A DNA stretch of 64,000 nt, taken from positions 33,990-97,989 of the forward strand of contig JAJPYB010000011.1 in assembly GCA_021205185.1 (NCBI GenBank), given 5' to 3'. The notes under the pieces were generated by a model. It did not search any database. It worked only from the letters and a program-made list of their open reading frames with translations, and was not told the origin of the DNA. The stretch is from Ruminococcus sp. (GTDB taxonomy: Bacteria > Bacillota > Clostridia > Oscillospirales > Ruminococcaceae). Below are positions 1 through 64,000 of the stretch, piece by piece. The stretch's first letter is position 1. The number at the start of each line of letters is the position of its first letter. The translations under genes were made by a program, and so were the position numbers.

Positions 1-1007
1 GTAACGAAAGCCGAAAGAGCTTCTCTTAACGGTGTGTACCACTGACCGTTGTAAACGATGTCAGCAAATTTAATTCCGATATACTGCTTCATTCTTGCAG
101 TTTCCTTGTCGATTGTAATAGTTTCCAGAACTTCATGTGCGTGGTACAGGATAGCTCCGCCAGGAGTTTCGTAAACGCCTCTTGACTTCATACCAACCAA
201 ACGGTTTTCAACAAGGTCAGCAAGTCCGATTCCGTTTTCGCCGCCAAGCTTATTGAGCGTTTCTACAACCTTTACGCCGTCCATCTCAACTCCGTCGATA
301 GCTGTTGGAACGCCCTTTTCAAAGTGAATTGTAACGTAGGTTGGCTTATCAGGCGCCTGAATTGGCGAAACGCCCATTTCCAAGAAGCCTTCCTTCTCAT
401 ATTGAGGCTCGTTTGCAGGGTCTTCAAGATCGAGTCCCTCGTGAGAAAGATGCCATAGGTTTTTATCCTTTGAGTAGTTTGTTTCTCTGTTGATTTTAAG
501 AGGAATGTTGTGAGCTTCTGCGTAGTCAATTTCCTCGTCACGGGATTTAAGATCCCAGATTCTCCAAGGTGCGATAATCTGCATATCAGGAGCGAACGCC
601 TTTATTGCAAGCTCGAATCTTACCTGATCGTTGCCCTTTCCTGTACAGCCGTGGCAAATAGCGTCTGCGCCCTCTTCGAGTGCGATTTCGGCAATTCTCT
701 TAGCTATAATAGGTCTTGCGAACGATGTTCCGAGCATATATCTGTTTTCGTAAATTGCTCCAGCCTGTACGGTTGGGAAAACGTAGTCTTCGATAAATTC
801 CTTCTTGAGGTCGAGAATGTAAAGCTTTGAAGCGCCTGTCTTTTTAGCCTTTTCCTCAAGTCCGTCAAGCTCTGTTCCCTGTCCTACATCTCCTGAAACT
901 GCTATAACCTCGCAGTTGTTGTAATTTTCCTTGAGCCACGCAATGATGATTGACGTGTCAAGTCCGCCTGAGTATGCCAGAACTACCTTTTTGATTTCCT
1001 TTGCCAT
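1..1007 (-). CDS. argG: argininosuccinate synthase; the C-terminal end runs off the window
   Basis: I translated the minus strand from the ATG at 1007-1005: [19 protein letters not shown]...[15 protein letters not shown]. It has the SGGxDTS ATP-pyrophosphatase motif. The frame stays open to position 1. It is absent from the ORF track because there is no stop in the window. Confidence 0.9.
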
Positions 1008-1084
1008 TGTTATTAACTCCTTTATTTCAATAAATAATTAACTGTGATCTTAAAATCTGCGCTTCTTTCAAAACGCTATGGTTT

Positions 1085-1112
1085 ATTATACACTTCTTTT
1101 TACTCTTGTCAA
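1085..1112 (-). promoter_or_regulatory. sigma-A-type promoter candidate for argG (TTGACA-N16-TATAAT on the minus strand)
   Basis: The plus strand reads tgtcaa at 1107-1112 and attata at 1085-1090, about 80 nt upstream of the argG ATG. Confidence 0.5.
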
Positions 1113-1191
1113 GCGTTTATTCAAGAAAATTCATATTTTTTTGCAAATTTCTGGTAATTTAATGAATATTTACTGCATATATTCAGGCGTT

Positions 1192-1209
1192 TATGAATAT
1201 TTATTCATT
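1192..1209. promoter_or_regulatory. ARG-box-like palindrome; possible ArgR/AhrC operator
   Basis: TATGAATATTTATTCATT fits the classical ARG box pattern TNTGAATWWWWATTCANW. A weaker copy, AATGAATATTTACTGCAT, lies at 1161-1178. Both are upstream of the argG promoter. Confidence 0.4.
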
Positions 1210-1492
1210 TCCTGTGCTTCTTACGCTTTTTGTTAAACTCATTTATATCAATTCCTGCGGCTTCATATTCCGCCTTAAGCTTAGCGTTAAGCTTCGCTCG
1301 TGAGGTTGTAACATAGAAGTTCAGCGCAGTAGCGCCGACTCCGCACAAAATTGCAAGAGCTATATACAACGCCTTCGATTCAGCTTGTACCGCTAATGCG
1401 ACAAAAATAAGCGCCGCCACATACAGCACATAATATAGCACCATAAGCCACGACAGCTGTCTTACCTTTTTTATTGGATCTGTCTCCTTCAT
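1205..1492 (-). CDS. small hypothetical membrane protein (95 aa, two predicted TM helices, basic C-terminus)
   Basis: ORF track. It has hydrophobic stretches and abuts the trmB stop (1493), suggesting an operon. Confidence 0.55.
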   Translation of the reverse strand: MKETDPIKKVRQLSWLMVLYYVLYVAALIFVALAVQAESKALYIALAILCGVGATALNFYVTTSRAKLNAKLKAEYEAAGIDINEFNKKRKKHRK

Positions 1493-2173
1493 TTATTCCT
1501 CCGTATTTAAATACGCTTCAAGCCGATAGATGTTAAGCCCCTGATTTAAAAATCGCTCCTCATACTCGGTAGGTATGTTGCCCTCAAAATCTGTTGAATA
1601 AAGGTCGAACGTAACATTTTTCAGCGCAAAGCCCGACTGTGAAAGCTGTTCGATTGAAAACTCAAAGAAGCGTGGGTTGTCGGTCTTTTGGTGAATCTCT
1701 GCTCCCTGCTTCATAATTTCTTTATAGATATTTAAAAAGCTCCGGTGAGTAAGCCTGTGCGAAGCGTAACGCTTTTTAGGAAACGGACAGGAAAAATTAA
1801 GATAAATTCTGTCTACGCTGTCAGGCTTTAAAAACTTTGGTAAAAGCTCCGCCGGGCCAAGCAGGAATTTAAGGTTTTTAAGGTTTTGCTCCTGCGCCAG
1901 TTCAGCCGCACAGACTATGACGTTGCTTTCCTTTTCAACCGCTAAAATATTCTTGTCAGGATTTCTCCTCGCCAGCTCCGCTGCGAACCTTCCCTTACCG
2001 CAGCCGACTTCAAGATATAAGGGATTGTTATTTCCAAACAGCTTTTCAAGGTCTATATATTCCTTCTTTTCAACACCCGTTAAGAAGTTCTTGTCCTCGC
2101 CGTACATAGATATTATAATATCCTCGCAGGCGCAGAGTCGCTCCTCAAGGTGCTTTTTTCTCCTCATTCGCAT
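1493..2173 (-). CDS. trmB: tRNA (guanine-N7)-methyltransferase
   Basis: 226 aa with the EVGCGKGRF SAM-binding motif and TrmB-like length and layout. Confidence 0.85.
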   Translation of the reverse strand: MRMRRKKHLEERLCACEDIIISMYGEDKNFLTGVEKKEYIDLEKLFGNNNPLYLEVGCGKGRFAAELARRNPDKNILAVEKESNVIVCAAELAQEQNLKNLKFLLGPAELLPKFLKPDSVDRIYLNFSCPFPKKRYASHRLTHRSFLNIYKEIMKQGAEIHQKTDNPRFFEFSIEQLSQSGFALKNVTFDLYSTDFEGNIPTEYEERFLNQGLNIYRLEAYLNTEE

Positions 2174-2196
2174 AAAAGCTCCCCTTTGCGCCTTAT

Positions 2197-2763
2197 TTAA
2201 AGATAAACGTCGAGATCGTCGTCCTTAAAGGCGTTGTCAACGGGATTTTCATTTTCTTTCGCTTCAAGCTTATCCAAGCGCTTGTCAATTCGACTTGATA
2301 AATTGTCCCTGCTGTCGCTTGCAGCTTCTGGGGTAACTGATTCCGCTTGCTCAGTTTGCTCGCTCTCGTCAACAGTAGCCGCTTCGCTCTCATTAGAAAC
2401 TTCTGCCGCTTCACTAGGCTGTTCGTCAGAAGTTTTCGTCTCTTGAGCTTCAGTCTTTTCGCTCTTCTTTTTCTTGCGTTTCAGGATAGTATTTATAATC
2501 CAGAAAACTATTATCAGAACGACGAGCACAATTTCTATAATTTCGACCGCAAAGATAAGGTCATCCTTCGACTGGAAGTTGTCAGTCTGAGTGATAAGCG
2601 TCAAAGCTACCGCCGCAGCCATCAGAAGATAATGAACGCCGCCCTTTCTGTAAAACTGAATAAAGAATATCGCCGCCGCTGCTACTACAATAAAAATATG
2701 CAGTCCCAGCGAAAAAGGCGTATAGATATTTTGAATACTTTCTGTTTCTTCTGCAAAAAACAT
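2197..2763 (-). CDS. hypothetical membrane protein with an acidic, low-complexity C-terminal tail
   Basis: 188 aa. The N-terminal half is hydrophobic (3-4 TM helices) and the C-terminal half is rich in E/S/D. Confidence 0.5.
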   Translation of the reverse strand: MFFAEETESIQNIYTPFSLGLHIFIVVAAAAIFFIQFYRKGGVHYLLMAAAVALTLITQTDNFQSKDDLIFAVEIIEIVLVVLIIVFWIINTILKRKKKKSEKTEAQETKTSDEQPSEAAEVSNESEAATVDESEQTEQAESVTPEAASDSRDNLSSRIDKRLDKLEAKENENPVDNAFKDDDLDVYL

Positions 2764-2926
2764 TTATTACACCACCCTGAAAGCTTTGGCAGGAGTATTA
2801 CCCGCCCTTTTATTTTTCCCATAGCTATACAAAAAGCTACGTTAAAATATTGTACCATAAAAGCATACAAAAAGCAAGCAAAAGAATTTTCACAAGCTTT
2901 TCACTCTACTTATTGCAATATAGGGG

Positions 2927-2955
2927 TTGACATTTGAGTGTAAAAGATGTAGAAT
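2927..2955 (+). promoter_or_regulatory. sigma-A promoter candidate (TTGACA-N17-TAGAAT) for the NlpC/P60 gene
   Basis: ttgaca at 2927-2932 and tagaat at 2950-2955, about 65 nt upstream of the start at 3022. Confidence 0.55.
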
Positions 2956-3021
2956 TAAATTGTTACATAACGATTACAAGAGTTACAAATTGGTATTTCA
3001 ATTCCTGCGTAGGAGGGCAAG

Positions 3022-4353
3022 ATGTCTAAAAGATTAAAAATCAAACGAGTGATTTCAGCCTTGACGGCTTTAATAATAGTATGCTCTATATCCCTTACAG
3101 CTACAAGCGGAATTTCATCCTCTGCTGTACCTGAGGACGCATCGTACGAGGAGCAGTTAGCGGAGCTTGAAAGACAGGCTGAGGAAATAGATGAAAAAAT
3201 CAACAGCGCAAATTCCGACATTGAGGACGCAGAAGCTCAAAAGGAAGCTATTGAGGAAAAGATTGAAATCGTTTTACAAAGGATTTCAACTATCGAAGAA
3301 TACAGCGAGCAGCTCGCTATTGAAATTGCGGATACTGACGCTCAGATGAGAGAGGTTCAGCAAGAGGTCGCGGACAAGAAGGAGGAAATCGAAACTGGAG
3401 TTTCTGACTTCAAGCAACGTCTTCGCGCTATGTATATGACCGATTCCAGCTCGTACATATCTATTCTTCTTTCGTCGTCAGACTTTTTTGATATGATGAT
3501 GAGAACAGAGCTTATAACCAGAGTTGCTGAGCACGACGACGCGGCGATTGACGCTTTGGTTGAAACGAAAAACGAGTACGAAGCAGCTCAGGAGGAGCTT
3601 GAGGTTAAGCTCGATGAGCTTAGCGAAAAGTCGAGCGAGTATAAAACTCAGCTGCAGGACCTTCAGGATCAAAACGATGAGCTGGAGGAGCTTCGTGAGC
3701 AAAGCGATATGACAATAGAGGAGTTAAACGCTCTGAAGGAAGAGCTTGAGGAGCAAAGCGAGGATATTGCCGAGCAAAAGAAAACTCTCACAACGACCAC
3801 TACCACAACCACAACTACGACCACAACAACTACAACAACTACTACAACCACAACGACAACTACTACATCAAACGACAGCGACAGCTCTGAGCAGACTACA
3901 GAAGCACAGACAAGCAATTCGGACGAGCAGACAACAACTACCACAACTGCTGAAAGCTCGTCGGACAGCAGCTCAAGCACAGCGACCTCTAGCGATATTG
4001 ATATAGTTGTAGCGACTGCAAAAAGTATGGTCGGCGGCTCTTACGTCTGGGGAGCTTCAAGCCAGTACGCAGCAGACTGTTCGGGACTTACGATGTACTG
4101 CTATTCCAAAATAGGTATATCGCTTCCGCACAAGGCTTCGTCGCAAGCTTCTTACGGATATTCTGTAAGCTACTCTGATATGCAGCCCGGAGATTTGATT
4201 TTCTTTGGAAGTCCTGCATACCACGTTGCGATTTACGTTGGCAACGGAATGATGGTTCACGCAGAAAATTCCTACACGGGAATTGTTTACTCTTACGTCA
4301 GCACATTTGCTACATACAATTCCATTTCAGCAATCAGAAGAATAGTTGGATAG
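3022..4353 (+). CDS. secreted cell-wall hydrolase: coiled-coil N-domain, poly-Thr/Ser linker and C-terminal NlpC/P60 endopeptidase (CwlO-like architecture)
   Basis: 443 aa with a signal/TM segment and a long E/Q/L-rich coiled region. The C-terminus reads YVWGA...DCSGL...H, a typical NlpC/P60 Cys-His core. Confidence 0.85.
   Translation: MSKRLKIKRVISALTALIIVCSISLTATSGISSSAVPEDASYEEQLAELERQAEEIDEKINSANSDIEDAEAQKEAIEEKIEIVLQRISTIEEYSEQLAIEIADTDAQMREVQQEVADKKEEIETGVSDFKQRLRAMYMTDSSSYISILLSSSDFFDMMMRTELITRVAEHDDAAIDALVETKNEYEAAQEELEVKLDELSEKSSEYKTQLQDLQDQNDELEELREQSDMTIEELNALKEELEEQSEDIAEQKKTLTTTTTTTTTTTTTTTTTTTTTTTTTTSNDSDSSEQTTEAQTSNSDEQTTTTTTAESSSDSSSSTATSSDIDIVVATAKSMVGGSYVWGASSQYAADCSGLTMYCYSKIGISLPHKASSQASYGYSVSYSDMQPGDLIFFGSPAYHVAIYVGNGMMVHAENSYTGIVYSYVSTFATYNSISAIRRIVG
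3790..3867 (+). repeat. imperfect (ACN)26 codon repeat encoding a poly-threonine linker
   Basis: 26 consecutive Thr codons (aca/acg/acc/act) read directly within the 3022-4353 CDS. Confidence 0.95.
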
Positions 4354-4376
4354 ATTCCCCTAATTTTTTAAATGCG

Positions 4377-4417
4377 CAGCGTCCCTGAGCCGAAAGGTTC
4401 AGGGACGCTGTTTTATT
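4377..4417. terminator. rho-independent terminator hairpin between convergent genes
   Basis: CAGCGTCCCTGA-gccgaaaggt-TCAGGGACGCTG forms a 12-bp stem, followed by TTTTATT. Confidence 0.8.
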
Positions 4418-4453
4418 AAGGAGAAAATTCTCAAAATGGGGCTGCCCCCAACA

Positions 4454-5557
4454 TTAAATCGTATTATTAGCAAGAAGCTTCTCAACCTGACTCTTTTTTT
4501 CAAATAATACGCAGCCGCCGGTATGGTCCTCCATCAATACATCGCCATCCTGCAAAGCTGTAAATAGCTTTGAATGAAGCGCTTCTCTAACTGATGTGTC
4601 ACGAACATTGATGTCTGAATATGGAGAAAACGGACAAGGCTCTGCGCCGCCATGAGAATTGATATGGAAAAATCCTCTGCCTGCGGCTATGCAACCACCT
4701 GTTGCCTTTTCGTCTCCGGGAAACGAGAGAAATATCATTCCGTTATAGGTTTCACGAAGGTGGGAAATTTTATTGTTGAGAAATTCTCTTTCGGTGTCCT
4801 GCAAAGCAAGCTCTGTGCTGTCCTGAGTAACCGGCACATATTCAACGTAAATTATTACCTTGCAACCACGTTTTTTTAGGTCTTCAACAAAATCGTCTGA
4901 GGTTACCTCTTTTATATTTTCTGTTGTGACTGTAACTGACGCTCCGAAAATCAAATGATTTTCCTGCATTTTGTCCATTACTTTTATCAATCTTTGATAA
5001 ATGCCTTTTCCACGGCGCTCATCGGTTTTGTTCTCATTGCCTTCAATACTAAAAACAGGTAGCAAATTTCTTGCCTTATCGAAGAGCTCTATGTAGCTAT
5101 CTCCTAAAAGTGTTCCATTCGTAAAAATTGGAAATAAAATCTCTGGTATCTCAGAAGCTTTTTGTAGAATATCTTTACGAATCAGCGGCTCACCGCCAGC
5201 TAAAAGAATAAAGCCGACTCCCAAATCCTTAGCTTCCTTGAAAATTTGCTCCCATTCGTCCGCTGAAAGCTGTGCAAAGGCTGCTTCATCTGAACAGCTA
5301 TGATTTTCTCTTGCATAACATCCATCACAATGCAGATTACAGGTGCTGGTAACGCTGGCAATTAAAAACAGAGGAATGTGCTCTCCCTGCTTCTCTAGTT
5401 CAGCTCGTCTTTCAGACGATTTTCGACTTGCAAGCAGGTAACGAGCCATAAAAACGCTTTCCCGTGGATCTGAGATTGTAGCCTTTATAGCGGTTTTGAC
5501 AATTCCTTCAACGCCCTTAGAAAGATATTCTCCAAGATTAAAATTATTATCAGCCAT
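4454..5557 (-). CDS. radical SAM protein (function not assignable)
   Basis: 367 aa with the CNLHCDGCY (CxxxCxxC) cluster motif and C-terminal Cys residues. It is translationally coupled to the flavodoxin gene. Confidence 0.75.
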   Translation of the reverse strand: MADNNFNLGEYLSKGVEGIVKTAIKATISDPRESVFMARYLLASRKSSERRAELEKQGEHIPLFLIASVTSTCNLHCDGCYARENHSCSDEAAFAQLSADEWEQIFKEAKDLGVGFILLAGGEPLIRKDILQKASEIPEILFPIFTNGTLLGDSYIELFDKARNLLPVFSIEGNENKTDERRGKGIYQRLIKVMDKMQENHLIFGASVTVTTENIKEVTSDDFVEDLKKRGCKVIIYVEYVPVTQDSTELALQDTEREFLNNKISHLRETYNGMIFLSFPGDEKATGGCIAAGRGFFHINSHGGAEPCPFSPYSDINVRDTSVREALHSKLFTALQDGDVLMEDHTGGCVLFEKKSQVEKLLANNTI

Positions 5558-6006
5558 TAAGCTCGCTTCCCTTCCAACACGTGTTTAGTGAATTTTGCAG
5601 CTGCTCTTAAATCGTCGCTGTTTGGTCTTCCCTTATGAAGTGCTGTAAACTCACCTCGACAGTAGAAGCTATTGCTGTCAACTTTGATTTTTCGTTCCTG
5701 CAAATATTTTTTGATCTCTGGTAAGGCTCTTTCTGCAAGAGCAGAGGTTGAGAATACCACTACCCTACCAACCTTGCTTCTGTCAAGCGACTTAATGTAC
5801 TTCTTTACCTCTGAGCTGATTCCTCCCCAATAAACGGAAGCACCCAAAAACAGCACGTCAACGTAGTCGTTCAACGGTTCGGGAATTTTTTCCGTTTTAC
5901 AGCCTGATGTTTTTGCAATAACATCAGCAAGCTTTTTTGTGTTGCCTGATTTTGAAAAATAGCGAACAGCTATCTTTAATTCTTCCACAGTAATTCCTCC
6001 ATTCAT
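5557..6006 (-). CDS. flavodoxin-like protein
   Basis: 149 aa with an N-terminal SKSGNTKK FMN-phosphate loop. Its end overlaps the radical SAM start by 1 nt. Confidence 0.7.
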   Translation of the reverse strand: MNGGITVEELKIAVRYFSKSGNTKKLADVIAKTSGCKTEKIPEPLNDYVDVLFLGASVYWGGISSEVKKYIKSLDRSKVGRVVVFSTSALAERALPEIKKYLQERKIKVDSNSFYCRGEFTALHKGRPNSDDLRAAAKFTKHVLEGKRA

Positions 6007-6159
6007 ACCAAAAACTTTACAAATTATATAGTAGCTCCGAAAAAGGCTTTACTCTTAATTCAAAACCTGCTATAATATATTATAGTCACAAAAATACCAA
6101 TGTCAATTACGCAGTTTTTGTTGAGCAGGTACTAAAAAAATTACTATGGAGGAATAATT

Positions 6160-6522
6160 ATGGCTAACGAACATATATGCCCTTGCACAAAAAGCTGTCC
6201 CTTACAGCGAGCTATGGCTTCTATCGGCGGAAGGTGGAAGATGTCAATCCTGTGTTCATTATCTCACGATGGCACAACCAGATTTAACGACCTGAAGAAA
6301 AAGATGAACGGTATTTCAAACACCATGCTTGCAAAATCATTAAAAGAGCTTGAGGATGACGGCCTTGTAAAGCGCTCTGAATTTTTAGAAATTCCAGTTC
6401 GTGTAGAGTACGAAATAACCGATGCGGTTCGCTCTTTGATGCCGATTTTAACAGAGCTTGCTGTATGGGAAAGCAAATTAGAGGCCCAAATAAGCTCAAA
6501 TGACAATGAAACTAAAGAATGA
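6160..6522 (+). CDS. HxlR-family winged-helix transcriptional regulator
   Basis: 120 aa with GGRWKMSIL...LKELEDDGLVKR, typical of HxlR. It is divergent from the flavodoxin/radical SAM pair. Confidence 0.85.
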   Translation: MANEHICPCTKSCPLQRAMASIGGRWKMSILCSLSHDGTTRFNDLKKKMNGISNTMLAKSLKELEDDGLVKRSEFLEIPVRVEYEITDAVRSLMPILTELAVWESKLEAQISSNDNETKE

Positions 6523-6529
6523 AGGAAAA

Positions 6530-6571
6530 CTCACCGCCCGAAACCAAAAGGTTCCGAGCGGTGAGTTTTTT
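6530..6571 (+). terminator. rho-independent terminator after the HxlR gene
   Basis: CTCACCGC...GCGGTGAG stem followed by TTTTTT. Confidence 0.7.
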
Positions 6572-6773
6572 ATTTCTGACTCTTTACGTTTTATTTCCTG
6601 CAAACTGCGCCATATAGAGCGAATAATATGCGCCCTGCTTTTCCAAAAGCTCTTCGTGCGTTCCCGTTTCGACTACTCTTCCCTTTTCCATAACGACTAT
6701 TACGTCTGCGTCCTGAATTGTCGAAAGACGGTGGGCAATAATCAGGCTTGTGCGGTTTTTCATAAGATTTACC
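6559..6773. repeat. copy 1 of a ~215-bp direct repeat (roughly 90% identical by eye to 9048-9262)
   Basis: Base-by-base reading: ggtgagttt..tatttctgactctttacgttttatttcctgc..catatagagcga..cataagatttacc occurs at both places. Confidence 0.9.
6584..6773 (-). pseudogene. orphan 3'-terminal fragment of an ABC exporter gene (duplicate of the 3' end of 9073-10887)
   Basis: It lies within repeat copy 1 and has no upstream remainder of the gene. Confidence 0.8.
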
Positions 6774-7109
6774 GTTCTCGTCCACTAACGTTCTGCCGCG
6801 AATTGCGGGCGACGCTACAACATAACCGTGCAGCAAAGCCTGCCTTATAGTATTGCTTTTTGAAGGCTCCTCTGCGTTTGCAGGGCAATAGCCGCCGACA
6901 GCATTTGGCATAAAAATCGGCGCAGTCTTTAGCGTATATCCGTTTATGCTTTGACCGCTAAAATATGCCAATGGCGCATAGATATTCATTCTGTGAAAAT
7001 TCTGTATCGGCTTGTCGGCAAAAATAACATCTCTGTACGCACGGTAAGGAAGCTTTTCGCCGTCGATTTCTACACTCTCGTCAAAAAAATTATTCTTATT
7101 AAAATTCAT
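6774..7109 (-). pseudogene. N-terminal fragment (~112 aa) of a tannase/feruloyl-esterase-like alpha/beta hydrolase
   Basis: MNFNKNNFF...YRAYRDVIF...INGYTLKTAPIFMPNAVGGY...HGYVVASPAIRGRT resembles the N-termini of bacterial tannase-type esterases. The frame runs straight into the ABC fragment, so ORF-track entry 6591-7157 is a chimera. Confidence 0.6.
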
Positions 7110-7309
7110 AGTTACTTCCCCTGATTGCTTGCTTTCGATTCTTATTGTACCACACATTTATAGATTTTACCAGACAGTTGGTAAAATAAATATTTCTAAG
7201 TGAAAAAGTAGTAGCAAAGCTCGTATTGCAGCAAATTGACATTCATATAAATTTGTGATAAGCTTTAATAAAAAGGTTCAATTTTAACAATCGAGAGGAT
7301 GCAAAACTT

Positions 7310-8983
7310 ATGAAAATCAAAAGGCTTCTCGCTGTTTCCTTAGCAAGCTTATTGCTCTGCTCCTGCTCTGCAAAGGGCAATTCTTCCACCGTTGAAAAGG
7401 AAACTACACAAGCTTCTAGCACTACTGAGCAGACGACTGCCAAAGCCACAACTACTATCACGACCAAGGCAGAAAATTCTTCTGACAATAATGATAAAAA
7501 CGGCTCGCTCACATGCAAAAGCTCAGCTGAGATAGTAGCTGATATGGGATTCGGCTTTAATATTGGCAATTCGCTCGACTCGCAAAGCGGTACCGTATCG
7601 GACGTTTTAGAGCACGAAGCTGCTTGGGGAAATCCTGTAATAACTCAGAAGCTAATAGATTCTATTGCTGCCGCAGGCTTTACAGCCGTTCGTATTCCAA
7701 CCACTTGGCAGGACTTCATTTCAGACGACGAAAGCTACACCATTTCCGCCGAATATTTAGCAAGAGTTAAAGAGGTGGTTGACTATTGCTACGCAAATGA
7801 CATGTATGTAATTTTAAATACTCACCACGAGGATTGGCTTGAAAACGAAAATCTGATCTACAACAAAGAGGAAATTGCACAGGAAATTTTCGCTGTCTGG
7901 ACGCAGATAGCAGATTATTTTGCAGATTACGACCAGCACCTTATTTTCGAGGGACTTAACGAGCCCAGACTTAAAGGCACAGACATTGAATGGACAGGAA
8001 ACGAGGAAAGCTACGAGGTCATAAATTATTACGAGCAGATATTTGTTAATGCTGTCAGGGGAAACAGCAAGGGCTACAACAACGAGCGCTGCCTTATGAT
8101 AACTGGCTATGCGGCGTCAAGCTCTGAAAGCATTATGAGCGCAATTTCTATTCCCACCTACAACGGCGAAGCTGCAAGCAACCTGATAGTTTCAATTCAT
8201 TGCTATTCGCCTTATGACTTTTGTCTGAGTACTGCTCAGCAAACCTTCGACCCCGAAAGCTCTGCAGATACAAGCGCTATAGACAGCGTTTTTGAGGCTA
8301 TCAAGTCTGAATTTTCTGATAATAATATTCCTGTCGTAATTACAGAAACAGGTGCTACAGGTAAGGATGACGAACAATCTCGTACAAGCTGGGCTACATA
8401 TATGGCTACAAAGGCGGCGGAGTACGGCGTACCTATATTTCTTTGGGATAACGGCTCTCAAGGTACGGGAAGCGAAAATCATTGCTACTTTGACAGAAGC
8501 ACAGGTGAGCTTGTAGCAGAAGACTTTGTAAACGCTCTTATGCAGGCAAAAGCAGTCACCGAATGGGGTTGTATGCTTTCAAGCGAGGAAGCAGAGACAG
8601 AATCGCTTATAGGAGGCGAGGTTCTTGCTTCTTACGAAGACGGTCTGACAAGCGACGACGAATGGGACGCTTCTTACATTTGCCTTAGTGCTAAGGAAAG
8701 CTACTATAGCGACGAAAGCAAAATAGCTATTGTTTTTACCGGCAGCGGCGAGCCAAAAATGGTTCTTGACAGCGAACAGCTAAGTCTATGGTGGATGCCG
8801 GTAGACGCTGACAGCATAGAAACAGCAGGAGATAAAAAGGTTGCGTATTTTTCGTCGGACAGCATAAAATCGGTTGTTGAAAGCTACGGAGTGACAAGCT
8901 ACTCGCAGCTCAGAAATATGTCCTTCCTTTCGTCGGGCGGAACAATTACCACATATGAAATTTCGATGATCAACAACAGCTAA
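7310..8983 (+). CDS. lipoprotein GH5 endoglucanase (cellulase) with a Thr/Ser-rich linker and an uncharacterised ~150-aa C-terminal domain
   Basis: 557 aa with an LLLCSCSA lipobox. GH5 hallmarks are present: FEGLNEPR (acid/base Glu) and VVITETG (nucleophile Glu). Confidence 0.85.
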   Translation: MKIKRLLAVSLASLLLCSCSAKGNSSTVEKETTQASSTTEQTTAKATTTITTKAENSSDNNDKNGSLTCKSSAEIVADMGFGFNIGNSLDSQSGTVSDVLEHEAAWGNPVITQKLIDSIAAAGFTAVRIPTTWQDFISDDESYTISAEYLARVKEVVDYCYANDMYVILNTHHEDWLENENLIYNKEEIAQEIFAVWTQIADYFADYDQHLIFEGLNEPRLKGTDIEWTGNEESYEVINYYEQIFVNAVRGNSKGYNNERCLMITGYAASSSESIMSAISIPTYNGEAASNLIVSIHCYSPYDFCLSTAQQTFDPESSADTSAIDSVFEAIKSEFSDNNIPVVITETGATGKDDEQSRTSWATYMATKAAEYGVPIFLWDNGSQGTGSENHCYFDRSTGELVAEDFVNALMQAKAVTEWGCMLSSEEAETESLIGGEVLASYEDGLTSDDEWDASYICLSAKESYYSDESKIAIVFTGSGEPKMVLDSEQLSLWWMPVDADSIETAGDKKVAYFSSDSIKSVVESYGVTSYSQLRNMSFLSSGGTITTYEISMINNS

Positions 8984-9020
8984 GCATTGCCGACTATAGA
9001 AATTGCTGATAAAAAGCTAA

Positions 9021-9060
9021 ACCGCCCTGAGCCTTTCGGTTCAGGGCGGTGAGTTTGTTT
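9021..9060 (+). terminator. rho-independent terminator after the GH5 gene
   Basis: ACCGCCCTGA-gcctttcggt-TCAGGGCGGT stem followed by a T-rich tail. Confidence 0.75.
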
Positions 9061-9262
9061 ATTTCTGACTCTTTACGTTTTATTTCCTGCGAACTGTGCC
9101 ATATAGAGCGAGTAATAAGCGCCCTGCTTTTCCAAAAGCTCTTCGTGCGTTCCGGTTTCAACTACTCTTCCCTTTTCCATAACGACTATTATGTCTGCGT
9201 CCTGAATTGTGGAAAGACGATGCGCAATGATTAGGCTTGTGCGGTTTTTCATAAGATTTACC
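9048..9262. repeat. copy 2 of the ~215-bp direct repeat (the intact 3' end of the ABC gene plus half of the terminator)
   Basis: See the 6559-6773 entry. Confidence 0.9.
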
Positions 9263-10887
9263 AAAGCATCCTGAATGCCCTGCTCGGTTCTCGTGTCGAC
9301 AGAGGATGTAGCTTCGTCGAGAATCAAAATCTTCGGGTCGGCAATTACAGCTCTTGCAATGTTTATAAGCTGCTTCTGACCGTGTGAGAGGTTTTCCCCT
9401 GCCTGCCGCAGGTAGGTCTGGTAGCCGTCTTTAAGCCGATTTATAAACTGTGCGCAGTTGCTCGTTTGTGCCGCTTTAACGACAGCCGCTTCGTCAGCTT
9501 CAGGATTTGAGTATTTTATATTATTTTCAATCGTATCCGAGAACAAAACCGTATCCTGCAAAACTATAGCTGTATTCTTTCTCAGCCAGTCACGATCAAG
9601 ATCTAAAATATTCTTCCCGTCAATCAGAATCTCGCCCGAATCGGCAAGGTAAAATCTCATAAGCAGGTTTACAATAGTTGTCTTGCCGCTTCCCGTTGCG
9701 CCGACAAGCGCAATTTTCTGCCCCGACTTTACGTCCAGACTAAAGTCGTAAAGCACCTGCTTTCCCGGAATATACGAAAAGTCGATATGCCTAAATGAAA
9801 TATTTCCCTGCATATTTTCAATCGTTTCATCACCGCTGTTATTCTCGTTCGGCTGATCCATAAGTCCGAAAACTCTCTCAGCGCCAGCAAGCGCCGTCTG
9901 AAGCGAGCCGTAAAGATTTGCAATTTCATTTATCGGCCGTGAAAACTGTTTAGCGTAGATTATAAAGGCTGAAATTACACCGATTGTTATAAGCTCCTTT
10001 AGTGCAAAATATCCGCCGAAAGCCGCTACTATTACAAAGCTCAGGTTTGAAATACAGTTCATAATAGGGCCCATGCTTCCGCCTAAAATCTCTGCGTGAA
10101 TGCCCTCTTTGGTAAGTCTGTCGGAAATTTCAGCAAACTCGGTTTTTGTCCTTTCCTGTCGGTTGTTCGCCAGAACTGTGCGATAGCCTGTAATCATTTC
10201 CTCAGAATGTCCGTTTAGTTCTCCGAGAGCTTTTGCCCGTCTGCGGAAAACGCTTCGCATTTTCGTAGACATTACCTTTGTGACAAAAACTGTAATGACT
10301 ACAGTTATCATAGTTATAAGGGTCAGCTGCCAGCAGTAATAAAGCATAATAGCAACTGTGCCTATAATTGTCAGAACTCCAGATACGAGCGAGCCTAAGC
10401 TCTGGGAAACGGTATTTGAAATGTTTTCAATATCGTTTGTCATTCTGCTCATTACATCGCCGTTTGAGTGAGTATCAAGATAGGAAATTGAAAGATGGTC
10501 GATCTTGTTAAACAGGTCATATCGCATATTTCTGACAATGCTTTGGCTGAGTCTTGCTGAAAGCAGCGACTGAACGAGCGTAAACAAGGTGTTCAGCAAA
10601 AAGGATATAAGCAGTAATATAAGCAATACCTTAAACGAGCTCCACGAGCGATCCTTGATGCAGTCTATTACCTCTCCTTGTATTGCCGGGGAAATAAGAG
10701 ATGTGATTGTTACCAGTACAACAGCTACGAAAACTCCCAGAAACAGATACTTTGATTTAAGCAGATACTTGGCGAGTCTTCGGAGAGTTTTTCCAGCGTC
10801 CTTTGATTTTTCTACCTCCTGTGACATTGGCGGTCCATGACGACGTAAATCAACCCTTGGAGGATTGTTCGGTTGGTTATTCGGCAT
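9073..10887 (-). CDS. ABC exporter, fused permease/ATPase (multidrug-type heterodimer subunit)
   Basis: 604 aa with an N-terminal 6-TM domain, Walker A GATGSGKTT and signature LSHGQKQ. Confidence 0.9.
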   Translation of the reverse strand: MPNNQPNNPPRVDLRRHGPPMSQEVEKSKDAGKTLRRLAKYLLKSKYLFLGVFVAVVLVTITSLISPAIQGEVIDCIKDRSWSSFKVLLILLLISFLLNTLFTLVQSLLSARLSQSIVRNMRYDLFNKIDHLSISYLDTHSNGDVMSRMTNDIENISNTVSQSLGSLVSGVLTIIGTVAIMLYYCWQLTLITMITVVITVFVTKVMSTKMRSVFRRRAKALGELNGHSEEMITGYRTVLANNRQERTKTEFAEISDRLTKEGIHAEILGGSMGPIMNCISNLSFVIVAAFGGYFALKELITIGVISAFIIYAKQFSRPINEIANLYGSLQTALAGAERVFGLMDQPNENNSGDETIENMQGNISFRHIDFSYIPGKQVLYDFSLDVKSGQKIALVGATGSGKTTIVNLLMRFYLADSGEILIDGKNILDLDRDWLRKNTAIVLQDTVLFSDTIENNIKYSNPEADEAAVVKAAQTSNCAQFINRLKDGYQTYLRQAGENLSHGQKQLINIARAVIADPKILILDEATSSVDTRTEQGIQDALVNLMKNRTSLIIAHRLSTIQDADIIVVMEKGRVVETGTHEELLEKQGAYYSLYMAQFAGNKT

Positions 10888-12607
10888 AGGAAATCTCCCC
10901 CTTCTTTAGCTGCGAACGGCAAATTTCCCGATATACATCCGACGTTTCAAGCAGCTCGGAATGTGTTCCGCTGGCGCAAATTTTTCCATGCTCCAAAACG
11001 TAAATTCTGTCCGCCTGTCTGACGGACGCAATTCTCTGTGCGACAATAATTCTTGTGGTGTCTGAAAACTCCTTGTTCAAAGCCTCATAAAAGGCGCTTT
11101 CGGTCTTTAAGTCAAGAGCGCTTCCGGAATCGTCTAAAATCAGAATTTCAGGCTTTTTAATCATCTCACGAGCGATAGAAATTCTTTGCTTTTGTCCGCC
11201 AGAAAGCGAATGTCCGCTTTCGGTAACGGCAGTTTCATAGCCGTCAGCCATACGAAGTATAAACTCCTCAGCCTGCGCGGTATTTGCCGCCTTGCTTATC
11301 TCCTCTTGAGCTGCGCCCTCGCTTCCCCAGCAGATATTTTCCTTAATACTTCTTGAAAACAGCTCAGCCTTTTGCTGAACTATACCTATCTTGCTGCGAA
11401 GCGCCTGAATATCGTATTCCAGCACGTTATGTCCGTCGACCATAACCTCGCCCTCGGTTGCGTCGTAAAATCTTGGAATGAGGTCTACAAGACTTGACTT
11501 TCCGCAGCCGGTAGAACCGATAATAGCGATGGTTTCGCCCTTTTTGACAGATAATGAAATATCGTCGAGCACTATATTTTCAGGCAGGTTCGGATAGGAA
11601 AATGTTACGTGCTTGAATTCAACCTCGCCGTGTACTTTTGTATCGGCTGTCTGAGTTCCTGACTTTTGCGCGCTTTCGGTATTTAAAACCTCACGGATTC
11701 TTTTCCACGAAGCGGCGGCTCTTGTAAAGGTCTGGAAAATATTTGCCAGAAAGACAATTCTCATAAGAATCAATGAAAGATATGTAATTGCCGCCATAAT
11801 TTGTCCCGGAGTAATGCTGCCATTTGCCTGAACGGTATAGCCGCCAACGTACAAAACTCCCACAACGCACAGATTGAGGACGATATTTACGCACGGATTT
11901 AAAAACGCAAGAATAGTCTGCGCTCTTAAATTTGTACTGCAAAGAGAATCGTTAGCTTTTGAAAAGTTTTCAAGCTCGCTGTCCTCTTTAACATAAGCCT
12001 TTACCACTCTCGCTCCCGCTATGTTTTCCTGAACTACGCAGTTTACCCTATCAAGCTTTTGCTGGATTTTTGTAAAGAGCGGCGACACCTTCTTTAGCGT
12101 GAAAACTACGATCAATGTTACAAACGGCAAGCCGCACGCCGCTACAAGCGCAAATCTCGGTGACTGGCGGTAGAGCATAAAAATTCCGCCGGCAAACATT
12201 ACAACGCACCGAACCAGCGAGCGGATACATTGCATAATCATCTGCTCAACCTGCGATACGTCGTTTGTAATTCTGGTTACAAGCGAGCCTGTTGTAAAGC
12301 GGTCGGTCTGCTCAAAGGAAAAATCCATAATGTGCGAGAACATATCCTTTCTGACGTCGTTCCCGAAATTTTGCGAAGCGATATTTGCAAACACTCCGCA
12401 AAGAACTCCGCAGGCGCCGCCGAACATTACAAGCAGTACCATTTTAATTCCTTCATAAAAAATGAGCTGTATATTTCCGCCCAGTACGCCGTCGTCCACA
12501 ATCGTCGCCATCATATCAGGCTGAATCAAGTCCATTGCAATTTCGCCAAACATAAACAGCGGCGCTAAAATACAGCAGTACCAGTATTTTTTCAAGTACT
12601 TTAGCAT
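10877..12607 (-). CDS. ABC exporter, fused permease/ATPase (partner subunit)
   Basis: 576 aa with Walker A GSTGCGKSS and signature LSGGQKQR. It overlaps the downstream partner by 11 nt. Confidence 0.9.
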   Translation of the reverse strand: MLKYLKKYWYCCILAPLFMFGEIAMDLIQPDMMATIVDDGVLGGNIQLIFYEGIKMVLLVMFGGACGVLCGVFANIASQNFGNDVRKDMFSHIMDFSFEQTDRFTTGSLVTRITNDVSQVEQMIMQCIRSLVRCVVMFAGGIFMLYRQSPRFALVAACGLPFVTLIVVFTLKKVSPLFTKIQQKLDRVNCVVQENIAGARVVKAYVKEDSELENFSKANDSLCSTNLRAQTILAFLNPCVNIVLNLCVVGVLYVGGYTVQANGSITPGQIMAAITYLSLILMRIVFLANIFQTFTRAAASWKRIREVLNTESAQKSGTQTADTKVHGEVEFKHVTFSYPNLPENIVLDDISLSVKKGETIAIIGSTGCGKSSLVDLIPRFYDATEGEVMVDGHNVLEYDIQALRSKIGIVQQKAELFSRSIKENICWGSEGAAQEEISKAANTAQAEEFILRMADGYETAVTESGHSLSGGQKQRISIAREMIKKPEILILDDSGSALDLKTESAFYEALNKEFSDTTRIIVAQRIASVRQADRIYVLEHGKICASGTHSELLETSDVYREICRSQLKKGEISYAE

Positions 12608-13032
12608 TTCGGCAGCTCCTTTTCTATAATTTCAGAAAGCTCACTCAGCATTTCAATCATCGCGCTTTCCTTTTCGGGCGTAAAAAGTCGTGTAATGTCT
12701 TCGTCAGCCCTGGCGATTCGCTTGTGAAGCTCCTCGGCGCAGTCTTCGCCCTTCTGAGTTAAATACAAATTAACATACCGCTGGTCCTTGGCGTCAGTTT
12801 CCTTTCTAAGATACCCTGTAAGCTCCATTTCCTTGACAATCTGGCTTACAGACGCAGTAGTTATATTTCTGAACTCTGCGATTTCCTTTTGACTTGCGCC
12901 CGGATGTCTTAGCAAAAAAGTAAGCACCATTCGGTACGAATCGGGAATGCCTGCCGCATTTGCCAGCAACTTCATATATCCCGTCCATAGCTTATAGGTG
13001 CTTTTGATATTCAGCATCAGTGGTTTACTCAT
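12601..13032 (-). CDS. MarR-family transcriptional regulator
   Basis: 143 aa with a winged-HTH core (ASQKEIAEFRNITTASVSQIVKEME..GYL.R). It overlaps the ABC gene, suggesting an operon. Confidence 0.85.
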   Translation of the reverse strand: MSKPLMLNIKSTYKLWTGYMKLLANAAGIPDSYRMVLTFLLRHPGASQKEIAEFRNITTASVSQIVKEMELTGYLRKETDAKDQRYVNLYLTQKGEDCAEELHKRIARADEDITRLFTPEKESAMIEMLSELSEIIEKELPKC

Positions 13033-13124
13033 ATTCTCACCTCAATTAAATAGTTAGCTACTTAATTATATCGAAACGGCTTGAATTTGTCAAGGCAAAA
13101 TTTAAGCTCCCCTCTTTGCAAGCT

Positions 13125-13940
13125 TTAAGCAAAGAGAGAAGCTATCTGAGTTCGATAATTCATTCCCAGCATCAAAACGCCTATAACCGTTAAAACGGCT
13201 CCTGTGACAAGTCCTACGATGCGGTTGTTCACACGGTTTGCAAATCTTGCGGAAACAACAGACGCCGCAGATTCGGTCACGATACAAAGAACGAGCAGCT
13301 GCCAGTCGTCGAAAATAATAGTCGGGTCTATAAGCGAATGACTGACAAAGGCGATAAGCGCCGTAAAGGTCATAATAAACGTACTTGTGCCAACAGCCGT
13401 TTTTCGGTTCATTCGCAAAAAAGCTGTAAACACTACAAGCATCATCATTCCGCCGCCAGAGCCTACAAAGCCTGTTCCAAAGCCGATAGTAAGTCCGAAA
13501 AAGAGCGAGATTGCAACTGATTTAGCGTCAAGCTTTGCGCCCTGGGAAACGCTGTCCTCGTGAGAGGTGTCAGGCTTCAGCAAAAAGCGAATGCCTATTG
13601 CGACGCACAGAAAAAGTGAAAAGCCGCCTAAAACTACATTGCCGACCTCGAACGCTACAAAGCTTCCTAAAATACACATACTGACAATGCAAACGAGCAT
13701 TATCCAGCCCCGCTTTAAGTCAATGTTTTTATGCCTGATGTATATCGACGTTGTAAATGCCGAGCCTAAAATATCAGAAGCAAGAGCGATAGCCGTCGCA
13801 TGATAAGCTCCCGTTTCGCCGGCAAAGGTTGGGCACAGGACTATCATAATCGGAACCATAACAGTAGCTGCTGAAAGTCCGGCTAATCCTGTTCCCACTC
13901 CTGCGCCAAGCGCCGCTAAAAAGCACCATAAATATTCCAT
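13125..13940 (-). CDS. TauE/SafE-family (DUF81) anion exporter-like membrane protein
   Basis: 271 aa with about 8 TM helices and Gly-rich repeats typical of the family. Confidence 0.65.
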   Translation of the reverse strand: MEYLWCFLAALGAGVGTGLAGLSAATVMVPIMIVLCPTFAGETGAYHATAIALASDILGSAFTTSIYIRHKNIDLKRGWIMLVCIVSMCILGSFVAFEVGNVVLGGFSLFLCVAIGIRFLLKPDTSHEDSVSQGAKLDAKSVAISLFFGLTIGFGTGFVGSGGGMMMLVVFTAFLRMNRKTAVGTSTFIMTFTALIAFVSHSLIDPTIIFDDWQLLVLCIVTESAASVVSARFANRVNNRIVGLVTGAVLTVIGVLMLGMNYRTQIASLFA

Positions 13941-14081
13941 AGTAAAACCTCAATAATGGCAACCGATAAACTAAAACTTATGTGAAAAGCATTCAATTCA
14001 AGCCACAACACCAGCTATGTTTGCCACACTGCGTAAAGAATATCACACAATATATTAAAAGTCAAATGATGGGCAAATTTA

Positions 14082-14117
14082 CAAAAATAAAACGGAGCAA
14101 GCAAAACTTGTTCCGTT
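14082..14117 (-). terminator. hairpin plus T-run immediately 3' of tRNA-Ser
   Basis: Minus-strand sense: ACGGAACAAG-ttttg-CTTGCTCCGT followed by TTTATTTTT. Confidence 0.55.
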
Positions 14118-14119
14118 TC

Positions 14120-14208
14120 TGGCGGAAGCGGTGGGATTCGAACCCACGAGCCCGTGAGAGCTACCTGATTTCGAGTCAGGCCCGTTATGACCACTTCGAT
14201 ACGCTTCC
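14120..14208 (-). tRNA. tRNA-Ser (anticodon CGA), class II with a long variable arm and encoded CCA
   Basis: Reverse complement reads GGAAGCG...CCTGA-CTCGAAA-TCAGG...GTGGGTTCGAATCCCAC-CGCTTCC-GCCA. It has a 7-nt anticodon loop with U33, CGA and A37, plus the T-loop GTTCGAATC. Confidence 0.9.
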
Positions 14209-14390
14209 AAAAAAGTAAGTGAACCTACCTGCATTCAGCATAGCGAGAACACCGTGATTTAGATTATAGCACACTTTTAAAGCGAATGCAAGTGCTTTTT
14301 TACGGATTTTGGCGGTGGCGTTTAATCTGTGTTGCTATCCGCATTTAAGTATAACATATCAAATATGCAAAAGCAAGCTGATTCAGTTTT

Positions 14391-14519
14391 TTAAAAAGCT
14401 ATTGACAAGTCAGCATAGCGAATATGTTTCAGTTTGTCTTCTTGCCCTTCGTTTGCTGCATCAATCTTTTCCTGAACTTGCTTGTACAGTTCATCGCCTA
14501 ACAATTCTTCCAGTTTCAT
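14391..14519 (-). pseudogene. N-terminal fragment of a phage GP20-like scaffolding protein
   Basis: MKLEELLGDELYKQVQEKIDAANEGQEDKLKHIRYADLS matches the familiar N-terminus of phage scaffold proteins, then stops after 42 aa. A GGAGAAAGG RBS is present. Confidence 0.5.
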
Positions 14520-14827
14520 TTTCTTCCTTTCTCCGTCTGCTGTGTGCATTCGGCTGACAGTTTTATCGCCTTGTCCGGGCAAAATTTACGGTTTAGTTTT
14601 ATCGCCATTACCGTTTTTCGGGCAATAAAAAAGGACGTCGCATTTCGCTTCGTCCTTAAATAACTTTATTTTCTCTTGTGATGTGCTATTGCCAGTACAA
14701 TAAACCCGATAATCACTATAGAGACGTAAATGCCAACCGCCACGGTTCGCATTTCAAAATACAGATTTACAAAATCCATTTGCTTTCACCTAATTAAAAA
14801 GCACCCTCAGGTTTATTCTGAAAGTGC

Positions 14828-15022
14828 TTATGTTTTCTTCATTCTCACATCATCTTCGCTACCTTCGATAATTTCAAATATGTGAGGTGGAAACAAATAT
14901 GATTCGTCAAGTTCTGTCATAACACGATACCAGCCTTTTTCAATAGATAAAACTTTACATATTTTACCAGTAGGCATAGCAATACAATCTTTGCCAATAT
15001 ATTTTACAATCAATCTAGCCAC
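14828..15022 (-). CDS. small hypothetical protein (64 aa) overlapping the 3' end of the head-morphogenesis fragment
   Basis: ORF track. It overlaps the upstream ORF by 13 nt. No family was recognised. Confidence 0.4.
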   Translation of the reverse strand: MARLIVKYIGKDCIAMPTGKICKVLSIEKGWYRVMTELDESYLFPPHIFEIIEGSEDDVRMKKT

Positions 15023-15543
15023 TCCTTTATAAAGAAATCAAACTTGCCAATATTTTGGCACTGCACCCAATGTACTTCTGCACGGCGATCACCATCTAAC
15101 GTTTCAACTACACCATAGCCTTTAGCGTGCTGCCAATCTTCCGCTACTCCACCATATTTATTTGCGTATTTTTCAGCTTTTCTGAATTCAGTTTTAGTTC
15201 CTTTTCCTGCAAATACTTCAACATTTTGAATTTTAGTACCTTCAGCAAAATGAAACATTTCGCCTGTTTCAAAATCAATAATTTCATAATTTGCTGCTTT
15301 AGCACCGATGCTACGACCTATTTCAATATCGTCTAAAAGTATTATATCACTATCTTCTGAAGCTTTCAAGTATTTTTGTTTAAAATCTTCAAAATCTTTT
15401 GTCTTATCGAGCCCGAAGTATTCAGCTCGTGATTGCTGGCGCTTTAGTTCATCTTCATCTAACGCCCACCTTGCTCGCTGATTCATACAGCAGCGGCAGT
15501 TGCATACATTACGAGCCGAACCACCAACGCCGGGAGCTTTCAT
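15010..15543 (-). pseudogene. C-terminal fragment of a phage head-morphogenesis protein (SPP1 gp7 / Mu F-like) with an extra C-terminal domain
   Basis: It has the NVCNCRCC motif characteristic of the end of the gp7/MuF domain. The N-terminal several hundred residues expected for the family are missing, and a stop lies about 40 nt upstream in frame. Confidence 0.45.
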
Positions 15544-15764
15544 TTTTTCGCCGCCGACGGTGAGAGGAATTGAGGATTAAATAACAAGCAAGACACGGTA
15601 ATAGAGTACTACACAAAACTCAGTAAAGTAATATATGCTCGCCCGACCCCGCCCTTTGTTGGAAAGGTTTCAAAACACCACTAACGTGGCGTTTTGAGGA
15701 TTCTGAGAATGAGATTAAAATAGAGCTTGAAAAAATCTCAAAATAATTTCCACAACCCCCACAT

Positions 15765-15786
15765 TTCGACAAAAAATTCTGTCAAT
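15765..15786. promoter_or_regulatory. candidate Spo0A boxes upstream of spo0A
   Basis: TTCGACA at 15765-15771 is a perfect reverse complement of the 0A-box TGTCGAA. A near-box TGTCAAT lies at 15780-15786, about 80-95 nt upstream of the start. Confidence 0.45.
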
Positions 15787-15860
15787 AAATGGTAAAATAG
15801 CATTAAGAAAATAGCCTTGCTGATAGCGAGGGTTAAAATATTGACGAAAGGAATGGTTTT

Positions 15861-16616
15861 ATGAGCCAGAAAATCAAGGTTTTAATCGGCGACGACAGCG
15901 CCGAATTTGGGGTGAATCTTGCAAGCAGTTTACGAGGTATGGGGTTTTACGTAATCGCAAGGCAAAAGAATGGCGAGACACTTTTTGAAGCAATAAAAAG
16001 CGAGCAGCCGAATGTTGCAATAATCGACGCCGTTATGCCGAATCTCGACGCTATCGAGCTGCTCAAAAAATTAAACTCTGCAGGTTGCAAAAAACCGAAA
16101 ATTATTGTTGTAAGCTCGTTTGATAACCAGTTTGCAGAACGCTCGGTAATGGAGCTTGGCGCATCGTACTATATGCGAAAGCCGATTGATCCGCAAATTC
16201 TGACCGAGCGGATAAATTCGTTGCTTGAAGAATCGCTTGGCGAGGTTTCAATTCACTCGGCTAACTCCCAACTAAGACTTGAAATTAAGATCACAGATAT
16301 GATTCATCAGATTGGTGTTCCGGCTCATATCAAGGGCTACCACTACCTAAGGGAAGCAATTTTGCTTTCAATTAACGATTCGCAGATGCTGGAAAGCGTG
16401 ACGAAAATCTTGTACCCAGCCGTTGCGAAGAAGTTTAACACGACATCATCACGTGTTGAACGAGCGATTCGGCACGCCATAGAAATCGCTTGGGACAGAG
16501 GAGATATTGACACGCTAAATTCGTTCTTCGGCTATACAGTTGACGTTGCAAAAGGCAAGCCCACCAACAGCGAGTTTATTGCTCTGATTGCGGATAGGAT
16601 TAGGTTGAGGACATGA
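15861..16616 (+). CDS. spo0A: sporulation master response regulator Spo0A (receiver plus Spo0A_C DNA-binding domain)
   Basis: 251 aa. The receiver domain has GDDS and the [10 protein letters not shown] acceptor Asp. The C-domain reads [20 protein letters not shown]...[20 protein letters not shown]...[17 protein letters not shown], the Spo0A signature. Confidence 0.9.
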
Positions 16617-16740
16617 GTTAGTGGTGGGAAGGTTGCATAAATCCGTCAAAAAGGAGCAGTCTTTTAAGGGTTGAACTTAGGAATTTTCTGAGACAAACTA
16701 ATTTTTGAGAACGAGCTTTAAGCTGGCAAAGAAAATGCGG

Positions 16741-16968
16741 TCAGGCGAAAGCAGAAACGCTTTTGCTTGGCCGTATTTTTTGTTGTAAACATCGCAAATT
16801 CTTTTCAAAACGATTAGTGGTATTGCCCGCTTGATATTCTGTCAAAAGGTTCGCCGCTTCTCCTACGCTTTCCCAGCTTTCAGTCGTCTGCTGTCCTGCT
16901 GTCGCCATTTGACTAAGCTTATCTGACATTTCGTCTATAAGCTTAAACCGTGCGGACAATTCAGCCAT
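16741..16968 (-). CDS. hypothetical short ORF, possibly another phage gene fragment
   Basis: 75 aa (MAELSARFKLIDEMSDKLSQMATAG...). An AAAGGGGG RBS is present. No firm family was recognised. Confidence 0.3.
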   Translation of the reverse strand: MAELSARFKLIDEMSDKLSQMATAGQQTTESWESVGEAANLLTEYQAGNTTNRFEKNLRCLQQKIRPSKSVSAFA

Positions 16969-17044
16969 TTTGCTACCCCCTTTTTGGTAAAATAAAAGGA
17001 GCTACTATTTTTGTAGCTCCTGTTGAGTATTTTATGAAATTTTT

Positions 17045-17440
17045 TTATCTTTTTTCCAAGCCTGCGTCTTCTGCTAGATTGTTTCTGCTTTCAATAACGT
17101 TGTTATATGATTCGCTATCTCCATATATGCGGTCACCAAGCACATCTGACGCTAAGCTCGACACATCAATTTGTATACAAAAATCTGCGGTATGCTGCTT
17201 TCTCTCCTCGTCAGTGTTTTGTGACATACTATCCACATACGACATATCATCGTAATAGCCATCTATAAGGTCATAAGCTGTTTCACCGTCAAGCGTTCCG
17301 TCTAAATACTGGTCGGCTACGTTAACAGCACGAGTAGCTATAGAAATAGCTTTTTCACTAGCATTGGTTTCGTTTTCGGAACAGGCGGTAAAAAACAATA
17401 AGCTCAAAATGCAAACAATCGGTACTAAAAATTTCTTCAT
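17045..17440 (-). CDS. hypothetical lipoprotein
   Basis: 131 aa with the lipobox LLFFTAC. Confidence 0.6.
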   Translation of the reverse strand: MKKFLVPIVCILSLLFFTACSENETNASEKAISIATRAVNVADQYLDGTLDGETAYDLIDGYYDDMSYVDSMSQNTDEERKQHTADFCIQIDVSSLASDVLGDRIYGDSESYNNVIESRNNLAEDAGLEKR

Positions 17441-17607
17441 AGCAAGTCCTCCCTATATGTGTCATTTGTGTGCATTATATCACACTTTATAATGATTTTC
17501 CACAGGGATTTTTGATTGTTTGCAAATTGTTTACAATTAGAATAATCGTTTTCTGACTGCGTGCTTGTCTTCTTCCATTTCTGAGGCAATGTAGAACAGC
17601 TGTTGAC

Positions 17608-18000
17608 TCACCTCGCTGCCTCTTTTTCATACGCTTTTCTTACCGTCCGCATCAGTCCAACAATATATTCTTTATTCGCAATCGTCTTTTCACCAGCCTT
17701 GATTTCAGCTGCAATCTGTTTGCCAAAAATACAAGCGAAGATTTCTTTGTTTCCTCTCTTACAAGATGTTCTAATAGCGGTCGCAAATGCCCTTTCGATG
17801 CAAGCAATAGTTACACCGTGATTTTGAGCAATCGCAGTATAGATTTTGCCAGAAATATTGTCAAGCACTTCAGGCTCGCAAGCACTCATCACTACGGCCT
17901 CACGGATGTAATAATAGCCTTTTAGATTTGCAGGAATACCAAGTTGAAGAATGACGTTGGTTGTTAAGTTTTTTAGATCTGCAAGGTCGTGGTGGGGCAT
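17608..18000 (-). CDS. stand-alone Spo0A C-terminal (DNA-binding) domain protein with no receiver domain; divergent paralog A
   Basis: 130 aa: MPHHD...LQLGIPANLKGYYYIREAV...HGVTIACIERAFATAIR...KTIANKEYIVGLMRTV aligns with Spo0A residues ~150-250. It starts directly at the Spo0A_C domain. Confidence 0.75.
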   Translation of the reverse strand: MPHHDLADLKNLTTNVILQLGIPANLKGYYYIREAVVMSACEPEVLDNISGKIYTAIAQNHGVTIACIERAFATAIRTSCKRGNKEIFACIFGKQIAAEIKAGEKTIANKEYIVGLMRTVRKAYEKEAAR

Positions 18001-18051
18001 ATTATTTCCTCCTGTCTGTGCTGTGTTTCAGATTGTTAGCTCTTCAATGAA

Positions 18052-18081
18052 ATTGTATCATAGTGGGGTGAGGATTGTCAA
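18052..18081 (-). promoter_or_regulatory. promoter candidate for paralog A (TTGACA-N18-TACAAT with a TGn extension)
   Basis: Plus strand reads tgtcaa at 18076-18081 and attgta at 18052-18057. Confidence 0.5.
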
Positions 18082-18201
18082 GTGGTGGGGTGATAAAAAA
18101 TGGAGCAGTCTGAGAAGGCTGCTCCTTATTGATTTACTTTTGCAAATTATGCGGCATCCCCCGTCGCTAGCTTCTACTCTCTCATTTCAAGCTTAACTCT
18201 A

Positions 18202-18543
18202 TCAGCTACCAACGCTATAAACTCGCTGTTGGTCGGTTTTACCCTTTTCATCATCAATCGTGTAACCAAAGAAGGAGTTTTGTACATTGAAATCGCCCTC
18301 GTTCCAAGCAATTTCTATTGCGTAGCGAATCGAACGTTCCACCCTCGAAGAAGTTGTATTGAACTTTTTGGCAACCGCTGGGTACAAGATTTTTGTTACG
18401 CTTTCGAGCATCTGCGAGTCGTTAATTAAAAGAAGAATTGCTTCACGCAGATAGTGGTAGCCTTTCAATTTTTCTGGTACGCCTAGCTTAAGGATGAAAT
18501 TGGTGGTTAAAAGTTCTAACCGGTGAGTGTCGTGGTGGGGCAT
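18202..18543 (-). CDS. stand-alone Spo0A C-terminal domain protein; paralog B (core identical to Spo0A, C-terminal tail frameshifted)
   Basis: 113 aa. [51 protein letters not shown] is identical in protein to spo0A. The last ~12 residues are out of frame relative to a Spo0A-like tail (NSEFIALVADRVKLEMRE) that is still readable in another frame. Confidence 0.7.
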   Translation of the reverse strand: MPHHDTHRLELLTTNFILKLGVPEKLKGYHYLREAILLLINDSQMLESVTKILYPAVAKKFNTTSSRVERSIRYAIEIAWNEGDFNVQNSFFGYTIDDEKGKTDQQRVYSVGS

Positions 18544-18597
18544 ATTATTTTCTCCTGTCTGTGCTGTATTTTAGATTGTTAGCTTTTCAATAAAATT

Positions 18598-18627
18598 ATT
18601 TTAACATAAAAGTTTGTGGGTTGTCAA
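18598..18627 (-). promoter_or_regulatory. promoter candidate for paralog B (TTGACA-N18-TAAAAT with a TGn extension)
   Basis: Plus strand reads tgtcaa at 18622-18627 and atttta at 18598-18603. The 5' UTR is homologous to that of paralog A. Confidence 0.5.
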
Positions 18628-18782
18628 GAGATGTGGCAAAAAATAGAGCTATCTATAAAGGCTTTCATAATCCAAAATCCATACTATTTTGCAAAAGCGT
18701 AAAGGACTGTAGGGATGCGAGGACACAGTTTCCTTTTGAGAAACTTTCTCCACCTTGCCTTAAATTTTAGAGATAGAAGCCT

Positions 18783-19016
18783 AATATGCCTTTGTCTTCT
18801 TTGTAAGTTTTAGACTTTGTAGTGCTTCCAGGATTCTAAGAACGCCAAAAGCGTCAACGTCTTCGGAACATTATAATACATCAAAAGGCATTTGAACTTA
18901 GCTCTAGCTGACAAATTATAAATTTCATCCGGCTGCACAATTGAAATAATGCGAATAAGTGACGACAAATCAAACAGATCACCGTTTGAATTGACAACAT
19001 GGACTAATATTAACAC
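18783..19016 (-). pseudogene. gmd: internal remnant of GDP-mannose 4,6-dehydratase
   Basis: GDLFDLSSLIRIISIVQPDEIYNLSA compares with GMD GDLSD.SNL.RIL.EVQPDEVYNLGA. After a frameshift and a stop, ..EDVDAFGVLRILEAL..LKLTKKTKAY compares with ADVDAMGTLRLLEAIR..KKTRFY. Both ends are missing. Confidence 0.55.
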
Positions 19017-19043
19017 AATGTTGACTTTTAATCAGGAAAGCAC

Positions 19044-19688
19044 TTACATACTGATTACACCCAACCTGACAAACACGGGATACAGGTAACTTGCCCCAAA
19101 CACTCCCATTTTCTTAGGACCTGTAACGCCACCCTCCAAAGCCCTCTTATGTGCCATCTCGACGCTGCTTCTCGTCACAGCTTTTTCCTTCCGACTTATC
19201 TTCATCTCACCGCCGTGGACTGTATATGTAAACTTTAATCCCTTACTTATTTGGAATGGATATCCCTCGAATAAAATGATTGCATCCCACAGGTTCTCAA
19301 ATGTTGTCGTCTTAGTTAACTTTTCAACTGCGGCCCTTCGCTTTCTGTACAACTGAATTCGTTCAGCATTGACAGACAATTCTTCCGCCTTGTATGGCGG
19401 CTTTGCGTACGGCAGATAACTGTTAACGGAGGATTTTGATAAGCCTGTAATTGTCATGATTTCCGACACTGACTTCTCCTCCAGGAGTCTCTGCACATTA
19501 TCTGCTATTTCAGACCGGTAGCAGTTTGCAGTAATGAGTAGCTTGCGGATTTTTATTGGGTTCAGGTCAAGCTCATTTGCTGTCTTTTGGAGTGATTTTG
19601 TTTTGCTGTATATTTCAACCGCCGCAGTCATCATATCAGATAATATTTGCTGTGAATCATAGGTTGGCTTTTTCTTGTTTCTACTCAT
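19044..19688 (-). CDS. hypothetical protein with predicted helix-turn-helix segments
   Basis: ATG at 19688 with the SD AAAGGGGGG. 214 aa with HTH-like stretches (SLQKTANELDLNPIKIRKLL; SVSEIMTITGLSKSSVNSYL). No family was recognised. Confidence 0.5.
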   Translation of the reverse strand: MSRNKKKPTYDSQQILSDMMTAAVEIYSKTKSLQKTANELDLNPIKIRKLLITANCYRSEIADNVQRLLEEKSVSEIMTITGLSKSSVNSYLPYAKPPYKAEELSVNAERIQLYRKRRAAVEKLTKTTTFENLWDAIILFEGYPFQISKGLKFTYTVHGGEMKISRKEKAVTRSSVEMAHKRALEGGVTGPKKMGVFGASYLYPVFVRLGVISM

Positions 19689-19744
19689 AAAGGACACCCC
19701 CCTTTTTCCATTTCAATCTATATAAAATCCAAGGGGACAAGAAA

Positions 19745-19997
19745 TCACACCTTGCCGTTGTTGCTCATCCAATTTCTTCTGAATTTTGAAGGTGAGCATT
19801 CTTCTACCTTTTTAAACGTCCTGCTGAAATAGTTCTGGTCAACGTATCCACATTCGGTTCCAATCAACTCAACGCTCATCTCAGTGAATCTAAGCATTCC
19901 TTTGCAAGCTGGTCATAGGAACCGACAGAAAACTCATATGCAGATTTGAATAGCCGTGATGAGGATACACTGTCATTGACAAAGAGGCTTTTGACCG
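19745..19997 (-). pseudogene. C-terminal remnant of an AraC-family regulator
   Basis: My translation: ...MSVELIGTECGYVDQNYFSRTFKKVEECSPSKFRRN...*. This is the second HTH of the AraC domain. There is no N-terminal part or start codon. Confidence 0.5.
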
Positions 19998-20008
19998 TTG
20001 AAGGATTC

Positions 20009-20605
20009 TTATTTTCCATCTGCTCCGTTACCATTTAGCGTCCTTATCACTCTTCCCGGATTCCCTACAATCACAGAATTCTCTGGAAACTTCCCGCTTA
20101 CCACTGCGCCGGCTCCGACCACACAGCCATCGCCAAGAACTGTACCTTTCAGGATGATACTATTGCATCCAATGAAGCAGTTCTTTCCAATACTTATCTC
20201 TTTACTCGGCACAGCTTCTGACTCTCCACCGTTCGGATCGTTCAGTAACTTCAAACGCTCCTCCGCCTCAATTGGGTGGAAGTCATTATCTAATATCTTA
20301 CAGTTCCCGCCAACCGCTGTATTGTCGCCGATCGTAATTCCTTTTCTTGCATAGATAGTTGCACCGCTTATTCCTACGTTATTACCGATATGAATATACG
20401 CAGACTCGTGGCGGGTTACTATGATGGTGCGAGAATAGAGACCGACCAGGTTGGAGAGGAAGGAGGATTTTATGGTTACGTTGTCTCCTATGGTGAGGGT
20501 TGAGCCTTTCTTCGCATAGATAAAGGGACCGCCTTTTAACAGGAGATTTTTGCCATAATCGATATGTAAGAGTTTTAGGATTATTTTATAGTAGTTACTG
20601 TTCAT
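20009..20605 (-). CDS. hexapeptide-repeat (left-handed beta-helix) O-acetyltransferase
   Basis: 198 aa with repeated [LIV]G-x4 hexapeptides (IGNNVGISGATIYA, IGDNTAVGGNCKI, IGCNSIILKGTVLGDGCVVGAGAVV). It is the last gene of the glycan locus. Confidence 0.8.
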   Translation of the reverse strand: MNSNYYKIILKLLHIDYGKNLLLKGGPFIYAKKGSTLTIGDNVTIKSSFLSNLVGLYSRTIIVTRHESAYIHIGNNVGISGATIYARKGITIGDNTAVGGNCKILDNDFHPIEAEERLKLLNDPNGGESEAVPSKEISIGKNCFIGCNSIILKGTVLGDGCVVGAGAVVSGKFPENSVIVGNPGRVIRTLNGNGADGK

Positions 20606-20620
20606 GTTCTATTCACTCCA

Positions 20621-20896
20621 TTACACCCAATGCAAAAACTTATACTTACCGCCATTATACGAGATACAGCCCTCTTCGATCAAGTCATTCAATTCGCTAT
20701 CAAAAGACACTCTGATACCCAAACCAACTCCCGGCTGTTTAGGTGGCAGATATACTTTCTCCAAATCCTCTCTGGTAATTTTTCCGGCTTCTTTTATTGC
20801 TTTCAATAAATCCATATTGCAGACTCTTGATATTCTCATTTTCTGTCTCTCCTTTACATAAACCACATTAACAACCGTACTTTCTCTTTCTTTCAT
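20621..20896 (-). CDS. small hypothetical protein (possibly winged-helix)
   Basis: 91 aa. Its start overlaps the stop of the SGNH gene (ATGA). Confidence 0.4.
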   Translation of the reverse strand: MKERESTVVNVVYVKERQKMRISRVCNMDLLKAIKEAGKITREDLEKVYLPPKQPGVGLGIRVSFDSELNDLIEEGCISYNGGKYKFLHWV

Positions 20897-22069
20897 TTCT
20901 CCCAGCTGAATATCAACCCCTGAAAAGCATCCGCCTGTTCCTTACTGGAAAACACTATCTCGATTTGATCCTCCACAGTGCAGTCATCTGAAACAATCAG
21001 TATATGCCGCTGTGAGAAATCATAATTGAATGTAACCGTCGGAGCTTCGAACAGTTCTCCATCCACATATATTTCCGTCACATTATCGCCGCTCTGCCAG
21101 CTGTAATCAATTCCAAGAATACCAGAAATGGAAAGGCCTGCGATTGTGTAGGTGGTGTCATCTATGCGTTCAAACTCATCTGCTGCAATATAGCGAAAGT
21201 TTTCAAACTTCACAACATTAGCATTCACAGGCTCTATATCATAATCCGGGAAGCCTTCAATGTCATACACTCCCTGGTCTATTACCTTTTCAACCACTTC
21301 TGCGTAGATCGCCTGACCAGCATCATTCGGATGAACACCATCATCAGTATAAGAATCGTAATCCTCAGAGAACGGCTCAATCGTGTCAGCAACTGGGATG
21401 CCATAATAATCACAGATCTCCTGTATTGTTACCATCTTCTCGGTGTAATCCTTCTGTGAGGATTCGAGTATGGAAATGATGGAGCAGTTTTCATACTTGC
21501 TGCTTATTGCCCTTATTATCGTTTCATAATAAAGGGGGAAGTCTGTCGTGGAATCGTTCTGGCCGTAACATATCACAGCCAAGTCATAATCAATGTCATC
21601 GTCCAGCTTCATAACCCTGCTGTAACCGGCATAGGAAGCGTTACCACCCATGGAAACATTGGTAAGACTAACAGTCCCTCCGTATTGTTCTGCAAGGTAT
21701 GAGTTGAGCAGGGTCGTCCATCTGTGTGATTCATCGCTTGCACCGGATGTTGCCCCAATGGAATCCCCGACTATCAGGATATTTACATCATAACCCTTGT
21801 CGAGTTTCTCATAAAAGCTTGAATTAACGATATCCTCTTGTCTTGCAGCTTCTTCTGCCTCAGATGCTTCCTCTTGAGCTTTCCGTTCGGCATCCAGTTC
21901 CTCTTGGAGGCTTCGCAGATAAGCTGATTGTTCTTCCTGCTGGATGTGGTCATAGTAGAGCATTCCTGCAAGACCAACAGCAAGAACAATAATTACAATT
22001 GTTATAATGATGTTAAATGTACGGCTAGAGGAATACCCCCCGCCTATGGTGGTGATGACTATGCGACAT
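20893..22069 (-). CDS. SGNH/GDSL esterase 1; the N-terminal leader and TM anchor are out of frame at a G6 tract (uninterrupted ORF 20893-21963)
   Basis: GDSIG and DDGVHPN motifs are present. The ATG at 22069 has an AAGGAG SD and encodes MSHSHHHHRRG, then the G tract. The TM segment NIIITIVIIVLAVGLAG lies in the catalytic-domain frame and is joined only if the tract is G5 or G8. Confidence 0.7.
22036..22041 (-). repeat. homopolymeric G6 tract (C6 on the plus strand); candidate slipped-strand switch
   Basis: Read directly: gaata-cccccc-gcc. Confidence 0.9.
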
Positions 22070-22198
22070 TTTCCTCGTCTCCTTCATTACATTGTTACTC
22101 TATTTCAAGCTGCTGCATCAGCAGCCGTACTTTCTCCTTCTTCTCGTCCGAGACTACTTTCTCAAGCATCTCTTTTCTTCTGCTCAGCCCTCTGAACT

Positions 22199-23202
22199 TT
22201 ATGTTTTCTTCTTTCCGTACAACCACGGTGCATATTTGTTGCTGAACAGTACAATTGGAACGATAATAAACAAAACTGCAATTGTCGCGGAAAGAAACCA
22301 GAACAATTCAGATCTGCCAGGCAAAATTAATACTGTTAAACGCATCATGGCAGCCCTACAAATCTTGCATATAGCAAACTGCCACACATATATTACAATT
22401 GAATTTCTTCCGCACCAATTCAAGTATGAGGAGTCTCTTAACCATCCTGCAATGCCCCACACGCCTGCAATTCCAAGAAGAGCTGTAACCGCAAACAAAA
22501 GGAGATTACCATACTCATTGTCATACATTGCCACAGGCGAATTTAAATCAACAACACAGAAGAAAACGATAACCAATATGGTACCAATAAAACCATTAAT
22601 ATACGAATTTCTGAATCCGAGCTTTTCCTTAAAAGTCTTTATCTTCTCTCTTCGGCTGCCGAAAACATACCCGCATATGTAAAAGAAGAACGCCATCGGT
22701 ACAATACTAATATAGGTAATTTCAATCCCATTTTGACTGAACAGCAGCAAAACAATAATCGCTACAATATCAACAGCAACAGTAATGATAAGTCCTTTGG
22801 ATTTGGTCAAATCAAGCACCATCGTTAATGCAAGATACAGCACAGACACGAGAAACAAAACTGGCAAAAACCAATAGTCGAAAATAAAGCTAAGAGGATT
22901 TGGCAAACTTCCACCAGCTGATAAGTTATCAACAACAGTTACAATATATTGCACAACCAGCAACGTTACCTGCGGAATCAAAAGAGAGCGAGCTTTCTTT
23001 ATGTACTGCGAATACCCCCCCGATATGGCTTAGCCGTCATTCCGGACAGAAAGAAAAACAACGGCATATGAAATGCAAGAATAATCTTGTTAAGATAAAA
23101 ATCAAGATTACCACAGCAGTGTCCTGTAATAACCAAAAGAATTGCTATGCCTCTGGCTACATCTATTTGTTTATCTCGATTCATAAAATTGCCTCCAATC
23201 AA
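22199..23202 (-). CDS. acyltransferase family 3 (AT3) O-acyltransferase 1, split into two ORFs (22999-23202 and 22199-22981) at a G7 tract
   Basis: The N-terminal piece reads RDKQIDVARGIAILLVITGHC...FHMPLFFFLSG, an AT3 signature. The downstream 260-aa piece is polytopic membrane. G8 or G5 fuses them (..KPYRGG-YSQYIKKARSLLIPQV..). Confidence 0.75.
23015..23021 (-). repeat. homopolymeric G7 tract (C7 on the plus strand)
   Basis: Read directly: aata-ccccccc-gat. It coincides with the AT3-1 frame break. Confidence 0.95.
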
Positions 23203-23261
23203 TACATGATTTCAGATCTCAATTCATTATTATCATTGTAAAAATATATGAATTTATTATC

Positions 23262-24785
23262 TCAGTGTTTACCAATCAGTTGGCAAACTTTCTTAATCAT
23301 CCATTTAAACTCATCCGTCCAAAAGCCTAACAAAAGGAACAGCACATTAATCACAATAAATACAATTATGGCCGCTACAATCCATGAAAGCCACCCATTT
23401 ATACTAAAAAGACATACAGTAATATGAGTAAAATATCCAAGAGCGGATACAATCATAAATCTTAATAAATATGTTATATAATAATTTTTAGGCGACCTTT
23501 TAAACCCGTACTTGAATACAATATAAGGATCATACCAAACTGTGGTAATTAACCTGGCAACCAAAGTGGCAAATACAACACCAAATACACCCATTCTGTT
23601 AACAAGGATAAAATCAAGTGCCAGATTAATTATTGCCATTACAACTGGCCTGAGTTTGCCGTACCAAAAAAGTCCATACGTGTTCCGAAAAGCAGAATTC
23701 ACACTAAGCATACCAAGCGTATAAAAATTCATTGATATAGCCCAAACACAAATTTCGCTTAACTGATACTCTGTTCCTATCCAGACATCAATAAATGGAT
23801 TCATCAGCGCCCACAAACAAATCGTACAAACCCCGTAAATCCAGAAATTAAAAAAGTCTAGCCTTTTAAACAGGGTATGATTGAAACTATCACTTTCCGT
23901 TGCCGTTGCATTTCCTACACTGGCAGTGAAACCTGAAACAATCTGTGACAAGAGACTGTTCAGGGCATTCGTTATCATAGTATAGTTGGAATAATAACCA
24001 TTTATAATTACCCCCAAAAATCTGGAAATAATTATACCATCGGTACTGTTGAGAAGCGTTGTCCCGACCTTGTAAAGCGATACTGCAAAAACATTTTTCT
24101 TTATACCGTTTTTTTCCTCTGCGTCAAGTTTGTAATCATACTTCTTCTTTATATAAGGATATCGTTTGTTACATTCATGCGATACATAAAGATTTTTTAC
24201 CAGTGTAATTACTGTATTAACCAAAAGATAAAGGATGAAATTATGTGTAACTGACAGCATAATACACTGAAATAGAGCTAAAGCGATTGAGCAATAATTA
24301 TTAATTTTCGTAAGCACATATGCTTTTTGATCGCTTGTAATCAACAAACTCTTATACGACCAAAAATAGCTTATCCCAGAATTCAGGACAAATAAAAGGT
24401 ATATAATTCTTATTGATGAAATATCCGGCATTTCACTTACCAGATATTGCAGGAAAGGTGTAAGACACGCACCAACAACAAGAACCACGGTTCCAATGAT
24501 GTAGTATATTTTTGAATACAAGCGCATCAGTGCGTTAATTTTCTTCTTATCACCGTTTGCCAATGGTTCATATAAACTAAAAGGGATTGCTAGACCAATT
24601 CCAAGTTCAGCCAAAGAAAGCATGGAAATGATATTTGTAAACAGACCATTTACACCTACATATTCCGCACCTAATTGCTTGACCAGAACCGTTCTTGTAA
24701 TGAAAGTTAAGACCGTTACTAATCCCTGGTTTATAAAAGCGTATATTATATTTCTCGTTGAATTCTTTGTCCTTGAATTTTCCAT
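23262..24785 (-). CDS. wzx: Wzx-type oligosaccharide flippase (MOP superfamily)
   Basis: 507 aa with about 12-14 TM helices. The N-terminus KNSTRNIIYAFINQGL..L..F..R..L...LG.EY.G is typical of polysaccharide biosynthesis/flippase proteins. Confidence 0.8.
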   Translation of the reverse strand: MENSRTKNSTRNIIYAFINQGLVTVLTFITRTVLVKQLGAEYVGVNGLFTNIISMLSLAELGIGLAIPFSLYEPLANGDKKKINALMRLYSKIYYIIGTVVLVVGACLTPFLQYLVSEMPDISSIRIIYLLFVLNSGISYFWSYKSLLITSDQKAYVLTKINNYCSIALALFQCIMLSVTHNFILYLLVNTVITLVKNLYVSHECNKRYPYIKKKYDYKLDAEEKNGIKKNVFAVSLYKVGTTLLNSTDGIIISRFLGVIINGYYSNYTMITNALNSLLSQIVSGFTASVGNATATESDSFNHTLFKRLDFFNFWIYGVCTICLWALMNPFIDVWIGTEYQLSEICVWAISMNFYTLGMLSVNSAFRNTYGLFWYGKLRPVVMAIINLALDFILVNRMGVFGVVFATLVARLITTVWYDPYIVFKYGFKRSPKNYYITYLLRFMIVSALGYFTHITVCLFSINGWLSWIVAAIIVFIVINVLFLLLGFWTDEFKWMIKKVCQLIGKH

Positions 24786-24812
24786 AATACGTTTCGCTCC
24801 AAAGTCACATGC

Positions 24813-25980
24813 TTAATGCATTATTATGTGGTAAATATGTCTAATAGCTCTATACAAATAGTTTCCTCGCATTTCGCGATTAATCATACTCCAGCTTTTA
24901 TTTTCAATGTTTTTCATCAGCCTCATCCTCTTCGGATTCTCTTCAGGATGTATCCATACATGTCTGCTTCTGTCTTTTAGGTAATCCAATTCAACTGTAT
25001 GATAATTCAGTTCTTGCTTGATTTCGTTCCAGACTTTCTGCCCTTGTAAACTTGAAACAATCACTGCACTAATTCCCATATTTTCATTCTTTTCAAGAAG
25101 TTCTCCAGTATATCCCCAAAAATCAGCTAATGTAATATCCGCTATCCGCGGAAGTTTTGCATATTTGCAATGATAGCACGATTCCCTCAAATAAAAATTT
25201 CTAAGGAATCCAAATTGAAAATCATTCTTTTCACTAGTAGTGCAAATTCTTTTATTATTTTTAAGCTCAAATGAAATATGGTTGGGATTCCACCCAAATC
25301 CACCTCTCTTATCTCGCCAGCATGTACTAATAATACGGGAATTGTATTTTTTTTCCAAGTATTCAATATATTTTTTATATACCAATTGCGATGGTACACC
25401 ATGACAAACCACCTCGGTTGTTACCAAATTAGGAGAACGCTGTGTCCCTATACATTTATATAGTGCTGCAACTTGACATGGGGTTCCAGAAAAGAGAACA
25501 TATTTTCCATTCGCCAGATCTTCTTTTACTGCATTATAACATTCGCCCATTTGACTCTGTAAGTATTTTGATTTTCGAAAAGCTTCGCACTTATCTAAAG
25601 TATCAGCCCTGCCATGGAAAACGTCGAAAGGTTTTTCATACATAGCACCATATACAATACCACCCTTTGATATAATACATTTAGCAATTGGCCAAAATAC
25701 TCCGCCACTAGAACTATTCATACAGATTGTATTGTCGTTATTATATGCTGCATATACACCTAATGTTTTGTTTGTGTTATTCACTTCATTTTTCATGCAG
25801 CAAACGCTAACACACTTCCCACACCTTATACATTTCTGTCTATCAATGATTGGATAACGAAAACCGCTTTCATCGGAAGCCATTCTAATGCACTTAACTG
25901 GACACACATTTACGCATCCCTCACATCCTCAGCACATTTCTTTTTCAATTACAAATTTTTCATCCGTCATTTCTTTTCTC
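24813..25980 (-). CDS. FrhB-like (coenzyme F420 hydrogenase/dehydrogenase beta-like) Fe-S protein 1, with an in-frame TGA at codon 14
   Basis: The ATG at 25980 has a GAGGAG SD: MTDEKFVIEKEMC-TGA-GCEGCVNVCPVKC. A second cluster, CIRCGKCVSVC, follows. It is paralogous to 26034-27221 and 42004-43166. The track ORF starts at a GTG after the stop. Confidence 0.65.
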
Positions 25981-26033
25981 CTCGACTATAAAACTTATCA
26001 TCGTGGAAATCAGAAATTCGTGGCAAAACTATA

Positions 26034-27221
26034 TCAGTTGAACTTAAGCCTATTTTTATACTTGTTCCATTCTGAATATAATTTCTTCAAGAACAGCTTT
26101 GCCTTAGATGCCTCGGACTCTTTCCTGCCTGTAATCTCATGAATCAACACACAGAAGTCCTCTTTTTGGTACCTGCTCATAAATTCATCTCGATTGGCTT
26201 GAAATGTTTTACATCCTGACAGCCAGCCAAAAACAGCTCTTCCTTTCATTTGATATTCACTGAATACCAAATGCTCCTTGATTGCGTCAAATAGTTTACA
26301 TCCCTTCTCGGAATTAAGCGCAATCATGGACAGTCCTTCTCGCTGATCTTCAGTTGATGCATGATGAGCCTCGATAAAATTGTCAGAAAGCGTCATATCT
26401 CCCATTCTCGGCAGATAGGCGAATTGACAATTGTAGCATGAAGGCCGCAGTCCGTATGATTTAATAAAGCAAAGATTGAACTCATCATCATATGCTTCTT
26501 TCGAGATTTTTCTTCCATCAGATAGCACTGTAGTAAAGACTACAGGATTCCACCCATGGCTCTTATCCCGATAGTAATCAACAACTTCTGATCCTTCGGT
26601 TTCTTTTATAGAAGAGCAAAACTTATCAAAAGCCGCTGTTGATGGCACACCATGACATTTCAAATCACAGGTATAAAGATTATCAAAGTCTTTTCCCAAA
26701 AACGAGTAAAGACCGGCAACCTGACAAGGAGTTCCTACGAATAATACTGGTTTCCCTGTTTTTAATTTTTTTAAACATTCTTTATATGAATTTCCAATTG
26801 CACTTTGGAAATACTTTGAAAAACGCAACTTATCTACATCTTCGTAGTCATCTATACAGGTGTGTCTGATATCAGAAATATAATATTTTTCTGCTCCAAA
26901 TACATACCCCCCCCCAGATAAAATTTTATCTGCAAGTAAACTGAAAACTCCTCCGGAAGAACTCTCTCTTCTAACGCTAATATCACTGTTATAGCAGTTT
27001 ATCGCCCTCACAGTGGAGAATCTTCGCCCTATATTCGTTCTGACCCAGTTGGCAGAAGGACAAACTTTTTCGCACTTGTGGCATTCAACACATTTATCCT
27101 GGTCTACCACCGGATACCGAAAGCCATGCTCATCTGCTATCATTGCAATTGCACCTACTGGGCAAGCATTAGAGCAGGCCTCACATCCATAGCATTTACT
27201 TTTTCGAGTAATTCTAATCAT
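26034..27221 (-). CDS. FrhB-like Fe-S protein 2 (intact; contains an in-frame G9 tract)
   Basis: 395 aa with an N-terminal 2x CxxCxxCxxxCP ferredoxin motif (CYGCEACSNACP, CVECHKCEKVCP). It lies next to a pyruvyl transferase gene, a commonly seen pairing. Confidence 0.75.
   Translation of the reverse strand: MIRITRKSKCYGCEACSNACPVGAIAMIADEHGFRYPVVDQDKCVECHKCEKVCPSANWVRTNIGRRFSTVRAINCYNSDISVRRESSSGGVFSLLADKILSGGGYVFGAEKYYISDIRHTCIDDYEDVDKLRFSKYFQSAIGNSYKECLKKLKTGKPVLFVGTPCQVAGLYSFLGKDFDNLYTCDLKCHGVPSTAAFDKFCSSIKETEGSEVVDYYRDKSHGWNPVVFTTVLSDGRKISKEAYDDEFNLCFIKSYGLRPSCYNCQFAYLPRMGDMTLSDNFIEAHHASTEDQREGLSMIALNSEKGCKLFDAIKEHLVFSEYQMKGRAVFGWLSGCKTFQANRDEFMSRYQKEDFCVLIHEITGRKESEASKAKLFLKKLYSEWNKYKNRLKFN
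26907..26915 (-). repeat. homopolymeric G9 tract (C9 on the plus strand), in frame, encoding Gly-Gly-Gly
   Basis: Read directly: tacata-ccccccccc-agata. It codes SGGGYVFGAE. Confidence 0.95.
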
Positions 27222-27228
27222 AATTTTG

Positions 27229-28416
27229 TCACCTCTTTATAATAGAATAGCTGTTGTATGCTTCTTTAATATATTCTGGCATAACGGCATTCAAATGAGT
27301 GCGGATATCATTCTGGTTTTCATTCAACCATAAAAAAGCGTTAGCTATTTGCTCTTTATCGTCTACTTTGTCCACCTTAAGCACATAATTTTCATCTGTA
27401 CCAAACAAATCCCTTGCGATTCCGACTGATTTAACGGAATAACCGATAACCAGCGTTGGAACACAACTGGAATAAGCCGCAATAGTAGAATGAGTTCTTG
27501 CACCAATAAACATCTGACATTGCGAAATGATATATTTAAGTTGAGCCGCATTGTAGTCTTCCCCAAGCAAAAGCATATCCCCATAAGACTCGCAGGCTTG
27601 ATACAGCTTTTCCAAAGGCTTATAATCCGAGCCTCCCATTACATGAGGAACAAAGATTGGAGTATAACCCTTTTCAATTATCTTCTTAACCATATTTTGA
27701 TATGCTGCAAAAGTGACCTCGGCACTTCCTCCATACTGCGGATCAAGGATTAAAGAACTAAGATTAACTCCCACCATTTTACCTTTTTTCCACCCTTGGG
27801 GAAAATCAACCACCTCTAAAGGCATTGCAAAAGCCGGATCGGGATAGTATCTTATATCTTTTTTAGAATACTTAGTGGTCAAATTTTGTTTACTTGTTCT
27901 CTCCCTCACAGTTATAGCATCGAATTGAGAAATATCGCTTATCACTTCATCAGTAATATCATTTTCACCAAATGAGCAATCATACATAATCATCCTGGCA
28001 TTCGCCTTTATTCTTATCACCGAATGAAGCTCATGCAAATTTTCAAACATATTATAATGGATATCATAATTGTCTCCACCCACACATATGACCACATCGC
28101 TCTTTTTACATATGTCAATCAGTTTCGAGTATCGAATACTGGCAGCAGCAGTCCGGAGCTTTAGAACTTTTTTAAAAAACGTATAAATTGCTCCCATAAT
28201 AAGATTTTTCTTGGTCACAGTTGACTTTCTAATAAATCCCTTTGTATTAGGTAGTGGTGGCAGTTCTTCTATGTCAGCATCATTTGAGACAATCCACACC
28301 TCTGCATTGGATTCATTGTGGCATATGATTTCCGATATCCCTCTGGCTAATGCCTCTGAACCGCGATTGTTTTTTACTGTATTCAAGATAACTATGTATT
28401 TACTCATGTATAACAC
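27229..28416 (-). CDS. polysaccharide pyruvyl transferase 1 (WcaK/CsaB-like)
   Basis: 395 aa with N-terminal VILNTVKNNRGSEA, VICVGGDNYD and C-terminal IGARTHSTI motifs typical of the family. Confidence 0.8.
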   Translation of the reverse strand: MLYMSKYIVILNTVKNNRGSEALARGISEIICHNESNAEVWIVSNDADIEELPPLPNTKGFIRKSTVTKKNLIMGAIYTFFKKVLKLRTAAASIRYSKLIDICKKSDVVICVGGDNYDIHYNMFENLHELHSVIRIKANARMIMYDCSFGENDITDEVISDISQFDAITVRERTSKQNLTTKYSKKDIRYYPDPAFAMPLEVVDFPQGWKKGKMVGVNLSSLILDPQYGGSAEVTFAAYQNMVKKIIEKGYTPIFVPHVMGGSDYKPLEKLYQACESYGDMLLLGEDYNAAQLKYIISQCQMFIGARTHSTIAAYSSCVPTLVIGYSVKSVGIARDLFGTDENYVLKVDKVDDKEQIANAFLWLNENQNDIRTHLNAVMPEYIKEAYNSYSIIKR

Positions 28417-29465
28417 TCTTTTCTGTTTTTAATAATGTTTTCACTTTTGAATAAAGAAGATATATCAATAATGGGACAACAATCCCGACTATAGTGTAGC
28501 AAATCCACCAGCCGCCATTTGAGTATAAATACCCATGTGTTTCTAAGGCTTCAATAGGCTCTTTATATATCAATATCTGTAACACAGTAACAAGTTTAAA
28601 AGCTGCGAAGTGAAACATTACAATTGGAAGAGTGTGCTTACCCATATATGAAAGTCCCGAAGCTAACGGTGTTCTGCCAAGAAGACATCCGACCGCATAA
28701 CACATAGCTGTTCCTGAAATAGAGCATATGATAAAGTACAACGGATTAACCAGCCTATTCATATTGATCGATAAGTCTCCAAACATATGCATTATACTAA
28801 TTATAATCGCACCAACAAGCATAATGATAACAGAATTACGTACTGACAAGTTTCTCTGCACTCCACTCTTCTTTGCAACAAATCCAATCTGAAATAGAAT
28901 CAATACCGAGAATATATTTCCGTACTTTCCAATTGGACTATAATACAATAACCATCCAACGAGTAAGCATATGAAGCAAATAAACGTCTTCATAACTTCC
29001 TTCTTTTTGAAACACTTCGTGCAAAACCAATCAATTACAGCATATAAAATCGTGGCACAGAACATTGTTCTTAAAAACCACATTGCTCCACTTAAACTTT
29101 CTCCACCTGAAAAGAAAAAACACTTGAGCAAACCGGTTAAAATCTGCTTTACACTGTACCCCCCCCCCGCCGGTAATATGCAGCATATTAAGCGGATTAT
29201 GTAGAAGAACAACCGCCGAATTAAATAGCACGCAAGGGACATATAGCGACTTAATTCTCGATATAACTAACCCTTTCAAAGATGCAAAATCTTTAGAGTG
29301 CCTTTCGCTATAGCAAAATCCTGCTATAACAAAGAATACAGCCATATGAAACTGGTAAATCCACCTTGTATATACAAACCCGCTGTGCCCGATCACCATT
29401 AGAATTATTCCAACAGCTTTAGTAATATCAATTGTTCTATTTCTTTCCATCTTTTGTTTCCTCAC
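28400..29465 (-). CDS. acyltransferase family 3 (AT3) O-acyltransferase 2, frameshifted at a G10 tract
   Basis: The N-terminal piece reads RNRTIDITKAVGIILMVIGHS...FHMAVFFVIAGF. The membrane-domain frame continues (GGGYSVKQILTGLL...) if the tract is G9 or G12. Confidence 0.75.
29159..29168 (-). repeat. homopolymeric G10 tract (C10 on the plus strand)
   Basis: Read directly: ctgta-cccccccccc-gccgg. It coincides with the AT3-2 frame break. Confidence 0.95.
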
Positions 29466-30547
29466 ACCTCATCTAATCTTGAAAGGGCCATAACTAACCA
29501 ATCCCTTGATTCATCACGATGTGTTGCAATCTTATTGTTAATGACCTCATAATCCAGTGTATCAAAATCCTCGTTATTATATATACCGCTCTTAATTTCT
29601 CTACCCTTAATGCAAAAACGACTAAGCATATCCTCCACGCGAAGATTGCGTCCTTTTTTATCATGATCCAATTCAACAAAGAATTCTTTTGCAAAAATGA
29701 GCGACATTGCAGTTCCGTGAAACGAGTTAGTAACTACATAATCTGCATTCATAAAATAACCTACCGCAGCGTCTGGTGCTAAAGCATCCAGATAAATTCC
29801 ACGACCCTTTTTTTTAAATCCAGAATTGAGAAAAGCAACCTGCTTTCCTGTCTTAGCGGCAAGACTATGGGCAAAGTCAGACAATCTCTCAGAATATCCT
29901 ACGGAAAACACTAATATGTAATTCTCCTGTCCAACTGTACCCGCAAACTCTTTCCACTGCCTCTCTGCAAGCAAGAATGTTGGATCTAACACGATTGCGG
30001 GTTCCCTGCCAGAAATTTTCTTAACAAAATGCGCTGTTTGTTCATCTCTGACGGATATTTCATCAAAACGCAAAAGATCCTCCCTAACGTTATCTAATTG
30101 CGCTTCTGAAGGGAAAAATTTATCAGAGCAGGCGGCATATGATATTCGTCTGTTAGTACCATCTACAAAGTCAAGATAATATCTCCTATCATTTCCTGTT
30201 ATTGAATAATTCCATATCTGATCACTCCCAGTAATAAATATATCATATTCTTTATTTACTCGGTTTACATCAAAGTCAGCCGGTTGAAGCTTATCATCAA
30301 CGCAATCTTTAAATGAATCCCATTTTTTTCTCCGTGAGGAATACAAAAGTAAATCGAGCGGGAAATATTTTAGTGGTTTTATGCGTATAGTTGGATAATA
30401 AACACCCTCGATTTTATTGCTTCTGTAATCTATAATATCTACAGTGTATCCCAAAGATTTCAGCGCCTCCTTTAAGGCATATGCTTGGAAAAAGGCACCG
30501 TAATTAACTGCTCTATGAAAAGTTATAATTCCTATATGTTTCATCAA
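29462..30547 (-). CDS. polysaccharide pyruvyl transferase 2
   Basis: 361 aa with an N-terminus IGIITFHRAVNYGAFFQAYAL typical of the family. Confidence 0.8.
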   Translation of the reverse strand: MMKHIGIITFHRAVNYGAFFQAYALKEALKSLGYTVDIIDYRSNKIEGVYYPTIRIKPLKYFPLDLLLYSSRRKKWDSFKDCVDDKLQPADFDVNRVNKEYDIFITGSDQIWNYSITGNDRRYYLDFVDGTNRRISYAACSDKFFPSEAQLDNVREDLLRFDEISVRDEQTAHFVKKISGREPAIVLDPTFLLAERQWKEFAGTVGQENYILVFSVGYSERLSDFAHSLAAKTGKQVAFLNSGFKKKGRGIYLDALAPDAAVGYFMNADYVVTNSFHGTAMSLIFAKEFFVELDHDKKGRNLRVEDMLSRFCIKGREIKSGIYNNEDFDTLDYEVINNKIATHRDESRDWLVMALSRLDEV

Positions 30548-30562
30548 TCCTCAACCTCGTGA

Positions 30563-31540
30563 TTATTTAAACCTGAACAATATTCTACAGACAATCACCG
30601 TCAATGCAGGTATGCGCAGTATAAATAGGAGATTGTAAATATAGTCTATCTTACTGTTGCACATATAATTAATGCTATACGGCTTAGTGGATGAATCGCT
30701 ATATATGCGTCCAACGTACTCACACTGGTCATTAAAGTCTTTTATCGGGCTTCCTTTTCTGAAAATATTTCTTATCCTCATTCTAGCAGCAGATAAATTT
30801 GGATTGGGACACCATTGCATATAACGCTTCTTATATGTTGGGAATCGATAAAACACTTCTTTTCGCATTTCTTGTTTTTTCTTAATGGCATCATCTAAGT
30901 CTTTAACAAATTTTCTCGAAAGTGATGATTCATCATCAATAGAGTATAAATACACAAACTTATTTGTAGCCAGACAGCTTTTTATGTATCTGCAATAACT
31001 CAAGACAAATAACGAATCCTCGCCATAACATAAATCAGTATCAAAAATAATGTCGTGTTCTTTTATAATACTCTTTCTGAAAAATTTACCCCAAACATAA
31101 GCTAAATTACATACCGCTAATAATTCTCCTATTTCTCCATTTTGATTACTAAAGCCTTCTCGACTATATAAATGTTCTTTTATATCCATATTATGGATGT
31201 CATTATATCTGCAAATAATAATATCAGGAGTTTCTTTGCAATTTAATGCATTCATAAATCCCGGTTCTACCTTATCATCTGCATCGACAAACAAAATATA
31301 TTCTCCTCGTGCATTCTGCACACCGATATTTCGTGCCGCGGATACGCCTTTATTCTGCTGGTTAATAAGAAACACGCATTCATTCTCTGCGGAAAGCTTT
31401 TCACAAATATTCCTGGAGTTGTCTAAACTACCGTCATTAACAAGAATTATTTCAATGTCGCTAGCACCCAAAAGGCTATTTACGCAGGCTTCTATTGTTT
31501 TATCTGCATTGTACACAGGAATAACAACACTACATTTCAT
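30563..31540 (-). CDS. glycosyltransferase family 2
   Basis: 325 aa with VVIPVYN...NDGS.D.S...DADD motifs. Confidence 0.85.
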   Translation of the reverse strand: MKCSVVIPVYNADKTIEACVNSLLGASDIEIILVNDGSLDNSRNICEKLSAENECVFLINQQNKGVSAARNIGVQNARGEYILFVDADDKVEPGFMNALNCKETPDIIICRYNDIHNMDIKEHLYSREGFSNQNGEIGELLAVCNLAYVWGKFFRKSIIKEHDIIFDTDLCYGEDSLFVLSYCRYIKSCLATNKFVYLYSIDDESSLSRKFVKDLDDAIKKKQEMRKEVFYRFPTYKKRYMQWCPNPNLSAARMRIRNIFRKGSPIKDFNDQCEYVGRIYSDSSTKPYSINYMCNSKIDYIYNLLFILRIPALTVIVCRILFRFK

Positions 31541-31571
31541 ATATTGCTCACCAAAATTTTATCAATTTATC

Positions 31572-32510
31572 CTAAACATCCAACTTTATCCACGCATCAG
31601 GAAGTGAAAACTCCCATTTTCCTATATTATTAATCCTGCAGTAGCGTGGTGCTATAACTATCCTGTTTGTCTGATTTCCCAAAAAAGCTCCCCAAAAAGA
31701 GAATGTACTATTAGAAATAATATTGTGTGAGCATAGAGACATCATAATCATGTCAATATTGCTTTGTGTTTTGTCATGAATAACGACTTCTTTATTATTT
31801 AGAAATTCAAATTCTCTCTTCATAAACTCAGGTTCATCAGAAAAAATAAAATATTTTACGTCTGTTCCTATGATCGATTCCATTCTTTTGATGGCTTCGA
31901 TATAATACTCTTTGTGGCATATATTAAACTGCGAATTGTCGTATATAAAGTCTCCTCTTCTAACATGTATACTGACCGATTTTTCACTTTTAATTTTTTC
32001 GATAAGTCTGTAGTCAGTATCTTTCAAATGAGGTTCTCTGAAAACAAAAGAACCTCTAACAATATCCTCATACCCTCTAAAATATGATATGTCCTGCCAC
32101 ATTCCGCGAAAATACCAGTCAAATTCCGTATTAAGATGGAAGATCACCCCCCCATATCCGCGATCTGTTATGGTTCTTTGCCTTTTTTTACGTGAAAATA
32201 ATGTTTTAAAGTCTTTATACACAAACTGCCATCTGTGAGCCACTGAATTTCTAATCTTAAAAGGCAATCTGTTAAAATTGTTTCCCGGAACAAAACCACA
32301 GCTAATCTTTTTTATCTCTTTATTTGTTGCGTATTCAAGTGTAGTATCAAATACAGATTCAATTTCAAAGCCATTGTGTTCTTCTATCATTGAATAATGC
32401 GTTATATCTGCTTTGATTTCAGTATTGGGATACAACTCACGCAAAAGACTCTGCAAAGCATACTGATACATTTGGTTACCCAATCCTCCACTATATTTTA
32501 CAATAAACAT
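31572..32510 (-). CDS. glycosyltransferase family 11 (alpha-1,2-fucosyltransferase-like), intact, containing an in-frame G7 tract
   Basis: 312 aa with GGLGNQMYQYA and HVRRGDF motifs. Confidence 0.8.
   Translation of the reverse strand: MFIVKYSGGLGNQMYQYALQSLLRELYPNTEIKADITHYSMIEEHNGFEIESVFDTTLEYATNKEIKKISCGFVPGNNFNRLPFKIRNSVAHRWQFVYKDFKTLFSRKKRQRTITDRGYGGVIFHLNTEFDWYFRGMWQDISYFRGYEDIVRGSFVFREPHLKDTDYRLIEKIKSEKSVSIHVRRGDFIYDNSQFNICHKEYYIEAIKRMESIIGTDVKYFIFSDEPEFMKREFEFLNNKEVVIHDKTQSNIDMIMMSLCSHNIISNSTFSFWGAFLGNQTNRIVIAPRYCRINNIGKWEFSLPDAWIKLDV
32147..32153 (-). repeat. homopolymeric G7 tract (C7 on the plus strand), in frame (..GYGGVIF..)
   Basis: Read directly: gatca-ccccccc-atatc. Confidence 0.95.
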
Positions 32511-32526
32511 AGTTAATGCTCCTATT

Positions 32527-33348
32527 CTAAATGAAAATTCTACTAATGCAGATTGGCAAAACGCAGCAAAGCCATTGATTAAAGCAATTTTTAAACTTCA
32601 TTCTCCCGCTTCTGTGCAAAACTATCATAGGCTTATAGTCATCAGCTACGTTAGCAAAACGATAAATATACTTTCCTTTTCCATATTTCTCCGGCAGTAC
32701 ACCATACTGTGTAGGATCTTTATGGGACTTTATGTTTTCTTTTTTTACAAGAAGGCTTAATATTGACTGATCCTCTCTATGGGCAACAAATGTAACATCA
32801 ATACCTTCCCCGATTATATCGGAAGCTATGTTGTCAACATCGCAGCAATAGCTTAAAAATTTATTCATTAGTTCAACCGACCTTCTTGATTTTTTCAATC
32901 CAATTATTGATGCTTGTATCTGACTGCTTTCTGTATATTTATCGTCAAAGCAATCCATAATCTCGAACGTCCGCTTCTTAGTAAACTGTTTTTCCACTAA
33001 CGGATTGGAAACAACATAAATGTCTTCTTTATTAAGCACTTCAAATATTGGATTAGCCGAGCGACACCAAAAAGCTCCGGAATCCAGATATACCAATATG
33101 TCTCCGTCCTGCATCTTATTCAATGTTTTAAGAATCAGATACGGCTTCCACAACCAAAGACCATTCCCTCTTTTGTAGGCAAAAATATCCTTGTATTTAT
33201 TTCTGAATTCTTCATCAACATCGTCTGGTCCGTATTCTATCACTTCATCAAAACCTGCGATATGCTTGCTTGTCCATGTATTTGCTTTCTGAGCCTTTCT
33301 AAATGCCTCATTAGCATAGTTTATTAAAACTTTTCTGGGTGTAGCCAT
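32527..33348 (-). CDS. hypothetical protein; possible uncharacterised glycosyltransferase
   Basis: The ATG at 33348 has an AAAGGAG SD. 273 aa and soluble. The assignment rests only on its position in the glycan locus. Confidence 0.4.
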   Translation of the reverse strand: MATPRKVLINYANEAFRKAQKANTWTSKHIAGFDEVIEYGPDDVDEEFRNKYKDIFAYKRGNGLWLWKPYLILKTLNKMQDGDILVYLDSGAFWCRSANPIFEVLNKEDIYVVSNPLVEKQFTKKRTFEIMDCFDDKYTESSQIQASIIGLKKSRRSVELMNKFLSYCCDVDNIASDIIGEGIDVTFVAHREDQSILSLLVKKENIKSHKDPTQYGVLPEKYGKGKYIYRFANVADDYKPMIVLHRSGRMKFKNCFNQWLCCVLPICISRIFI

Positions 33349-33474
33349 AATCAATCTCCTTTTACTCCGCATATTTCAGCGATATTATGCTTGATTGGCT
33401 TCAAGGTTCTGGTATAAGCACAGAAACGAATGAATATTAAAGAATGTAGTCTTTCAGAGAATTCTACTTATCCC

Positions 33475-34024
33475 TCATAACTCCCGAATAAATCTTGCAG
33501 GATTTCCTGCCCATATTTCATTATCCGGTACATTCTTCGTGACTACTGAACCTGCACCAATTACAGAATGTTTCCCAATGTTTACCCCTTTTAGAATAAT
33601 GCTTCTTGCTCCTATAAAAGCTCCTTCGCCAATAAATATAGGTGCAGTCTTTACATGAGAATCTGGTTTCTCAATACGATAAGCATATTCAATAGAGTGA
33701 AAATCTGTATCACATATCATGCAGTTTGAGCCAATCAAAACATTATCTTCAATTACAATATTTTCAAATGCAGTAATTGCACTGTGGCTGATTCCTACAT
33801 GATTGCCAATTTCGATACCCCCCCCCACGCTCTGCTCGAAGGTGGGTACGGTTGCAGCCCGCTACAGGATTCACATTGGGTGATGAGTGAATTGACACAT
33901 CATCTCCAAGTGTAATTTTGCCAGAGCCATGAATAGCTATAAGCCCTGTAATTGACAGGTTACTTCCGTATGTTACTCTTTTTCTTTTCAACATTAGATT
34001 GTTGTAAATTCTGCTTAAAATCAT
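33475..34024 (-). CDS. hexapeptide-repeat acetyltransferase, split (33764-34024 and 33475-33828) at a G9 tract
   Basis: Both halves carry LbH repeats (ITGLIAIHGSGKITLGDDVSI; IEIGNHVGISHSAI..IGSNCMI..IGARSIILKGVNIGKHSVIGAGSVV). G8 or G11 joins them (..RAERGG-GIEIGNHVG..). Confidence 0.75.
33818..33826 (-). repeat. homopolymeric G9 tract (C9 on the plus strand)
   Basis: Read directly: cgata-ccccccccc-acgc. It coincides with the frame break. Confidence 0.95.
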
Positions 34025-34068
34025 TGCTATTTTCTCCCATTATTGTCATTGTGTACCTACTCAAAGGC

Positions 34069-34265
34069 TTACTTCTTCACAATTTTCCTAACCGCATGCT
34101 TATGTAATGCACGGATTAAGTCAGAAGCGTAGTCACACGCTTCATAGGCGCAAAAACCGTCAACAAGATATAACGGAAACGGATATAGCGATCTCCTAAT
34201 TCAAGTTGATGAAATCCAATACCGTAATCGCAGATATTGAAGTCCGGAGCCAAGTTTTCTGCCAT
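34069..34265 (-). pseudogene. remnant of a GT10 (alpha-1,3/4-fucosyltransferase-like) gene
   Basis: My translation ENLAPDFNICDYGIGFHQLELGDRYIRF(frameshift)PLYLVDGF resembles the Helicobacter FutA segment NFNLFDYAIGFDELDFNDRYLRMPLYY. It is only ~65 aa, frameshifted, and has no catalytic C-domain. Confidence 0.45.
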
Positions 34266-34438
34266 ATAAAATTCTAGGTCAAGAATACACAAAGTATTCT
34301 TTAGACAATACCGAATACAAGAGGGAATCTAGGTTGTTTGAATTCTCGATCTTGTATTTTTTCTCAATATATTAACTATAAATTATCATCCAGGGTCAAA
34401 TCTGCTACCCATACCTGAAAACTTAATTCTTATTTGTC

Positions 34439-35710
34439 TCATTTTGGCTTTATACTCCATTTAAAATTCAGATTGCTCTCACTGGTAGAACTATGATTAC
34501 CTAAACAGTTAAATGCCACATAAATTAATATCACCACAGGCACAAACTTATATTGCCCATAACAAACTCCAGAATAAATGTTATATGTTATTCCTATAAT
34601 GGCGAAATATTGTGCGTATTTTAGTGATAAACTGTCTGTTCTCCTAAGTATGATCCTCACGGGTATAATCAACTGGACTATTAAATACCATATACCACCA
34701 AATATCCCAAGGTCGATGAAAGCCTCAAGGTATGGCACATCCATCCAATAGTAAGCATAACCATGTCCAAAAAGTTGCTGAAACAATGTACCGCTATTAA
34801 AAATCTCAGGAAATTCGCTAATCATTGCATTTCTACTGCTCGCGGCAGCATCTGTTCCACTACTCGTATTTCCAAAATAAGTATTCACGCCAAGAGTTAG
34901 CTTATCCAAATAATTCTCAATAAGTTCTCCGAAACCGGGTATTAATCTCATCGCTATCCATAGAGCAAGAATCGCTAATAATAGACTCCCAATTACCCTG
35001 AAAAGCATCTGCGAACTAATCTTCAAGGAAGCGCTCTGCCATAAATGATAAAAAAAGATTATTATCAAGGCTACCATTAATCCACGTCTGGTGCACGCCA
35101 TCACATCATAAAATGCAACAATCGCAAATACTATCTTAAGGAACTGCAAAAAGTAATTTTTAGTATGGAAGAGCAACATTGAACACAAGTAGTAAAAAGC
35201 AATTACTGAAAGGCTCAGTCTATCAGCGCCAGAAGATAAATATTGTATTGTTCCTCCAAAATTAGTGAATTTATCAGTAACTAAATAAAACAAAAATACT
35301 GAAAATATACCTGTCGACGCCCACGTAAATGCTACGATGAATTCCCCATCTATTTCCCTGGTGTTTGTCATCAAGGCCAAAATAAATACAATTGTATACA
35401 GCGTGTAGATTGTACCTGTGCCTGAAGCCCACATGCTTGCGCCTGAAACTACAGCGAGTATTGCTACATATACATTATATCCTAATGTTATATTCATCTG
35501 CCAGCCATGCAGTGGCAAGCACCCCGATAATAATTTTGAATAATCTGGAATCAACACGAGACTCAGGAAAAAAATAACATTTGTCAAATCAATAGTTAAG
35601 CCCGTCATTGATTTAATAATTATGGAGAACTGTATCCCTGCCAAAGCAAGAACTAACCCAATTTCTAGCCTATGTTCTTTCAGACTGCTTATCATATCGA
35701 TTCTCCTCAA
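34439..35710 (-). CDS. wzy: Wzy-type polymerase / O-antigen-ligase-like polytopic membrane protein
   Basis: 423 aa with about 10-12 TM helices and a larger loop late in the protein. The call rests on context with Wzx and the priming transferase. Confidence 0.6.
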   Translation of the reverse strand: MRRIDMISSLKEHRLEIGLVLALAGIQFSIIIKSMTGLTIDLTNVIFFLSLVLIPDYSKLLSGCLPLHGWQMNITLGYNVYVAILAVVSGASMWASGTGTIYTLYTIVFILALMTNTREIDGEFIVAFTWASTGIFSVFLFYLVTDKFTNFGGTIQYLSSGADRLSLSVIAFYYLCSMLLFHTKNYFLQFLKIVFAIVAFYDVMACTRRGLMVALIIIFFYHLWQSASLKISSQMLFRVIGSLLLAILALWIAMRLIPGFGELIENYLDKLTLGVNTYFGNTSSGTDAAASSRNAMISEFPEIFNSGTLFQQLFGHGYAYYWMDVPYLEAFIDLGIFGGIWYLIVQLIIPVRIILRRTDSLSLKYAQYFAIIGITYNIYSGVCYGQYKFVPVVILIYVAFNCLGNHSSTSESNLNFKWSIKPK

Positions 35711-35725
35711 TCCCAGACATAATCA

Positions 35726-35992
35726 TCATTCAATATATTTCTCAGCTATCTTCTTATATGAAAAGGTCTCCATACCTTTCTCTTCTGCAACACGTTTCAT
35801 TTCTTCGTACTCGCCTGATTCCTTTAAAATACTTAATATTTTCTCATGTATCTCATACACACTATCCTTATAAAGGAACTCAACACTTCCTCCAAGAACA
35901 ACATATGTGGTTCCTTCCCAACATTTACATAACATTGGAATACCTTGTCCCGCAACCTGCTCCCTCAACAACCAGTTTGTCATAATTGAATG
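35726..35992 (-). pseudogene. orphan C-terminal fragment of a GT4 glycosyltransferase (duplicate of the 3' end of 38335-39492)
   Basis: REQVAGQGIPMLCKCWEGTTYVVLGGSVEFLYKDS...AEEKGMETFSYKKIAEKYIE compares with WEQVAGLGIPMICKYWEGTTHIDLGGNVEFLHKDS...AEEKGMETFSYRKIAERCIE. The upstream part of track ORF 35726-36205 is antisense read-through into the epimerase gene. Confidence 0.75.
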
Positions 35993-36020
35993 AGAGAGCA
36001 ATGATGTTATCAGACCCACT

Positions 36021-37019
36021 TTACTTCTGATTATTAATTTGTTTCTCAATCCAATTGTACGATTCCAGCAATCCTTGCTCCAAAGAAACAGTTGGCTCCC
36101 ACCCAAGAACAGCTTTTGCTTTGCTGTAATCTGCACAACGAGCTTTATCGCCCTCTGGCTTAGAAGTATCAAAGAACGGCTTAATGTCCTTACCAGAGAT
36201 TTCAATCACCTTATATGCAATTTCCTTGATTGAAGTACAATAAGATGGCCCTATCTGGATGATTCCCTGACCCCATCCTTTTTCCAGAGCAAGCACAAGA
36301 GCATTGACAATATCATTCACATGGATAAAAGCACGACCCTGTTCGCCACTACCCCAAACATTAAACGGCTCAGCTGGGTGATTAACAGCTTTGCGAATGA
36401 GTGCAGGGATAACCTGGCTTCTCTCGCCAAAGTCAGTAGGTGTCCCATAGACATTGTGTAACATTAGTATGCTGCACGGGATTTCAGTTTCCTTCTCCAA
36501 GTATCCCATTTCCAACTGTCCCATCAGCTTGCTCCAGCCATAAGCAGATTCAGGCATTGCAGGGAAAAGTTCATCTTCACGCAACGGCTCAGGATTCAGC
36601 GTATTCTGACGTGTCAATGGAAAGCTACACACCGTACCAACATACAACAGACCCTTTATTTTTTCCCTTCCTGCCTTTCTGCAGCAGTCAAAAACATTTG
36701 AATTAATCAAGTTGTTGATGCGAAAGAGTTCTCCCTGATTCTTAAACACATAATCAATTCCAGCAACGACATCTGCCAGATGAACGACATAATCTGTCAT
36801 CCCGATCACTTCTTTGGTTTCCTCATAATTTGTGAGGTCATTCTTAAAAAAATGGGTATCAATATCAATTACAGGTCGTCCATTGTCGTCGTAAAGATTC
36901 TCAACCTTTCCACGCCAGAGATTATCTGCCACGTAGACATCCCAACCCTCTTTTACAAGGCGCTTTACAAGATTAGAACCAATCATGCCACATCCGCCTG
37001 TTACCATTATGCTTTTCAT
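36021..37019 (-). CDS. NAD-dependent nucleotide-sugar epimerase/dehydratase (extended SDR)
   Basis: 332 aa with TGGCGMIGSNL (GxxGxxG) and catalytic YGWSK (YxxxK). Confidence 0.8.
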   Translation of the reverse strand: MKSIMVTGGCGMIGSNLVKRLVKEGWDVYVADNLWRGKVENLYDDNGRPVIDIDTHFFKNDLTNYEETKEVIGMTDYVVHLADVVAGIDYVFKNQGELFRINNLINSNVFDCCRKAGREKIKGLLYVGTVCSFPLTRQNTLNPEPLREDELFPAMPESAYGWSKLMGQLEMGYLEKETEIPCSILMLHNVYGTPTDFGERSQVIPALIRKAVNHPAEPFNVWGSGEQGRAFIHVNDIVNALVLALEKGWGQGIIQIGPSYCTSIKEIAYKVIEISGKDIKPFFDTSKPEGDKARCADYSKAKAVLGWEPTVSLEQGLLESYNWIEKQINNQK

Positions 37020-37079
37020 CGTTAAAGTCCTCCTATATTTGAACTCAATTTATAATAAATGCACAATATGGAAGCGCAT

Positions 37080-38147
37080 TTAATGACAGTTAATGTCTAA
37101 CACACTCCTGTAAATTTCTATGTTCCTTTCTGTGAAGACATCCGGATCAATCTCTCTTCTGAAGTTTTCTGCCTTGTCGCTGATTTTCAAATCAGAAGCC
37201 AGTACTTCGTCAAGAACTCTGGCAAGGTCGTCTGTGTCTTCAGTTACAAATGTCCTACCAAGTTCGTGCTCTCTAATAGCGTTTCCTAACGTTCCGTGCT
37301 CTGAACCAACAACATATTTATGATTCCACACAGCCTCCATCATCGGGCCACTAGCGGCATCAAATCCTTTTCTGTATGGCAACACAACAATATCTGTTGC
37401 TGCCAGCGCCAACATATAGTCCTCGTCTGGTAGCATTCCAGCTCTAAATTTTACACAGTCAGAATAATTTTTCGTGTGTTCGTCAATATAGTCAAGATTA
37501 ACATCTTCGCCAGCTCTGGTTATATATAAATAGAAAGGTTGTGATACTTTACTAAGCGCATCAATGAGTAAGTCTGTTCCTTTAGCCTTAGATGCAGCAC
37601 CAAAAACAGTAATCAGTTTTTTATCAAGCGGAACGCCTATCTTCTTTTTTGCATCAGATTGACTAATGTTAACACTTGGAAAAAAACATGGATATTGAAG
37701 ATTGCTCACGTTCTTAATCTTCATCTTTCTAAGATGATTCTCTATCAATTCAGTATGTACAAAACCGAAATCAATCTTTTTGAAAATGCGATTAATGGAT
37801 ACTTCTCGGATAAAACTGAACGGCATACGATGAAATGTAACAACAATAGGCTTTTCTATCCGTGAAAGGTACATTCCAAAAAAACGATAAAGCACATCAC
37901 CACACAAAAAATGTACTACATCTACATTCTCTTTTTTTGCAATTTGACTAATTTCATTGATCCAAAGCTTATATCGTCCAAGCGTATCCTTAGCATGCAT
38001 CTGAATTTCTGAAACAAATTGTTTGTTTTGAATACCATCATCTATAGAAGGGCACAGTATTATATTTTCGGCATTTACACTAGACAATTGTTCTAAGTAT
38101 TTTTTTCTATGACCGCCCCACGAAATCTCAACATACAGTATTTTCAC
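37080..38147 (-). CDS. glycosyltransferase family 4 (GT-B, group 1)
   Basis: 355 aa. The C-terminal half has the typical GT4 nucleotide-binding region (VVLPYRKGFDAASGPMMEAV..VVGSEHG). Confidence 0.7.
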   Translation of the reverse strand: MKILYVEISWGGHRKKYLEQLSSVNAENIILCPSIDDGIQNKQFVSEIQMHAKDTLGRYKLWINEISQIAKKENVDVVHFLCGDVLYRFFGMYLSRIEKPIVVTFHRMPFSFIREVSINRIFKKIDFGFVHTELIENHLRKMKIKNVSNLQYPCFFPSVNISQSDAKKKIGVPLDKKLITVFGAASKAKGTDLLIDALSKVSQPFYLYITRAGEDVNLDYIDEHTKNYSDCVKFRAGMLPDEDYMLALAATDIVVLPYRKGFDAASGPMMEAVWNHKYVVGSEHGTLGNAIREHELGRTFVTEDTDDLARVLDEVLASDLKISDKAENFRREIDPDVFTERNIEIYRSVLDINCH

Positions 38148-38334
38148 AACAACTACCTCGCCTTCATTCTAACTAATTTTCTTGCTTAGCTGTAAAATTC
38201 TCTTCGTTATCTAAGTTGTCAAAATTTCCTGAAAAAATAGTTCCAAATAATATCCACATAAACATTGGGAATAAGTTTGTTATATTACGCAAGTAGACCT
38301 CGCCTAGTGATCTAATTAAAAAGGCACATAATCA

Positions 38335-39492
38335 TCATTCAATGCATCTTTCCGCTATCTTCCTATACGAAAAGGTCTCCATCCCTTTTTCTTCAGCAAC
38401 ACACTTCATCTTTTTATATTTCCCCGGTTCTTCTACTACACTCATGATTTTCTCATATATCTCATCAGCACTGTCCTTATGGAGAAACTCAACATTTCCG
38501 CCAAGATCAATATGTGTGGTTCCTTCCCAATATTTACATATCATTGGAATACCAAGCCCGGCAACCTGCTCCCAGAAGACAGAGTGACGACCAGGAAAAA
38601 CCACAAGATCGGCTGCTCCAAAATACTTATCAGATTGATCTGACTGCACCCAACCAATATACTGAACTCTATCTGGAACAACTAAGGAGGCTACTTCATC
38701 CTTCATTTCTGGCACTACTGATCCAAAAACAATCAATTTAACTTTTGGATTCTGAATCTTAGCAACAGCTTGCATGAGCAGCAGGGTTTGTCTCTTCGCC
38801 ATATCTATTTTTCCGCCAGTCATAATCAAGAAATCATCCGAGTGTATACCATACTTCTCACGAATTTCTTGGCGAATTCCAGGTTGCTTAGCTTCCATAA
38901 CTTTTTCATCGTCAGCACCCATAACTAAAAGTTCACATTTTTCTGGAGGAAGCTTGTAAACATCTTTCAAGAAGTCAACCCTTGCTGGCAAGACACCGTA
39001 AAATTTGGTTGTGTACGGTTCTATTAAATGTGCGGCTCTTTTCCAGACAATTCTGTGCAGAATATTTCTCGATACCCAATTCGTTGCACTGTTAGAGAAA
39101 TCTGCATGGTTATCCACATAAACTCGAACATTCGGATGCTGATTTATATACTTTACTACCTTATCAATGTCTCTGAACTGGCAGCCGTGGATAAATAAAA
39201 CATCTGGGCTGCTCTTTACTATGGCATCATAAGTCCCTACATACCTCTTCAATGTGCGATACAACTTCTCTGGTCTTTTATAATCCAAACGGGTTACTTT
39301 TATATCATACTCGTTTTGATAAGTACTGGCTTTTTCTATATATGCCGCCTTTCCATTCTTATCAAACGTAACAAGTGATGCAATCACTTCCACACTATAT
39401 CCAAGTTCTTTATGGAATTTGGGGAGCATATTTTCCTGATAAGAATAGTTGTCTGGAAAAAAACAAGCTAAACAAAGATGGACTATTTTCAT
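38335..39492 (-). CDS. glycosyltransferase family 4 (GT-B, group 1)
   Basis: 385 aa with a GT4-like C-terminal domain. It is the source copy of the 35726-35992 fragment. Confidence 0.75.
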   Translation of the reverse strand: MKIVHLCLACFFPDNYSYQENMLPKFHKELGYSVEVIASLVTFDKNGKAAYIEKASTYQNEYDIKVTRLDYKRPEKLYRTLKRYVGTYDAIVKSSPDVLFIHGCQFRDIDKVVKYINQHPNVRVYVDNHADFSNSATNWVSRNILHRIVWKRAAHLIEPYTTKFYGVLPARVDFLKDVYKLPPEKCELLVMGADDEKVMEAKQPGIRQEIREKYGIHSDDFLIMTGGKIDMAKRQTLLLMQAVAKIQNPKVKLIVFGSVVPEMKDEVASLVVPDRVQYIGWVQSDQSDKYFGAADLVVFPGRHSVFWEQVAGLGIPMICKYWEGTTHIDLGGNVEFLHKDSADEIYEKIMSVVEEPGKYKKMKCVAEEKGMETFSYRKIAERCIE

Positions 39493-40121
39493 ACAGATTT
39501 CTCCTTAAATAAATCCACAGAATTAAATGCCTCTGCTTCCTGTTGTATCTTTTCATCTGGCCAATTCCACCATTGAGATTTGCTTATAATTTCTACAGTT
39601 TCATCATCAAATCTCTTTCTGATCATCCTTGCTGGGTTTCCTGCCCAAATTTCATATGCACCTATATTCTTTGTTACAATGGAACCCATGCCAATAACAG
39701 CACCATCACCGATTGTAACACCAGCCTTTATCATCACACGATTTCCAATCCACACATCATTACCTATTGTCGTTCTTTGAAAAATGTCAAACTCATGTCG
39801 GGAGAAATTCTTCTTCATAATATTTTCCCATTTATGAAAAACAGGGGAAGTTGAAACCCAATCTGTAGGGTGAGATGTACCTCCAATATAACAATCTGTA
39901 GATATTGACGTAAAATTGCCAATGTCAGTATCTGATACAAAGCTGTTATTGCCAATATAAGAATATTTTCCAATTCTGCCTCTATAGAAGCGAACTCCTG
40001 AACAAATTGCCGCTGTCTTATCGACCTCTGCTTCCTGTAATACGGCAAATAAAGCGATATGAGAAAATAATCTTTTTGGAATTGATAGAATATTTTTTAT
40101 AAGCACCAGTAATCTACGCAT
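39489..40121 (-). CDS. hexapeptide-repeat acetyltransferase of the xenobiotic/CatB-Vat-like type
   Basis: 210 aa with IGNDVWIGNRVMIKAGVTIGDGAVIGMGSIVTKNIGAYEIWAGNPARMIRKRF. Confidence 0.75.
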   Translation of the reverse strand: MRRLLVLIKNILSIPKRLFSHIALFAVLQEAEVDKTAAICSGVRFYRGRIGKYSYIGNNSFVSDTDIGNFTSISTDCYIGGTSHPTDWVSTSPVFHKWENIMKKNFSRHEFDIFQRTTIGNDVWIGNRVMIKAGVTIGDGAVIGMGSIVTKNIGAYEIWAGNPARMIRKRFDDETVEIISKSQWWNWPDEKIQQEAEAFNSVDLFKEKSV

Positions 40122-40138
40122 TTATCATCACCCACTGT

Positions 40139-41044
40139 TTACGCTTTCAAATCTCCCTGCGGCTTCATCTTGATTCCCTTCTTCTCGCATTCCAGTAGTT
40201 TTGCATCAACAAGGAATCGATACCAGTACGCCTGTAGGAAGTGAAATACCTTTCCCTCTGGTCCGTCTAAGAAACCGAATTTTATATAGTATCTGTATAT
40301 GAAATAGATATGCGCCCGCCAGAACTTCGGCAGCCTGTAATAACCGCTGTTCTTGACCACACGCTTCATCTTTGCCTGTCCAGAGGATGTTCCTTCTTCT
40401 TCGAGGGCTGTGTCCATCTGATTCTCCAAAGTCATCTGATGATCAAGCACCTCCCTGTTGCTGTACTAGTTGTGTTTAGCTGTCCACCATTCCAGATCCT
40501 TTTGGTTGTTATCAATCAGGTCATGCTGGAAGGTCACAGTCGTTCCTTCCGAGAGGATCATATGCTCATCCATGAGCTTCTGCTCACAGGAGGCTTTACC
40601 TGTCCGGAAGATACGGAGAAGCAGCTCCGGATATCTGCCGCCGTGCTTAATCCAGCGACCCATAAAGTAGACCCTGCGGCGGAGAATAATGCCGTTGACC
40701 GGCTCTTTGATGGTCGGCAGCTTTTCTTCAATCTCTGCTGCCAAGTCCTCCATCAGCTCTTCATCCGAATCGAACCGCATCGACCACTCTGTGGTGATGT
40801 TTGTATTCTGTAATCCCCAGTTCAACTGATCGGCATAGCTAATCCATGTGTTTTGATAGAAATTAAGCTGTGAGCCAATCTTCCTTAGTTCTGCATCCAA
40901 ATCATGACAAAGTGCCTCAGTGCCGTCTGTAGAGTAACTGTCCACAATGACGAACCGCTTCACAATTCCTCGGAAAGATTCAATGCACTTTCTTAAATTC
41001 TTTTCTTCATTTTTCGTAAGTATTACTACTGTCAGGTCAACCAT
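40139..41044 (-). pseudogene. glycosyltransferase family 2, tandem paralog of 41106-41999, interrupted by an in-frame TAG (40466-40468)
   Basis: ..EWWTAKHN-TAG-YSNREVLDHQ.. compares with the intact paralog ..EWWIGKHNWYSNKEVLDQQ.. A Trp codon TGG in the paralog aligns to the TAG here. The frame is otherwise continuous. Confidence 0.75.
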
Positions 41045-41105
41045 TATGCTGCCACCTCCTCACGAGATGTCACATAACAGTTCGGAATGAATACCCTATG
41101 GGGTA

Positions 41106-41999
41106 TTACCCCCCCGACCTTCTGGCCGGTTCTATCTTAAGTTCTCCTTGCTTTTCCATCTTTGTCCCCAGCTTCTCACATTCGTAAAGCTTGGCATCCA
41201 CAAGATACCGATACCAGTACGCCTGCAGGAATGTGTATATCTTTCCTTCTTTACCGTCAAGAAAACCGAGCCGTATGTAATACCGATATATGAAGTAAAG
41301 ATGTGCCCTAAAGAATTTCGGCAAGCTGTAATAGCCATGGTTTTTGATGAACCGCTTCATCTTTGCCTGCGTGGATGTCGCTGTGTCCTCCACAGATTCT
41401 GCACTCTCGGCTTTCATCTGCTGGTCAAGTACTTCCTTATTACTATACCAGTTATGCTTTCCAATCCACCACTCTAAAGACTTCTGGTTGTTGTCACTGA
41501 AATCATGATTGAACGTAACTACATCTCCGTCTGTAACGATGAGATGCTCGTCCATCATCTTCGTCTCGGACATGCCGTGACCTACACGGAATATCCGCAG
41601 AAGAAGCTCCGGATACTTACCTCCGTGCTTCAACCAGCGACCCATGAAGTACACACGCCGCCGGAGGATAACTCCATTCACACTTTCAGGAAGGCTATCT
41701 AACTTCTCATCTATCTCCTGAGCAAGTTCCGACGTGAACTCCTCATCAGCATCCACTTTCGCAACCCACGCTGTGGAGAGATTTATATTATCAAGTGCCC
41801 AGTTAAACTGAGCAGCATGATTTTCAAATTTATGCTCATACACATCAGTTCCCAGCTCTTTGGCAAGAGTCACAGTATTGTCCGTGCTGAAGCTGTCCAC
41901 CACAACAATCCTCTTAGCCACACCGTAAAAGGAATCGATGCACTTTTTTAAGTTCTGTTCCTCATTTTTAGTGAGGATGATTATTGTCAGATCAGCCAC
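41106..41999 (-). CDS. glycosyltransferase family 2; a G7 tract occupies its last three codons
   Basis: 297 aa with IIILTKNEE.NL..C..S......VVVDS.STD...DADE motifs. It ends ..RRSGG-TAA. Confidence 0.8.
   Translation of the reverse strand: MADLTIIILTKNEEQNLKKCIDSFYGVAKRIVVVDSFSTDNTVTLAKELGTDVYEHKFENHAAQFNWALDNINLSTAWVAKVDADEEFTSELAQEIDEKLDSLPESVNGVILRRRVYFMGRWLKHGGKYPELLLRIFRVGHGMSETKMMDEHLIVTDGDVVTFNHDFSDNNQKSLEWWIGKHNWYSNKEVLDQQMKAESAESVEDTATSTQAKMKRFIKNHGYYSLPKFFRAHLYFIYRYYIRLGFLDGKEGKIYTFLQAYWYRYLVDAKLYECEKLGTKMEKQGELKIEPARRSGG
41109..41115 (-). repeat. homopolymeric G7 tract (C7 on the plus strand) at the stop codon of the GT2 gene, abutting a 7-bp hairpin
   Basis: Read directly: ggtatta-ccccccc-gacc. 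The adjacent AATACCC-tatg-GGGTATT hairpin lies at 41086-41103. Confidence 0.9.
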
Positions 42000-42003
42000 G
42001 TTT

Positions 42004-43166
42004 TCATCTCCTAATCTTATATAGATTTAAGGCAACGAGGATTTGTTTAATCCTATATTTCAAGTATGTCCTTCTGGAGTGCGGCGCATATTTTCTTATG
42101 ATCCCGTCAAAATCCAGCTTGTCATAATCCTGCCAAAACGCTGCCCTGCTTTCTGGGCATTTAAATGATTCCTTAAGGGGAGGCTGCATGCTCTTTTCTA
42201 TATCAGTTTCCTGATAATCAATATTTCCGGCATTCACCGTCTTTAAAAAAAATTTTTGCCTTCATCACTGTTGATCAAAACAAGCGAGACACCTTTATCG
42301 TCATTGAATCCAGGAGCCGCATTATCAATTCCCCAATAATCTGCAATTGTTATGTCTCCCGGATGATTAATGTCCTTATATGGGCATGAATAACAGGATG
42401 GGCGCATGTATTGTGGCCATAGAACAACTCTGTGTATACACATGAATCTTTTCTGACATCGTCAAAATATACTGATTCAATATGGGTAGACCATCCGAAA
42501 TTTCTCTTATTTCTGAAATCAATTCCAGTTGCTGTCTTTTCAATGCGTTTCTCCCACCATTCCTTATAGTCACGATACACACGTGGGCTGGGAACTCCAT
42601 GACAAACTATATCCATAAGAAGCAGATTATCTGGAACTTCCCCTAAATAACCTATAACAGCTGCTACTTGGCATGATGTCCCGCTGAACAGAACGGCGCG
42701 GCCACTTTCGACATCCTGTTTTATTTGTGTATAAATCGAGCTATCCATTCGAGACTGTACATATTTGGATCCACGCATACGGTCTCTTCCTGACGCATTT
42801 TCCGTCCTAATATGAACCACTTCCAATGATGGTTGTAAAACCGAACCATAAATTACCCCCCCGCACAAGAATAAGATCGCAAACAGCCGTGAAAATTCCA
42901 CCTGACCGGCTTGCCATTCGTGTATCTATATCTTTGTGTTTTACTGCAAGACAACGAATGAATTTATTCTTAATGGTTTCAACATGATTGGCGTTTTGAA
43001 AAACACAAGCAGTCTTACAAAGACCGCATTCGATGCACTTCCCTTTATCAATTAAGGGATAGAGAAACCCCTCATTATCATCAACCATACTGATTGCTGA
43101 CTTAGGACACCTTGCTATACACGCCTGACATCCACAGCATTTTTCTTTATCTGAATATAAGTTCAT
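42004..43166 (-). pseudogene. FrhB-like Fe-S protein 3, broken into four ORFs (G7-tract frameshift plus two further frameshifts)
   Basis: The pieces at 42807-43166, 42350-42901, 42243-42443 and 42004-42237 are collinear with paralogs 1 and 2. The breaks are at the G7 tract, near 42425 (..FYGHN / MRPSCYSCPYK..) and at the T8 run (A8 on the plus strand, 42246-42253). Confidence 0.75.
42856..42862 (-). repeat. homopolymeric G7 tract (C7 on the plus strand)
   Basis: Read directly: aatta-ccccccc-gcaca. It coincides with the first frame break, and G6 or G9 would join the frames (..LILVRGG-VIYGSV..). Confidence 0.95.
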
Positions 43167-43239
43167 GCAAAATTATTCCCTTCATGAATTTTCCAATATA
43201 CAGTTATTCTTTGAAACTACGAAAAGAATTCAAAGAATT

Positions 43240-43976
43240 TTATCCATACACATACTCACTAATCGCTTCCGCCCATCTCTCATATGCCTCATCATAAAGA
43301 TGGATACCATCCTTTGTCAGTTCTTCCGGCATTACCCCATCTACTGCATACAATTCATATAAATCAATAAATATTATGCCCTTCTGTTCCGCCATTTCTT
43401 TTATTAACCCATTCAGTTCGCAGATATTTTCATTAGATATAGAATTCCCTCTCATATCTGTGTTCACTGGAAGAATGCTTTGAATGTAAATCTCAACATT
43501 GGGGCATTCTTCCTTAATTTCAGCAAGCAGTACCTCATACCTCTCAACTATTACATTCAAGTCCCCTTGGTAGTTGTTCAAATCATTGACTCCGGCCATA
43601 ATGAATATTTTCTCTGGATTGACTGCTGAAATCATTCCGACACGTGTCTGCATTTTTGTGATCGTGTCACCAGTCAGTCCTAAATTAACTATGGTCAAGT
43701 CCTCGAAGTAATCCTGAAAGGACGAACCCCTAGTGATTGAATCCCCAAAGAAAACAACATCTGAATCTATATCCAGCTTTTCTAAACAAGATTCCCATGA
43801 AACAGCTGTCCAGTCTGTGGAAACGGTTGGCTCTGCCAGTCCAAGATGTGATAGAATTTTATTGTCGTATCCTGATGTGTGCAAAAGGAAGCCAAAAGCA
43901 CATAGCCATACGATATTAGTAATTACCAATAGAGGAAGAAGAATACCCCCCCACGCCAAATTTTCTTATTTTTCAT
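43240..43976 (-). CDS. SGNH/GDSL esterase 2 with an N-terminal TM anchor; the ATG start is out of frame at a G7 tract (track ORF 43240-43959 uses a TTG)
   Basis: FFGDSITRGS and DGIHL motifs are present. The ATG at 43976 has a GGAGG SD and encodes MKNKKIWRGG, then hits a stop after 17 codons unless the tract is G8 or G5. Confidence 0.75.
43946..43952 (-). repeat. homopolymeric G7 tract (C7 on the plus strand)
   Basis: Read directly: gaata-ccccccc-acgcc. Confidence 0.95.
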
Positions 43977-44017
43977 TTTGAAAATTCCTCCTTTTTCTGT
44001 AGCTTTTTAGTACAGAA

Positions 44018-45259
44018 TCAGTCTCTCCTGTACAAATCCCTCGTATACACCTTATCTTTCACATCATCCAAGTCAGAACTGTATCTATTAGCAATAATAG
44101 CCTGCGACTGCTCTTTAAACTTATCCAAATCATTAACGACCTTACTTCCGAAGAAGGTGGAGCCATCTTCGAGAGTTGGTTCGTAAACAATTACGGTTGC
44201 TCCCTTTGCTTTGATTCGCTTCATAACACCCTGAATACTGCTCTGCCGGAAGTTGTCGGAATTGCTCTTCATTGTAAGTCTGTACACGCCAACAATGACT
44301 TCCTTTTCCTTTGCTGCGTTATAGCTCTCCGACCCAACATAAGCACCGGCAATTTCCAACACACGGTCAGCAATAAAGTCCTTCCTGGTTCTGTTGCTCT
44401 CCACAATCGCCTGGATAAGGTTCTCAGGCACGTCTTCATAATTCGCCAATAACTGCTTAGTATCTTTCGGCAGGCAATACCCGCCATAGCCGAAGCTCGG
44501 ATTGTTATAATGACTCCCTATACGCGGATCGAGGCAGACGCCTTCAATAATCTGCTGAGTGTTTAGCCCCTTCATTTCTGCATATGTGTCTAGCTCATTG
44601 AAGTAGGAAACACGCAGTGCTAAATAGGTATTAGCAAACAGCTTTACAGCCTCTGCCTCGGTAAAGCCCATAATAAGGGTATCTATATTCTCTTTTATTG
44701 CCCCTTCCTGTAGGAGAGATGCAAATGTGTTTGCTGCCTTTACTAATCGTGCGTTCTCTACATCTGTTCCTACAATAATGCGGGACGGGTAGAGGTTATC
44801 ATAAAGTGCCTTGGACTCTCTTAAGAATTCAGGGCTAAAGATGATATTATCGCAATGGAACTTTTCTCTGACACTCGCTGTATATCCCACGGGAATAGTG
44901 GACTTGATGACCATGATGGCATCAGGATTATTCTCGATTACAAGTTTGATGACTGTCTCCACAGCGGATGTGTCAAAGAAATTCTTCTTAGAGTCATAAT
45001 TTGTAGGCGCGGCGATAACAACGAAGTCGGCGGTTTTGTATGCCTCAGCTGCGTCAAGTGTGGCTGTTAAATCCAGTTCCTTCTCCGCCAAATATTTCTC
45101 AATATATTCATCCTGTATAGGACTCTTCCTCTGGTTGATGAGTTCAACCTTTTCAGGAATAATGTCCACAGCAGTTACTTTGTTGTGCTGTGCCAATAAT
45201 ACTGCCAAAGACAGCCCAACGTATCCAGTACCAGCAACTGCTATATTGTAGTTACTCAT
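44018..45259 (-). CDS. ugd: UDP-glucose 6-dehydrogenase
   Basis: 413 aa with N-terminal AGTGYVGLS and the catalytic-Cys motif [10 protein letters not shown]. Confidence 0.9.
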
Positions 45260-45312
45260 TTATCTCTTACTCCTCGAATTTAATGCAGTCAGTTCTATGT
45301 AATCTGTGTTCA

Positions 45313-46623
45313 TCACAGCTCCAAAATAGCTTTCTTATACTTCTCCACAGAAACCTGTTCTGTCAGGTTCTCCACGAGATAAGCCCTACTCTTCTCGCCC
45401 ATCTCACGCAGCTCCTCACTATTACTATTCTCAATGAACCACTGAATCTCGTCTTCCACACCTGCATAGTCGCCTGGTTCAACCACAAGTCCGCACCCAA
45501 TCTCTTCAATCAGGCACCGTACCTCTGAACCTTTCTCTAAAACGCCAAGCACAGGCTTTCCTGCGGCGGCGAGACCATAGAATTTGCTGGGACAGCTCAC
45601 ACCCTTAATGCCCTTCGCATTCACGCAAAAGTGAACATCTCCGGCGTTAAGACTATAGTTAAGGTCTGCCTTGTCCTGATATGGGATAAACACAACATTT
45701 TTCATCTTGTGTTGCCGTGTGTACAACACCAGCTTGTCCAGCACCGAACCGGCTCCTACGAAAGCGAACATAACTTCTTTTCCGTCAGGCGTTTTGGCAC
45801 CGCCAAACTTCTCAACGACCTTGATGATTCCCTCTAAGTCGTAATACAATCCAATGTTCCCGGAATACATGAAGACGAACTTATCTTCAAGCTCGTTCTT
45901 CTTTCGGAAAGCCACAACACGTTCATCACTACTCTCAAGCGGATAGATTTCCTTTTCATTGATCCAGTTATTGATGATGGTGTATTTTGGTACCTGTTTG
46001 CCCTTGAATCTTTTCTCTATCGTCTCCCCAAGGTCACGACCTACCGTGATGATCATATTGCTCCTCTTGCAGGAGAACTTATCGAACCACATCATAGCTC
46101 CCAGAAGCAATTTGTTCTTTGTATATGAAACAGATTCTACCTGTTCGGGATTAAAGTCCTGCACGTTATATATGTACTTGGCGCGCTTTACCCACTTACC
46201 CCACACTCCGAGCAATCCGCCCAGAATTGGTGGCTGTGAGATGCTGAACACATAATCCATTTTGCCAACTTTAAACGTGACTCTCATTGCCCCGAAAAAA
46301 TAGGACAGTATGTTATTCACCCGGCTGCCGACCTTCGTCTTATCAAACTCAGGGATCCGAACACGGATGACTTTCACACCGTTCAGTTCTTCGTAGTAAA
46401 ATTTCTTTGTTTTGTATTTATCTTCAATCGTTCCAAGATAACTCGGAACAACGCAGATCACAGTTATGTTAAAAGTATCTGTCATGCCCTCTGCAAGTTC
46501 CTGAAGTATTTGCCCTGTAGAGGCTACGTCTTTTTTTTCGTAGTAGTGTGCATACAGAAGAAGATTTTTCTTATTGTTCGCCTTGTTGCCTTTCCCGTAA
46601 GTTTTCCTCTTTTTTCTGTCCAC
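45313..46623 (-). CDS. glycosyltransferase family 4 (WcaI-like)
   Basis: 436 aa with GT-B architecture and a basic N-terminal extension. Confidence 0.75.
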   Translation of the reverse strand: MDRKKRKTYGKGNKANNKKNLLLYAHYYEKKDVASTGQILQELAEGMTDTFNITVICVVPSYLGTIEDKYKTKKFYYEELNGVKVIRVRIPEFDKTKVGSRVNNILSYFFGAMRVTFKVGKMDYVFSISQPPILGGLLGVWGKWVKRAKYIYNVQDFNPEQVESVSYTKNKLLLGAMMWFDKFSCKRSNMIITVGRDLGETIEKRFKGKQVPKYTIINNWINEKEIYPLESSDERVVAFRKKNELEDKFVFMYSGNIGLYYDLEGIIKVVEKFGGAKTPDGKEVMFAFVGAGSVLDKLVLYTRQHKMKNVVFIPYQDKADLNYSLNAGDVHFCVNAKGIKGVSCPSKFYGLAAAGKPVLGVLEKGSEVRCLIEEIGCGLVVEPGDYAGVEDEIQWFIENSNSEELREMGEKSRAYLVENLTEQVSVEKYKKAILEL

Positions 46624-46746
46624 TAATTATCCTCCCTGGATCCTTCTCTTTGCTCTAAACAATCTTATCTATTATCAATATTCGTAATTTCCACACCTAT
46701 ATTTTAAACTTCATCTGCACTCACGCACAAATCTTGAACCCCTCAT

Positions 46747-47415
46747 CTACACATTTCTTCCTTTAAACATAACGCCTATCGTCTTGAAAATGATTTTTAA
46801 ATCCGTTTTGAAGGATCTTTCGTTTATGTACTTGAAGTCCAGCTCTATCCAATAGTCAAAATCCTTCTTCGTTTGCATATCAAGTGCTGCGTAGCACGAA
46901 AGCCCAGGCTTTACAATCAGCCGCTGCTGCTGATAGTCGCTGCATTCATCCTGCTCGAAAACGACGAACGGTCTGGGCCCGATTACTGACATATCGCCCT
47001 TTAAAACGTTTACCAGCTGTGGCAGCTCATCGAGTGATGTCCGCCTTATAAAATGTCCGACCTTTGTTATACGAGGGTCATGTTCAAGCTTGAATAACGG
47101 ACCGTCTGCTTCATTGATTTCGGAAAGATCAATTCTTTCAAGCTCTGCGTTTTTGTGCATACTTCTGAACTTGTACATCTTAAATTTCTTGCCGTCTTTT
47201 CCAGTTCTTTCCTGACTGAAAAACGGGTTGCCGAAATCACCCAAAAAAACAAGCACGCTTAAAACCAGAAAAAGTGGAGAAAGCACCACCAACGCACACA
47301 GAGAAACTACAATATCAAATATTCGCTTGACTGCATCGTATACTGGCTTTTTCTTATATTGCAATTCTGGTTGCTGCTTTTCAGCAACAGCTAAATTACT
47401 GCTTTCCATACTCAC
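46747..47415 (-). CDS. undecaprenyl-phosphate sugar phosphotransferase (bacterial sugar transferase family; initiating enzyme)
   Basis: 222 aa with one TM helix followed by KRIFD...PFFSQERTGKDGKKFKMYKFRSM...PRITKVGHFIRRTSLDELPQL.NVLKGDMSVIGPRP. Confidence 0.9.
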   Translation of the reverse strand: MSMESSNLAVAEKQQPELQYKKKPVYDAVKRIFDIVVSLCALVVLSPLFLVLSVLVFLGDFGNPFFSQERTGKDGKKFKMYKFRSMHKNAELERIDLSEINEADGPLFKLEHDPRITKVGHFIRRTSLDELPQLVNVLKGDMSVIGPRPFVVFEQDECSDYQQQRLIVKPGLSCYAALDMQTKKDFDYWIELDFKYINERSFKTDLKIIFKTIGVMFKGRNV

Positions 47416-47521
47416 TTCTCCCCGCTCAATTTGTTGCGGCTCTTTTCCTCATAAATTCAAGGGATTAAAAGAGCTTTTGATGATTGGCGCTTTCATAATT
47501 GCGCACAAAATCAACACATAA

Positions 47522-47550
47522 ATTTTATCATTTTAAGACGGCTATGTCAA
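47522..47550 (-). promoter_or_regulatory. proximal promoter candidate for the glycan locus (TTGACA-N17-TAAAAT, TGn-extended)
   Basis: Plus strand reads tgtcaa at 47545-47550 and atttta at 47522-47527, about 105 nt upstream of the start at 47415. Confidence 0.5.
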
Positions 47551-47770
47551 CGCAAAAAGCGACCTGTTGGCTATTTTCTACACAATCGATAAACGACGTG
47601 CATTTTTGGCAACTTTTTCGTACAAATTTGCAATCTGAATGTCAAAATATACAAACAAAAAGTCTGAAATTTCCAAAAGATAATAGCAAAAAATGCATAA
47701 TGCCGCTTTGTAGAAATTTTTCTTCTATGTTCCTGAGTGAACGGAAGAACAGCGTAAAGTATATGTATCA

Positions 47771-47799
47771 ATTATACACGATTTTGCCGCTATGGTCAA
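47771..47799 (-). promoter_or_regulatory. distal promoter candidate for the glycan locus (TTGACC-N17-TATAAT)
   Basis: Plus strand reads ggtcaa at 47794-47799 and attata at 47771-47776. It would give a leader of about 350 nt. Confidence 0.5.
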
Positions 47800-47854
47800 T
47801 ATTAAACTTAAAATTTCGAAGCGTGTTGTTTTGGTACGTTTTTAAAAATATGCT

Positions 47855-47902
47855 AAAATACAAAGAACACAGCAAAGAAGAGTTTTTCCCCCTTGCTGTG
47901 TT
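47855..47902 (-). terminator. rho-independent terminator after ilvC
   Basis: AACACAGCAA...TTGCTGTGTT forms a 10-bp stem with a 17-nt loop, followed on the minus strand by CTTTGTATTTT. Confidence 0.6.
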
Positions 47903-47919
47903 TATATATTAACAATTAT

Positions 47920-48960
<1,041 letters not shown>

Positions 48961-49047
48961 CTAAATGTTTATCATAGAGATTGTATAATCTCACACCAAC
49001 AAAATATTTTACTAGAATTATATTAACGCTCTGTTAATAAAATTTGC

Positions 49048-49554
49048 TTATTTTTTGAACGTCATTGTTTCTGCGCCCTTTTGTATTGCAATAGTACCAG
49101 TTCGTACCTCTTCAATCACTCCATAAGGCTTTGTAATCTCCTCAAATCTCAAAACGTGAGCGTATGTATCCGCTAAAAGAAGCGTCATTGTCGTTTGAGA
49201 AATATCAATTACCTTAGCGCCGGTTATATCCGCAATAGTCAGAATTTCGCTTCTCTTTTCCAAAGGAACCGCAAGCTTTAGCAGCACGAGCTGCCTTTCA
49301 AGCTTTTCTTCCTTTTTAAGCGTTTTTACCTTTATTACGTCCACAAGCTTGTTAAGCTGCTTTTCAACCTGCTCAACTGTATGGTCGTCGCCCGAAACGA
49401 TTATAGTTATTCTTGAAATCTCCGGGTCGTCGGTAACTCCGACTGCCAAGCTGTCAATATTAAAGCCTCTTCTTGAAAACAAGCCTGATATTCTCGACAG
49501 CACTCCTGCATGATTTTCAACCAGAACTGAAATAGTATGCTTCATTGCACTCAT
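49048..49554 (-). CDS. ilvN: acetolactate synthase small (regulatory) subunit
   Basis: 168 aa with an ACT-domain N-terminus HTISVLVENHAGVLSRISGLFSRRGFNI. Confidence 0.9.
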   Translation of the reverse strand: MSAMKHTISVLVENHAGVLSRISGLFSRRGFNIDSLAVGVTDDPEISRITIIVSGDDHTVEQVEKQLNKLVDVIKVKTLKKEEKLERQLVLLKLAVPLEKRSEILTIADITGAKVIDISQTTMTLLLADTYAHVLRFEEITKPYGVIEEVRTGTIAIQKGAETMTFKK

Positions 49555-49580
49555 TTAACTTTCCCTTCCTTTCAAAATTC

Positions 49581-51191
49581 TTAAAGCGTGCTTTCGTCGT
49601 CGTCAACGACGCATTCTACAACGCAAAGTCCTTTTTTGTTTAACTCGTCAAACGCTCTTTCCATACTTGTCTTATCGTTTACCCGAACTCCCCTTATACC
49701 GTAAGCTTCGGCAAGCTTTATAAAGTCGGGCGAGCCGTCAAGCGATACTGCCGAGCGTCTTCCTCCGTAGCCCTTATCCTGAAGCTCTCGCACCATTCCG
49801 AGGTAGTTGTTTTTCATAACGATAATCTTTATGTCAACTCCGTGCTGAACGGCGGTTGCGAGCTCCATAAACGACATCTGAAAGCTTCCGTCACCGCAAA
49901 TAGCTACAACCTCAGACTGCTCGTCCGCCATTTTAGCGCCAATTGCCGCAGGAACTGCATACCCCATAGTACCCATTCCGCCGCTTGTCAGAAATCTTCC
50001 ATCATACATCTTGCAGTTCCGTGCCGCCCATATCTGGTTTTGCCCAACGTCTGCAACTATGTGAGTGTTTCTTGGCAGGTGATCGCTTAAAAGGCTTAAA
50101 AACTCCTTCGGATTTACAGTTCCCTCTTTTGGCTTGGAAAATGGTGGAGCTGTTAAGTAGCCTCTTATCTGTTCTATCCACTCTGTGTGGTCAAGCTGTT
50201 CAGAGTGCTTTAAAATTTGTCCTAAAACAGTTTTCACATCGCCAACCAGCGGAATATCGGCTCGAAGATTTTTTCCAATCTCCGCCGGGTCAATATCTAT
50301 GTGAATTACTCGTGTACTCTTTTCAACCTCGGAAGGGCAGCCTATCGCTCTGTCGCCTACTCTTGCGCCGACTAAAATCAAAACATCGCATTCGCTTACA
50401 GCCCTGTTCGCTACCTTTGAGCCGTGCATACCGAGCATTCCGAAAAAGCGTTTACTGTCGCTCTCGAACGCTGAAATTCCCATCATTGTAGTAATGACTG
50501 GCAAGTCAAACACCTCAGCTAGCCTTCTGGCCTCAGACTTTGCGTTTGACGAGAAAACTCCGCCGCCAACGCAAAGAAGCGGTTTTTTTGCGCTCTTTAT
50601 TTCGCTTACAACTCTTTTAACCTGCAGAGCGTTTCCCTTTTGGGTAGGCTTATAGCTTCTAATTTCAACGCTTTTCGGGTAGGAGAAATCTATAAGCTCG
50701 TTCTGAACGTCCATTGGAACGTCGATAAGCACCGGTCCCGGTCTTCCTGAACCTGCGAGATAAAACGCTTCCTTGAAAATTTTGCCAATCTGACTGCCGT
50801 CCTTTACAAGATACGAATGCTTGATAAAGGGCTCCGCCGCTCCGGTTATATCAGCTTCCTGAAAAGCGTCTGAGCCTATCTGTTCGGAATTTACCTGTCC
50901 TGTAATGCAAATAATAGGTACGCTGTCAGCATAAGCCGTTGCAATAGCAGTTAAAAGGTTTGTAGCTCCCGGACCGCTTGTAGCGATACAAACGGCAGGA
51001 TTGCCTGTAATTCTAGCGTAGCCGTTAGCTATATGACCTCCGTTTACCTCGTGACGAACCAGAACGCTTCTTATATCGCTCTTGTAAATTTCGTCGTAAA
51101 ACGGACATATCGCAGCGCCCGGATATCCAAAGACGACCTTAATTCCCTCTTTTTTCAAACATTCTACCATTGCTTCGCAAACCTTAATCAT
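49581..51191 (-). CDS. ilvB: acetolactate synthase large subunit (ThDP-dependent)
   Basis: The likely start is the ATG at 51191 (SD AAGGAGG): MIKVCEAMVECLKKEGIKVVFGYPG... The track ORF extends to 51242. Confidence 0.9.
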   Translation of the reverse strand: MIKVCEAMVECLKKEGIKVVFGYPGAAICPFYDEIYKSDIRSVLVRHEVNGGHIANGYARITGNPAVCIATSGPGATNLLTAIATAYADSVPIICITGQVNSEQIGSDAFQEADITGAAEPFIKHSYLVKDGSQIGKIFKEAFYLAGSGRPGPVLIDVPMDVQNELIDFSYPKSVEIRSYKPTQKGNALQVKRVVSEIKSAKKPLLCVGGGVFSSNAKSEARRLAEVFDLPVITTMMGISAFESDSKRFFGMLGMHGSKVANRAVSECDVLILVGARVGDRAIGCPSEVEKSTRVIHIDIDPAEIGKNLRADIPLVGDVKTVLGQILKHSEQLDHTEWIEQIRGYLTAPPFSKPKEGTVNPKEFLSLLSDHLPRNTHIVADVGQNQIWAARNCKMYDGRFLTSGGMGTMGYAVPAAIGAKMADEQSEVVAICGDGSFQMSFMELATAVQHGVDIKIIVMKNNYLGMVRELQDKGYGGRRSAVSLDGSPDFIKLAEAYGIRGVRVNDKTSMERAFDELNKKGLCVVECVVDDDESTL

Positions 51192-51282
51192 TAAATGCCG
51201 CCTCCTTAAAGCTAAACGCTTGAAATTCATTAAAAAATGCACAATGGACCTTCGTCAGTCGGGCGAAGGAACATTTCATACA

Positions 51283-51311
51283 ATTATACATCATTTACCG
51301 ATTTATGTCAA
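51283..51311 (-). promoter_or_regulatory. consensus sigma-A promoter for ilvBNC (TTGACA-N17-TATAAT)
   Basis: Plus strand reads tgtcaa at 51306-51311 and attata at 51283-51288. Confidence 0.65.
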
Positions 51312-51313
51312 TT

Positions 51314-51344
51314 AAAAAAAGAAGTCGTGCATAAAGCCGACCTC
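51314..51344 (-). terminator. terminator of the upstream small ORF
   Basis: Minus-strand sense: GAGGTCG-gctttatgca-CGACTTC followed by TTTTTTT. Confidence 0.55.
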
Positions 51345-51362
51345 AAAAAGTTAGAAACCAAA

Positions 51363-51512
51363 TTACATCAAACCGCACTCGTCGTAATCCTTCCACTTTT
51401 CATAATAAGCTTTATTGCTCATAAGCCTATATACAAACAAAGTGACAGACGCCACGACTAATACCAGCGCGCCCATTATTGTCCAAAAGCCTTTGTCAAA
51501 TTTGCCGTTCAT
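51363..51512 (-). CDS. small membrane protein (49 aa), below the ORF-track cutoff
   Basis: My translation: MNGKFDKGFWTIMGALVLVVASVTLFVYRLMSNKAYYEKWKDYDECGLM. It has a strong AAGGAG SD 8 nt upstream and its own terminator. Confidence 0.5.
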   Translation of the reverse strand: MNGKFDKGFWTIMGALVLVVASVTLFVYRLMSNKAYYEKWKDYDECGLM

Positions 51513-51648
51513 AAAAAATCTCCTTTCGGTATACTTCGCACATATTTATCTATTAACATTCTACCACATAATTTAAAAGCTGTCAATGAATACTTTTCCC
51601 TGAAGGGGCATATGTATTTAACATCTTATCAAAAGGAGCTAAAAATTT

Positions 51649-52836
51649 ATGGACAACCTGAAAAAGTATGCGCTAAGAGCCTGCGGGGTAATAACGGCAG
51701 CTGTCTGCGTTCCGATGATACTGCTAGGCGGAATAAATATTTTTCCAAGCGTTATTGACGCCGTTTCAAACGCCTGTAAGTCCTCAGCAGCTTTAAGCTT
51801 TGGCGACAATACGGCGGTTTTTAAAAGTATAGGCAACGCAATAAACGCAACAATTATAGATACGCCCTCTACCGATTACGGAAACATAACTATTAACAAC
51901 AACTCAAAAATTGCTATTGATATGGCGCCGAACGAAACGCAAGCAGGCACAAACAGCAGCAACGCATCGACAATTATAAAAACCGACGAGCTTGCAAAGG
52001 AAAATCCGCTTCCTTATGTTGAAGACCAGGAGGAAAACTGCGGTGCGATAGAACGAGCTACTTATGGCGTATACGACGATACTCAGTTTATAACGCTTGA
52101 CAGCAGCGGACAGGTAAGAAACTGCACCACGCTTTCAAACGAATATCTTCTGGAGGAAAGCAGAGAGTCGCCCGATTTTACCATTGATACAAATTCCGAC
52201 GAACCGCAGGTTTTGATTTACCACACTCACACAACAGAAAGCTTTGAGCCTTACACTCGTGATTTTTACGACACGTCGTTTACATCAAAGACAACCGACG
52301 AAACAAAAAATATGGTTGAAGTCGGCGAGAGAATTTGCGAGCAGCTAAACGCAAACGGCATAGGCTACGTTCACGCAAAAACCATTCACGACTATCCCGA
52401 CTACAACAGCGCTTATGATTTAAGCTATGCAACAGTTGCGTCAATTTTAGAGGAATATCCAACCATCAAGGTAGTGCTTGACATTCACCGTGACGCTATC
52501 GAGCGAAGCGACGGCACAAGAATCGCGCCCGTATGCGAAGTTGACGGAAAGAGCGCCGCACAGCTTATGATTATTTCCTGCGCTGACGACGGTTCGGGCT
52601 ACACGCCTGAATATATGAAAAACTTTCACTTAGCCTGTGCGCTTCAGAATCAGCTTGAGGAGGATTACCCTGAGCTTGCAAGGCCTGTACTTTTCGATTA
52701 CAGAAACTACAACCAGAGTCTTTCAACAGGTGCGCTGCTGATTGAAATAGGTGCGCACGGAAATTCGCTCGAGGAAGCGTTTTATACGGGCGAGCTGCTC
52801 GGAAAATCGCTTTCAAAGCTACTGCTAGGGTTGTGA
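51649..52836 (+). CDS. spoIIP: stage II sporulation protein P
   Basis: 395 aa with an N-terminal TM helix, VLIYHTHTTESF and DIHRDA motifs. Confidence 0.85.
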   Translation: MDNLKKYALRACGVITAAVCVPMILLGGINIFPSVIDAVSNACKSSAALSFGDNTAVFKSIGNAINATIIDTPSTDYGNITINNNSKIAIDMAPNETQAGTNSSNASTIIKTDELAKENPLPYVEDQEENCGAIERATYGVYDDTQFITLDSSGQVRNCTTLSNEYLLEESRESPDFTIDTNSDEPQVLIYHTHTTESFEPYTRDFYDTSFTSKTTDETKNMVEVGERICEQLNANGIGYVHAKTIHDYPDYNSAYDLSYATVASILEEYPTIKVVLDIHRDAIERSDGTRIAPVCEVDGKSAAQLMIISCADDGSGYTPEYMKNFHLACALQNQLEEDYPELARPVLFDYRNYNQSLSTGALLIEIGAHGNSLEEAFYTGELLGKSLSKLLLGL

Positions 52837-52902
52837 GCTGTTAAGTATACTACTTTCCGCATCCTCCATGTTACTAAATTTTTGTAAGTGTCCATAATTG
52901 TT

Positions 52903-52955
52903 GGGGAACATTTTGCCCCTTTTAGAGCGCAAAATGTTCCCCAATTTTTGATTTT
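52903..52955 (+). terminator. rho-independent terminator after spoIIP
   Basis: GGGGAACATTTTGC...GCAAAATGTTCCCC forms a 14-bp stem followed by AATTTTTGATTTTT. Confidence 0.8.
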
Positions 52956-52961
52956 TCTAAA

Positions 52962-52995
52962 CACAAAAAGGCAGCAAGCCTTAAAGCCTGCTGCC
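52962..52995. terminator. hairpin terminator after phoU (usable in both directions)
   Basis: GGCAGCAAGC-cttaaa-GCCTGCTGCC with one mismatch. T-runs follow on both strands. Confidence 0.6.
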
Positions 52996-53008
52996 TTGAA
53001 TTTTACGT

Positions 53009-53677
53009 TTAAAGAACTATTTCATCCTTGCCCTTGCCTGTTATTGAATAGATAACCCACTCTGCCACATTTTGCGCATGGTCGGCAATTCTTTCAAAAT
53101 ACTTAGCTATCATCAAGGTATCAAGAGCGTCGATGCCCTTCGATTCGTTTTCTGACGAAACGATATACTTTACAAGCTGATTCTTTACCTCGTCAAACAT
53201 ATCGTCAACCTCGTCGTCAGCCTTTATAACCTGCTTTGCAATTTCTATATCCTTATCGGTATAGCTTACAACTGACAGCGAAACCATTTTAGCTGCATTT
53301 TCAGCCATTTTTGAAATAAGCTCGATGTTCCAGACGCCTTTCTTGTCGATAAGCTCTAAGTTCAGAACGCTTATATCTCTCGCCTGATCGCCCATTCTTT
53401 CAAGGTCTGTCAGAATCTTAAAGGCTGAGGACACAAATCTCAAATTGTCGGCGAAAATTGGCTGCTGCATAAGCATTATATTTATGCAAAGGCGCTGTAT
53501 TTCGCTTTCCGCTTCGTTGATTTCTTCGTCAAGCGCTATCGCCTGATTGGCAAGCTCTTTATTCTTTTCCTGCAAAGCCTTTGTCGACATTGCAATAATG
53601 CGTTCAACCTTAGTCGCCATTTTAACGACCTTCAAGTTGATGTCGTCCATCTGCATATCAAATTTTTCTCTCATCAC
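53009..53677 (-). CDS. phoU: phosphate signalling complex protein PhoU
   Basis: 222 aa with the two-repeat PhoU helical pattern (..E.E.D.....; ..ERI.DHA.N.AE). Confidence 0.9.
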   Translation of the reverse strand: MMREKFDMQMDDINLKVVKMATKVERIIAMSTKALQEKNKELANQAIALDEEINEAESEIQRLCINIMLMQQPIFADNLRFVSSAFKILTDLERMGDQARDISVLNLELIDKKGVWNIELISKMAENAAKMVSLSVVSYTDKDIEIAKQVIKADDEVDDMFDEVKNQLVKYIVSSENESKGIDALDTLMIAKYFERIADHAQNVAEWVIYSITGKGKDEIVL

Positions 53678-53697
53678 TAAAATCCTTTCTATACAAA

Positions 53698-54462
53698 TTA
53701 ACCGAAATGGCCTGTGATGTAATCTCTTGTTCGACTGTCTGACGGGTCTGAGAAGATTTTCTCAGTAGTATCAAATTCAATAATTTCACCAAGCAGGAAA
53801 AACGCCGTCTTGTCGGCAATTCTCGTTGCCTGCTGCATATTGTGCGTTACAATTATAATTGTGTAGTCCTTCTTTAGCTCCGTGCAAAGCTCCTCGATTT
53901 TAATTGTTGAGATAGGGTCGAGCGCACTTGTCGGCTCGTCCATTAAGATAACCTCAGGCTTTACAGCGAGAGCTCTTGCGATACAAAGTCTTTGCTGCTG
54001 ACCGCCGCTCATTCCGAGAGCTGGCTTTTTAAGTCTGTCCTTGACCTCGTCCCAGATTGAAGCCTGTCTGAGGGACGTTTCTACAATTTCGTCAAGCTTT
54101 GATTTTTTCTTGATACCGTGTGTTCTCGGACCGAAAGCGATATTATCGTAAATGCTCATCGGAAACGGATTTGGCTTCTGAAAAACCATACCTACTCGCT
54201 TTCTGAGCTCGGTAACCTCCATATCCTTGAAAATATCTAATCCGTTAAATTTAATATCTCCGGTTATTTTACAGCCCTCAACCAGATCGTTCATTCTGTT
54301 CAGAGACTTTAGAAGAGTTGATTTTCCGCAGCCTGACGGCCCGATAAAGGCTGTGATTTCGTGTTCTAAAACTGTTAGATTTATATTTTTAAGCGCCTGA
54401 AAATCTCCGTAAAAAAGGTCTACTGAGGACACGTCAAACTTTACATCTGAATTGTTATTCAT
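53698..54462 (-). CDS. pstB: phosphate ABC transporter ATP-binding protein
   Basis: 254 aa with GPSGCGKST and [14 protein letters not shown]. Confidence 0.95.
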
Positions 54463-55308
54463 TTACTTATCTCCCTTTGAAAATTTCTTTGCAACCCACG
54501 TTGCCAAAGCATTTAAAAGTAATACTGCAACCATCAGAACAACTGCTGTTGCTGCCGCTTCGTCCATATAAATTCCTTCGCTTGAAAGAGTATACATATG
54601 AACTGCAAGCGTGCTCTGCGAGCTGAACAGTCCGCCAACCTTTGCAACTGTTCCTGATGTAAATACAAGCGCTGCCGTTTCACCGACTATCCTACCTATT
54701 GCTAAAATAATTCCCGATAAAATACCGCTCATAGCGCTTGGAAGAATAATTACAAATATCGTTCTTAGCTTTCCTGCTCCCAATCCGAAGCTACCCTCTC
54801 GGTAGCTGTCGTCAACCGCCTTCAGAGCCTCCTCTGTTGAGCGGATAATAAGCGGAAGAACCATTATTGCCAGAGTGCAGGCACCTGCTAAAAGCGACCG
54901 TCCCCAGTGAAGCGCAAACACGAAAAACATATTTCCGAAAAGTCCGTAAATGATTGAAGGGATTCCCGAAAGAGTTTCGGTAGTAAGACGTACAAGCTTT
55001 ACTGCCTTGTTGCCTCTTTTTGCGTATTCGACAAGATATATAGCGCAGAAAACGCCAATCGGTGCGGCGATAATCATTGAGATCAGCACCATTTCAAAGG
55101 TCGTTATGATTGACGGGAGCATTGAAACATTTTCGGAGTTGTATTCCCATTCAAAAAGCTTCGGACTTAAATGTGGAATACCACGAGCCAGAATGTAGCC
55201 GACAATCATCACGAAAATAAGTACGGTTACAGCTATTGCAATGACTGACAAAATCATAAACACAAAGGACATTGGATGCGCTTTATAGGTTTTCATTTTT
55301 TCACTCAT
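54463..55308 (-). CDS. pstA: phosphate ABC transporter permease PstA
   Basis: 281 aa permease, immediately upstream of pstB. Confidence 0.9.
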   Translation of the reverse strand: MSEKMKTYKAHPMSFVFMILSVIAIAVTVLIFVMIVGYILARGIPHLSPKLFEWEYNSENVSMLPSIITTFEMVLISMIIAAPIGVFCAIYLVEYAKRGNKAVKLVRLTTETLSGIPSIIYGLFGNMFFVFALHWGRSLLAGACTLAIMVLPLIIRSTEEALKAVDDSYREGSFGLGAGKLRTIFVIILPSAMSGILSGIILAIGRIVGETAALVFTSGTVAKVGGLFSSQSTLAVHMYTLSSEGIYMDEAAATAVVLMVAVLLLNALATWVAKKFSKGDK

Positions 55309-55320
55309 ACCAACATCTCC

Positions 55321-56238
55321 TTATGACTTTTTCTTGTTAGTGAGAATACTGAACAAGACATTGATGATAAGGATAAATACGAATAGTACAACGCCAGTTG
55401 CTATCAAAGCGTCGTAATGAAGTCCTGTTGCGTATCCCATTTCTATAACGATGTTGGATGTAAGCGTCCTTATTCCCTGAAGTGGGCTTGTCGCAAAGGC
55501 AGTTGAGTTTCCTGCTACCATTTGCACCGCCATTGTTTCGCCTATCGCTCTGCCTATTGCCAATACAACCGACGCTGCGATTCCGCTTTTAGCCGCAGGG
55601 AAAACGACCTTCGCTACCGCTCTCTCGTGCGTTGCGCCAAGAGCCAAAGCGCCCTCGTAGTAGCTGTCAGGAACCGCTCTTAAAGCAGATTCGCTCATAC
55701 CAACTACTGTCGGTAAAATCATCATTCCTAAAAGAAGCGAAGCAGTCAGAATGCTGTTTCCGTTTCCGCCGAAGGTATTTCTTACAAACGGAACTATGAT
55801 TACCATTCCGAAAAATCCGAAGATGATTGAAGGGATACCTGCGAGCAGGTTTATTGGCGGCTTTAAGAACTTGTAAAGCTTCTTCGGACAAAACTTAGCC
55901 ATAAATATTGCTGTGAAAAGTCCTATCGGAACGCCGACAATTATTGCTCCTGCGGTTATGTAAATCGAGCCTAAAATCATCGGTGCGATTCCAAAGCTCG
56001 GTATTGTATCGTTAGGCTTCCAGATACTTCCGAACAGGAAGTCGAACACTCCGATTTCCTTCATTGCGGGGATGCCGTTGCAGAACATAAACAAGCATAT
56101 TACAACTACCGCAACTATGGACATACAGGCACAGATGAAAAATACTATGTGCATTGCATTTTCAGCAAAGTTCTTTATTCTGTGCTTTTTTGTCAGCTCT
56201 GCGTCCAGGTCAGTCGCAGACAAATTTTTGTTTTTCAA
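55321..56238 (-). CDS. pstC: phosphate ABC transporter permease PstC
   Basis: 305 aa permease, placed by operon order pstS-C-A-B-phoU. Confidence 0.9.
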   Translation of the reverse strand: MKNKNLSATDLDAELTKKHRIKNFAENAMHIVFFICACMSIVAVVVICLFMFCNGIPAMKEIGVFDFLFGSIWKPNDTIPSFGIAPMILGSIYITAGAIIVGVPIGLFTAIFMAKFCPKKLYKFLKPPINLLAGIPSIIFGFFGMVIIVPFVRNTFGGNGNSILTASLLLGMMILPTVVGMSESALRAVPDSYYEGALALGATHERAVAKVVFPAAKSGIAASVVLAIGRAIGETMAVQMVAGNSTAFATSPLQGIRTLTSNIVIEMGYATGLHYDALIATGVVLFVFILIINVLFSILTNKKKS

Positions 56239-56290
56239 GATTTAACACCTCTGCTATGAAAAATATATTGCTTAAACTTTGAACATTCCT

Positions 56291-56336
56291 AAAATAGGCG
56301 AACGGCCAGTCGGCTTTCACCGACCGACCGTTCGGG
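56291..56336 (-). terminator. intra-operon hairpin between pstS and pstC (possible partial terminator or stabiliser)
   Basis: Minus-strand sense: CGAACGGTCGGTCGG-tgaaag-CCGACTGGCCGTTCG followed by CCTATTTT. Confidence 0.45.
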
Positions 56337-56408
56337 GTTTATTGCGTATAAGTTACCCTACACGCTAAAAGGATTAATGGGGGCTGATTTAATGTGTGGG
56401 GAATTTAA

Positions 56409-57290
56409 TTATGCTACGTCTTCCCACTCTGTGATGTCGCCTACATAAATGCTCTTGATTGTTTCGAGTGAAATGTCCTCAAGGTCGTTATTCTTATTTA
56501 CAATTACTGCAATTCCGTCTCTTGCGATTGTTATGCCATCAAGCTCGCTTGCTTCATCATCCTTAAGGTCACGAGAAGCCATACCGATGTCACAACCCTC
56601 TTCTGCTACTGTCTTCATACCACTTGATGAGTCTGTCTGCTGGATTTCGATTGAAACGTCAGAGTTGATCTCTTCATAAGCTTCCTTGAGCTTTGTCATA
56701 AGCGGTGTAACTGACGAGCTTCCTTCGATTTTAATTTCACCGGAAACATCTGCCGCTTCGTAAGCCTCCGCATCATCGTCAATAGTTACATAGCCTTCGT
56801 CTGAAACGATCTGCTGTCCGTCAGCTGAAAGGATAAATGTGATGAAGTCCTGTGCTTGTGCGCTTATATCTCCCTTTGTTGCGATGTTAAAAGGTCTTGC
56901 GATTGCATATTCGTCAGCCTTGATGTTTTCAGCTGTTACCTCTACGCCCTCTACCTTTAAAGCCTTAACGCTGTCGTTGAGAGAACCGAGCGATATGTAA
57001 CCGATTGCATTAACATCTCCTGAAACCTGTGTTAAAACTGCGTCTGTTGATTTTGAAACAAGTGCTGATGAAGAAGTCATATCCGACTTGTTTCCGTCCT
57101 CATCCTCTTCCTGGATTCCAGTAAGCTCGATAAATGCGCTTCTTGTTCCTGAACCGTCTTCTCTTGAAATTACTGTGATTGCACCTGTAGCTCCGCTTTC
57201 TGAATCGTCGTCACTACAGCCTGCTAACATTGTCGTTGCAACAGCAGCTGCTGCAATGATGCTTACTAATCTCTTTACTGTTGTTTTCAT
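56409..57290 (-). CDS. pstS: phosphate-binding lipoprotein PstS
   Basis: 293 aa with lipobox MLAGCS and SREDGSGTR typical of PstS-family binding proteins. Confidence 0.9.
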   Translation of the reverse strand: MKTTVKRLVSIIAAAAVATTMLAGCSDDDSESGATGAITVISREDGSGTRSAFIELTGIQEEDEDGNKSDMTSSSALVSKSTDAVLTQVSGDVNAIGYISLGSLNDSVKALKVEGVEVTAENIKADEYAIARPFNIATKGDISAQAQDFITFILSADGQQIVSDEGYVTIDDDAEAYEAADVSGEIKIEGSSSVTPLMTKLKEAYEEINSDVSIEIQQTDSSSGMKTVAEEGCDIGMASRDLKDDEASELDGITIARDGIAVIVNKNNDLEDISLETIKSIYVGDITEWEDVA

Positions 57291-57390
57291 TTTTCTTTCT
57301 CCTTGTTACTTTTTGACTTTTAAACCTGTTACTTGTTCATTCGTCATTTCTTATTTTACAGAACGACAGTAAAATCCATAACCACGCAGG

Positions 57391-57407
57391 TGTAAAGTAA
57401 ATGTAAA
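57391..57407 (-). promoter_or_regulatory. Pho-box-like direct repeat upstream of pstS
   Basis: Minus-strand sense: TTTACA-tttac-TTTACA. Two TT(A/T/C)ACA hexamers with a 5-nt spacer match the Bacillus-type PhoP site. A TTTACT -10-like hexamer lies 17 nt downstream. Confidence 0.5.
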
Positions 57408-57424
57408 AACTGAAAAAGTTATTG

Positions 57425-57453
57425 TTGCAATAAATTAGTGGGTATGATATAAT
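57425..57453 (+). promoter_or_regulatory. promoter candidate (TTGCAA-N17-TATAAT, TGn-extended) for the PAP2-M15 gene
   Basis: ttgcaa at 57425-57430 and tataat at 57448-57453, 30 nt upstream of the start. Confidence 0.55.
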
Positions 57454-57483
57454 GTATTCAATACATGATGAAGGGATTTTTTA

Positions 57484-58626
57484 ATGGATATTATAAGCCT
57501 GATAGATATGTTTTTCATAAACATTATGCTTGATATAAGAAACAGCACCCTGAGCTTTTTTATGGGTATTTTTTCTTCCATTGGAAATGCCGGCAGGTGC
57601 TGGATTGTAATTTGCGTGCTACTTCTTTTATTCAGAAGAACCAGAAGGGTTGGATTGCTGGCGCTTGTTTGTCTGCTCGTTGAATGGGTGCTGAACGACT
57701 ATGTGCTAAAGCTTATAATAGCAAGAGAACGTCCCTTTGATGTTTACCCTTGGATTACAACCGTTATATCGCAGCCTACTGACTATTCTTTTCCGTCAGG
57801 GCATTCAGCCTCCTCGTTTGCTTGCGCCACAGCGCTTTATCTTCAAAACAAAAAAATCGGAAGGCCAGCCTTTCTTCTCGCCGCACTTATTGCGTTTTCA
57901 AGGCTGTACTTCTGCGTACATTTCTTTACGGACGTTTTGGCAGGCTGTATATTTGGATTTTTGGTTTCCTATATTCTGCTGAGAGTGGTTTACCCGAAGG
58001 TATTTCAAAGCTACGCTAAAAAGGTATATCAAAGCTCTAAGAGCTTTTCCCTTTGCGAGGGATTTAGCCGTTCGCCTGTTGATGATGAGGTGTTTGAGCG
58101 AATTAACGGCATTTCATTCAAGGCGGATACGGAAACCAAAAGGTATATGCTTCATTACATAAAGGTTTTGTATATTGGCTTTGACGGCAAGACGCATTCA
58201 GGCGAGCTTATTGCAAGCAGACTTATTTCTAAAAGACTGCTCAGGATTTTCAACAAGCTTTATAAAAACGGCTACCAAATAGAAAAAATTCGTCTTATAG
58301 ACGAATACGGCGCAGACGATGAAAAAAGTATGAGCGACAACAATTCGTCAGCCTTCTGCTATCGAACTATTGCAAATACTGAAAAAATATCCAACCACGC
58401 CAAAGGTCTGGCGGTTGACATAAATCCTTTATACAATCCGTACATTCAAAACGGCAAGGTCCTGCCCTCATGCGCTGAAAGATACGCTGACAGGACTAAG
58501 AGCTTTTCACACAAGCTTGACAAAAAGGATCTTTGCGTAAAGACGTTTAAATCATATGGATTCAGTTGGGGCGGCGATTGGAAGAACGGAAGCAAGGACT
58601 ATCAGCATTTTGATATTAGCTTTTAA
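57484..58626 (+). CDS. fusion protein: N-terminal PAP2 lipid-phosphate phosphatase plus C-terminal M15 (LAS-type, VanY/VanX-like) D-Ala-D-Ala peptidase domain
   Basis: PAP2 motifs are [14 protein letters not shown] and [12 protein letters not shown]. The M15 zinc motif is [10 protein letters not shown] (SxHxxGxAxD), with a terminal WGGDW...DYQHF. Confidence 0.75.
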
Positions 58627-58640
58627 AGGAGAGAAAACTT

Positions 58641-60116
58641 ATGAAACAAGCGCAGCTTAAAATTGACAGGGACAAAAAGCTTTCAAGGGTAAGCAAAAAC
58701 ATTTACGGACACTTTTCAGAGCATCTGGGAAGATGTATCTATGACGGAATTTACGTCGGCGAGGATTCAAATATCAAAAACAAAAACGGTATGCGAAGCG
58801 ACGTAGTTGACGCACTCAAGGAAATAGGCACGCCTGTTCTTCGCTGGCCGGGCGGCTGCTTTGCTGACGAATACCATTGGCGGGACGGAATAGGCGAAAA
58901 ATCAAAGCGTCGTAAAATGATAAACACGAACTGGGGCGGTACGGTTGAGGACAATTCCTTCGGCACGCACGAGTTTTTTGAGCTATGCGAGCAAATAGGC
59001 TGTGAGCCGTATATTGCCGGAAATATGGGCAGCGGCACAGTTCGGGAAATGAGTGAATGGATAGAATATATGACCTTTGACGGCGAAAGCGACCTTGCAA
59101 ATCTAAGACGTCAAAACGGCAGAGATAAGGCCTGGAAATTAAAGTATTTCGGAATCGACAACGAAAGCTGGGGCTGTGGCGGAAGTATGTCGCCTGAATA
59201 TTATTCTGACGTTTATCGCCAATACCAGAGCTTTTGCAAAAATTTAAGCGGCAACCAGCTTTACAAGGTTGCCTGCGGACCGAACGCCGACGACTACAAC
59301 TGGACAGACAAGATAATGTCGAGGCTTGATCCGAACTGGCACTTAAACGCTATTTCGCTTCACTACTATACAATTCCAACAGGCGACTGGGGCAAAAAAG
59401 GCTCGGCGACAGAGTTTTCAGACGCTGAATACTACTAGACGATTTCAAAAACTCTTTATATGGACGAGCTGATCACGAAGCACTCTGAGATTATGAAAAA
59501 ATACGACCCGAACGGCAGGGTCAAGCTCTTTGTTGATGAATGGGGAATCTGGTGCGATGTTGAAGAGGGCACTAATCCCGGATTTTTGTACCAGCAAAAC
59601 TCGATGCGTGACGCTATTATCGCCGCTATAAACCTGAACATTTTCAACCTGCACAGCGACGTTGTAGGAATGGCAAACATAGCGCAGGCGGTAAACGTAC
59701 TTCAATCGGTTGTACTGACCGACGGCGAGCAAATGGTAAAAACGCCTACCTTCTATGTTTTCAAAATGTTTAAGCCACACCACGACACAACTCTTATCTC
59801 CAGCGAAATTTCAAACATTTCAACCGGTAACTCTCAAAACGAAATTTCTGCTCTCTCCTGCTCGGTAACGGAAAGCGAGGACGGAATATTCGCAACAATT
59901 TCAAATTGCTCGCTGAGCGACGACATAACGCTCACCATAAATCAAGGTGAGATTGCTTTCGCTCAGATTATATCAGCCCAAAGCGCAAGCTCGTACAACG
60001 ACTTCGGCGAGGACGAAAAGGTAACGCTTAAAGACTACGCAGACTTCAAGCGTAACGGCGACAGCACAGAAATAATAATTCCACGCTGTTCGGTTGTTTC
60101 GGTAAGATTTCAATGA
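58641..60116 (+). pseudogene. abfA: GH51 alpha-L-arabinofuranosidase interrupted by a single in-frame TAG (59436-59438)
   Basis: Track ORFs 58641-59438 and 59460-60116 are in the same frame. [25 protein letters not shown] and ..FVDEWGIW..GFLYQQNSMRDA are GH51 hallmarks. The sequence reads ..DAEYY-TAG-TISKTLYMDELITKH.. Confidence 0.8.
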
Positions 60117-60367
60117 ACAAGGTAAAATGCAGGCGCTGTCTTTTAGAGGATATGGATCAGAATGAGTTTTTCAAGACTCTCTCGGAATACATATCCCACT
60201 ATCCCGAAGAAAAGCGGGTTCAAAGCAGCGTATACAAAGCTCGGCTTGACATCTGCAAAGCCTGCAACGAGCTTATAAACGGAATGTGCCGAAAATGCGG
60301 CTGCTACGTTGAGCTTCGAGCACTAAAGAAAAATAAAAACTGCCCCGATGTACCAAAGAGGTGGTGA
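60113..60367 (+). CDS. small Cys-rich hypothetical protein
   Basis: 84 aa with CRRC...CKAC...CRKCGC..C motifs. Its start overlaps the abfA stop (ATGA). Confidence 0.5.
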   Translation: MNKVKCRRCLLEDMDQNEFFKTLSEYISHYPEEKRVQSSVYKARLDICKACNELINGMCRKCGCYVELRALKKNKNCPDVPKRW

Positions 60368-60372
60368 AGAAA

Positions 60373-60407
60373 GACCGCAGAGGACCAAAATCCTCTGCGG
60401 TCTTTTC
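60373..60407 (+). terminator. rho-independent terminator
   Basis: GACCGCAGAGGA-ccaaaa-TCCTCTGCGGTC forms a 12-bp stem followed by TTTTC. Confidence 0.8.
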
Positions 60408-60668
60408 TATCCCTCACCCACAGTTTATTTGCCTATACACATAGTATACTTCGCATTTTGTGTACTTGGAAATTTCCTGATAAAATGCACAAAAACTGAC
60501 AAACGGCAAAATTCACGGTCAGGTGTAAATTACTACATTGGCAGGCTAAAGAATGCGTATAAAGCTAATATATTTGCTAAACTATTGACGAAAATGGCAA
60601 ATCAAGTAGTGTACAAATATAGTTGTATCTAGTTCTTATTGCATTCTAATTATTAGCCCGCCATTGTA

Positions 60669-60697
60669 TTGACAAAAAATACGAAAACGTGTACAAT
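60669..60697 (+). promoter_or_regulatory. near-consensus sigma-A promoter (TTGACA-N17-TACAAT)
   Basis: ttgaca at 60669-60674 and tacaat at 60692-60697. Confidence 0.6.
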
Positions 60698-60703
60698 GAA
60701 TTA

Positions 60704-60772
60704 AAGCAAAGCAGTTATACCATACACTGTCTACTACCTTTGAAGCTGCCATTTCAAAGGTAGCTTTTGTTA
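60704..60772 (+). ncRNA. candidate ~70-nt small RNA or leader transcript bounded by a promoter and an intrinsic terminator
   Basis: There is no ATG or ORF between the inferred TSS (~60704) and the terminator hairpin at 60734-60763 plus its T-run. No known RNA family was recognised. Confidence 0.35.
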
Positions 60773-60774
60773 TT
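60734..60774 (+). terminator. rho-independent terminator
   Basis: CTACCTTTGAA-gctgccat-TTCAAAGGTAG forms an 11-bp stem followed by CTTTTGTTATT. Confidence 0.7.
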
Positions 60775-60926
60775 GAACTTCGTATCCGCAGATTTGTCTA
60801 CTGTAATTGTAGCACACGTAATACGAATTGTCAACATAAAAGTACACAAAAACCGAATTTTCGTCATTTTTAATCATTGATGTGAAAAGTTTTTGTGTAT
60901 TTGTCACAAATATGAGGTCAATTTTT

Positions 60927-61289
60927 ATGTGTACACTAGATAAGATTTTAATGGAGCTTAAGGCTCGAAATCTTTCCCAAAAGGCGTTGGCGAGCTACCT
61001 CAATATAAGTAAAAACGCTGTTTCCGAATGGAAATCGGGAAGAAATGAAGCTTACAAAAAGTACCTCCCTCAGATTGCAAAATTTCTCGGAGTATCTGTA
61101 TCTTATTTGACTGGCGAAACCGACATTCCTGTAGTATTGGAAGGCTCAAATGTCGATGATATTGCAAAGCAAGCTCTCTTTGGACAAACACAAGACGTCA
61201 CCGACGAAATGTATAATGAAGTCAAGCAATACGCCGAAATGGTAATGCTTCGGGAGCAGGTAAAGCAAAACAAAAAGGACAAGCTTTAG
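60927..61289 (+). CDS. XRE-family (Cro/CI-type HTH) transcriptional regulator
   Basis: The likely start is the ATG at 60927: MCTLDKILMELKARNLSQKALASYLNISKNAVSEWKSGRN. The track ORF starts upstream at 60882. Confidence 0.8.
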   Translation: MCTLDKILMELKARNLSQKALASYLNISKNAVSEWKSGRNEAYKKYLPQIAKFLGVSVSYLTGETDIPVVLEGSNVDDIAKQALFGQTQDVTDEMYNEVKQYAEMVMLREQVKQNKKDKL

Positions 61290-61299
61290 ATGCTTGTCC
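61266..61299 (-). terminator. terminator after the GH42 gene (overlaps the 3' end of the XRE gene)
   Basis: Minus-strand sense: GGACAAGC-atctaaa-GCTTGTCC followed by TTTTTGTTTT. Confidence 0.6.
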
Positions 61300-61315
61300 A
61301 TATACTCAACTCCCC

Positions 61316-63265
61316 TCACCCATCCACTATTTTACATTCAAAAGGGGCGAGGTTAATTCCGTTTACCCTGACGGCGAAGTCGTTGTGATTTATATACATT
61401 GTAACGCTCTGCTCGTTTGAACGGCGCTTTACAATTTCAACGCCGTCGGGAGAAATAAGCGTTTTAATCTTCGCTTTTTCAATAACGGAATTTATGATTT
61501 GCGTTAATATTTGCTCGGTCAGACCGCAGCCTATATAGTAGGCTATTCCTTTTCCGCTTTTCTTTTTCGTTACAGCCGCAAACTCTTTATTAAACTTATC
61601 ACCGTAGCGAAATAAAACCTCGGCGTCTATCGGCTTTATCATATCTCGGAAGGCTCCACCCTTGCCAAATGTACCGTCAAACTCACCGCTGCCTGCAACC
61701 TCAAAGCATTCCTCGTCCTGCAAGCTTTCTGTTTCCTCGACTGTTATGCCTAAAAGCTCGGTGTAGTTTACGGGAATTGCTTTCCCAAAAAACAGGTTGT
61801 TGTTTTCATCCTTGACAGCCGAGCGGTAGGTAAAGATTGCTATTCCGCCGTTATAAACAAAATTTTTCACACGTTGTTCCATATCAGGCTTTGTAATTAT
61901 AAGCTGTGGTAGGACAACTATTTTTTTGTCCGAAAAATCCCTGTCCTCGGGGATTATATCAACTCCGACATTCAGGTCATAGAACAGCTTGTAAAGCTTT
62001 GTCATTTGCTGTGGAACATCTAAAAGTATACTTTGCCGCTGTATGCGAAATGACGCTAAGGAATCATAGTCGTAAACAATCGCTACGTCGTTTTGAATTT
62101 CAGACGACAGGGCGCTTTCATAAGAAGCTATATCGCTAAAAAAGCTTTGAACCTCGTAAAACTTTCGTCCTGGCACATTATCAGCGTCAATTACGCCGTA
62201 GCAAAACTGCTCAGCTCCCTTTGTCGCTCCCCTGTACCGAAAGTACAAAAGCGCTTCGCCGCCGTGCGCCATAGCCTGATACGACCACATTTTCGCCTGA
62301 TTTGGTCTTGGTAAGTACCCTGTCACATCGTGTCCCTGCGCTCCCATTATCGCTTCCGTTATCCAGAAGTTTTCTCCCTTCAATCCTCTTATATAATCCA
62401 GTCCGAACGCTATCTCGTGCGGCAAGATAGGCTCTTTTTGTCCTCCCCAGACGGGATAGTTGTTGCAGCCTGCCTTATCGACAAGCTTTGCTACCTTTGA
62501 ATAGTCGACGTGCTTTGTAAGTCCTCCGCCCGGAAAATCGTGCATCAAGGTAGCATTTGGTGAAATCTCTCTTATAAGTCTTGCCTGAAAAGCTATAAAA
62601 TCAACTATCAGGCGGCTTCTAAAACGCTCCCAATCAAGCCGAAGCGCAGGATTGTGAGTAGTTATTGTTTCTGACGGCAGAGGTATTTCATCGAAGCTGT
62701 TATACTCCTGCGACCAGAAGGTTGTGCCATAAGTGTAGTTAAGTTTATCAATATCGCCGCCGAATTTTTCCTTTAAAAAGCTTTGAAATTTACGATGGCA
62801 GCTTTCACAAAAGCAAATATCGCTCCCCTCGTGTCCTATTTCGTTATCTATCTGCCAAGCGACGATTGCGCTCTCGTTTTTGTAATGAGAAACCAACGCA
62901 CGAACAATTTTCTGTGAATACTCATACAAGCAGTCGCTTGAGAAGCAGTAGTTGTGCCTACCGCCAAAGGTTCTCTTTTGGCCGTTTTCAAATTCCGACA
63001 AAATCTCAGGGTGTTTTCTTGCTAACCACGCAGGAATTGTCGCAGTAGGCGTACCCATTATAACAAAAAGACCTCGCTCTTTTGCCTTCTCTATAACCCT
63101 GTCAAAAAAGGAGAAGTCAAACTCCCCTTCCGTCTTTTCCATTAAATGCCACGAAAATTCCGCTATTCTTATAGTATTGCAGCCAAGCTCTACGATTCTG
63201 TCCAAGTCCTCATCAAGCATATTTTCGTCCCATTGCTCAGGATAATAATCCACTCCCAGATACAT
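61316..63265 (-). CDS. GH42 beta-galactosidase
   Basis: 649 aa with an N-terminus LGVDYYPEQW...IRIAEFSWHLMEKTEGEFDF and length typical of GH42. Confidence 0.9.
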   Translation of the reverse strand: MYLGVDYYPEQWDENMLDEDLDRIVELGCNTIRIAEFSWHLMEKTEGEFDFSFFDRVIEKAKERGLFVIMGTPTATIPAWLARKHPEILSEFENGQKRTFGGRHNYCFSSDCLYEYSQKIVRALVSHYKNESAIVAWQIDNEIGHEGSDICFCESCHRKFQSFLKEKFGGDIDKLNYTYGTTFWSQEYNSFDEIPLPSETITTHNPALRLDWERFRSRLIVDFIAFQARLIREISPNATLMHDFPGGGLTKHVDYSKVAKLVDKAGCNNYPVWGGQKEPILPHEIAFGLDYIRGLKGENFWITEAIMGAQGHDVTGYLPRPNQAKMWSYQAMAHGGEALLYFRYRGATKGAEQFCYGVIDADNVPGRKFYEVQSFFSDIASYESALSSEIQNDVAIVYDYDSLASFRIQRQSILLDVPQQMTKLYKLFYDLNVGVDIIPEDRDFSDKKIVVLPQLIITKPDMEQRVKNFVYNGGIAIFTYRSAVKDENNNLFFGKAIPVNYTELLGITVEETESLQDEECFEVAGSGEFDGTFGKGGAFRDMIKPIDAEVLFRYGDKFNKEFAAVTKKKSGKGIAYYIGCGLTEQILTQIINSVIEKAKIKTLISPDGVEIVKRRSNEQSVTMYINHNDFAVRVNGINLAPFECKIVDG

Positions 63266-63280
63266 ATGCAGCTCTCCCTT

Positions 63281-64000
63281 CTAGCCCTTTCGCCTTGCTT
63301 GAATTTCTTCCCTTACCTTTTTATAAAAGGCAGGTGTCAGCTTATACCACCTAGCGTAAATCAAAAAGCAAAGAGCCGATAAAATCGAAGGAATCAAAAA
63401 CATAATAACTCTCATTCCGTTTTCAGCGCTCGGCGTTTGCTCGCTGTTTTCAACATAGCCTATAAGGGTAAGTCCCACGCCGCTTAAAAATCCGCTGAAC
63501 GCTCCTGCGAACTTAACCACAAACGTTTGCATTGAAAATAAAATGCTTTCGTTTCTTGTGCCCAGCTTATACTCTCCATAGTCTACCACCTCAGAGAGAA
63601 TGACTGTTACAAACACAAGCATAAAGCCTATACCAATATTTACAATTGCGCTGCACACGCCAACTCCAATAATGCTTGTCGGCGCAACGTATCCTAAAAT
63701 CCAAAGTAAGACAAAGCCAAAAACAGGGCAAAAGCTTGCTAAGAAAAAAGACGCCTTCTTGCCAATTTTTTGCGAGATTGCAGGCAGAACTGCCATTGAA
63801 CCCATTTGCGCAAAGCCGGCTACCGACGCGTAAACAGGATACAGCACGCCGCTCGTATCCGTTTCAAAGGTTCGCTCGGATACATATTTAAAATAATATA
63901 AAGCAAAGCTGTTTGAAAGCTGATAGGCGACGTTAAAAAGCAGGGCGATAGCCAAAATCACCTTTACCATATCGTTTTTTAAAAGAACTCTGCCCATACC
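63281..64000 (-). CDS. MFS/GPH-family glycoside-cation symporter; C-terminal part, with the 5' end beyond the window
   Basis: The frame is open to the window edge and polytopic. It lies 15 nt upstream of the GH42 gene, suggesting an operon. Confidence 0.75.
   Translation of the reverse strand, partial: GMGRVLLKNDMVKVILAIALLFNVAYQLSNSFALYYFKYVSERTFETDTSGVLYPVYASVAGFAQMGSMAVLPAISQKIGKKASFFLASFCPVFGFVLLWILGYVAPTSIIGVGVCSAIVNIGIGFMLVFVTVILSEVVDYGEYKLGTRNESILFSMQTFVVKFAGAFSGFLSGVGLTLIGYVENSEQTPSAENGMRVIMFLIPSILSALCFLIYARWYKLTPAFYKKVREEIQARRKG

Follow-up and report, generated by a model that had tools for sequence, protein, structure and literature searches.

Receiver-less Spo0A_C paralogs beside spo0A in a narrow Ruminococcus lineage, and a conserved +1 frameshift in one of the two types

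Two minus-strand genes beside spo0A encode the Spo0A_C DNA-binding domain alone, each behind its own near-consensus sigma-A-type promoter, in the window studied here (the whole stretch of 64,000 nucleotides of Ruminococcus sp. DNA that was analysed). Judged by their divergence, the two genes, paralogs A and B, belong to two old, anciently diverged paralog types rather than to a recent tandem duplication. Purifying selection acts on both types (pN/pS about 0.2), and the family is linked to spo0A wherever a contig shows the neighbourhood. We propose that A and B may be phosphorylation-independent Spo0A effector modules, B giving truncated and full-length forms through +1 ribosomal frameshifting, a reading to which we assign an even chance. 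Spo0A is a textbook regulator whose activity is set by phosphorylation, and a natural, selected receiver-less Spo0A family beside spo0A would add a phosphorylation-independent layer to sporulation and stationary-phase control in gut Clostridia. The features of the locus are as follows.

15765-15771, exact 0A box TTCGACA (TGTCGAA on the minus strand), about 95 nt upstream of spo0A
15780-15786, near-box TGTCAAT beside the exact 0A box, about 95 nt upstream of spo0A
15861..16616, plus strand, full-length spo0A, 251 aa, receiver and Spo0A_C (Pfam Response_reg and Spo0A_C)
17608..18000, minus strand, paralog A, stand-alone diverged Spo0A_C in a single frame, 130 aa (Pfam Spo0A_C, E 5e-21)
18001..18081, minus strand, promoter of A, TTGACA-N18-TG-n-TACAAT (18081-18052), with unstructured leader and AGGAGG ribosome-binding site (consensus scan)
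18102..18125, minus strand, GC-rich hairpin with ATTTTTTAT behind it as read on the minus strand, probably the intrinsic terminator of B
18202..18543, minus strand, paralog B, frame-0 ORF, 113 aa (Pfam Spo0A_C, E 9e-34)
18544..18627, minus strand, promoter of B, TTGACA-N18-TG-n-TAAAAT (18627-18598), with leader (consensus scan)
19044..19697, minus strand, 217-aa ORF, function unassigned, weak HTH hints

The initial annotation had read both ORFs as receiver-less Spo0A_C genes, and the profile searches agree: Spo0A_C is the only Pfam match of A and B, a receiver domain (Response_reg) and a phospho-acceptor are absent from both, and both proteins begin MPHHD, where the crystallised C-domain constructs 1LQ1 and 1FC3 start. 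Against TIGR02875 (equivalog cut-off 200) the window spo0A scores 282.6 bits, and A (73 bits) and B (131.6 bits) both lie below the 200-bit cut-off. As originally described, B differs from the Spo0A core by three substitutions (over 53 residues), and the identity is 77% over 111 aa. Synonymous sites between B and spo0A are saturated (pS 0.76, pN 0.15), which, together with the low pN/pS of the B body given below, upholds the early view that B is under purifying selection and is no recent spo0A copy. Among the 53 invariant residues of the Spo0A C-domain, 44-46 are kept in type B and 25-28 in type A, the A of the window having 25. The recognition helix is conserved in B (SRVERSIRYAIE) and diverged in A (IACIERAFATAIR), which has T207V, S210A, R211C, R217A and H218T; the last helix of A is in frame but diverged, with 4/10 invariant residues. 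With roughly half of the Spo0A-invariant residues gone from A, much of the recognition helix included, 0A-box binding is not to be assumed for it; A probably has a different 0A-box specificity or none.

The sites at 18627-18598 and 18081-18052 on the minus strand are the two best promoter-like sites of the region, each with an extended -10 TG and 11/12 consensus positions matched, and the leaders of A and B (about 60 nt) are homologous; the shared leaders and TTGACA-N18 promoters noticed at first reading are thus real. Both leaders are less structured than shuffled controls, which makes a riboswitch or attenuator unlikely, and an Rfam scan of 13900-19800 found a tRNA alone. For the hairpin at 18102..18125, the scan listed the plus strand only and the minus-strand T-run was read by eye from the sequence. 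A sequence scan placed the sole exact TGTCGAA near the locus at 15765-15771, and the promoters of A and B were scanned for an exact 0A box and contain none. The region of 15765-15786 is 89-91% conserved directly downstream of the A-type genes in L002 and L003. The 217-aa ORF has no significant Pfam, PHROG or NCBIfam match; it shares 79% nucleotide identity with positions 12530-13253 of L004, and its counterpart in GCA_965296165.1 lies just upstream of a B-type gene. Elsewhere in the window, positions 7310-8983 encode a GH5 cellulase (Pfam).

The databases searched yielded members of the MPHHD family from four genomes of a narrow Ruminococcus lineage only (that of the window, GCA_965296165.1, GCA_020861145.1 and GCA_021199305.1), besides two Logan metagenome runs; a strict pattern scan gave 1 match among 185,579 species-representative genomes. 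The family genes have spo0A or its 5' region as a neighbour in the window and in L001/L004, and in L002 and L003 they have it at the contig end. Relative to canonical Spo0A, the genes have a family-specific MPHHD start and also the changes H162L, H169N/K and I170L. The best non-family matches of A in a full HMMER scan are receiver-less metagenome Spo0A_C proteins, 27-43% identical. Many database "Spo0A_C-only" proteins were rejected as true stand-alone forms, being partial or split canonical genes (for example P0118).

The initial annotation took A and B for a tandem duplication of a promoter-plus-gene module, which the divergence contradicts. A and B share 38% amino acid identity at pS about 0.74, and they resemble each other in the promoter/leader and in the first codons only. 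In other genomes, both types have counterparts that have diverged to a similar degree; for A these are P0002-P0004, 77-80% identical to it. Two kinds of leader occur, and from genome to genome either kind may precede an A or a B gene, a shuffling that indicates recombination. The B body has pN/pS 0.18 at pS 0.33-0.61 (six B-type copies) and type A has pN/pS 0.21-0.30. Because the spo0A counterparts of the window and GCA_965296165.1 are themselves at pS 0.58 (pN/pS 0.04), the paralogs have persisted across roughly species-level divergence.

Phage debris lies close to the genes and was found to comprise the following.

14120..14208, minus strand, tRNA-Ser(cga), bordering the phage remnants
14391..15543, minus strand, prophage remnants, three ORFs
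14391-14582, minus strand, 63-aa ORF of the remnants, no database match
14828-15022, minus strand, small phage ORF (phrog_34144, E 1.8e-10)
15010-15543, minus strand, 177-aa piece related to a minor-head/head-morphogenesis gene
16741..16968, minus strand, possible tape-measure N-terminal fragment (phrog_1068, E 2.7e-4, weak)

The debris reported earlier is thus confirmed by the phrog_34144 and head-morphogenesis matches at 14828-15543: over residues 14-61, the 177-aa ORF shares 65% identity with an internal stretch of a head-morphogenesis gene (562 aa) in phage contig MT835521.1, and that gene adjoins terminase and portal genes. The further fragment suspected at 16741-16968 keeps its status of a possible one, its match to a tape-measure N-terminus being weak. 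The same debris had prompted the suggestion that A and B came with a mobile element. The view that a phage or other mobile element carries them to manipulate the sporulation of its host has some points in its favour: phage remnants and a tRNA-Ser flank the window spo0A, and an integrase and another tRNA-Ser adjoin the A-type gene in GCA_965296165.1; PHROGs also holds a 111-position Spo0A_C-like family (phrog_24603), and PF08769 is reported to be enriched on mobile elements of gut Firmicutes (PMC6907783). However, IMG/VR scans contained no family member, INPHARED matches were at most 38% identical, and the one INPHARED match inspected, the "Bacteriophage sp." MT835504.1, proved to be a bacterial chromosome piece with recN-spoIVB-spo0A and was rejected as a viral relative. 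Among canonical proteins, B is closest to the Spo0A of its own host lineage; in four genomes the genes keep their place beside spo0A, whereas the mobile-element pieces around them vary; and no intact element surrounds A and B, remnants alone flanking the locus. We therefore regard a mobile-element origin as quite improbable. A neighbour-joining tree gave no resolution of the family origin because of long branches.

The frame-0 ORF of paralog B matches positions 2-92 of the 104 of the Spo0A_C profile and stops early, without the last Spo0A helix: the protein follows Spo0A_C residues to ...DDEKGK and then continues with 11 non-conserved, out-of-frame residues. The missing helix is encoded in the +1 frame at 18236-18174. 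In frame 0, B is an incomplete DNA-binding domain, the last helix being cut off by a conserved +1 frameshift. Two features are involved.

18174..18236, minus strand, B tail as read in +1, the counterpart of the last Spo0A helix
18234..18255, minus strand, candidate frameshift cassette GATGATGAAAAGGGTAAAACCGACC, GAT GAT GAA AAG GGT AAA A/CC (the slash marks the shift), with SD-like AAAGGG, 1 nt and slippery AAA-A

The same extra base is present in 6/6 B-type copies from four genomes, as AAAA in five and AAAG in one, and the AAAG copy is identical in three independent assemblies. Both AAA-A and AAA-G yield a Lys codon in +1, so that P-site re-pairing is possible. When one A is deleted from B, the protein matches 1LQ1 end to end (E 6e-40), and the +1 tail of the window B carries 10/10 Spo0A-invariant tail residues (7-10/10 across B-type copies). 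AlphaFold2 run on the frame-corrected B without an alignment gave pLDDT 54 and was unusable; homology to 1LQ1 and 1FC3 was used instead.

Conservation reaches beyond the frame-0 stop and ends near the +1 stop. Between copies the B tails differ at 1-13/60 nt, while synonymous sites of the same copies differ at 33-61%. From six codons before the shift site, third-position change drops from about 5-8 to about 2 per 8 codons, and these six codons show zero synonymous changes among B-type copies. Counted in blocks, changes remain few over some 24 nt after the frame-0 stop and become much more frequent close to the +1 stop. Single-nucleotide changes in the tail are synonymous in +1 in 6/10 cases (2.8 expected, P = 0.03) and synonymous in frame 0 in 0/8, and the +1 tail has pN/pS 0.25; the synonymous-bias test is modest, since it draws on only six B-type copies from four related genomes. 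Third positions of the tail change more slowly than those of the body, and gene conversion could therefore account for part of the tail conservation, recombination being clearly active in the family.

The surroundings of the shift site were inspected for stimulators. The SD-like AAAGGG 1 nt upstream is invariant at synonymous sites in 5/6 copies, and the same bases encode the conserved KGK. No stop codon directly follows the slip site. A "hungry" A-site with a rare codon was rejected as stimulator, the frame-0 A-site codons ACC and GCC being ordinary and not rare here, and so was a hairpin just downstream of the shift site, which has no covariation, a z of -0.5 and a pair broken in three copies. 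As AAA-A is a short slippery site, the efficiency of shifting could be very low. Nor is the frameshift obligatory for the family, since P0006 is an in-frame chimera and a separate 3' fragment carries a compensating 4-nt deletion.

Decay or error could mimic such a pattern, either with B-type genes as decaying pseudogenes or with the extra base as a sequencing or assembly artefact. Metagenome contigs give the artefact some substance: canonical spo0A of other species show an extra A in the same KGK/PTNSEF homopolymer, and many such contigs come from low-coverage or error-rich assemblies. Fifteen metagenome contigs that match the frameshift pattern were examined as possible family members and rejected, all being canonical spo0A from other species that carry an additional base in this homopolymer, and none of the 15 contains an MPHHD family member. 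In the family itself, by contrast, six diverged copies from four assemblies share one and the same frameshift, the G-bearing copy recurs in three independent assemblies, and neutral decay cannot produce a body pN/pS of 0.18 at pS about 0.5, which leaves this explanation scarcely credible.

A weightier alternative holds that the functional product of B is the 113-aa truncated core only, a phosphorylation-independent competitor or repressor at 0A boxes, and that the +1 tail has been kept by gene conversion, among copies or with spo0A, or by an element at the RNA or DNA level. In its favour, ribosomes decode frame 0 by default and the site shows no strong frameshift stimulator; purifying selection acts on the B body by itself, and members of the family have been seen to recombine and to be mosaic. 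In B. subtilis, moreover, the Spo0A change A257V in the last helix blocks spoIIA/spoIIG activation and leaves abrB repression intact (PMC9195935), so that defects of this kind impair the helix yet keep repression. Such an account is harder to reconcile with change counts that remain low past the frame-0 stop and climb only near the +1 stop, or with tail changes that lean to +1 synonymy and include none synonymous in frame 0. The B tails also have a conserved LVADRVKLE of their own in place of the LIADRIRL of spo0A, and have thus not simply been overwritten by spo0A; in addition, absence of a whole core helix may destabilise the fold. We consider the truncated core as sole product unlikely, though well worth weighing.

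The tail might also be made separately, as a 26-aa peptide (MMKRVKPTNSEF...) started from the ATG ATG within GAT GAT and complementing the truncated domain in trans. The +1-frame ATG-ATG (or ATG-GTG) is found in 6/6 copies, and the two changes at this place that are nonsynonymous in frame 0 are either synonymous in +1 or leave a start codon there. Yet these two are all the informative substitutions, no Shine-Dalgarno sequence precedes the ATGs, and one extra base exactly restores the ancestral KGK-PTNSEF junction, so that frameshifting is the simpler reading; a separate peptide appears highly improbable.

Under the preferred reading, with A and B as effector modules and B frameshifted, the MPHHD family would have arisen from the lineage's own spo0A or that of a close relative, and a small Ruminococcus clade would have retained it beside spo0A under purifying selection. 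The strong sigma-A-type promoter, unstructured leader and good ribosome-binding site imply expression independent of the phosphorylation input that gates Spo0A. Because B keeps nearly all Spo0A-invariant residues, including the recognition helix, it should bind 0A boxes, for example that upstream of spo0A, in the unphosphorylated state. The initial annotation had envisaged such phosphorylation-free mimicry of, or competition with, Spo0A. For B this agrees with work on the isolated Spo0A DNA-binding domain, which binds genuine targets, including the spo0A upstream region, without phosphorylation (PMC3485338); for A the idea is weakened by the largely lost recognition helix. DNA binding by A and B and an effect on the Spo0A regulon are predictions from residue conservation.

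Decoding of the B frameshift by the ribosome is likewise something that may occur, judged from the substitution pattern. With the frame interrupted by one extra base at GGT-AAA-A/G followed by CCN, standard decoding would give the 113-aa protein without the last helix, a helix in which point mutations of B. subtilis Spo0A remove activation and spare repression. If the P-site Lys-tRNA slipped by +1, from AAA to AAA/AAG, perhaps with help from the SD-like AAAGGG one base upstream, a complete domain of 122 aa would result. B would thereby supply a competitor/repressor-like form and a fully active form in a set ratio. A bolder version, tentative and in our judgement unlikely to hold, makes B a recoding switch between the 113-aa competitor/repressor and the complete effector, with slip frequency set by the translational state and responding, for example, to aminoacyl-tRNA shortage for the next codon in starvation; if true, it would be a kinase-independent route into the Spo0A regulon and would make B the first bacterial developmental transcription factor for which a programmed +1 frameshift is described. 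If decoded, the B frameshift would be a rare example of +1 recoding outside prfB, with products that contrast in having or lacking the activation helix; if it is not decoded, the locus would still be a natural experiment on the need for the last Spo0A helix.

Compared with canonical Spo0A (TIGR02875; 1LQ1, 1FC3), A and B carry the same Spo0A_C fold signature, and B retains SRVER in its recognition helix and, when read in +1, a tail with PTNSEFIA...D...L. Both differ in lacking the receiver and phospho-acceptor and in having their own constitutive-looking promoters, and further in the rewritten recognition helix of A and the frameshift of B. Their boundaries are those of the crystallised and biochemically used Spo0A-DBD fragments of B. 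subtilis and C. difficile, which are laboratory constructs, whereas A and B belong to a natural, selected gene family with two diverged types.

The programmed +1 frameshift of prfB (RF2) combines a slippery CUU-U, an SD-like sequence a few bases upstream, an in-frame stop and autoregulation. B resembles it in that its frameshift is conserved across diverged copies, its P-site codon can re-pair in +1 (AAA-A/G compared with CUU-U), an SD-like sequence lies a few bases upstream and selection apparently acts on the downstream frame. In contrast to prfB, B is a transcription-factor paralog known from sequence alone, has neither an in-frame stop nor a rare A-site codon, and has no known autoregulatory logic.

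Spo0A-derived genes are already known to occur in extra copies. Galperin et al. (bioRxiv 10.1101/2022.02.25.481979) report extra spo0A paralogs in Clostridiales genomes, and this source together with PMC6907783 shows that in gut Firmicutes such genes may be present in several copies and may move with mobile DNA. The parts consulted give paralog counts and Pfam enrichment and describe no receiver-less architecture, promoter modules, selection or frameshift. Related receiver-less Spo0A_C proteins outside the family are widespread in the full HMMER scan and, as far as we found, unstudied; they include stand-alone proteins of about 130 aa (P0170, P0174, P0183) and proteins with 2-4 tandem Spo0A_C domains (P0128-P0134), and these metagenome proteins differ from A and B in being without the MPHHD start.

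The neighbourhood of spo0A in the window contains a complete spo0A gene and two genes, paralogs A and B, that encode the Spo0A DNA-binding domain (Spo0A_C) without a receiver domain. The features of the locus are as follows.

14828-15022: ORF matching phrog_34144
15010-15543: ORF similar to an interior segment of a phage minor-head/head-morphogenesis gene
15765-15786: exact 0A box plus near-box (by sequence match), 95 nt upstream of spo0A
15861-16616, plus strand: complete spo0A, 251 aa, Response_reg and Spo0A_C; 282.6 bits against the Spo0A equivalog model TIGR02875 (cut-off 200)
16741-16968: ORF weakly matching a tape-measure N-terminus
17608-18000, minus strand: paralog A, 130 aa, Spo0A_C as sole domain match (E 5e-21)
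18081-18052, minus strand: promoter of A, TTGACA-N18-TACAAT, extended -10 TG, 11/12 positions matched
18102-18125, minus strand: GC-rich hairpin with T-run, between B and the promoter of A
18236-18174, minus strand: +1 tail of B, the canonical Spo0A ending, read in the +1 frame
18202-18543, minus strand: paralog B, 113 aa in frame 0, Spo0A_C as sole domain match (E 9e-34)
18627-18598, minus strand: promoter of B, TTGACA-N18-TAAAAT, extended -10 TG, 11/12 positions matched

A and B lie about 1 kb downstream of spo0A on the opposite strand, and their MPHHD start, after which we name the family, coincides with the first residues of crystallised Spo0A C-domain constructs. Their promoters are the two top-scoring sigma-70-like sites of the region in a promoter scan, and their leaders (~55 nt each) are unstructured and carry an AGGAG ribosome-binding site. 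The initial annotation of two receiver-less Spo0A genes was thus right in all that it describes, while its interpretation holds in part, and the HMM search returned Spo0A_C and no other domain for both.

The most interesting feature, which goes beyond the initial annotation, is a conserved and apparently selected +1 frameshift in this Spo0A-derived regulator. Frame 0 of B ends in ...DDEKGKTDQQRVYSVGS and a stop codon, and with one A removed from GGT AAA ACC the protein aligns end to end with the Spo0A C-domain structure 1LQ1 (E 6e-40). All six B-type copies carry the same additional base, as AAAA in five of them and as AAAG in the sixth. The AAAG copy was assembled identically three times, once in an NCBI assembly and twice in independent Logan assemblies, so the frameshift is inherited and not an error. 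Among these six copies, the entire basis of the frameshift statistics, the 60-nt tail varies at only 1-13 positions in comparisons with 33-61% difference at synonymous sites, and third-position changes drop from ~5-8 to ~2 per 8 codons from six codons upstream of the shift site. The overall change count stays low for ~24 nt beyond the frame-0 stop codons and climbs steeply close to the +1 stop. Within the 16 conserved codons of the tail, 6 of 10 single-nucleotide changes are synonymous in the +1 frame, where 2.8 would be expected by chance (P = 0.03 by Monte Carlo simulation); in frame 0, none of the 8 variant codons is. The +1 tail also retains 7-10 of the 10 Spo0A-invariant tail residues, and its translation as an extension of the B body (codons 1-102) is the most economical reading. 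Third positions in the tail are, however, slow in themselves, which could reflect either dual-frame constraint or gene conversion.

Two sequences show that this lineage is able to repair the frame: the 120-aa relative P0006 (contig L006 3617-3979) is in frame, and in a B-type 3' fragment (contig L005 5818-5976) a 4-nt deletion nine bases upstream offsets the extra A and brings the PTNSEF tail into frame again. The frameshift is therefore tolerated or preferred, not unavoidable. The tail of the L005 fragment resembles that of spo0A. One extra base in the same K-G-K/PTNSEF A-run was also seen on fifteen contigs (L007-L021; e.g. L010 2735-2786 and L017 5535-5586) that carry the canonical spo0A of other gut Clostridia; on several of them the receiver domain is visible too. 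Several of these contigs are low-coverage Illumina or visibly error-rich assemblies (VOF* records), and the extra bases are probably errors, although this stretch of spo0A could be genuinely prone to indels. P0212, an unrelated stand-alone Spo0A_C protein (130 aa), has a frameshifted tail as well, with the shift at another place: its C-terminus (...RRADKQRIHSEN...) reads like out-of-frame PTNSEFI.

Across 111 residues B shares 77% identity with the C-domain of Spo0A, the 53-residue core holds 3 changes, and synonymous sites between the two genes are saturated (pS 0.76, pN 0.15), which bears out the earlier view that B is close to Spo0A in protein and yet no recent copy. A stands further off, at only 33% identity with Spo0A and 38% with B. 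Of the 53 alignment columns conserved at 95% or more across a set of 98 canonical Spo0A C-domains, 44-46 are intact in B-type proteins and 25-28 in A-type proteins; the A-type recognition region has lost T207, S210, R211, R217 and H218 and kept E213 and R214 (B. subtilis numbering). Because H162L, H169N/K, I170L and the MPHHD start are common to both types, A and B form one receiver-less family. The canonical protein nearest to B is the host lineage's own Spo0A (73%, others at most 68%), which suggests that the family arose from the spo0A of this lineage or of a close relative. Purifying selection on the protein, as previously proposed, is evident from pN/pS of 0.18 in the B body (six copies, pS 0.33-0.61) and 0.21-0.30 in A-type genes (four copies, pS 0.20-0.44), which marks them as functional genes rather than debris.

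Word-indexed searches of 5.8 billion proteins recovered A-type relatives (77-80% identity) in three Ruminococcus MAGs, and five 113-aa B-type clusters besides P0006. Among 185,579 species-representative genomes, a stringent DNA pattern built on the start of the family hit the MAG Ruminococcus sp. U.9_3 (GCA_021199305.1) and no other, and it had no match in IMG/VR. Judging from their spo0A genes (85% DNA identity, pS 0.58, pN/pS 0.04), the family-bearing genomes are well diverged from one another, and locus order differs from genome to genome: in GCA_965296165.1, ~10 kb adjoining an integrase and tRNA-Ser hold spo0A, a single A-type gene and three of type B; GCA_020861145.1 runs B, A, spo0A promoter region to the contig end; and in U.9_3 the 5' region of spo0A comes after A, with a B gene and a 3' fragment on a separate contig. 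Two unrelated promoter/leader modules are spread over both kinds of gene with no link to type (window 18001-18081 and 18544-18627; upstream regions on L001-L005), the DNA of the first five codons (ATGCCCCACCACGAC) hardly varies across nearly all copies, and P0006, with its MPHHD start, is chimeric, its 5' half being B-like and its 3' half spo0A-like. The shuffled modules and the chimera show that recombination is active within the family and with spo0A. The likeness of the two upstream regions, formerly ascribed to tandem duplication of a promoter-plus-gene module, is accordingly a product of recombination and not of recent whole-gene duplication, A and B being only 38% identical. P0006 lies in a context unlike other family loci, ~2 kb from a SPOB_a/HATPase_c histidine kinase gene (L006 6190-7401). 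Directly upstream of the B-type gene in two genomes is a 215-217-aa ORF (window 19044-19697; L004 12634-13281; 79% nt identity) that shows weak signs of an HTH and is assigned to no family.

The prophage debris reported near spo0A is real; the head-morphogenesis gene matched at 15010-15543 belongs to a real phage contig, where terminase and portal genes precede it. The locus is flanked by tRNA-Ser genes here and in GCA_965296165.1, together with an integrase in the latter, so the surroundings of spo0A are an integration hot spot. A phage origin of the MPHHD genes, possible in such a setting and suggested previously, is unsupported: no relatives were found in the viral collections searched, and the genes remain with spo0A while the mobile-element pieces vary among genomes. 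One 'phage' match to Spo0A_C (INPHARED MT835504.1 19196-31555, 'Bacteriophage sp.') was rejected as a bacterial chromosome segment, with NAD kinase, ArgR, RecN, SpoIVB, full-length Spo0A and glycogen synthase; given such mislabelling, Spo0A_C matches in phage databases call for caution.

Spo0A DNA-binding domains in isolation need no phosphorylation to bind genuine targets, among them the region upstream of spo0A in C. difficile (PMC3485338), and A257V in the last helix of B. subtilis Spo0A is reported to abolish spoIIA/spoIIG activation with abrB repression intact (PMC9195935). Together with the recognition helix retained in B and the 0A box before spo0A, this leads us to propose that B proteins would sit on 0A boxes whatever the phosphorylation input, acting as a competitor or repressor when read in frame 0 and as a complete effector when frameshifted. 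The 0A-box region lies directly 3' of an A-type gene in two genomes. A, whose recognition helix is rewritten yet whose gene is clearly under selection, probably acts on a different DNA target or via a protein partner.

Elsewhere in the window, a long minus-strand gene cluster (22000-40000; G+C 0.33-0.39 against 0.40-0.46 elsewhere) opens with acyltransferase, GDSL and hexapeptide-transferase genes and probably represents a variable locus for surface polysaccharide; the equivalent flank of GCA_965296165.1 is likewise glycosyltransferase-rich. A GH5 cellulase gene (7310-8983) fits a fibre-degrading Ruminococcus.

Extra spo0A paralogs have been reported in 11 of 118 Spo0A-encoding genomes (bioRxiv 10.1101/2022.02.25.481979), and PF08769 as enriched on mobile elements of gut Firmicutes (PMC6907783). 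A full HMMER scan with A gave 3,585 proteins at E <=1e-3, the best outside the family being receiver-less with 2-4 tandem Spo0A_C domains (P0128-P0134 and P0147) or stand-alone (~130 aa). Receiver-less Spo0A_C proteins are thus a widespread kind that exists as annotation only, and we found no paper on their function. A recN-spoIVB-linked canonical spo0A that is divided between two ORFs, one for the receiver (136 aa) and one for Spo0A_C (123 aa, P0118; L025/L026 3573-4372; L027 2007-2378), may be a naturally split or inactivated gene in some gut lineage; P0118 recurs across samples, on 24 or more contigs, with the split layout in the places inspected (L025, L026).

The frameshift of B is directly testable by a reporter and a junction peptide. 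The ribosome would shift by +1 at AAA-A/G, where the P-site Lys-tRNA could re-pair perfectly. Against this reading, the A-site codons (ACC and GCC) are common, a hairpin predicted downstream shows no covariation in the six B-type copies and has one pair broken in three, and the 113-aa truncated protein may be the sole relevant product of B, an alternative that leaves the +1-frame constraint on the tail to be accounted for. Ribosomal slippage, the reading we infer, would take place at a site that differs from the prfB type in that no stop codon follows AAA-A/G; a Shine-Dalgarno-like AAAGGG stands 1 nt upstream of AAA, at a spacing that, judged by analogy to prfB, would favour +1 slippage.

Follow-up and report, generated by a model that had tools for sequence, protein, structure and literature searches.

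Slippage switches acting on the acetylation of surface sugars are textbook knowledge in Haemophilus, Neisseria, Campylobacter, and the pneumococcus. In Streptococcus pneumoniae, for instance, slippage in a TA repeat of the capsule O-acetyltransferase gene wciZ underlies the serotype 15B/15C switch, and pglI of Neisseria is an example of a poly-G contingency gene in glycan modification. In known systems, capsule O-acetylation alters both the adsorption of phages and recognition by antibodies. The 15B/15C wciZ topic is among those taken up in PMC5028725. In Haemophilus influenzae, oafA is a phase-variable gene for an AT3 LOS O-acetyltransferase (PMC9558356, PMC3938747). AT3 proteins can be scored by an R/K-X10-H motif, FFXISG, RXXR, a loop 1-2 motif of the fused type, and an 11th transmembrane helix (TMH) (PMC7448272). 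On the esterase side, RiCEX is the 2-O-acetyl-mannan esterase of Roseburia intestinalis and the founding member of CE17 (PDB 6HFZ/6HH9); it acts inside the cell on imported oligosaccharides (bioRxiv 10.1101/788067). Whether multi-locus phase variation is truly restricted to pathogens, or only appears so through database bias, is asked in PMC11868660.

Here, a 64,000-nucleotide stretch of DNA from a Ruminococcus sp. assembly (the window) was analysed. Its host is a gut Clostridium that is uncultured and of the Oscillospirales/Ruminococcaceae type. Our main reading, held with a probability of roughly 0.7, is that two neighbouring genes of the window are accessory genes of a surface-polysaccharide locus, that each carries an independent slipped-strand poly-G ON/OFF switch, and that one encodes an AT3-only protein and the other a RiCEX-like SGNH protein. 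The switching mechanism is known; the abundant gut Clostridia are a new host group, and a literature search for repeat-based phasomes in this Clostridium group found no report.

Like H. influenzae oafA, the window AT3 gene would encode an AT3-family sugar O-acetyltransferase that a simple repeat within the gene, close to its 5' part, switches between ON and OFF, and in a related locus (L086) the AT3 gene even has a tetranucleotide repeat. In contrast to oafA, the tract in the window is a homopolymeric G run and sits within loop 2-3. Its host, a gut commensal of Gram-positive type, has intact mismatch repair, and the presumed target is capsule or EPS rather than LOS. The likeness to wciZ is that slippage in a simple repeat would change capsule O-acetylation in a Gram-positive organism, although the wciZ repeat is a dinucleotide and the switch there involves one gene alone, with no second switch known in an adjoining esterase-like gene. 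As with the poly-G genes that Campylobacter jejuni and Neisseria have in loci for capsule, LOS, and glycan modification (PMC11868660), several coding-strand tracts are found in accessory genes of one surface-glycan locus, with a mixture of in-frame and out-of-frame alleles.

The SGNH protein shares with RiCEX an SGNH domain, a C-terminal CBM35-like beta-sandwich, and the canonical Ser/Gly/Asn/Asp/His residues, at a sequence identity of only about 20%. Unlike RiCEX, it has a cytoplasmic His/Arg tail, a transmembrane (TM) anchor, and a helical stalk of roughly 45 residues, and is therefore predicted to face outward; additionally, its family is found in polysaccharide-synthesis loci rather than in a mannan-utilisation locus, and it carries a poly-G switch. 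With OafA, OafB, and OatA (PMC7448272), the pair shares the AT3 motifs R/K-X10-H, FFxxSG, and basic-XX-R, and a predicted outward SGNH domain tethered by one TM helix beside an AT3 protein. However, the parts are separate genes in the window, the AT3 protein lacks both the loop 1-2 motif and the 11th TMH, OafB and OatA are not the closest structures to the SGNH protein, and the pairing is not conserved across relatives.

Reading frames and G tracts of the AT3 and SGNH genes

The AT3 gene is divided between two frames of the minus strand. The 5' piece (22999–23184, minus strand) starts at ATG 23184, with GGAGG 8 nt upstream, encodes TMH1-2 with R11-X10-H22 and FFFLSG, and ends at a premature TAA. 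Its G7 tract (23015–23021, minus strand) lies in loop 2-3 between KPYR (residues 52-55) and KKAR (63-66), which fit basic-XX-R but not strict RXXR; the tract is preceded by ..MTAKPYRGG, and the ATG frame then ends in IRST*. The 3' piece (22199–23029, minus strand) is in another frame, with 276 open codons that encode TMH3-10 and a TAA at 22199-22201. As sequenced, the gene is OFF, being out of frame at G7, and the frame is restored by G8 (..KPYRGGYSQYIKKARSLLIPQV..) or by G5, with one Gly fewer. The repaired protein of 328 aa gives one unbroken match to PF01757 across the tract (E 6e-31; residues 5-311 against model positions 2-324 of 326), and 99-100% of its length is covered by homologues of about 330 aa. 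It has ten hydrophobic segments and ends after TMH10. Both R11-X10-H22 and FFFLSG (43-48) are invariant in the homologue alignment, and a regular-expression search of the repaired protein for the fused-type loop 1-2 motif GG-F/Y-XGV-D/P/V gave no match. Scored by the criteria of PMC7448272, the protein would belong to the AT3-only type.

The SGNH gene is broken much closer to its start. The leader frame (22025–22069, minus strand) begins at ATG 22069 after AAGGAG/GAGG and, with the G6 tract as sequenced, reads MSHSHHHHRRGVFL*. The tract (22036–22041, minus strand) lies between this start codon and a single N-terminal TM anchor (21955–22017, minus strand; FNIIITIVIIVLAVGLAGMLYY), of which YSSSRTFNIIITIVIIVLAVGLAGMLYY is hydrophobic (Kyte-Doolittle values up to 2.8) and is in the same frame as the catalytic domain. 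The gene is thus OFF, out of frame at G6; either G8 (RRGGYSSS, compared with a family consensus of RGGY) or G5 (RRGYSSS) fuses the two frames. The repaired N-terminus aligns collinearly with that of a related protein (P0002) and with the family consensus, in which M..RGGY(R/S)S precedes a TM helix. The ORF that remains (20893–21963, minus strand; 356 aa) comprises the helical stalk, the SGNH domain, and the C-terminal beta-sandwich, and no ATG, GTG, or TTG is present in the anchor and catalytic frame upstream of ATG 21963.

The sequence-only reading of this DNA had proposed adjacent AT3 and SGNH genes, each with a frame-determining G tract at these positions, had predicted that G8 or G5 would restore each frame (with ..KPYRGG running into the remainder of AT3 at G8), and had noted that the SGNH ORF from 21963 lacks its membrane anchor. 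These claims agree with the present analysis, and the repaired frames run on across both tracts in alignment with family models and full-length homologues. A further suggestion, that the SGNH tract may toggle the localisation of the protein, is unlikely. Since ATG 21963 has no usable Shine-Dalgarno sequence (an AGGA directly abuts it) and its Met is not conserved, the tract most likely turns expression OFF.

Predicted fold and topology of the SGNH protein

The SGNH protein matches PF13472 (E 2e-17) and PF00657. Blocks I, II, III, and V are present with their Ser, Gly, Asn, and DxxH, and the catalytic residues Ser68, Gly107, Asn136, Asp208, and His211 are all in place; across 28 sequences, S68 and H211 never vary, and G107, N136, and D208 are each kept in 90% or more. 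In an AlphaFold model (pLDDT 90.4), residues 60-233 form the SGNH domain and residues 255-354 a beta-sandwich. Its best Foldseek matches are the RiCEX structures 6HFZ/6HH9, with a TM-score of about 0.68 over about 360 columns (0.66-0.69 across both domains; E 4e-18), ahead of all other matches by ten orders of magnitude in E-value; a profile search also gave a match (E 3.6e-10). RiCEX is the only two-domain structural relative among the best 50 Foldseek matches, from which the structures of OatA, OafB, and PatB are absent. The model therefore places the protein closest in fold to the esterase RiCEX, with a putative CBM35-like lid after the SGNH domain. SGNH transferases and esterases cannot be told apart by their sequence motifs (PMC9487903), and a motif-based decision between the two activities was dropped as uninformative for this reason.

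The predicted topology is that of a type-II anchored protein, with a cytoplasmic N-terminal tail, one TM helix, a stalk, and a domain outside the cell. Since the AT3 protein ends at TMH10, the TM helix and stalk of the SGNH protein are topologically equivalent to the TMH11 and linker of fused proteins, but the cassette that encodes them is separate in origin (see below). The resemblance to a detached TMH11-linker-SGNH unit may nevertheless mean that the protein cooperates functionally with the AT3 protein.

Layout of the locus and linkage of the two genes

Directly upstream of the AT3 gene is a 507-aa ORF for a Wzx-type flippase (23262–24785, minus strand). It is identical in L093, an independent Logan assembly of the strain, where it gives a weak PF01943 match, and the order flippase, AT3, SGNH is also found in L086. 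The spacer between the AT3 and SGNH genes contains the 3' end of an NTP_transf_5-type gene (22098–22193, minus strand; ..GLSRRKEMLEKVVSDEKKEKVRLLMQQLEIE*), which shares 78% identity across 32 aa with the C-terminal end of the gene that precedes SGNH in the related locus L006 (tblastn, E 1e-13). DNA homology to L006 spans positions 22194 to 20896 of the window, and the remnant marks the left edge of an SGNH cassette. Additionally, a 27-nt direct repeat (D1) is present upstream of the SGNH gene (22116–22142) and immediately after its stop codon (20866–20892), in copies that are 85% identical. The SGNH gene is thus present as a recombined cassette that carries a remnant of a foreign upstream gene. 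A scan of the AT3/SGNH pair for terminators and promoters gave nothing above shuffled expectation.

This layout bears on the alternative that the AT3 and SGNH proteins are the halves of one OafA/OatA-like O-acetyltransferase, in which AT3 would move acetyl across the membrane and SGNH would transfer it to sugar, each half with its own switch. The two genes adjoin on the same strand not only in the window but in L086, L007, L016, and L017, and the predicted SGNH topology fits a detached TMH11-linker-SGNH unit. The AT3-only protein WecH can, moreover, hand acetyl to the unfused SGNH protein PatB (PMC9558356), and the SGNH tract seems to drift (G6, G7) while AT3 is OFF, as would be expected if SGNH were useless alone. 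However, the motifs specific to fused AT3-SGNH proteins are missing from the AT3 protein, and the fold neighbour of the SGNH protein is an esterase, with OatA, OafB, and PatB outside the best 50 matches. Linkage also counts against it. In Pfam scans of 33 related SGNH loci, only about 3 had an AT3 gene no more than 4 kb away and 1 had an MBOAT gene, and one lineage (P0089) has no AT3 gene within 4 kb of its SGNH gene. The usual downstream neighbour of AT3 homologues is a different protein, with a GxSxG motif, and the AT3 partners of SGNH in different genomes are only 24-40% identical. We therefore consider a split enzyme unlikely, though by no means far-fetched. The split OafA/OatA-like module of the sequence-only reading thus stands as regards adjacency and the two tracts but fails as a family assignment, given an AT3 protein without the fused-type motif and TMH11, the RiCEX fold, the rarity of a nearby AT3 gene, and the cassette origin. 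The AT3 and SGNH proteins are probably not two halves of one enzyme.

Tract lengths in the strain and in relatives

Three assemblies of the strain could be compared. The AT3 tract is G7 in all of them (the window, L093, and L094), whereas the SGNH tract is G6 in the window and L093 and G7 in L094; the tracts are thus not monomorphic at G5 and G8, the outcome that would have spoken against the sequence-only reading. L093 reproduces G9, G7, and G6 exactly. L094 differs from the window at three positions in 4.9 kb (99.94% identity), and two of the three are changes in G-tract length. An ON allele of either gene was not found among the three assemblies. In metagenome contigs, exact-flank patterns with a variable G gap had no match for either tract, and in genome contigs the AT3 pattern likewise had none.

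The tracts are better represented in relatives. Eleven have G6-G10 at the same N-terminal place of the SGNH gene, and the carriers of such runs of 6-10 belong to the Lachnospiraceae and Oscillospiraceae, cultured isolates included. Among cultured carriers of the SGNH family, Brotaphodocola catenula CLA-AA-H274, [Ruminococcus] faecis JCM 15917, and Butyrivibrio sp. MC2013 have pure tracts. The tract is in frame in L016 and L017 (both G8), L022 (G9), L028 (G10), and L086 (G7), and out of frame in L006, L007, L012, and L013 (all G9) and L034 (G6); out-of-frame alleles make up about two thirds of those examined (8 of 13). In the P0089 lineage, the same RGGY is encoded by an interrupted run, CGGGGTGGG. 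For AT3, none of 40 relatives has a close orthologue, and the tract was therefore compared across the subfamily. Homologues that are 36-39% identical carry G-runs at this loop as well (G9, G11, and G7), and a further homologue, from one lineage in three samples, is G9 (ON) in one and G10 and G11 (OFF) in the others, with identical flanks. Similarly, each AT3 gene beside an SGNH relative has a repeat of its own: G7 at the frame break in L007, G7 and G8 in L017, G6 and G7 (in frame) in L016, and (AAGC)10 right after the ATG in L086. In each of two unrelated enzyme families, the position of the tract is conserved throughout the family, and from this pattern the tracts look like real contingency sites.

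Genome-wide G runs and alternative origins of the frameshifts

Single runs of G6 and G7 are not rare in the genome (24 and 10, respectively). However, there are 27 G/C runs of at least 7, compared with about 3-6 expected, and 8 of the 23 internal ones fall within 22 kb of this locus (binomial P 2.6e-10), where all are poly-G on the coding strand. The set of G runs at the locus is not due to chance. Campylobacter is not known to have MutS/MutL mismatch repair, whereas mutS and mutL are both intact in the window genome. Loss of mismatch repair was accordingly ruled out as a cause of the tracts, and they do not reflect general hypermutation.

A second alternative is that these are dead or dying accessory genes left by recombination, with the G runs as chance break points and any reversible switching inconsequential. 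In its favour, the strain has yielded only OFF alleles, the tracts are short (G6, G7), and the locus is mosaic, the SGNH gene being flanked by a gene remnant and a 27-nt repeat. Against this, both downstream frames are fully open with every conserved residue kept, many distant relatives also have G-runs at these two positions (ON, OFF, or interrupted), and the differences between samples of the strain are concentrated in G tracts (2 of 3). Decay is thus improbable as an explanation.

Out-of-frame alleles might alternatively still be expressed, through RNA-polymerase slippage or ribosomal frameshifting, so that the tracts would tune dosage rather than turn the genes OFF; a variant would have an anchorless cytoplasmic SGNH protein made from ATG 21963. 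Such alleles are indeed common for SGNH (8 of the 13), which could point to some read-through mechanism, and RiCEX itself is intracellular. The AGGA abutting the internal ATG and the unconserved Met argue against the variant, and changes in length were observed directly at the DNA level, all of which makes leaky expression highly improbable. Finally, it is barely credible that sequencing or assembly miscounted the homopolymers and that the genes are really intact: homopolymers are a known source of sequencing error and some contig ends of the assembly have poly-C artefacts, but runs of 6-7 bases are well inside short-read accuracy, artefactual runs are confined to contig ends, the length distribution of A/T homopolymers is unremarkable, and L093 repeats all three lengths exactly, as L094 does the AT3 G7.

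A proposed model of two independent switches

Under the main reading of two independently switched accessory genes, G7 would allow only a 61-residue AT3 stub to be translated, and G8 would give the full 328-aa enzyme with ten TM helices. Translation of SGNH would stop after 14 codons, since G6 follows the start codon and precedes the anchor, and the complete protein would be made with G8 or G5. In the sequenced population, both genes are OFF. When ON, AT3 would add O-acyl groups to the polysaccharide of the locus, and the SGNH enzyme would act outside the cell on the same polymer, more likely as an O-acetyl trimmer or editor (an esterase) than as the obligate transferase half of AT3. We infer these substrates, this direction of the SGNH reaction, and switching within a clone. 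The positions of the tracts, their effects on frame, and the homology across them were observed directly, as were conservation of the tracts and ON/OFF variation in relatives and one change in length between samples of the strain. With two switches, as many as four surface states would be available. Against fast switching are the tract lengths of G6-G7, rather short for rapid slippage, and the presence of mismatch repair.

With respect to the question raised in PMC11868660, the locus and its relatives argue for database bias. Given the effects of O-acetylation on phage and antibody recognition, stochastic switching in a commensal would matter for phage-host dynamics and for the persistence of strains in the gut. 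A broader proposal is that the genes form a natural two-gene system acting on one polysaccharide, as writer and eraser or as donor and transferase, with four heritable O-acetylation states and a start-to-anchor G tract conserved family-wide in gut Lachnospiraceae and Oscillospiraceae. This is distinctly doubtful. If true, Brotaphodocola catenula or Mediterraneibacter ([Ruminococcus]) faecis would be tractable cultured carriers, and the system would be a testbed for partner use by AT3-only proteins and for multi-locus repeat phasomes outside pathogens.

A minor observation concerns annotation. Gene callers truncate proteins of this kind or start them at a spurious GTG or an internal Met, as in P0003, P0004, P0005, and P0121.

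The AT3 gene and its G tract

The AT3 gene lies on the reverse strand and begins with an ATG at 23184, with GGAGG 8 nt upstream. As sequenced, the ATG frame gives MNRDKQIDVARGIAILLVITGHCCGNLDFYLNKIILAFHMPLFFFLSGMTAKPYRGG through a G7 tract (23015-23021) and then reaches a stop after IRST, and the remainder of the gene, 276 open codons ending at 22199, is in a different frame. A tract of G8 gives ..KPYRGGYSQYIKKARSLLIPQV..; G5 restores the frame as well, minus one Gly. Residues 5-311 of the repaired protein (328 aa) align as a single stretch with positions 2-324 of the 326 in Pfam PF01757 (E 6e-31), and homologues of ~330 aa cover 99-100% of it with an alignment that is unbroken at the tract. 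No close orthologue was found, including among 40 relatives, and the best homologues are 36-40% identical.

In these homologues the same loop shows GG or GGG following FFFLSG..AK, and the DNA encoding this loop carries uninterrupted runs of G9 (L176-L178), G11 (L179) or G7 (L180-L182). The tract position is conserved among these AT3 homologues. Another AT3, also of the L176-L178 lineage, shows G10 and G11 (out of frame, OFF) versus G9 (in frame, ON) in three samples with identical flanks, in the loop after FHMPLFFFVSG; this is a natural ON/OFF series at a homologous site.

The gene was typed by features set out in Pearson et al. 2020 (PMC7448272). It has R11-X10-H22, FFFLSG and 10 hydrophobic segments, and the basic-XX-R motifs KPYR and KKAR flank the G tract. 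Two features of fused AT3-SGNH proteins, the GG-F/Y-XGV-D/P/V motif and the 11th TMH, are absent, and it is therefore of the AT3-only type, resembling Oac.

The SGNH gene and its G tract

The adjacent SGNH gene, on the same strand, starts at an ATG at 22069 with AAGGAG/GAGG upstream. With G6 (22036-22041) its leader reads MSHSHHHHRRGVFL and stops. The anchor FNIIITIVIIVLAVGLAGMLYY (Kyte-Doolittle up to 2.8) shares the frame of the catalytic domain, in which no ATG, GTG or TTG occurs ahead of an ATG at 21963. It had been proposed that the tract may toggle localisation or expression of the protein. A localisation switch is unlikely. With G6, the sole ORF left starts at this ATG, which falls in the last part of the TM helix; AGGA touches the ATG with no spacer between them, and other members of the SGNH family do not conserve the Met. 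The simplest reading is that the gene would be OFF at G6, rather than making a soluble isoform.

The repaired protein is collinear with P0002, its closest full-length relative (73% identity; MSNHHHRRVCVGGYSSKRTFNIITTIVIIVLAAGLAGMLYYEH), and fits the family consensus of ~380 aa: M..RGGY(R/S)S, TM helix, charged helix, SGNH domain and C-terminal domain. Cytoplasmic tails in the family are His-rich, with MSHSHHHH in the window (22045-22069), a run of ~15 His in L010, and further cases in L009 and L014. The high-confidence predicted structure of the ORF (pLDDT 90.4) comprises a long helix (2-46), an SGNH domain (60-233) and a beta-sandwich (255-354). RiCEX (6HFZ/6HH9; TM ~0.68, E 4e-18) is its sole two-domain relative, both by sequence profile and by fold; it is an SGNH + CBM35 2-O-acetyl-mannan esterase of Roseburia intestinalis (bioRxiv 10.1101/788067), and no OatA, OafB, PatB or Ape1 structure is among the top 50 fold matches. 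Conservation extends to each of the Ser, Gly, Asn, Asp and His residues; SGNH motifs cannot tell esterases from transferases (PMC9487903).

When recomputed, the coordinates, sequences and frame arithmetic of the sequence-only reading were correct for both tracts, and homology runs continuously across each of them, as judged from PF01757 and homologues for AT3 and from P0002 and the family consensus for SGNH.

Tracts in related loci

The SGNH tract was surveyed in related loci from a named genome collection, plus the syntenic locus L086. A G run is present at the same site in 10 SGNH-related loci and in L086, and lies between the start codon and the anchor in 9 of the 10; in Butyrivibrio sp. 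MC2013 (L031) a G9 is immediately 5' of the start codon. The tract is out of frame in L006, L007, L012 (a Brotaphodocola catenula isolate) and L013, all G9, and in L034 (G6). It is in frame in L016 (G8), L022 (G9), L028 (G10), L086 (G7) and L017 (G8; [Ruminococcus] faecis JCM 15917), the last having a second frame break downstream. In P0089, from an abundant human-gut lineage, the same RGGY is encoded by an interrupted run, CGGGGTGGGTAT, which would amount to a locked-ON form. A conserved peptide, runs that are pure or broken by lineage, and mixed frames together are the usual signature of a contingency locus.

Similarly, all AT3 genes adjoining SGNH relatives have their own repeat: G7 at a frame break in L007, G7 and G8 in L017, G6 and G7 in frame in L016, and a repeat in L086. 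The observation that each partner has its own switch thus recurs in these other genomes. The AT3/SGNH states are OFF/ON in L086, ON/ON in L016, and OFF/OFF in the window and L007. The L086 repeat (L086:6867-6906; GCA_965296165.1; Clostridium) is (AAGC)10 immediately after the AT3 ATG, out of frame, and is of the repeat type of H. influenzae oafA.

Linkage of the two genes

The sequence-only reading cast the pair as a split OafA/OatA-like module. As a family assignment this is not supported, given the AT3 type (no fused-type motif or TMH11), the RiCEX fold, weak linkage and the cassette character of the SGNH gene. The gene preceding an SGNH relative is in most cases that of a Wzx flippase, a glycosyltransferase, LicD, a ZIP transporter or a methyltransferase. 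Pfam scans of 48 hydrophobic ORFs at most 4 kb from 33 SGNH loci matched four pieces to AT3 and one to MBOAT, and the four agree with three AT3-bearing loci from a separate search. The most abundant SGNH member, the P0089 lineage (L087-L092, human gut metagenomes), lies between Fkp/FucU fucose-salvage genes and an AraC regulator, adjoining GDP-fucose synthesis genes, with no AT3 nearby. L086 has the order flippase-AT3-SGNH as in the window, its AT3 being only 40% identical to that of the window over 83 residues.

The 3' neighbour of the AT3 homologues is not an SGNH gene but a 245-276-aa protein with a GxSxG motif (VGASSGGFIG; L176:5067-5819, L178:3637-4374, L179:5045-5875, L180:5009-5827), for which no Pfam match and no homologue in the window's genome were found. 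Near its 3' end is a G run, G9 in L176 versus G7 in L178 at 98.8% identity, which alters the C-terminal tail; L179 and L180 have a longer extension as their tail, part of it hydrophobic.

Homology between the window and L006 begins directly after the AT3 stop codon. The AT3-SGNH spacer contains an NTP_transf_5-type 3'-end remnant (22098-22193; 78% identity over 32 aa, E 1e-13, to the gene preceding SGNH in L006), and a 27-nt direct repeat (20866-20892 and 22116-22142) brackets the SGNH gene. The SGNH gene is therefore a recombined cassette in the window; the remnant and repeat are the footprint of cassette exchange in the locus. Overall, linkage argues against a conserved AT3-SGNH pairing. The two proteins could still function as halves of one split O-acetyltransferase, since the SGNH topology equals a detached TMH11-linker-SGNH and the AT3-only WecH can feed the unfused SGNH protein PatB (PMC9558356). 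However, this is unlikely in view of the rarity of AT3 near SGNH relatives, the GxSxG-protein neighbour in its place, and the cassette.

Proposed mechanism and known systems

In the preferred reading, of two separately switched enzymes, slipped-strand mispairing at replication would change each G run by one base. G8 yields RGGY in both proteins, in frame and matching the consensus of both families, and the switches would be independent, relatives showing differing combinations. AT3 would O-acylate the locus polysaccharide during or after export. Outside the cell, this polymer would also be the substrate of the anchored SGNH/CBM35-like enzyme, which would more probably trim acetyl groups than transfer them.

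Neisseria pglI and pneumococcal wciZ are well-known repeat-switched O-acetyltransferases, and poly-G phasomes are well known in Campylobacter and Neisseria. H. influenzae oafA is likewise a known repeat-switched O-acetyltransferase (PMC9558356, PMC3938747). A literature search returned no report of repeat-based glycan-gene switching in gut Lachnospiraceae or Oscillospiraceae; the nearest gut-commensal example found, a pilus switch based on a G tract, is from Bifidobacterium breve (PMC9187656).

Tract variation in the strain and genome

Of two independent Logan assemblies with this locus, L093 (SRR15221356) shows no difference from the window along 7.6 kb (G9, G7, G6), and L094 (SRR15221354) has three differences in 4.9 kb: the SGNH tract is G7 rather than G6, the run at 19697-19702 is G5 rather than G6, and there is one SNP. 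The tracts are not monomorphic G5 and G8: the SGNH tract of this strain is G6 or G7, both OFF, and all three assemblies have G7 at the AT3 tract. No ON allele of either gene was found in the protein collection or by pattern scans of metagenomes and genomes. The tract at 19697-19702, the second polymorphic one within 4.9 kb, is in the Shine-Dalgarno region (AAAAAGGGGGGTGTCCTTTATG) of an ORF at 19044-19697 and may tune translation initiation.

The genome (1.75 Mb, 42.6% GC) has 24 G6 and 10 G7 runs, and neither is rare alone. G/C runs of at least 7 number 27, where the fall-off among shorter runs predicts ~3-6; A/T runs are normal. Poly-C at contig ends (C4:1-21, C9:20-42), probably assembly or sequencing artefacts, was left out of the tract counts. 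Eight of the 23 internal long G/C runs fall in a 22-kb part of the locus (P 2.6e-10; all poly-G, coding strand). Both mutS and mutL are intact. Internal runs of at least G9 were found in most of 19 genus genomes searched, some matches being contig-end artefacts.

Two other genes in the window also have a frame break at a G tract. A second SGNH gene (43240-43976), preceded by GGAGG, starts at an ATG at 43976 (MKNKKIWRGG), has G7 at 43946-43952 and stops after 17 codons, with its TM anchor (ILLPLLVITNIVWLCAFGFLL) in another frame; the layout is that of the first SGNH gene, to which it is unrelated (no BLAST match). A second AT3 gene (28400-29468) is broken at a G10 (29159-29168; ..LNMLHITGGGG), the remainder being in a different frame.

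Of the 23 long G runs of the genome (at least 7), 18 have T as the next base and 14 have TA directly after them; TA follows 8.3% of G3-G6 runs (excess after long runs, P ~3e-10). GGGTATTC is common to the tracts of AT3 (23015), SGNH (22036) and the second SGNH gene (43946), and the tracts of relatives are mostly G(n)-TAC. Additionally, at C1:19967, C4:132100, C9:78590 and C9:217025 of this genome, the space separating TTGAC and TATAAT-like boxes contains a G7-G10 run; these runs are candidate promoter-spacer switches.

Follow-up and report, generated by a model that had tools for sequence, protein, structure and literature searches.

Why should one polysaccharide locus hold nearly all the long guanine runs of its surroundings, and why do so many of its reading frames break exactly at these runs? 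A first-pass annotation of the DNA analyzed here (64,000 nucleotides, referred to as the window) had proposed that nine such runs make the locus a multi-switch phase-variation system. The locus is of the Wzx/Wzy type and is bordered by ilvC/ilvBN on one flank and by Spo0A-side genes on the other, with promoter-like sites at 47799-47771 and 47550-47522. Its genes are, in order, a priming transferase, GT4, Ugd, SGNH2, FrhB-like 3 (a pseudogene), GT2a, a GT2 pseudogene, LbH and two GT4 genes, followed by an epimerase, a GT4 remnant, a Wzy-like gene, LbH_b, an unknown gene, GT11 and GT2b, and finally a pyruvyltransferase, AT3_2, another pyruvyltransferase, FrhB-like 2, FrhB-like 1, Wzx, AT3_1 and SGNH1. 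Pfam scans agree with the families that had been named. The host would appear to be a spore-forming member of the gut Clostridia, represented by a metagenome bin and not by a cultured strain.

On the plus strand the runs consist of C, which is G in the sense of the minus-strand genes. All nine lie exactly where they had been placed (Table 1), with lengths of 6, 7, 9, 10, 7, 9, 7, 7 and 7 in ascending order of position. A scan of the whole 64 kb also upheld the claim that there is no further G or C run of 7 or more; the sole other one of at least 6 is a C6 at 19697-19702, which makes a ribosome-binding site, and G runs longer than 5 are absent from the plus strand of the window. Extrapolated from the distribution of run lengths, 0.16 runs of at least 7 would be expected, yet 8 are observed. 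In 1000 synonymous-codon shuffles of 22 locus genes, runs of 7 or more numbered 0.97 on average and 5 at most (8 observed), and runs of 8 or more averaged 0.26 (6 observed). A naive independent-base model, calculated by hand, would allow some 2 runs of length 7; taken singly, the G7 runs are therefore less extreme than those of G9-G10. The earlier judgment that runs of 9-10 G are unexpected by chance was right in direction, shuffles and extrapolation both showing an excess. Simple repeats within coding regions or promoters, more numerous than chance would provide, are one mark of a contingency locus. The excess also bears on a rival explanation, irreversible decay, according to which the runs are fragile sites in an accessory locus that is being inactivated, and the breaks are ordinary pseudogenisation. 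Because the runs exceed the level set by amino acids and local codon usage, they were built or kept, and not merely tolerated.

Table 1. The polysaccharide locus and its nine G runs (positions in the window; run lengths refer to the coding strand).
Feature	Position	Strand	Remarks
Wzx/Wzy-type polysaccharide locus	20893..47415	-	Pfam scans and ORF map; every gene on minus strand
G6, SGNH esterase 1, codons 10-12	22036..22041	-	ATG 22069, gene to 20893; OFF at G6, ON at G5 or G8
G7, frame break of AT3 acyltransferase 1	23015..23021	-	gene 23184..22199; +1 gives 328 aa; ON at G8
G9, in frame (Ser-Gly-Gly-Gly-Tyr) in FrhB-like 2	26907..26915	-	gene 27221..26034; ON; G9 in both samples
G10, frame break of AT3 acyltransferase 2	29159..29168	-	gene 29450..28400; -1 gives 349 aa; ON at G9 or G12
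G7, in frame in GT11 fucosyltransferase	32147..32153	-	gene 32510..31572; ON in window
G9, frame break of LbH acetyltransferase b	33818..33826	-	gene 34024..33475; -1 gives 182 aa; ON at G8
G7, last codons of GT2a	41109..41115	-	gene 41999..41106; TAA directly after; G7 in both samples
G7, first of three FrhB-like 3 frame breaks	42856..42862	-	gene 43166..42007; G7 in both samples
G7, SGNH esterase 2, codons 9-11	43946..43952	-	ATG 43976, gene to 43240; ON at G8, OFF at G7 and G9

Internal frame breaks coincide with four of the runs; a further two lie between a start codon and the body of the gene, two are in frame, and one is at the end of a GT2 gene. The six frame changes of the first-pass annotation are all recovered, as the four internal breaks and the two start-codon splits; its statement that the tract alone rejoins each frame fails for FrhB-like 3. 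Frame analysis returned the same required changes (-1, +1, -1, -1, -1 and +1, again by position, with +2 as an alternative for SGNH1), the same two in-frame runs and the same terminal position of the GT2 run. In both SGNH genes an ATG with a good ribosome-binding site precedes the run by 8-10 codons but is in another frame than the SGNH body; SGNH2 is repaired by +1 nt, SGNH1 by -1 (or +2) nt. After repair, AT3_1 matches positions 2-324 and AT3_2 positions 3-325 of the 326 positions of the AT3 domain, each in a single full-length match. In silico length variants show that a 1-nt change decides the frame at every coding run but that of the GT2 tail. Run length thus determines whether a gene is in its ON or OFF frame, with FrhB-like 3 and the GT2 tail as exceptions, and in the window 5 of the 7 switchable genes are OFF.

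The two exceptions differ in kind. At G8, GT2a reads further, to a stop that overlaps the start codon of the following GT2 (TAATG); the run alters the C-terminal tail only, or possibly the coupling to the next gene. A related locus (L066, 82.7% identical) has an orthologous G10 run at the equivalent place, where one of the frames gives an ATGA overlap. FrhB-like 3, whose run occupies the same protein position as that of FrhB-like 2, is a decayed pseudogene and no switch. Comparison with its paralogs (tblastn) gives frames +3/+1/+3 and then another break; the extra breaks lie near 42425, where there is no repeat, and in an A5T8 stretch near 42246-42258, and a -1 change at the G run joins two segments while leaving FrhB_C truncated (2-99 of 150). 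Since some pseudogenization in the locus is unrelated to the G runs (a TAG nonsense codon in the GT2 paralog, the GT4 remnant and the additional FrhB-like 3 frameshifts), some of its frame breaks may be decay and not switching. Decay would fit, too, with the G6 of SGNH1, probably a contracted run, with the OFF state of most run-bearing genes in both samples described below, and with a search of a 15-billion-protein collection in which the exact ON forms of the six frame-broken genes (FrhB-like 3 included) were not found. It does not fit with the two in-frame runs, which lie in intact genes, one of them OFF in the other sample.

The first-pass annotation had also suggested that run lengths be compared across data sets. 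Only two samples carry the locus, and both are available as independent short-read metagenome assemblies, SRR15221356 and SRR15221354. The first is identical to the window and reproduces 8 of 8 run lengths, among them the G7 of AT3_1. Over 24.5 kb, the second differs from the window by 2 SNPs and three run-length changes (G7/G9, G9/G7 and G7/G6), and by nothing else. Between the two public assemblies 3 of 7 comparable runs therefore differ in length, while the 97 A/T runs (5-8 nt each) compared over 18.8 kb are all unchanged. The SGNH2 run is G9 in SRR15221354 and G7 in the window and SRR15221356; LbH_b is OFF both at the G9 of the window and at the G7 of SRR15221354. In the fucosyltransferase GT11, the change to G6 in SRR15221354 creates an immediate TGA stop and turns the gene from ON to OFF: it is called as 121 + 191 aa there and as 312 aa in SRR15221356, and the intact and split forms fall into a single shared protein cluster. 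In both metagenomes contigs stop inside the run of AT3_2, probably the most unstable of the locus; the contig ends show G10 in SRR15221356 and no fewer than 12 G in SRR15221354. In two more samples of the same study, contigs stop after 8 G within a G10 run of orthologous type that belongs to a different AT3 gene. In De Bruijn contigs, ends of this kind suggest branching and would fit mixed lengths within samples, although the breaks, at G8-G12, could in part come from library or sequencing stutter. Run length is polymorphic among near-identical populations, another mark of contingency loci. The G7/G9 and G9/G7 changes would each imply at least two steps that pass through the ON length G8. That genes already OFF continue to vary in run length, in DNA that otherwise hardly differs, again speaks against decay.

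The same comparison bears on the idea that the breaks are homopolymer sequencing or assembly errors, so that the true lengths are fixed and all genes are in frame. In its favor, the window appears to stem from a metagenome bin, and contigs break at the longest runs, which are thus hard to assemble. The independent SRR15221356 assembly nevertheless gives the same lengths, the other sample is off by 2 nt at two runs, and related runs are present in dozens of assemblies that different projects produced. Plain homopolymer error is unlikely given the differences between samples, the contig breaks at the fourth run, the constancy of A/T runs and the switch of GT11 from ON to OFF; and as the in-frame runs encode Gly-Gly-Gly in intact genes, the runs themselves are not artefacts. 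Of the explanations considered here, we regard error as the least probable, with hardly any weight left to it.

The first-pass annotation had pointed to a comparison with orthologous loci, and the architecture does recur: of 80 polysaccharide loci anchored on Ugd in other gut Clostridia, 22 have runs of at least 7, with 32 runs in total. G is on the Ugd-sense strand in 30 of the 32; one of the two exceptions, a C run in L079, lies in an opposite-strand LbH gene and is hence G on the coding strand. Run lengths are distributed bimodally, with G9 as the peak and commonest length. Mainly O-acetyltransferase genes are hit (10 LbH and 4 AT3), besides 2 GT4 as well as GT2, Branch, TupA, CapD-like and priming-transferase genes. 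ON and OFF states are mixed, some of the runs are intergenic, including in promoter-like spacers, and three additional relatives have runs at frame breaks. A design that recurs across many species, with a common length and in both states, is not what decay predicts, and we consider decay an unlikely explanation of the locus.

The runs also share a flank. TA follows directly in 29 of 38 runs, compared with a background of 6% for short runs (P about 1e-28), independently of the reading frame, which simple slippage does not predict; the pyrimidine-Gn-TA context was not seen in a small control of two Campylobacter phage G runs. A signal at the level of nucleic acid, indifferent to frame, might point to recoding, in which some transcripts regain the frame by slippage of RNA polymerase, or some translation events by ribosomal frameshifting, with UA after the run as part of the signal and no need for the DNA to change in length. 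Runs of 9-10 are in principle long enough for transcript slippage, a process established for A/T runs. G:C hybrids, however, slip poorly. Moreover, DNA length does vary between samples, the runs match no known G-run recoding signal, and recoding would be meaningless for those in promoter-like spacers or intergenic positions. We therefore think recoding very improbable. Alternatively, gut Clostridia, and perhaps Firmicutes more widely, could possess clade-wide glycan switches marked by pyrimidine-G(7-13)-TA, whatever the frame, gene family or species, with flank-specific formation or instability of runs beyond generic slippage. Replication priming or polymerase hand-off beside the run, A-to-G conversion up to a boundary set by the pyrimidine, or a recognition or recoding signal could underlie such a process. 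We offer this reading tentatively and think it more likely wrong than right. If it holds, multi-locus phase variation would be normal in abundant commensals and not a speciality of pathogens. The TA flank provides a simple signature for finding G-run switches and, should it affect mutability, would also be a handle on the mechanism.

Together, the excess over chance, the frame effects, the length changes between metagenomes and the 22 of 80 related loci support multi-switch poly-G phase variation as first proposed, and the locus is in our view probably a multi-gene simple-repeat contingency system. In such a system, slipped-strand mispairing during replication would add or remove G:C pairs in coding-strand runs of 6-10 G. 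A change of one or two bases would put the downstream codons, or in the SGNH genes the start codon relative to the body, in or out of frame, and each gene would flip between ON and OFF independently. Contingency loci switch reversibly and at high rates, about 1e-5 to 1e-2 per division, and reversible switching at a high rate would be expected here too. The targets, as judged by Pfam, belong to glycan-decorating enzyme families: three O-acetyltransferases (two AT3 and one LbH), the two SGNH esterase/transferase partners, GT11, and an FrhB-like protein beside the pyruvyltransferases. The priming transferase, Ugd, polymerase and flippase are tract-free, as the run scan and Pfam assignments confirm. 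Clonal cells would thus share a backbone and vary in acetyl, fucosyl and pyruvyl-related decorations, the seven switchable genes allowing up to about 2^7 combinations among which phage, antibody or competitors could select.

For gut commensals that vary their surface glycans stochastically, promoter inversion in Bacteroides is, to our knowledge, almost the only known example. Poly-G on/off switching is familiar from Campylobacter and has apparently not yet been reported for gut Clostridia. The design that the present locus shares with 22 of the 80 related loci suggests that commensals of the Lachnospiraceae/Oscillospiraceae type possess many repeat-based switches, independent of one another, which act on O-acetylation, fucosylation and other modifications of their polysaccharides. 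Such switching is relevant to phage-host dynamics, to targeting by antibody (IgA) and to the persistence of strains. It also has a practical side: in metagenome bins, switch genes in the OFF state are liable to be miscalled as pseudogenes, and contigs from such organisms break at the G runs.

Among the closest known systems are the poly-G contingency genes in the capsule, LOS and flagellar-glycosylation loci of Campylobacter jejuni, an organism without mismatch repair. They share coding-strand runs of about 8-11 G within genes, several switches that act independently in one glycan locus, decorating enzymes and not the backbone as targets, ON/OFF control by frameshift, and lengths that are polymorphic between close relatives. 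The resemblance is one of mechanism, since the genes here are of Clostridia type, with the closest Ugd relatives in Lachnospiraceae and Oscillospiraceae bins. The bearer is a spore-forming Gram-positive gut commensal of the class Clostridia, with a Wzx/Wzy locus in which mainly LbH/AT3/SGNH O-acetylation genes are targeted and the runs have a pyrimidine-Gn-TA context. In Helicobacter pylori, poly-C tracts of futA/B/C likewise switch a fucosyltransferase through a homopolymeric G:C run, as between the G7 (ON) and G6 (OFF) of GT11, but the glycosyltransferase families are others, and GT11 is just one among about seven switches in the present locus. In Streptococcus pneumoniae, also a Firmicute with a Wzx/Wzy capsule locus, the capsule O-acetyltransferases wciZ and wcjE are lost or restored at short repeats, with a change of serotype; there, a single gene of a pathogen switches at a TA dinucleotide or other short repeat, in contrast to the multiple poly-G runs found here. 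Poly-G switching in C. jejuni has been linked to escape from phage (PMC3417653, PMC8355987). In another gut commensal, Bifidobacterium breve, deep sequencing showed ON/OFF switching of a pilus through replication slippage at an intragenic G run (PMC9187656), though in an actinobacterium and at one or two pilus loci, compared with nine runs in one glycan locus. Bacteroides, from the same habitat, also varies its surface polysaccharides stochastically, by invertible promoters and in connection with phage (PMC12413058, PMC11868660); there, site-specific inversion controls whole loci, whereas repeat slippage in the Clostridia locus would act on single decorating genes.

The nine G runs lie in a Wzx/Wzy-type polysaccharide locus (about 47.4 to 20.9 kb of the window, confirmed by Pfam scans), and we consider it likely that they make about seven decorating genes phase-variable through slipped-strand mispairing. 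Slippage would change the length of individual G runs and thereby switch each decorating gene independently, while the polysaccharide backbone would stay constant. The flanking genes (ilvBNC, pstSCAB, SpoIIP and Spo0A) are chromosomal and place the host among the spore-forming Clostridia. Many Lachnospiraceae and Oscillospiraceae carry a Ugd with 81-96% identity to this one, and proteins assigned to Streptococcus suis, Ligilactobacillus, Alistipes and Prevotellaceae are similarly close; this pattern indicates either wide horizontal spread or mis-binning. Elsewhere in the window, the gene for an NlpC/P60 peptidoglycan hydrolase (3022-4353) contains an imperfect tandem repeat of the ACCACA/ACGACAACAACT type (3789-3867), which probably encodes a Thr/Pro-rich linker.

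A scan of the whole window returned exactly the nine C runs that the first-pass annotation had found by eye, with lengths of 6, 7, 9, 10, 7, 9, 7, 7 and 7, all confined to 22.0-44.0 kb. Its statement that the 64 kb hold no other G or C run of at least 7 is also correct: the only further run of at least 6, a C6 at 19697-19702, is a ribosome-binding site, and the plus strand lacks any G run longer than 5 across the entire window. Every gene of the region reads from the minus strand, so that each run is G in the sense direction. No repeats of other types were found in the locus. The run-length distribution is bimodal (G4 58, G5 7, G6 2, then G7 5, G9 2, G10 1), and analytic extrapolation of the length decay predicts 0.16 runs of at least 7, against 8 observed. 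Synonymous-codon shuffles of 22 locus genes, which left the protein sequences and the local pool of codons unchanged (GGG codons from the runs were part of that pool), gave 0.97 such runs (maximum 5 in 1000 shuffles) versus the 8 observed, and 0.26 versus 6 for runs of at least 8. Both approaches bear out the earlier claim that long G runs exceed chance.

Genes of the polysaccharide locus in their order, with window coordinates, runs (start coordinate or length) and frame effects; ON means that the run-bearing gene is in frame
Feature	Coordinates	Run	Observation	Run length for ON
Priming transferase
GT4
Ugd	44018-45259
SGNH2				G8
FrhB-like 3		42856	frame junction	G6 or G9 (run level)
GT2a			run forms the last codons, TAA directly after
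GT2 paralog	41044..40142		in-frame TAG at 40466-40468 replaces Trp of GT2a (KHN*YSN vs KHNWYSN)
LbH
GT4 (two genes)
Epimerase
GT4 remnant	35729-36205		78 aa, 70.5% identical to C-terminus of GT4 (39492..38338)
Wzy-like
LbH_b		33818	frame junction	G8
Unknown gene
GT11		G7	in frame
GT2b
Pyruvyltransferase
AT3_2		29159	frame junction	G9 or G12
Pyruvyltransferase
FrhB-like 2		G9	in frame
FrhB-like 1
Wzx
AT3_1		23015	frame junction	G8
SGNH1				G5 or G8

Four of the runs coincide with internal frame junctions (Table). A 1-nt repair yields AT3_1 and AT3_2 proteins that match the AT3 model over its full span (positions 2-324 and 3-325 of 326). SGNH1 and SGNH2 share a different layout: an ATG behind a good ribosome-binding site precedes the run by 8-10 codons, and a membrane helix comes after the run; at the present run lengths, the ATG is out of frame with the body of the gene. 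AT3_1 and SGNH1 adjoin (23184..20893) and resemble a split AT3-SGNH O-acetyltransferase pair; since a separate run sits in each gene and neither gene is ON, two independent switches would gate one presumed activity. For FrhB-like 3, the first-pass annotation had correctly placed a frame break at the run, but its further claim that a change in the run alone rejoins the frame does not hold, since there are two additional frameshifts, at a non-repeat site around 42425 and in an A5T8 run at 42246-42258, both identical in the two metagenomes; FrhB-like 3 is a dead gene. In one run-length frame, GT2a reads through a 62-nt spacer (run and spacer within 41044-41115) to a TAATG that overlaps the start of the GT2 paralog, and the equivalent readthrough in the GT2a ortholog of a related locus (L066, 12005-12092) stops at an ATGA overlap with the downstream GT2 start. 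What the C-terminal run toggles may thus be translational coupling and not GT2a itself. Recoding of the interrupted frames, in the transcript or by the ribosome, is very unlikely.

Comparing run lengths in related data, as the first-pass annotation had suggested, revealed length differences. By exact-protein look-ups, the locus was located in Logan short-read assemblies of two metagenomes, SRR15221356 and SRR15221354. Sample numbering and contig counts suggest that the window itself is a metagenome bin of the study to which these samples belong. The contigs of SRR15221356 are 100% identical to the window, eight run lengths included, and both terminate within the G10 run at 29159. Those of SRR15221354 (window 47962-29159 and 29157-23435) deviate by only two SNPs and by run-length changes. 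Three run lengths differ from those in the window, namely 43946 (G9 instead of G7), 33818 (G7 instead of G9) and 32147 (G6 instead of G7), and at 29159 the contig terminates in at least 12 G. The G6 allele splits GT11 into 121 + 191 aa, whereas the 312-aa protein is intact in SRR15221356. One of the SNPs (A>G at 40853) falls within the GT2 paralog. Such length differences could in principle be assembly errors, but over 18.8 kb of SRR15221354 compared with the window, all 97 A/T runs of 5-8 nt have equal lengths. This disfavours generic homopolymer error, and we regard assembly error as very unlikely.

Contig ends fall in G runs in other data as well. In SRR15221346 and SRR15221347, from the same study, contigs of a related locus stop after 8 G of a run whose length in the corresponding bin is G10. 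In all, short-read de Bruijn contigs from four metagenomes (L002, L003, L004, L091, L092 and L096) break off precisely within G8-12 runs. In Clostridia bins, such runs may systematically cause contigs to break and genes to be miscalled as pseudogenes. The Ugd allele P0119 (21 contigs) belongs to a run-free locus, whose contigs stop at a strain-variable region.

Long G runs are not peculiar to this locus. Taking one genome per species, a scan anchored on Ugd covered 80 polysaccharide loci (1.17 Mb) from Lachnospiraceae, Oscillospiraceae and other Clostridia and found 32 G/C runs of at least 7, spread over 22 loci. In 30 of the 32, the G is on the Ugd-sense strand (G5 329, G6 36, G7 8, G8 6, G9 10, G10 4, G11 1, G13 1), and of the two C runs, the one in L079 is inside an opposite-strand LbH gene and hence also G on the coding strand. 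The run-bearing genes, some in frame and some broken, encode LbH acetyltransferases (10), AT3 proteins (4), GT4 enzymes (2) and, once each, a GT2, a Branch-type transferase, a TupA-like ATP-grasp protein, a CapD-like protein and a priming transferase; the GT2 is the GT2a ortholog, whose run occupies the equivalent C-terminal site. Among further relatives, L093 has two G9 runs, and in L094 and L095 G7/G6/G6 runs are located exactly at the LbH, AT3 and GT4 frame breaks. About six runs are intergenic. One of them, a G7 in an Oscillospiraceae bin (L007, 5120-5160), sits between the two boxes of a promoter-like TTGACT-15 nt-TACAAT ahead of a polysaccharide gene; G9 would create the optimal 17-nt spacer, which suggests transcriptional besides translational switches in relatives.

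The main rival to phase variation is irreversible decay at fragile runs, which we regard as unlikely. It would fit the prevalence of OFF states as well as the further pseudogenes of the locus, such as the GT2 paralog, whose pseudogene state is not caused by a run, and the stretch 35729-36205, which reads as a leftover gene fragment. It would also fit the absence of ON forms: eight length variants of the repaired SGNH2, SGNH1, AT3_1, AT3_2 and LbH_b proteins gave no match among 15 billion proteins, which of the run-bearing genes looked up contained just the two that are in frame. (The lack of exact matches for ilvC and a 281-aa unknown gene is probably due to differing start calls.) The codon-level excess of runs, their recurrence across species with a mode at G9, continuing length change in genes that are already OFF, and the ON/OFF polymorphism of GT11 all speak against decay.

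Runs of at least 7 also share their flanks. On the G strand, TA follows directly in 7 of 8 cases in the window and in 22 of the 30 sense-strand runs of related loci (29/38 in total), versus 6% for G3-G6 runs (P about 3.5e-28). The 3' base is T in about 90% (short runs about 24%), and the 5' base is a pyrimidine in about 85%, preceded by a T-rich stretch. The consensus, tttY-G(n)-TA, holds irrespective of reading frame, gene family and species. Because ON frames vary by gene (GGG TAT, GGT ATT, GTA ATT), the constraint is on the nucleic acid and not the protein, and a codon or amino-acid constraint is unsupported. A stop codon immediately after the run would fit just some 40% of cases, a -10 promoter box fits only as well as expected by chance, and Shine-Dalgarno mimicry accounts for the T, not the A. 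The trinucleotides known for Firmicute primases, CTA and TTA, differ from the GTA found here. Run growth by A-to-G change at the edge could explain the pyrimidine borders, though not the specific TA; an example is the second SNP of SRR15221354, at 47887 (G5A5 to G6A4), a boundary substitution that lengthens a G run inside the ilvC terminator hairpin (47902..47866). In the Campylobacter phage NCTC12673, neither of the 2 G runs in 100 kb, a tiny sample, is followed by TA.

In open-access full text, searches for phase variation driven by repeats in Lachnospiraceae or gut Clostridia came back without a relevant hit, in agreement with the first-pass annotation, which knew of no such architecture in a clostridial-type Wzx/Wzy locus; matches were confined to Campylobacter, Neisseria, Helicobacter, Bifidobacterium and Bacteroides inversions. 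Functionally, the locus matches the poly-G capsule/LOS phasome of Campylobacter jejuni and the fut switches of Helicobacter pylori. Among gut commensals, the known analogues are the promoter inversions of Bacteroides and the pilus G run of Bifidobacterium (PMC9187656).
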